A stretch of DNA of 13,991 nt from an uncultured Deinococcales bacterium (GTDB lineage: Bacteria; Deinococcota; Deinococci; Deinococcales; JAAFIG01), in NCBI GenBank assembly GCA_964247135.1, contig CAXTTL010000127.1:1-13991 (forward strand), read 5' to 3'. A program made the position numbers and the translations under genes. Positions 1-13,991 of the stretch are shown here, piece by piece; within the stretch, counting starts at the first letter, position 1, and every line of letters begins with the position of its first letter. Under the pieces are notes generated by a model. The model saw nothing but the letters and a program-made list of their open reading frames with translations. It was not told where the DNA came from and made no database searches.

Positions 1-2
1 AT

Positions 3-1712
3 TTGTTGCAAGCCAACGCGACAACGCCCAAGGTCAGCGAAATTGTTTTCGAGTTTCCCAAAAAAGTCGCGCCACCAATCCAAAAAAGAGTGCCCGTCAA
101 ACCTTCAGTAAAAACCCAAGTGGTGGTGAAGGCAAAACCTGTTCAGGCAAAAGTCAAAGCGCCTGAGACTCGAGCAGTCAAACCCGTTGCTCCTCAAGCT
201 GAGTCTAAAGTTGCAGTTTCCAGCCCGTTGCCAAAACCCGTGGTCAAAACGCTGCAAGCGCCATTGAAAATGCTGAAACCCAGCGCCTCGCAGGTGATCA
301 AGTTGCAGCAACGCTCGCCGTTGCTTGCACCAAGTGCGGCACAACAAGCCATTTTACCAAACTTTAACTCGAGTTCCGCCAAACCCAATTTGTTGCGTTC
401 CAACGTGATAAGCACGGGTACGTCAGAAAAAATCAGTGCGAACGCTGGCGGCTCGAGCACGGCGAACACTGCAAATCTTGCCCGTTCCCAAAATGGCGCG
501 AGTTCGGGGACGGAAAAACTGCAACTTGCCAGCGTGCGCTCCAGCGCGGCGCAACCAGGGGACTCGAGCAGTCCGTTCAAAGCTGGTGCCGCAGGGGCGA
601 GCCTCGCGCCAGAAACGAACGGTTTGGCGGGCGGTGGCAGGGTAAGCACCAGCCTCGAGACCAACGCGCCGAGTTCAGCCAACCCAAGCGCTTCACAGGC
701 TGCCACGGGTGGACCTTTGAGCGGCAAGCAACAAGCCAGCTCGAGTTTGGATTCTCGACTTTCGGGAACTCCAGTCAACACGACCTCTGGGGCAGAATCC
801 TCGCGCCCCAGTCAAACTGGAACCACACCCAGCTCAAGCGCAGGAGGCGGACTCAGCACCCCTTCTAGTCGCCCGAGCAGCCCTTCGGGCACAGACACCA
901 AACCAACAACTTCTGGAACCACAGGTTCGAGCATTGCGGGTGGTGGATTGGCAAATTCCAAACCTGGTACGCCAAGCTCGAGTGCGGGTGGGAATGGTTT
1001 GGCGGGTTTAGGTATTGGCAGCTTGAGCGGCAAAGACACGGGTTTGGCGGGTTCTGGAAGCAGTGGCTCGAGCGGCAAAGACTCAGGACCCGCAGGTTCA
1101 GGCTCGAGTGGTACGTCAGGTGGTCGTGATACTGCTCTTACAGGCTCAGGCACGTCAACCTCTTCAGCAGGTTCGGGCACACCGACCAAACCTTCAAGCG
1201 CACCTTCCCAAGGCTCGAGTGACAAACCCAGCACTGCACCTGCCTCAACACAAGGAAAAGAAACCTCACCCATAGGCTCGAGTTCCAGTCAGAGTACAGG
1301 CGCACAAAGCAGCAAACCCAGCTCCAGCGCCGCCACCGGCACAGAGCGCACGGCATTGGGCTGCGCGATTCTGGTGGACGCTCGAGGTTTAACCCCGCCG
1401 TTGACGCCCAGTGAAAGCCCGGCGATTGTGAATCCCAGCAGTCAAAAAATCTGGCCCGACCCGAATGCGATTCAGGGTGTGGATTCCAATTTGGTCGGTG
1501 AAACGGGGATTGCCTCGTTCGCCACCTCCCAAGATCAGGCGCTCGGTTTTCTGGCTCAAGGCGTTCAACCCCTGACCGTCAAAGCCATTCAAGCCGTGCC
1601 AGCCGACGGCGTTCAAACCTCAGTTTTCAGGGATTACGTGATGGTTTCCGCCGGCGACGCGGCAAAAATTACGGCGTTGGGTCGAAACTGTCAGGTTGTG
1701 TTTATCAAATAA
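3..1712 (+). CDS. Large low-complexity (Pro/Lys/Val then Ser/Gly/Thr-rich) probable surface or periplasmic protein with a C-terminal globular domain; probably 5'-partial
   Basis: ORF is open from the window edge to TAA at 1710-1712. A long disordered linker precedes a C-terminal ~115 aa domain (AILVDARGL..PSESPAIVN..GIASFA..PLTVKAI..VMVSAGDA..CQVVFI) that resembles, from memory, the IDARGL domain seen in LPP20-type lipoproteins. Confidence 0.75.
   Translation: MLQANATTPKVSEIVFEFPKKVAPPIQKRVPVKPSVKTQVVVKAKPVQAKVKAPETRAVKPVAPQAESKVAVSSPLPKPVVKTLQAPLKMLKPSASQVIKLQQRSPLLAPSAAQQAILPNFNSSSAKPNLLRSNVISTGTSEKISANAGGSSTANTANLARSQNGASSGTEKLQLASVRSSAAQPGDSSSPFKAGAAGASLAPETNGLAGGGRVSTSLETNAPSSANPSASQAATGGPLSGKQQASSSLDSRLSGTPVNTTSGAESSRPSQTGTTPSSSAGGGLSTPSSRPSSPSGTDTKPTTSGTTGSSIAGGGLANSKPGTPSSSAGGNGLAGLGIGSLSGKDTGLAGSGSSGSSGKDSGPAGSGSSGTSGGRDTALTGSGTSTSSAGSGTPTKPSSAPSQGSSDKPSTAPASTQGKETSPIGSSSSQSTGAQSSKPSSSAATGTERTALGCAILVDARGLTPPLTPSESPAIVNPSSQKIWPDPNAIQGVDSNLVGETGIASFATSQDQALGFLAQGVQPLTVKAIQAVPADGVQTSVFRDYVMVSAGDAAKITALGRNCQVVFIK
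1026..1160 (+). repeat. Three degenerate in-frame tandem repeats of about 45 nt (15 aa)
   Basis: SGKDTGLAGSGSSGS / SGKDSGPAGSGSSGT / SGGRDTALTGSGTST. AGCGGCAAAGAC recurs at 1026 and 1071. Confidence 0.7.
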
Positions 1713-1786
1713 ATGCGCCTTCACGAAATTCAAGAATTTAGCAACACGCAATCCAATACACTCGAGCCATAGTTTAAGGAGACAAA

Positions 1787-2497
1787 ATGCAACGATCAAC
1801 AATCATTTTCGGACCCTCTATATGCCTGATTCTCAGCCTCGCGGGAAGTGCCTTTGCCTGGTTGCCCAAACTCGATGAAACCGCCGCCAAAGCCATTGTG
1901 GATGGGGTTTACCGCCGAGGTCCAGACGTGCCAACCTCGAGCAGCCTGAGTTTGAACGTCAAGAACGGCGCATTTGAGGCGGGCAACATTGTCGAGGTCT
2001 ACGGCGGCGATGCCAAATGCCTGAGCGACTGGCAGACCAAACCAAGCAGCTACGCCACGCTCGGCAGCCGCCCCACCGCCATCGCCGTCGCCGGACAGAG
2101 TGATTTGATCAAAGCCGCCGCCCTGGAGGCTCGGGACAACTTTAAAACCCTGACCGCCGCCGGTGCGCTCGAGATTGCCCGCAGTCGATTGCCCGACAAT
2201 CACTTGCGGGTCTTCATGAAAATTGAGGGACTCGAGAAAGACACATTGCGCGACGCCTACCAGGTGGGTGTGCTCGATAACAACAACAAAATTGTTGCAC
2301 CTTACCAAATTAACTTCCTTGACGATTGGGCGGCAAGCACGGGCGCTCGAGCCACCTGGGGCGGAACGATGGTGTATTATTTTGATTTCTCCAAAAATCC
2401 TGTGGACTCGAGTGGAAGCTTAAAGTTTTTGCTGCGAACCGAAGCGGACAGCGATTGTGCGTACAAGATTAACATCAACTTGGCAACGTTTAAGTAA
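1787..2497 (+). CDS. Secreted hypothetical protein (Sec signal peptide)
   Basis: AAGGAG RBS at about 1776-1781. Hydrophobic N-terminus ends in an AFA|W cleavage motif. 236-aa ORF. Confidence 0.8.
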   Translation: MQRSTIIFGPSICLILSLAGSAFAWLPKLDETAAKAIVDGVYRRGPDVPTSSSLSLNVKNGAFEAGNIVEVYGGDAKCLSDWQTKPSSYATLGSRPTAIAVAGQSDLIKAAALEARDNFKTLTAAGALEIARSRLPDNHLRVFMKIEGLEKDTLRDAYQVGVLDNNNKIVAPYQINFLDDWAASTGARATWGGTMVYYFDFSKNPVDSSGSLKFLLRTEADSDCAYKININLATFK

Positions 2498-2515
2498 AGC
2501 CAAATCAATTCAGAC

Positions 2516-2553
2516 ACAAAAACGTTGGAGACGATTTCAAACCATCCCCAACG
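2516..2553 (-). terminator. Intrinsic terminator for the TA operon
   Basis: Minus-strand hairpin CGTTGGGGATGGTT..AATCGTCTCCAACG (with G-U pairs) followed by TTTTTGT. Confidence 0.75.
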
Positions 2554-2574
2554 AAATTTAAATCTCGAGCTTTA
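2519..2574. repeat. Direct repeat copy 1 of the rplI stop codon plus terminator (51/56 identical to 3317-3372)
   Basis: aaaacgttggagacgatttcaaaccatccccaacgaaatttaaatctcgagcttta versus aaaacgttggggacagtttaaaaccatccccaacgaaatttgaatctcgagcttta. Confidence 0.92.
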
Positions 2575-2580
2575 TCAATA

Positions 2581-2817
2581 TCAAAGTGCATCTTCTGCAT
2601 CTGGCTTCACATTCGGAACAGCTTGCAAAGCAGCCAAAAATTTTTCGCTAGAACCTCGTTTGGCACGTTCTTCAAGAATGGTTTGTGTCTCGAGCGCACT
2701 GAGTTTTTCGGCGACGGCTGTGGCAATTAGGGTGTTTAAACTGATGCCTTCGTTTTCAGAAAGTTTTTTGAGTTCGTTGTGAACGGTGGTTGGTAAGCGC
2801 ACGCTGAGGGTTGTCAT
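2581..2817 (-). CDS. Ribbon-helix-helix antitoxin (HicB/CopG-like)
   Basis: MTTLSVRLPTTVHNELKKLSENEGISLNTLIATAVAEKL is a typical RHH pattern. Its start overlaps the toxin stop (ATGA). Confidence 0.85.
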   Translation of the reverse strand: MTTLSVRLPTTVHNELKKLSENEGISLNTLIATAVAEKLSALETQTILEERAKRGSSEKFLAALQAVPNVKPDAEDAL

Positions 2818-3233
2818 TTTGCACTCCTTTGCATCTGTAAAAATTCTTGAGGTTGGATGGCTTTAATTCCGAATTTTTCTGAACCCACAAAATCTTTGAT
2901 GTTGTACGTTACGATGTGCTCGCATTGTGCGTGCCATGCCAACTCGAGCAGGTGGTCATCTTTAGCATCGCGTATCGCTGGTCGCCAGGTGTAATACAAC
3001 CGAGGACGGTAGGCGATGCTTGCCAAGTAATCGAGGATGTCTTCGATGGCTTGGTGCTCTAGTGGGATTTTCATTTCTGGGCGTTTGAGGACATCTTCGT
3101 ACTCGAGAATCAAAGCGGTTGAAAGTGCAAGGGTGAACTTTTGTTCGTATAGCGGCATTAAAATTTGATATGAAGCTCCTTGGTTTGAACGCAAGCCTGA
3201 AACAATGACGTTGGTATCAAGAACAACGGGCAT
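2814..3233 (-). CDS. PIN-domain (VapC-like) toxin
   Basis: VVLDTNVIVSGL N-terminal PIN motif, EYEDVL, RDAKDDHLLELA and IVTYNIKDF acidic motifs. Confidence 0.9.
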   Translation of the reverse strand: MPVVLDTNVIVSGLRSNQGASYQILMPLYEQKFTLALSTALILEYEDVLKRPEMKIPLEHQAIEDILDYLASIAYRPRLYYTWRPAIRDAKDDHLLELAWHAQCEHIVTYNIKDFVGSEKFGIKAIQPQEFLQMQRSAK

Positions 3234-3238
3234 AAATT

Positions 3239-3267
3239 ATGGTAGTACAGATGCAACCAAAATACAA
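3239..3267 (-). promoter_or_regulatory. Putative sigma70 promoter for a leaderless toxin mRNA
   Basis: Minus strand reads TTGTAT-N17-TACCAT-N5-ATG with no Shine-Dalgarno. Leaderless transcripts are common in Deinococcus. Confidence 0.55.
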
Positions 3268-3313
3268 GCTCAAGTTTGATAAAATCTTATCGCTTCAGCA
3301 AAAATACTCAAGC

Positions 3314-3351
3314 AACAAAACGTTGGGGACAGTTTAAAACCATCCCCAACG
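3314..3351 (-). terminator. Intrinsic terminator of the rpsF-ssb-rpsR-rplI operon
   Basis: Minus-strand hairpin CGTTGGGGATGGTT-TTA-AACTGTCCCCAACG followed by TTTTGTT, 18 nt after the rplI stop. Confidence 0.85.
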
Positions 3352-3372
3352 AAATTTGAATCTCGAGCTTTA
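3317..3372. repeat. Direct repeat copy 2 (native rplI stop codon plus terminator)
   Basis: 51/56 identical to 2519-2574. Includes CTCGAG at 3362 and the rplI TAA at 3370-3372. Confidence 0.92.
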
Positions 3373-3813
3373 AAGCGCGGTGATGTTGAGCTTCAAAGGA
3401 ATTGGCACTTCGGGATGCGGTTTGTAAACCACTTCGTACTCGCCCAAATCCTTGATGGCTTTGCCCATGTCAATCTTACGACGGTCAATGGCAAGACCCG
3501 TTTGTTGTTCCACAGCGTCAGCCACCATTTGATTGGTGATCGCGCCGTAAATTTTACCTTCGCCCGCTTTGGCTTTGAGTTCGACAACCAACTCGGCAAA
3601 TTGACCCGCAAGCTTTTCGGCTTCGGTCTTTTGGCTCTCGAGTTTTTTGACTTTGCTGCGAATTTGCGCCTCAAGGTTTTTGAGGTTCGCGGCGGTGGCG
3701 GTGGCTGCCATGCCACGCGGCATCAGGAAGTTACGGGCGTACCCAGCTTTGACTTCGACAATGTTACCCGTCGTGCCCAGTTTAGCGACTGGCTCGAGCA
3801 GAATGATTTTCAT
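3370..3813 (-). CDS. rplI: 50S ribosomal protein L9
   Basis: [36 protein letters not shown] and IKDLGEY motifs, in the canonical operon position. Confidence 0.99.
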
Positions 3814-4127
3814 CGGCGCACCAACTTCTCCATGAACGGCAACAAACCAATTTGGCGTGCGCGTTTGATGGTCAAAGCGAGACGGCGTTGATTCTTGGCG
3901 TTCACACCAGTGCGGCGGCGCGGCAAGATTTTACCGGTATCAGAAATGAAACGGCGCAACATTTTCGCGTCGTGGTAATCCGTGACCTCGAGTTCGCCCG
4001 TCTTGAACGGGTCTACTTTCGGCTTGCGTGGGCGTTTCGGACCTTTGCCGTTGCCACGTGGTTTTTTGTCACCATCGCGGTCACGGTCACGGCTGTTGCC
4101 CGTGGTTTTGCGTTCTTCTCGTGCCAT
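3810..4127 (-). CDS. rpsR: 30S ribosomal protein S18 (Cys-less form with a basic N-terminal extension)
   Basis: [44 protein letters not shown]. Confidence 0.99.
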
Positions 4128-4226
4128 AAGTTGTGTCTCCAGTGATTCAAAAATGGGGTGAAAATTTGTGTTCCGTCAAAAGTGCGCTTTTAAGCTCGGC
4201 TTATTGCTTGAAGCTTAGAGCTACTC

Positions 4227-5114
4227 TTAAAACGGTAAATCTTCTTCTGGCGGGAAATCTTGTAAGCCTGCGTCAATGTCCAATCCCGCACGGGACCCTG
4301 CGCTGGTGTTGCGCGGTGCTGCCGCGACACTCGAGCGCCCTGGAACGTCACCGAAGGCTTGACGGTTCGATCCAGAGGTGATCCCAGCGCTGCCAGTGCT
4401 GCCAGGACCGCGAGAAAGGGCTTCGACTCTACGTCCTTCAACCCGTGTCGAGTTGCGTTTATTGCCCTCTTTGTCCGTCCAGGACTCGTTGACGAGCCTG
4501 CCCATGACCATGATCGGATCGCCTTTTTTCAGCGTGCCTGCGGTTTCCGCAAGTTCGCGCCAAAGGTTCACTTCGATGTAATGGGTTTTTTCTTGCCAGT
4601 TTCCGGTCTTGTCTTTCCAAGACTCGTTCACGGCAACCGAGGCGGTGGTGACGGCATCACCGGCTGGGGTGTAACGTAATTCGGCGTCACGGGTGAGGTT
4701 GCCAATCAAGACCACTTCGTTTAACGCGTTCGTCAGCCTATAACCACCTTGCGAATCTCGAGTTGTCACTTCCATACGGTTTCCAGGAAGTGCTGCCTCG
4801 ACACGCAATGCTTTCACACTGACTTGCGAACGTTTTGCCCCTTCGGGCGTTTCCCAGGTGCGAAACTCGAGCGCCCCCTCAACCATCACAGGATCGCCTG
4901 CTTTGAGTTGATCGGCAACGCCTTCGGCTTGCTTGCCCAGCAAACTCGTGCGGTGATACCACGGCAAAACTCGAGGTTTCCCGTCGTTCCCAACGATGTT
5001 GTCATCGCCAGCCACGACCAGATCGAGTACCGCCATCCCGCTTGGGGTGTAACGAAGTTCTGGGTCACGCGCCAGCGCCCCCAGCAGGTAAACATGATTT
5101 AAGCCTCTCGCCAT
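4227..5114 (-). CDS. ssb: Single-stranded DNA-binding protein, Deinococcus/Thermus double-OB-fold type
   Basis: Two tandem OB folds (NHVYLLGALARDPELRYTPSG and NEVVLIGNLTRDAELRYTPAG), acidic EEDLPF tail, AAGGAG RBS. Confidence 0.98.
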   Translation of the reverse strand: MARGLNHVYLLGALARDPELRYTPSGMAVLDLVVAGDDNIVGNDGKPRVLPWYHRTSLLGKQAEGVADQLKAGDPVMVEGALEFRTWETPEGAKRSQVSVKALRVEAALPGNRMEVTTRDSQGGYRLTNALNEVVLIGNLTRDAELRYTPAGDAVTTASVAVNESWKDKTGNWQEKTHYIEVNLWRELAETAGTLKKGDPIMVMGRLVNESWTDKEGNKRNSTRVEGRRVEALSRGPGSTGSAGITSGSNRQAFGDVPGRSSVAAAPRNTSAGSRAGLDIDAGLQDFPPEEDLPF

Positions 5115-5218
5115 AACTCACTCCTTGCGCTCGAGAGCGCCCTTGAAAATTCATAGCTTTTCAAAACCAACAATACTTGATGCCCTGCGGATACTCTCGA
5201 GATACCACGAGAGAAGGC

Positions 5219-5530
5219 TTACTTCTCCTTCTTCGTTTTCCACTCGGGGCGTTGACGCACCACCAACAAACGCCGCACGTGATCGCGCAAGCGCAAGCTC
5301 GTTTGAATCGCGTTCGTTTGATCGGCTGCCATCTCGAGTTTGTAAATCAAGTAGTAGCCTTCACGGTCTTTCTTGATGTGGTACGCCATGCGACGGTTGC
5401 CCCACTCGTCGAGTGTCACAATGCTGCCGCCAGCGTTCTTGATTGCATTCTCGATGTATTCCTTTTCGACTGCCAGTTGCGCAGCGTCGAGGCTTGGGTT
5501 GAGAATAACGTTCAAATCGTAATTCACCAT
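5219..5530 (-). CDS. rpsF: 30S ribosomal protein S6
   Basis: YDLNVILNPSL..DEWGNRRMAYHIKKDREGYY, with an AAGGAGGTG RBS. Confidence 0.99.
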   Translation of the reverse strand: MVNYDLNVILNPSLDAAQLAVEKEYIENAIKNAGGSIVTLDEWGNRRMAYHIKKDREGYYLIYKLEMAADQTNAIQTSLRLRDHVRRLLVVRQRPEWKTKKEK

Positions 5531-5587
5531 AATTCACCTCCTTAAAGTCCAGCAAAAATCCGCCACGGTAAAGTGGCGCGAATTGAG

Positions 5588-5616
5588 ACTATATCAGGAT
5601 GCTGGGGGTTGGGCAA
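5588..5616 (-). promoter_or_regulatory. Promoter of the rpsF operon
   Basis: Minus strand reads TTGCCC-N17-TATAGT with an extended -10 TG, predicting a leader of about 50 nt. Confidence 0.65.
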
Positions 5617-5691
5617 GGGAAGGAGAACCCTCGAGAGGGGAAGAGCAAAGCCTGAATTTTGTGGGTTTTGTTGAAGTTTTCGTGTCGTGAC

Positions 5692-5757
5692 GGGCGAAGA
5701 CAAGCTTCGCCCCTACACCAAATTTGCGTCTGGTAGGGGTGGACCTTGTGTTCACCC
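5692..5757. repeat. Inverted doublet of GTAG-type REP palindromes (REPIN-like)
   Basis: Reverse complement of 5692-5716 is GTAGGGGCGAAGCTTGTCTTCGCCC. 5733-5757 is GTAGGGGTGGACCTTGTGTTCACCC. Identity is 20/25 with compensatory stem changes and a 16-bp spacer. Confidence 0.8.
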
Positions 5758-5872
5758 TTGCAATGGGTATCCGCTCAATCAAACTCGAGAAACGTTTTTG
5801 GGTTTTGGGGATGCTCGAGAATTGCGGGTTGAAAATGGGAACGAAAGCTCGAGATGCAGCGTATCGTTTGGA

Positions 5873-6391
5873 ATGATGGAAGAATTGCAAACAGTTGAAT
5901 TGCAGATTAACAAACGCAGATACATGTTGTTGGGACTATATCCATTGGTACTAGCAACAGGTTACGTTTTGATTCCAAACATTGTTCCGTATGCTTGGTT
6001 AAAGTGGAGCTTCGTTGTATTTTGCATCGGAATTGGATTGTGGTTTCTGAGCGATGTTTTTATAGGGAATCCTTATCTGAAAATCACTGTTCAGGGAATA
6101 GAAACTCGAAGATTTTTTCGCACACGTAAGATTCGGTGGTTAGACATCGCTAGGTTTTATGAACCTAATAGGAAACACGCTCTTGGATTTGTTTACGTTC
6201 AGGATCGAACACCTAAGCCCTCTGCATTCAATCGAAATTTCTTTGGCTATGATGATACCGTGGTAAATTCAAGCACTCTGAAATTTGATGAATTTCGTGA
6301 TTTGGTAATTTCTTACTGGACAAGTGCCAAACAAATCCAAGCGCTCGAGCTTTCCAAGCAAACTTTAAATCCGCGTCTGAAAGCTGATTGA
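5873..6391 (+). CDS. Membrane protein with two TM helices and a probable bacterial PH-like domain
   Basis: Two hydrophobic segments, then LKITVQGIETRRFFRTRKIRWLDI, typical of bPH-type domains. Start moved to ATG 5873 or 5876 because the upstream extension runs through the REP doublet. AT-rich. Confidence 0.65.
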   Translation: MMEELQTVELQINKRRYMLLGLYPLVLATGYVLIPNIVPYAWLKWSFVVFCIGIGLWFLSDVFIGNPYLKITVQGIETRRFFRTRKIRWLDIARFYEPNRKHALGFVYVQDRTPKPSAFNRNFFGYDDTVVNSSTLKFDEFRDLVISYWTSAKQIQALELSKQTLNPRLKAD

Positions 6392-6399
6392 GACATGAA

Positions 6400-6771
6400 A
6401 TGAAAAAATTGCTACCCTTATTTCTTTGGATTTTCTTTACATCCTGTCCTCGAGAAAGGGAAGTAACCGTAGTCTTTAATTACAATGCCAACACTCATGA
6501 GAATTTTACAACTTTTTTGATCAAATCATGTCCTGGTATTGATAATAAATGTCCAGAATCTATTGGTGTTCGTAAAGAAATTTCGGACGGGAGTAATCAA
6601 ACTCTTAAAGTAAAAATTCGCAGTCGTAAAGTTTATTTTTATATGAAAGGCGTTGTTATTGGTGGAAAAGCAAAATTGTTTCTTGACGGGAAACAATGTG
6701 GAGAAACTGACATCAAAGCATATGGTGTTGCTGCTGAATTTTTAGTTGAATGCAAACCAAGTCCATTATAA
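6400..6771 (+). CDS. Putative lipoprotein
   Basis: MKKLLPLFLWIFFTS-C lipobox-like signal followed by a beta-rich domain with four further Cys. AT-rich codons. Confidence 0.7.
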   Translation: MKKLLPLFLWIFFTSCPREREVTVVFNYNANTHENFTTFLIKSCPGIDNKCPESIGVRKEISDGSNQTLKVKIRSRKVYFYMKGVVIGGKAKLFLDGKQCGETDIKAYGVAAEFLVECKPSPL

Positions 6772-6804
6772 ATTCATTTGAATTGATTCTGAGTTCATCA
6801 AAAC

Positions 6805-7080
6805 TCAATCCAACAACAATCTTGCAGTCGGTTCATCCACAATCAATTCGTTCAACAACGCTTCAGCCAACGCCGCCTTCAACGCTTTAGCTTTGCTTTT
6901 CCCTGGCACCACGCAAACACCGTGTTTGGCTTGTCGGATCACGTTTAAATCGGGTCCTGATGCACGGTCATTCAACGGAGTGTTGTCAAAACTGCCATCT
7001 TTGCGAAAGAAAATGGTGGCAATGTCACCTTCGACGTGCTCTGCGGTCAACTCTTGGTCATCGCGTTTCTCGAGCTGCGA
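6805..7080 (-). pseudogene. C-terminal fragment of a SorC/DeoR-family (sugar-binding domain) transcriptional regulator
   Basis: GDIATIFFRKDGS..SGPDLNVIRQ..VCVVPGKSKAKALKAAL..LNELIVDEPTARLLL matches the SorC-type C-terminus. The HTH and about two thirds of the protein are missing, and the IclR gene occupies the upstream DNA. Confidence 0.7.
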
Positions 7081-7093
7081 ATATTTCAGACCT

Positions 7094-7786
7094 TCAAGTA
7101 CCCAGCCCAAGCAGCACTTTTCTCAACCCCTGCCGCTCGAGCAAGTACCGCTCGAGCGGCAATTGCACGCCCAACGTCGCCTCGAGTTTCCCTTCAAAAA
7201 ACACGGGAATTGCCAGCGCACATTGTCCTGGCAGCCATTCCTCTATCGAGTATGCAATCTGTTGTTTTCGCACCCGCTCGAGTTCGGTCTGCCATTCGTC
7301 GGGCGTGGTGATGGTGTTGGGCGTGAAGGCTTCAAATGGTGGTGCGTTTAATTCTTGGAAGGCGTAAAGCACTTTTCCGGCGGCTGTCGCGTTGGCTGGC
7401 AGGTAGACATCGGTTTGAATATGCTCAAACTCGAGTGCAGGGTCGGCATTGAAACGGTCGATGCAGACCACACGGTTTTCCTCGAGCACGCAGAGCACAC
7501 CCAAGGTTTTGGTTTGCGTGGCAAGGTGTTGCATTTTGACTCGAGCTTGTCCGTACCAACCGAGGCTGTGATGCAGTTGTTCGGAGAACTCGAGCAAGCG
7601 CCAACTGAGGCGGTAACTGCCGTTTTCGGTGCGGCGCAACCATTGCAGGTTTGCCAGGGTTTGCAAGTACAAATGGGTGCTCGAGCGTGGCATGTTCAGT
7701 TCGCTGGCAAGCTCTCTTACGCCCCAAACAGGTTTTTCGCGGGTGAAATACCGCAAGATCAAACTGGCTTTCTCGAGGGACTGCAT
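7094..7786 (-). CDS. IclR-family transcriptional regulator, probable hut regulator
   Basis: [71 protein letters not shown]. Divergent from hutU. A CATACT -10-like hexamer 6 nt before ATG 7786 suggests a leaderless start. Confidence 0.92.
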
Positions 7787-7807
7787 GGCTTCAGTATGCC
7801 CGAATCT

Positions 7808-7824
7808 GTCCAACAATGTTGGAC
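7808..7824. promoter_or_regulatory. Perfect palindrome, candidate IclR operator
   Basis: GTCCAACA-A-TGTTGGAC lies in the 83-bp divergent intergenic region. Confidence 0.7.
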
Positions 7825-7869
7825 GTTGACCTTGTGAACTTTTACAAAACAGCGCAAACTCGAGGCATC

Positions 7870-9522
7870 ATGCAAACCTCAATTCGTGCCGCTCGAGGGA
7901 ATGTTCGTACCGCCAAAGGTTGGATTCAGGAAGCCGCCAAACGGATGCTGATGAACAACCTGGATAACGAGGTTGCCGAAAAACCTGAAGAACTGATTGT
8001 TTACGGAGGGCGCGGCAAGGCGGCGCGAAACTGGGAGGCGTACCACAAGATTGTGCAAACGCTGGATAGGCTCGAGAATGACCAAACGCTGTTGGTGCAA
8101 TCTGGAAAACCCGTGGCGGTGCTCGAGACGCAACCACTCGCGCCAAGGGTCTTGATTGCCAATTCCAACCTCGTGCCGAACTGGGCAAACTGGGACGAAT
8201 TTGATCGGCTCGACAAGGCTGGTCTGATGATGTACGGGCAGATGACGGCGGGAAGTTGGATTTACATTGGCACGCAAGGCATTTTGCAAGGGACTTACGA
8301 GACGTTTGCGGCGGCTGGCAAAAAGCATTTTGGCGGCACGCTGGCAGGCACAATCACGGTCACGGCAGGACTCGGCGGCATGGGCGGCGCTCAACCCCTG
8401 GCGGTCAAACTGGCGGGCGGCGTGGCAATCTGCATTGAGGTTGATCCACTGCGCATTCAACGACGGCTCGAGACGAATTATTTGGATGAAGTTGCCAGCA
8501 ATCTCGAGGAGGCGATTCGATTGGCGAAGGCTGCCAAACAAGCCAAACGCGCCGTTTCAATTGGGCTTCTTGGCAATGCTGCCGAAGTCCTGTCGCAAAT
8601 GCTCGAGTTGGGTTTTATCCCCGAACTCATCACCGATCAAACCTCGAGCCATGACCCAATGTGGGGTTATTTGCCGCCAAGCCGCGCTGACGAGGACATA
8701 GATAAACTGCGAATCAGTCAACCCGAAGAGTATTTGGTTCGCGCTCGAGCCGCGATGGTGAGGCACGTTGAAAGCATCATCGAAATGCAAGCTCGAGGGG
8801 CAATTGCCTTTGATTACGGCAACAACCTTCGCGCCCAAGCCAAACTTGGCGGACTCGAGAATGCGTTCTCCTACCCTGGATTTGTGCCCGCTTTCATCCG
8901 CGATTCGTTCTGTGAGGGACGCGGACCGTTTCGTTGGGTGGCACTCTCAGGCGAAGCCTCCGACATCGCCGCCACCGACAAAGCGTTGCTCGAGTTATTC
9001 CCGCACGATGCACGCTTGCAAAACTGGTTGGGTTACGCCGCCGACCAGATTGCCTTCCAAGGTTTACCCGCCCGAATCTGCTGGTTGGGCTACTTGGAGC
9101 GCGATAAAGCAGGCTTACTGTTGAACCAAATGGTACGCGACGGACGACTTAAAGCCCCCATCGTCATCGGGCGCGATCACCTCGACGCGGGATCGGTGGC
9201 AAGCCCGTACCGCGAAACCGAAGCCATGCTTGACGGTTCGGACGCGGTTTCAGACTGGGCGCTGCTCAATTTCGCCACAGGAATCTCGAGCGGCGCGGCA
9301 TGGATGAGCTTTCATCACGGCGGCGGCGTTGGCATGGGATACAGCCAGCACTCGGGCTTGGTTGCTGTGGCAGACGGCAGCGAAGAAGCCGACACGCGCT
9401 TGCGGTTGTGCCTCAAAAACGACCCTGCAATGGGTGTGATTCGTCACGCCGACGCGGGATACGACCTCGCCATTCGCGCTGCTCATGAGCGCGGTGTGGA
9501 CATGCCGAGCCTCGAGAAATGA
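7870..9522 (+). CDS. hutU: Urocanate hydratase
   Basis: [64 protein letters not shown]. The likely start is ATG 7870. Confidence 0.99.
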
Positions 9523-9540
9523 AACGCATCGCCCCTGAAG

Positions 9541-9664
9541 CCCTCATCCGGCTCGCAAGCTCGCCACCTTCTCCCGCAGGGAGAAGGAAAAAGTTCTCGA
9601 GCCACACGTGTCAAAGAATAAAGCTCCCTTCTCCTTATGTTGGGAGAAGGGTCGGGGATGAGGG
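9541..9664. repeat. Palindromic REP/MITE-like element (CCCTCATCC..CCTTCTCCC-N-GGGAGAAGG family), inverted pair
   Basis: Terminal inverted repeat CCCTCATCC (9541-9549) / GGATGAGGG (9656-9664). Internal hairpins at 9567-9587 and 9626-9651. Confidence 0.8.
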
Positions 9665-9673
9665 TAGAATTTA

Positions 9674-10579
9674 ATGCTCCCCTTCTCTGGTATTTCAACT
9701 TTCGCTCGAGCATCCATTGCCAGTCTCGAGCAAGCTTGGCGTGCCGATGTGGGCGTGCTTGGTGTGCCGTTTGACATCGCACTGGGTTTTCGTCCTGGTG
9801 CACGTTTTGCTCCTCGAGCGATTCGTGAGGCGAGTTTGCGGTATGCCTTGCCGATAGAGGGTTTTTATGACCTCAAATCAGACCGTCAGCGCCTTGTAAA
9901 CCTCGAGTTGCGCGATGTCGGCGATGTGGATTTGCCGAGCCTTGAGCCTGAATTGGCTAGAAATAGGATTGAAGCTGCGGCTCGAGCGTTGCGTGAAAAA
10001 GTGAAATTGCCTGTTTTTTTGGGTGGGGATCACAGCGTCAGTTATCCAATTTTAAGAGCGTTTGATGACGTGCCAGATTTGCATGTGGTGCAGATTGATG
10101 CGCATTTGGATTTTACGGATGTTCGCAATGACACCAGGTTTTCCAACTCGAGTCCGTTCAGGCGTGCGTGTGAGGATTTACCGAACTTGAAGCACATCAT
10201 CACGATTGGTTTGCGTGGCGTTCGGGCGGATCGTGAGGCGGTGAAAGCCGCAAAATCTCGAGGTCACACTTTAATTCCAATGTGGGAATTGAATGATCTC
10301 GAGCAAGTGATCTCGAAGCTTCCAAGCGGCAAAAACGTGTACTTGTCGTTTGACGTGGACGCCCTCGATCCAGGTTTTTTTCCTGCGACCTCGAGTCCAG
10401 AACCCGACGGTTTAAGCTTTGCAACGGCGGTACAATTGATTCAAGCCACCGCAACCCGAAATCAAATCGTTGGTTTTGATCTGGTGGAGATGACCCCAAA
10501 CCTCGACGCGAGCGGCAACAGTGCGCTTTTTGCGGCAAGATTGATTGTGGAAACGCTTTTGGCGGTGTTCGATGCTTGA
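9674..10579 (+). CDS. Ureohydrolase (arginase/agmatinase family), probable formimidoylglutamase by context
   Basis: GGDHSVS, DAHLD and SFDVDALDP metal-binding motifs. Sits between hutU and hutI. Confidence 0.9.
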   Translation: MLPFSGISTFARASIASLEQAWRADVGVLGVPFDIALGFRPGARFAPRAIREASLRYALPIEGFYDLKSDRQRLVNLELRDVGDVDLPSLEPELARNRIEAAARALREKVKLPVFLGGDHSVSYPILRAFDDVPDLHVVQIDAHLDFTDVRNDTRFSNSSPFRRACEDLPNLKHIITIGLRGVRADREAVKAAKSRGHTLIPMWELNDLEQVISKLPSGKNVYLSFDVDALDPGFFPATSSPEPDGLSFATAVQLIQATATRNQIVGFDLVEMTPNLDASGNSALFAARLIVETLLAVFDA

Positions 10580-11825
10580 TTTGCTGCTAACAGGTATTTC
10601 CCAACTCGTGACGGCGCAAGGTGCAGGCTTGCATCGGGGCAAAACCCACGGCGAATTGTTCAAACTCGAGAACGCTGCACTTGGATTTCAGAACGGTTTA
10701 ATCGCCTGGGTCGGACGCGAATCGGACTGGGCAGGGGAGACTCGAGAAACCAGAAATCTCGAGGGTCGCGCCGTCATTCCTGGTTTGATTGACCCTCATA
10801 CCCACGCGGTTTGGGCTGGAACGCGCTTGAATGATTTTGAGGCTCGAGCTTCGGGCGTTGGTTACGAAAACATTCTGGCGGCGGGTGGTGGCATTCGCAG
10901 CACCATGAAATTCACAGGAGAAGCCAGCCTCGAGACACTGGTCAACCTCGCGCTGCCAAGGCTCGAGGCGTTGATTCGTTCGGGTGCGACCACAATCGAA
11001 GTCAAATCTGGTTACGGTTTCACACTCGAGGCGGAACTGAAAATGTTGATGGCGGTGCGCGAATTGCAAACTCGGGTTTCGGCGCATCTCGAGCCAACGC
11101 TGTTGATTCACGTTCCGCCCAAAGATAACCTCGAGCGTGAGGCGTATCTGGACATGGTGATGAATGAACTCATCCCGCAAGTTGCCGCGCAAAAATTGGC
11201 GACAGCCGTCGATGTTTTTGTCGAACGCGAAGCCTTCAACATTCCCGAAACCGAATTGATTTTGCAGGCGGCTCGAGCGAATCATCTCGCCATCAAACTT
11301 CACGTCGATCAATTTCACGCCATCGGAGGACTCGAGTTGGGCATTCAGTACAACGCGCTCAGTGTCGATCATCTCGAGGCATCGGGCGAAAACCAAATCA
11401 AGGCACTTTCCTCGAGCGACACCGTCGGCGTGATTCTGCCAGGCGTGACCCTGCACCTCGGTTTGCCCGCCGCCCCAGGGCGAAAATTGATTGACGCGGG
11501 GGCTGCCGTGGCAATTGGCACAGATTTAAACCCAGGCTCGAGTCCGGTGTATTCAACCCAACTCGCGTTGGCGCTGGCGGTTCGATTGAACGGTTTAACC
11601 CCAAGCGAGGCATTGATTGCCAGCACCGTCAACGCCGCCGCCGCACTAGGTTTGTATGACCGTGGACGGCTCGAGGTGGGTTGTCGCGCCGATGTGCTGG
11701 TGCTCGAGGCTGCGGATTGGCTCGAGATTGCGTATACGTTGGGGCAAAATCCTGTAAAACAAGTTTTTATTGGTGGGCATGAACGGCAGGGCGCAGTAAA
11801 CAGCGCCCCTACACAAAATTTGTAA
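10572..11825 (+). CDS. hutI: Imidazolonepropionase
   Basis: PGLIDPHTH, EVKSGYG, KLHVDQF, DHLE, GTDLNPGSS. ATG 10572 overlaps the end of the upstream gene. Confidence 0.97.
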   Translation: MLDLLLTGISQLVTAQGAGLHRGKTHGELFKLENAALGFQNGLIAWVGRESDWAGETRETRNLEGRAVIPGLIDPHTHAVWAGTRLNDFEARASGVGYENILAAGGGIRSTMKFTGEASLETLVNLALPRLEALIRSGATTIEVKSGYGFTLEAELKMLMAVRELQTRVSAHLEPTLLIHVPPKDNLEREAYLDMVMNELIPQVAAQKLATAVDVFVEREAFNIPETELILQAARANHLAIKLHVDQFHAIGGLELGIQYNALSVDHLEASGENQIKALSSSDTVGVILPGVTLHLGLPAAPGRKLIDAGAAVAIGTDLNPGSSPVYSTQLALALAVRLNGLTPSEALIASTVNAAAALGLYDRGRLEVGCRADVLVLEAADWLEIAYTLGQNPVKQVFIGGHERQGAVNSAPTQNL

Positions 11826-11856
11826 TGAAATGTAGGGACGCTGCTTGCTGCGCCCT
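11788..11856. repeat. Inverted doublet of GTAG-type REP palindromes (REPIN-like) straddling the hutI stop
   Basis: Reverse complement of 11788-11813 is TGTAGGGGCGCTGTTTACTGCGCCCT. 11831-11856 is TGTAGGGACGCTGCTTGCTGCGCCCT. Identity is 23/26 with a 17-bp spacer. Confidence 0.85.
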
Positions 11857-11884
11857 TTCTGGTACACCTGAAAGGCACAATTCC

Positions 11885-13411
11885 ATGAATCCAATTTTGA
11901 TCGGTCAACCATTAACGGCGCACGACGTGGTGCGTGTCGCTCGAGAGTTTCAACCTGTGGCAATCGCGCCCGAAGCCAAAGCTGAGGTTCTGGCGTCTCG
12001 AGCTTACGTCGAAAAACTGGTGCTCGAGAATAAGACGGTTTACGGTATTACGACTGGTTTTGGGAAATTCTCGAACGTGCGCATTGCCCCCGAGGACACG
12101 CGTTTGTTGCAACGCAATCTGATTCTGTCCCATGCGATGGGCGTTGGCGAACCACTGGCGCAAGATGTCACCCGAGCCATGCTGCTGCTTCGGGCGCAAA
12201 GCTTGTCATTTGGCGTGTCGGGCATTCGTCTCGAGGTGATCGAATTGATCCTCGAGTGCTTGAATCGCGGCGTGCATCCGATCATTCCGTCCCAAGGCAG
12301 CGTTGGCGCGTCTGGCGATCTTGCGCCGCTCGCCCACATGAGTTTGATGTTGATCGGTGAGGGGAATGCTTGGTTTGGTGGTCAGGTCATGCCCGCGCAC
12401 CGTGCGCTCGAGAAAGCAGGATTAAAACCCATCACGCTCGAGGCAAAAGAGGGTCTGGCATTAATCAACGGCACGCAAGCCATGACCGCCATCGGGGCGC
12501 TGACCTTGCACGATGCGCTCGAGTTGGCAACCGTTGCGGACATCACGGGCGCAATGAGTCTCGAGGCGCTCAAAGGCACACTGTCAGCATTTGATGCTCG
12601 AGTGTCACGGGTTCGTCCGCATCCTGGCATGATCGAAGTTGCCGAGAACGTGCGAAAACTCGGTGCGAACTCTCCGATTCACCGCTCGCACGAGGACTGC
12701 GAAAAAGTGCAGGACGCCTACAGTTTGCGTTGCATCTCGCAAGTTCACGGGGCAAGCCGCGATGCGCTGCGTCACGCGCTCGAGGTGGTGACGCGAGAGG
12801 TAAATGCTGTGACAGATAATCCCTTGATTTTTCACAACGATGACACCGTGATTTCAGGCGGAAATTTTCATGGGCAACCCGTGGCTTTGGTCATGGATTA
12901 TGCCAAAATTGCGATTGCCGAACTCGCCAATATTTCCGAGCGCCGCATTGAGCACATGCTCGACCCCGCGCTCTCGGGAATGCCAGGCTTTCTTGCCATG
13001 CAGGGCGGTTTGAACAGCGGTTTGATGATCTCGCAGTACACCGCCGCCAGTTTGGTCAGCGAAAATAAAGTCTTGGCGCACCCCGCCAGCGTGGACAGCA
13101 TTCCGACCAGCGCCAACCAAGAAGACCACGTTTCGATGGGCACGACCAGCGCCAGACAATGTGCCATGATCCTCGAGAATGCGCGTTGGGTGTTTGCCAT
13201 CGAACTCGTCAACGCCACGCAAGCGCTCGGCTTTCACGCGCCGCTCGAGCCTGGAGATGGGGTCAAAGCCGCCAGGGATGCCGTGCGCAGCGTTGTGCCA
13301 CCCCTCGAGCGTGACCGCATCATGACGGGTGATCTCGAGGCGGCGAGGGGTTTGATTGTGTCTGGAAGGTTGCGGGCGGCGGTGGAAGGAGTGATTGGGG
13401 TGTTGCATTAG
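11885..13411 (+). CDS. hutH: Histidine ammonia-lyase
   Basis: VYGITTGFG, GSVGASGDLAPLAH (MIO-forming ASG), QDAYSLRC, GGNFHG, NQEDHVSMG. Start is ATG 11885 after GAAAGG. Confidence 0.98.
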   Translation: MNPILIGQPLTAHDVVRVAREFQPVAIAPEAKAEVLASRAYVEKLVLENKTVYGITTGFGKFSNVRIAPEDTRLLQRNLILSHAMGVGEPLAQDVTRAMLLLRAQSLSFGVSGIRLEVIELILECLNRGVHPIIPSQGSVGASGDLAPLAHMSLMLIGEGNAWFGGQVMPAHRALEKAGLKPITLEAKEGLALINGTQAMTAIGALTLHDALELATVADITGAMSLEALKGTLSAFDARVSRVRPHPGMIEVAENVRKLGANSPIHRSHEDCEKVQDAYSLRCISQVHGASRDALRHALEVVTREVNAVTDNPLIFHNDDTVISGGNFHGQPVALVMDYAKIAIAELANISERRIEHMLDPALSGMPGFLAMQGGLNSGLMISQYTAASLVSENKVLAHPASVDSIPTSANQEDHVSMGTTSARQCAMILENARWVFAIELVNATQALGFHAPLEPGDGVKAARDAVRSVVPPLERDRIMTGDLEAARGLIVSGRLRAAVEGVIGVLH

Positions 13412-13564
13412 AGGGAAATGGCGTATGTACGGATGAAGCTGAAAATGAAGCGTCGTGCTAAAGTTATAGTGATAATGTACAATTAGTTTAATAAAATAAT
13501 GACTTCGGTAAACACATCAATTCAGAATTCATTCAAAAGAGATTGAGTAGTCGGAGGTTATAAA

Positions 13565-13885
13565 ATGTTAAAACCTTGTATCATGATTGAGATTAAAAAC
13601 CGCCCTCAAACTCTTGAAACTTTAATACTCGAGAACGAGAGTGAGTATCCTTCAAAAATATTAGAATATGTTAATAAAAAATATCAGAATGCTTATAAAA
13701 TTGTACATTCAATCGAAGAATATCCTATTGATTCCGACCCAAATGCTCCTGAGCATTTAAAAAATGAAAGTTATAATATATGTAAATGGAAGAAAGGATT
13801 TGCAGTAACTAAAAGTGGTATTACAGGAGCAGATACTGATGTTTATGTAGTAGTTAGATTTTTTCCTTCACCGGAAAACAAATAA
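13565..13885 (+). CDS. AT-rich hypothetical protein
   Basis: GGAGG RBS at 13553-13557. 106-aa ORF in AT-rich DNA. No family recognised. Confidence 0.6.
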   Translation: MLKPCIMIEIKNRPQTLETLILENESEYPSKILEYVNKKYQNAYKIVHSIEEYPIDSDPNAPEHLKNESYNICKWKKGFAVTKSGITGADTDVYVVVRFFPSPENK

Positions 13886-13991
13886 AAATTCATAGAACTA
13901 TATGATTTTAACCGAGAAACCGCTCGAACCTCAAAACTACTGACTCCTGCAATTTTAGCTTAATATAAGACCATGCCTTGGACACCATCAA

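Follow-up and report, generated by a model that had tools for sequence, protein, structure and literature searches.

Highly iterated palindromes (HIPs) have been treated as a cyanobacterial feature, as far as the accessible text of the relevant papers goes (PMC4390886, PMC13756078, PMC5861425), and three decades of debate have surrounded their function. Throughout its cyanobacterial lineage the type case, HIP1 (GCGATCGC), a short palindrome rich in GC, is hyper-abundant; according to the accessible parts of two of these sources it occurs in all frames and in non-coding DNA, has no longer repeat around it and exceeds what codon usage can provide (PMC5861425, PMC4390886); the first of them also describes its sites as conserved beyond controls. 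The hexamer CTCGAG in an uncultured family of Deinococcales, described here, shares all these properties, including conservation between genomes beyond that of control motifs, and is thus a HIP-type element in a second phylum; no earlier report of CTCGAG in this role in Deinococcota was found in literature searches. It differs from HIP1 in being a hexamer and not an octamer; in density, with 6,660 copies per Mb against 300-2,700 per Mb for HIP1 (PMC4390886, accessible text); in its ratio of observed to expected copies, which is 25 against 55-228 and is the lower because a 6-mer has the higher expectation; and in its clear distortion of the proteome, which we count as a difference. HIP1 also has the methyltransferases DmtA and DmtC, whereas no match was found for CTCGAG in the family. 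In the portions available of a recent paper (PMC13756078), HIP1 is now argued to be a DNA uptake sequence that raises transformation, an effect that requires methylation, whereas in the Deinococcales family no methyltransferase could be assigned to CTCGAG or TCGA.

The alternate HIPs of cyanobacteria (GGCGCC, GCsGC and rCCGGy; Elhai 2015, PMC4390886, accessible text) offer a second likeness, in that a different palindrome takes over the HIP role in a sub-lineage; their densities, 500-2,500 per Mb, are called comparable in that text, which also gives each of them a methyltransferase of the same specificity in its genome, whereas none was found for CTCGAG. They occur in single cyanobacteria; CTCGAG, in contrast, is common to the sampled genomes of several families, and a sister genus avoids it.

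The DNA uptake sequences of Neisseria (DUS) and of Pasteurellaceae (USS) are asymmetric, 9-12 nt long and present about once per kb; Findlay and Redfield reportedly found in 2009 that such motifs are scarce in recently acquired DNA and enrich particular peptides in the proteome. Like CTCGAG, they are short motifs over-represented genome-wide in coding and non-coding DNA, and they share with it the scarcity in recent acquisitions and the peptide enrichment; they are thought to have spread by uptake-driven molecular drive. As a 6-bp palindrome at 6.7 copies per kb, CTCGAG lies outside their range, and it lacks extended inverted repeats, whereas DUS often form inverted pairs in terminators. To our knowledge, sequence-specific uptake has not been demonstrated for any member of the Deinococcota. 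In Nocardia, the same hexamer is used positively and not as a restriction target: according to the accessible text of Blow et al. 2016 (PMC4752239), it has an orphan CTCGAG methyltransferase, which the motif tracks, and it clusters at the replication origin, between dnaA and a polymerase gene. In the Deinococcales family, in contrast, the motif is spread genome-wide and no such enzyme was found.

Abundance, reading frames and spacing

The window, that is, the whole stretch of 13,991 nt that was analysed, holds 107 copies by exact search, one per 126 bp on average. At its GC content of 52.0% the zero-order expectation is 3.7, and the enrichment is therefore about 29-fold, in line with the roughly 107 copies and 25-30-fold excess given in an earlier note on this DNA; 200 dinucleotide-preserving shuffles of the window gave a mean of 2.89 and a maximum of 9 copies, none reaching 107. 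By mechanical longest-ORF calls, 100 copies lie inside ORFs (frame counts 44/21/18 in plus-strand and 12/3/2 in minus-strand genes) and 7 outside. The earlier note had placed the motif in all three frames and in genes on both strands, and both statements hold by these calls: its three examples (9725, 9705 and 10147) agree with the ORF starting at 9674, and 17 copies fall in minus-strand genes. Its eleven intergenic sites stand in part: six (1761, 2564, 3362, 5130, 5630 and 9596) are outside called ORFs, and five (5196, 5784, 5814, 5848 and 7859) are inside called ORFs that may not be real or may start elsewhere. The sites discussed here are as follows.

169..13633, no strand: span of all 107 CTCGAG copies (exact search and shuffles)
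1761..1766, no strand: copy outside called ORFs (ORF calls)
2564..2569, no strand: copy outside called ORFs (ORF calls)
2689..2694, no strand: copy outside called ORFs, absent from the earlier list (ORF calls)
3362..3367, no strand: copy outside called ORFs (ORF calls)
4757..4762, minus strand: one of four copies (4330, 4757, 4866, 4970) in the two-OB-fold SSB gene
5130..5135, no strand: copy outside called ORFs, just past the 5' end of the minus-strand SSB gene
5630..5635, no strand: copy outside called ORFs (ORF calls)
7136..7186, no strand: cluster of three (7136, 7151, 7181) in an IclR-type regulator gene; such short gaps are fewer than expected genome-wide
8122..8127, plus strand: hutU copy at alignment column 306, Leu-Glu in 7 of 8 family genomes
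8854..8859, plus strand: hutU copy at alignment column 1038, CTCGAG in 8 of 8 family genomes
9596..9601, no strand: copy outside called ORFs, within the dispersed repeat 9519-9670
9705..9710, plus strand: xCT/CGA/Gxx, Ala-Arg, in an arginase-family gene
9725..9730, plus strand: CTC/GAG, Leu-Glu, in the arginase-family gene; the commonest frame genome-wide
10147..10152, plus strand: xxC/TCG/AGx, Asn-Ser-Ser, in the arginase-family gene

Across the genome, CTCGAG is by far the top hexamer, with 33,925 copies against 1,369 expected (24.8 times the zero-order value; about one per 150 bases), the next palindromic hexamer reaching 3.7 times its expectation. The earlier note had asked whether the excess might be limited to one contig, be an assembly or synthetic artefact, or vanish under codon-preserving shuffling. 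The motif is present on 386 of 386 contigs of the assembly and in all 19 searched genomes of the family (4.3-6.8 per kb), as well as in three public MAG records that bear different names, and related sequence bearing it occurs in independently assembled contigs from four public runs of four studies. Synonymous shuffles give 4,063-4,135 copies where 28,770 are observed, so that a 7-fold excess survives (about 5.6-, 13- and 11-fold by frame), and intergenic DNA, whose 5,093 copies compare with zero-order and first-order expectations of 151 and 135, is enriched 34-38-fold; dicodon bias is thus insufficient, as had been argued, and the HIP1-like behaviour proposed from the window extends genome-wide, to all frames and to intergenic DNA, beyond codon and dicodon usage. 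Density is 6.5 per kb in coding and 7.6 per kb in intergenic sequence.

These results refute the ordinary causes: a preference for particular codons or dipeptides, a mobile repeat dispersed in the genome, and an artefact of assembly or cloning. CTC and GAG are indeed common codons, and the CTC/GAG frame accounts for 17,510 coding copies (61%; the other frames hold 4,627 and 6,679); codon usage even suffices in the sample of Thermus-like genomes, where 40 copies were observed against about 48 in synonymous shuffles. In the Deinococcales genome itself, however, CTCGAG encodes 76.8% of Leu-Glu pairs against 11% expected from codon usage, and the Leu-Glu dipeptide is itself 2.4 times over-represented, whereas Glu-Leu is not. 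Flanking positions are near background (the strongest being G at -1, 39%, and C at +1, 38%), and flank complementarity is 0.21-0.31 at offsets 1-10, with no extended palindrome or inverted repeat; CTCGAG is a strict 6-bp site with no longer repeat around it. A dispersed repeat of the REP or MITE type was accordingly rejected, there being no conservation beyond 6 bp and the hutU sites (below) having arisen by substitution, with no insertion.

The spacing of the copies bears on a further reading, in which they form an array of binding sites for an abundant, sequence-specific chromosome-organising or nucleoid protein, maintained by direct selection with a site every 100-150 bp or so. Below 500 bp the copies are spaced more evenly than a Poisson process would place them (variance/mean 0.81 at 250 bp), gaps under 15 bp occurring at 0.25-0.4 and gaps of 60-150 bp at 1.25-1.3 times expectation, and 29 of 4,900 1-kb windows contain no copy; conservation holds for sites within and outside coding sequence, and the periodicity of HIP1 has been read in the same manner (PMC5861425, accessible text). 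However, the evenness could also reflect saturation of tolerable positions, spacings up to 400 bp show only the 3-nt periodicity of coding sequence (386 contigs, median 9.3 kb), and no candidate protein was found; we consider such an array improbable.

Maintenance and origin of the sites

The window's 14 kb were aligned in five same-genus comparisons, which are mutually non-independent. At 86-88% identity, CTCGAG is kept at 78-86% of its sites, against 44-51% for other hexamers, a difference seen for each frame class and also between genes, where 18 of 18 sites are kept against 43.7% of controls. It extends to synonymous positions: the third base of CTC is kept in 229 of 240 cases before GAG and in 149 of 219 otherwise, and that of GAG in 235 of 240 cases after CTC and in 144 of 214 otherwise. 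The motif is thus actively preserved, and a genome-wide process that creates or keeps it must therefore exist, as the earlier note had surmised; the force favours fixation of CTCGAG over its one-letter neighbours about 27-fold (ln approximately 3.3 per site). The signature in the sequence would be the same under selection for some chromosomal function and under biased conversion, and the present tests do not separate them.

A neutral, context-specific mutational bias toward CTCGAG, acting on the origin of sites but not on their fixation, would fit the observation that the transition neighbours (TTCGAG, CCCGAG and CTTGAG) outnumber the transversion neighbours, as expected of decay products. However, a bias in creation protects no existing sites, and loss is strongly suppressed, at synonymous and intergenic positions too; nor is any single neighbour depleted as a source. 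This explanation is very improbable.

How new sites originate is indicated by the hutU alignment, in which the family's sites stand, gap-free, opposite other codons in the outgroups. At column 306, seven outgroups have Leu-Arg, Leu-Lys, Phe-Arg or Phe-Lys, and since they differ from the family's Leu-Glu, the site at 8122 was made by amino-acid replacement; at column 1038 the outgroups have Leu-Asn, Val-Glu, Phe-Lys, Phe-Glu or Phe-Ala. The force works through point substitution, without insertion, and it prevails over the choice among synonymous codons and, often, over the amino acid itself. The bias per site is weak, yet codon choice is overridden and thousands of amino-acid pairs are changed. 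We regard it as nearly certain that all of the following hold together: a strict 6-bp HIP-type site, enriched about 25-fold by a force acting at the DNA level, made by substitution, with a 27-fold fixation bias that overrides codons and amino acids, sparing foreign islands, and present in weaker form in the sampled genomes of three further families.

Enzymes and readers

The earlier note had seen no responsible gene in the window, and our reading of the window's genes agrees. In none of the 19 family genomes was an XhoI-family endonuclease (PF04555) found, and CTCGAG, far from being avoided, is 25-fold enriched; the motif as the target of an XhoI-type restriction-modification system was rejected. 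The cognate methyltransferase that had been suggested was searched for in the family genomes, and none matched. No close homologue of the XhoI-linked methyltransferase of genome G021 occurs in the family (best match 47% over about 70 residues), and close homologues of M.TaqI, absent from all 19 family genomes, occur only in genome G025 and in two Thermus-like genomes, the latter not enriched. Family genome G008 has no C5 methylase, though it carries 4.3 CTCGAG per kb, and G011, a single-contig genome, has no N6_N4 methylase. Of the methylase hits of G011, which include two further N6_Mtase hits, our reading covers five: a type I HsdM with HsdS, a C5 enzyme in a low-GC island, a GGCC-type relative of M.CbeI, the partner of a SacI-like enzyme, so assigned by similarity to the copy in G000, and a 1,111-aa protein. 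No methylase family is common to all family genomes.

These searches bear on the model of methylation-coupled repair that Elhai proposed for HIPs, in which an orphan CTCGAG or TCGA methyltransferase would mark the sites and methyl-directed or mismatch-specific repair would convert near-cognates, or the dense sites would serve strand discrimination. A reader of Type II-like kind, dimeric or symmetric, would suit the strict palindrome; in the complete and moderately enriched genome G025, an M.TaqI orthologue (E 1.3e-126 to PDB 2ibs) lies between housekeeping genes and looks like an orphan; all cyanobacterial HIPs, alternates included, co-occur with a matching methyltransferase in the accessible text of PMC4390886; and a preprint, in its accessible part, describes CTCGAG and TCGA methylation as common to one hot-spring host-virus group. 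Moreover, the family genomes are 57-94% complete, so that a methyltransferase gene can be missed, and the specificity of their remaining N6 methylases is unreadable from sequence. Against the model stand the lack of any XhoI-type, M.XhoI-like or M.TaqI-like enzyme in the 19 genomes, the methylase complements of G008 and G011, four of whose hits are assigned to the other roles named above, and the C-to-T neighbours, which are undepleted (CTTGAG 1,442, CTCAAG 1,436). In E. coli, very-short-patch repair by Dcm and Vsr raises the frequency of the methylation site CCWGG at the expense of the sequence that deamination makes from it. The gain there is small, and that neighbour, CTWGG, is depleted, whereas CTCGAG is enriched 25-fold with no neighbour depleted, and a Vsr homologue, a candidate named in the earlier note, is found in 0 of 5 family genomes tested. 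Methylation-coupled repair is, in our view, unlikely.

The earlier note had offered four mechanisms with no preference among them, and sequence alone proves none; our leading guess, by analogy with the uptake motifs and at clearly less than an even chance, is that CTCGAG is a tag of self DNA. A dimeric DNA-binding factor would read the palindrome and mark DNA as 'self' during natural uptake, homologous recombination or both; uptake or recombination would favour DNA rich in sites, so that molecular drive would spread the motif, as has been suggested for DUS and USS and lately for HIP1. In this family the reader seems neither to be a recognisable CTCGAG methyltransferase nor to need one. All 5 family genomes examined have ComEC (PF03772) and DprA (PF02481), a presence that discriminates little, since they also match 10 and 11 of 14 control genomes. 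Thermus is highly transformable, yet the Thermus-like genus g9 shows no CTCGAG enrichment in its sampled genomes; competence alone therefore does not produce the motif. Taken as a whole, a HIP-type palindrome with a self-tag mechanism is the best explanation, to which we give a probability of roughly 0.4.

Spread, foreign DNA and consequences

The earlier note had attributed the system to a single lineage; a weaker form is also present in the sampled genomes of three other families of the order. In those of f2, f3 (genus g35) and f4, CTCGAG is the top palindromic hexamer, over-represented in each frame and between genes, though less so than in the main family. A graded series results, from extreme (one uncultured family) through moderate (sampled genomes of the other families) and absent (the Thermus-like genus) to reversed (a Deinococcus-like genus, which avoids CTCGAG), and it suits phylogenetic profiling of the responsible gene. 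A more far-reaching version of the self-tag reading, which we consider rather doubtful, would make the motif an ancient tag in the sampled genomes of four families, with a reader other than a conventional methyltransferase or restriction pair that would favour tagged DNA in uptake, in recombination or in telling self from non-self; it would be the densest bacterial sequence tag known, would have added some 13,000 Leu-Glu pairs in one family, and would have turned to avoidance in the Deinococcus-like genus.

As a second, independent HIP case with another sequence and apparently without a methyltransferase, CTCGAG tests the generality of current models. If the self-tag reading is true, the HIP question becomes testable outside cyanobacteria, because the genomes with the milder form may have cultured relatives. 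Motif density is also a sharp marker for binning genomes of the family and for spotting recently acquired DNA, and XhoI-based cloning is unsuitable for the family's DNA.

Eight of the eleven longest motif-free stretches have a GC content of 27-40%. These stretches encode, among others, a reverse transcriptase-peptidase fusion, AAA_16 NTPases and a Wzy-type ligase, which we read as kinds of protein often found in defence or surface islands; the force has yet to act on such recently acquired low-GC islands. Other sites are avoided in the genome: GAGCTC has 0 copies, a SacI-like restriction-modification pair being present, and GGCC, with an expectation of 24,453, occurs 380 times.

Abundance and maintenance of CTCGAG

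Exact search finds 107 copies of CTCGAG in the window, as an earlier note had counted from the sequence alone; the coordinates and the reading-frame examples that it gave are likewise correct. At a GC content of 52.0% the zero-order expectation is 3.7 copies, and dinucleotide-preserving shuffles (n=200) give a mean of 2.89 and a maximum of 9. Mechanical ORF calling places 100 of the copies inside ORFs, with both strands and every frame represented, and 7 outside any ORF; the eleven copies described earlier as intergenic are so only in part, five of them falling inside called ORFs of uncertain reality or start. The whole assembly (5.09 Mb, 386 contigs, 52.7% GC; the window is its contig C127) holds 33,925 copies, or 6.66 per kb, 24.8 times the zero-order expectation. 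CTCGAG is by far its commonest hexamer, the runners-up being CTCGAG's own overlaps, and is present on each contig, the lowest density being 2.6 per kb.

The flanks of the genomic copies are near background (strongest are G at -1, 39%, and C at +1, 38%) and show no mutual complementarity. The element is therefore the strict hexamer and not part of a longer palindrome or repeat. Its strict palindromy points to a reader that is symmetric and probably dimeric. An effect at the level of TCGA was dropped, as TCGA outside CTCGAG is about at chance (20,685 copies, where 19,754 would be expected for TCGA as a whole), and so were hairpins or terminators as a cause, extended palindromes being absent. As a separate observation, in 170 genes out of 3,695 CTCGAG begins exactly 2 nt downstream of the stop, about four times the local baseline; no further common sequence was found at these stop-adjacent copies.

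In the gene set used for the genome (greedy longest-ORF calls; 4,694 ORFs, 87% of the genome), CTCGAG reaches 6.5 copies per kb in coding sequence and 7.6 per kb between genes. Intergenic DNA has 5,093 copies, compared with an expectation of 151 at zero order and 135 under a first-order Markov model; well inside long intergenic regions the density is still 6.4 per kb. Within ORFs, 28,770 copies are observed; synonymous codon shuffles within each gene give 4,063-4,135 and whole-codon permutation 1,685-1,745. The excess over the synonymous shuffles is about 5.6-fold in the frame CTC-GAG and 11-13-fold in the other two. The earlier contention that dicodon bias does not account for the motif is borne out by both the shuffles and the intergenic counts, and ordinary causes are excluded.

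The force that favours CTCGAG extends to proteins. The hexamer spells 76.8% of all Leu-Glu pairs, CTC making up 24.5% of Leu codons and GAG 46% of Glu codons; Leu-Glu is the most over-represented dipeptide of the genome (22,754 against 9,471 expected, 2.4-fold), Glu-Leu is at expectation, and Ser-Ser is over-represented 1.6-fold. How individual sites arose can be seen in hutU, which belongs to the following part of the window:

7094-7816, IclR-type regulator, divergent from the hut cluster
7816-13411, plus strand, histidine-utilisation cluster: hutU, an arginase-family gene, hutI and hutH

In a codon alignment of hutU, the CTCGAG sites of the family (the 19 genomes of the uncultured Deinococcales family to which the window belongs) stand opposite other outgroup codons without gaps: at window position 8122 the outgroup residues are, for example, Leu-Arg, Leu-Lys and Phe-Lys, and at 8854 Val-Glu and Phe-Lys. 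The sites thus originated by substitution, some replacements being charge-changing, and footprints of transposon insertion were dropped as an explanation.

Once present, the sites are kept. In alignments of the window to five same-genus genomes (86-88% nucleotide identity), comparisons that share common ancestry and are confined to this 14-kb locus, which makes their P values too favourable, but give a large effect, CTCGAG is retained at 78-86% and all other hexamers at 44-51%. By class, retention is 223/252, 76/99 and 71/94 in the three frames and 18/18 in intergenic DNA, with other hexamers at 44-49%. The same holds at strictly synonymous positions: the third base of CTC (Leu) survives in 229/240 cases if GAG comes next and in 149/219 if not, and that of GAG (Glu) in 235/240 cases after CTC and in 144/214 otherwise. 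Taken together, these findings call for a sequence-specific process by which CTCGAG alleles gain at fixation throughout resident DNA. Drive and direct selection would look alike in such sequence data. The ratio of CTCGAG to its average one-letter neighbour in the genome is 27 (ln 3.3), so a modest fixation bias per site suffices. No one-letter neighbour is depleted, the deamination products CTTGAG and CTCAAG included; pure mutational bias, the fourth-ranked mechanism, is very improbable. Public runs, none of those listed being from RNA, cover the sequence as contigs in small shares (at most 0.12); among the 40 best-supported differences, 1 lies within CTCGAG (about 2 expected), a count that is uninformative.

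The copies are evenly spaced at short range. Gaps have a mean of 148 bp and a median of 108 bp; relative to expectation, those below 15 bp occur at 0.25-0.4, those of 60-150 bp at 1.25-1.3 and those of 300-600 bp at 0.73-0.86. In windows of 250 bp the counts are under-dispersed (variance/mean 0.81), heterogeneity dominates from 1 kb up, and over distances of up to 400 bp the 3-nt coding signal is the sole periodicity. That the hexamer forms an array of sites for a nucleoid protein, the third-ranked mechanism, seems quite unlikely. The longest stretches without CTCGAG are mostly low-GC islands, 8 of the 11 having 27-40% GC against the genome mean of 52.7%:

contig C13, 11892-14536, CTCGAG-free stretch
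contig C70, 14167-16418, CTCGAG-free stretch
contig C4, 51524-53437, CTCGAG-free stretch
eight other CTCGAG-free stretches

Of ten ORFs examined within or next to the stretches, seven match a Pfam family and the rest none. Among the products are AAA_16 NTPases, a Wzy-type ligase and a fusion of a reverse transcriptase with a trypsin-like peptidase, which we read as kinds typical of defence or surface islands. The longest stretches look foreign. In the closed genome of a relative within the family (G011), an island of 34-42% GC carrying a C5 methylase is likewise nearly without the motif. The poverty of such islands in CTCGAG indicates that the motif marks long-resident DNA.

Distribution across Deinococcota

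All 18 other genomes of the family, from five genera, carry 4.3-6.8 CTCGAG per kb, and three public records named 'MAG: Deinococcales bacterium' are enriched 25-29-fold at the hut locus. The phylum survey covered 201 genomes. A Deinococcus-like genus avoids the hexamer (26-1,010 copies per genome, 83 genomes), and 17-kb loci of named Deinococcus species (L069-L080) hold 0-1 copies each; a search of three genomes of the Deinococcus-like genus gave no XhoI-family enzyme. A Thermus-like genus has 0.6-1.6 per kb, near the reversed control word. In 40-kb samples, a Thermus-like genome shows no excess over codon usage and a Deinococcus-like genome a single copy. Intermediate densities occur in the genera g13, g14 and g15 (1.4-3.5 per kb), in g35, a genus of the family f3, to which the Deinococcus-like genus also belongs (3.6 per kb in g35), and in two further families, f2 (up to 2.6 per kb) and f4 (up to 2.9 per kb).

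This moderate form was sampled at 140 kb each from G165 (f2), G196 (f3, g35) and G025 (f4). In all three, CTCGAG is the top palindromic hexamer, exceeds synonymous shuffles in every frame (1.7-14-fold) and is enriched 6.8-9.7-fold in intergenic DNA; Leu-Glu is raised 1.2-2.2-fold and Glu-Leu is not. The trait is thus graded across the order, with the family of the window at its extreme.

A pattern of three clustered sites matches at least 80 IMG/VR loci (L274-L353), a biased sample, since they were picked by that very pattern. Among the matches listed, some high-GC viral contigs without an assigned host (e.g. L316, L294 and L285) have 3-7 CTCGAG per kb, over-represented in every frame as well as between genes; none of the loci listed resembles the window's family. 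A search for prophages in 5 genomes by large-terminase families gave one sub-threshold match, in G005, and nothing else.

Avoided sites, enzymes and candidate mechanisms

GAGCTC, which is CTCGAG read backwards, has 0 copies in the 5.09 Mb of the genome and 0-25 in most genomes of the family; the tandem CTCGAGCTCGAG is never present in the genome. The same assembly encodes a restriction-modification pair:

contig C320 (locus L134), 1411-2244, minus strand, D12-class methylase
contig C320 (locus L134), 320-1414, minus strand, overlapping gene for a SacI-like endonuclease

The endonuclease matches Pfam RE_SacI at 29.7 bits, and the predicted specificity of the pair fits the absence of GAGCTC. Avoidance of GAGCTC was dropped as a cause of CTCGAG: the family genome G008 has 568 GAGCTC yet 4.3 CTCGAG per kb. 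GGCC, the site of CbeI, is also scarce in the genome, with 380 copies against 24,453 expected, and the closed relative G011 encodes a methylase of matching kind:

G011, contig C1, 4320418-4321128 (locus L160, 4395-5243), alpha-class methylase, close relative of M.CbeI (PDB 7m6b, E 1.7e-91)

It looks like an orphan, with housekeeping genes on both sides; 7m6b is M.CbeI, an alpha-class N4-cytosine methylase (PMC8616854). Similar D12 matches, assigned by family match, occur in many genomes of the family. These two D12 enzymes were rejected as CTCGAG methylases, as they fit the two most avoided sites, GAGCTC and GGCC.

The XhoI endonuclease family (PF04555) is found in 0/19 genomes of the family and, among 31 genomes, only in G021 (f4); the methylase adjoining that gene, used as a probe, has close homologues only in the genomes G027 and G022 and none in the family. 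Methylases of the C5, N6_N4, N6 and D12 families are patchy across the 31 genomes, as restriction systems usually are, and no type is common to all family members: G008 has no C5 enzyme and G011 no N6_N4 enzyme, and both are rich in CTCGAG. The four main methylase families yield nothing but a type I HsdM in G025, whose closed genome has the moderate form; an Eco57I-family search adds one enzyme:

G025, contig C1, 33946-35286 (locus L252, 811-2154), minus strand, M.TaqI orthologue (E 1.3e-126 to PDB 2ibs)

It lies between an aminotransferase gene and a LiaF-like gene, with no recognisable endonuclease beside it, and so may be an orphan TCGA methylase. Its close relatives are limited to two Thermus-like genomes, with 0/19 in the family. 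Vsr is found in 0/5 family genomes; ComEC and DprA are in 5/5, and are nearly universal in controls too. From these searches, no gene appears to track CTCGAG within the protein families searched, the genomes of the Deinococcales family being 57-94% complete and the specificities of the remaining N6 enzymes not being readable from sequence. Methylation-coupled repair, in the line of the CTCGAG-creating or -preserving system that the earlier note had proposed, is weakened by these negative searches; it ranks second and is unlikely.

The mechanism placed first, tentatively and with roughly one chance in three, is that CTCGAG would act as a tag of self-DNA during uptake and/or homologous recombination. 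It leads because foreign islands lack the motif, because the proteome effect and the even spacing resemble those of uptake sequences, and because of recent work on HIP1, the highly iterated palindrome (HIP) of cyanobacteria. A preprint on HIP1 (10.1101/2024.09.10.611283) reportedly points to uptake or recombination too. CTCGAG extends the HIP type to a second phylum; it is denser than HIP1, shapes the proteome and is common to several families, with no cognate methylase detectable by the searches made. One HIP1 study points toward a tag for uptake or recombination (PMC13756078). In cyanobacterial HIPs a matching methylase is the rule, according to Elhai's survey, whereas none was detected for the Deinococcales hexamer; neither CTCGAG nor Deinococcus occurs in that survey (PMC4390886). 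Literature on HIPs, Deinococcus or Meiothermus, covered in full text and for some papers by title, yielded no description of a hyper-abundant CTCGAG element. The nearest published uses found are groups of CTCGAG close to the origin in Nocardia, linked to an orphan methylase (PMC4752239), and m5C methylation at CTCGAG in a Halorubrum strain (PMC8112702).

Other features of the window and genome

Two further features of the window stand out:

4227-5114, minus strand, single-stranded DNA-binding protein (SSB) with two OB folds, Deinococcus-Thermus type
9519-9670 and 5633-5767, dispersed repeat, about 130-150 bp long, containing two short hairpin modules

An SSB of this type fits the Deinococcus-Thermus lineage. 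Across the genome, TA-containing words are rare, CTAG reaching 0.07 of its expected frequency and TATA 0.16; A/T runs, like CAAA/TTTG, are over-represented 3-4-fold. An Rfam search of the window, the dispersed repeat included, gave no match. The repeat gives 73 blastn HSPs in the genome and, in every one of five genomes from the same genus, dozens of matches with 75-94% identity; public contigs show spikes of depth at it.
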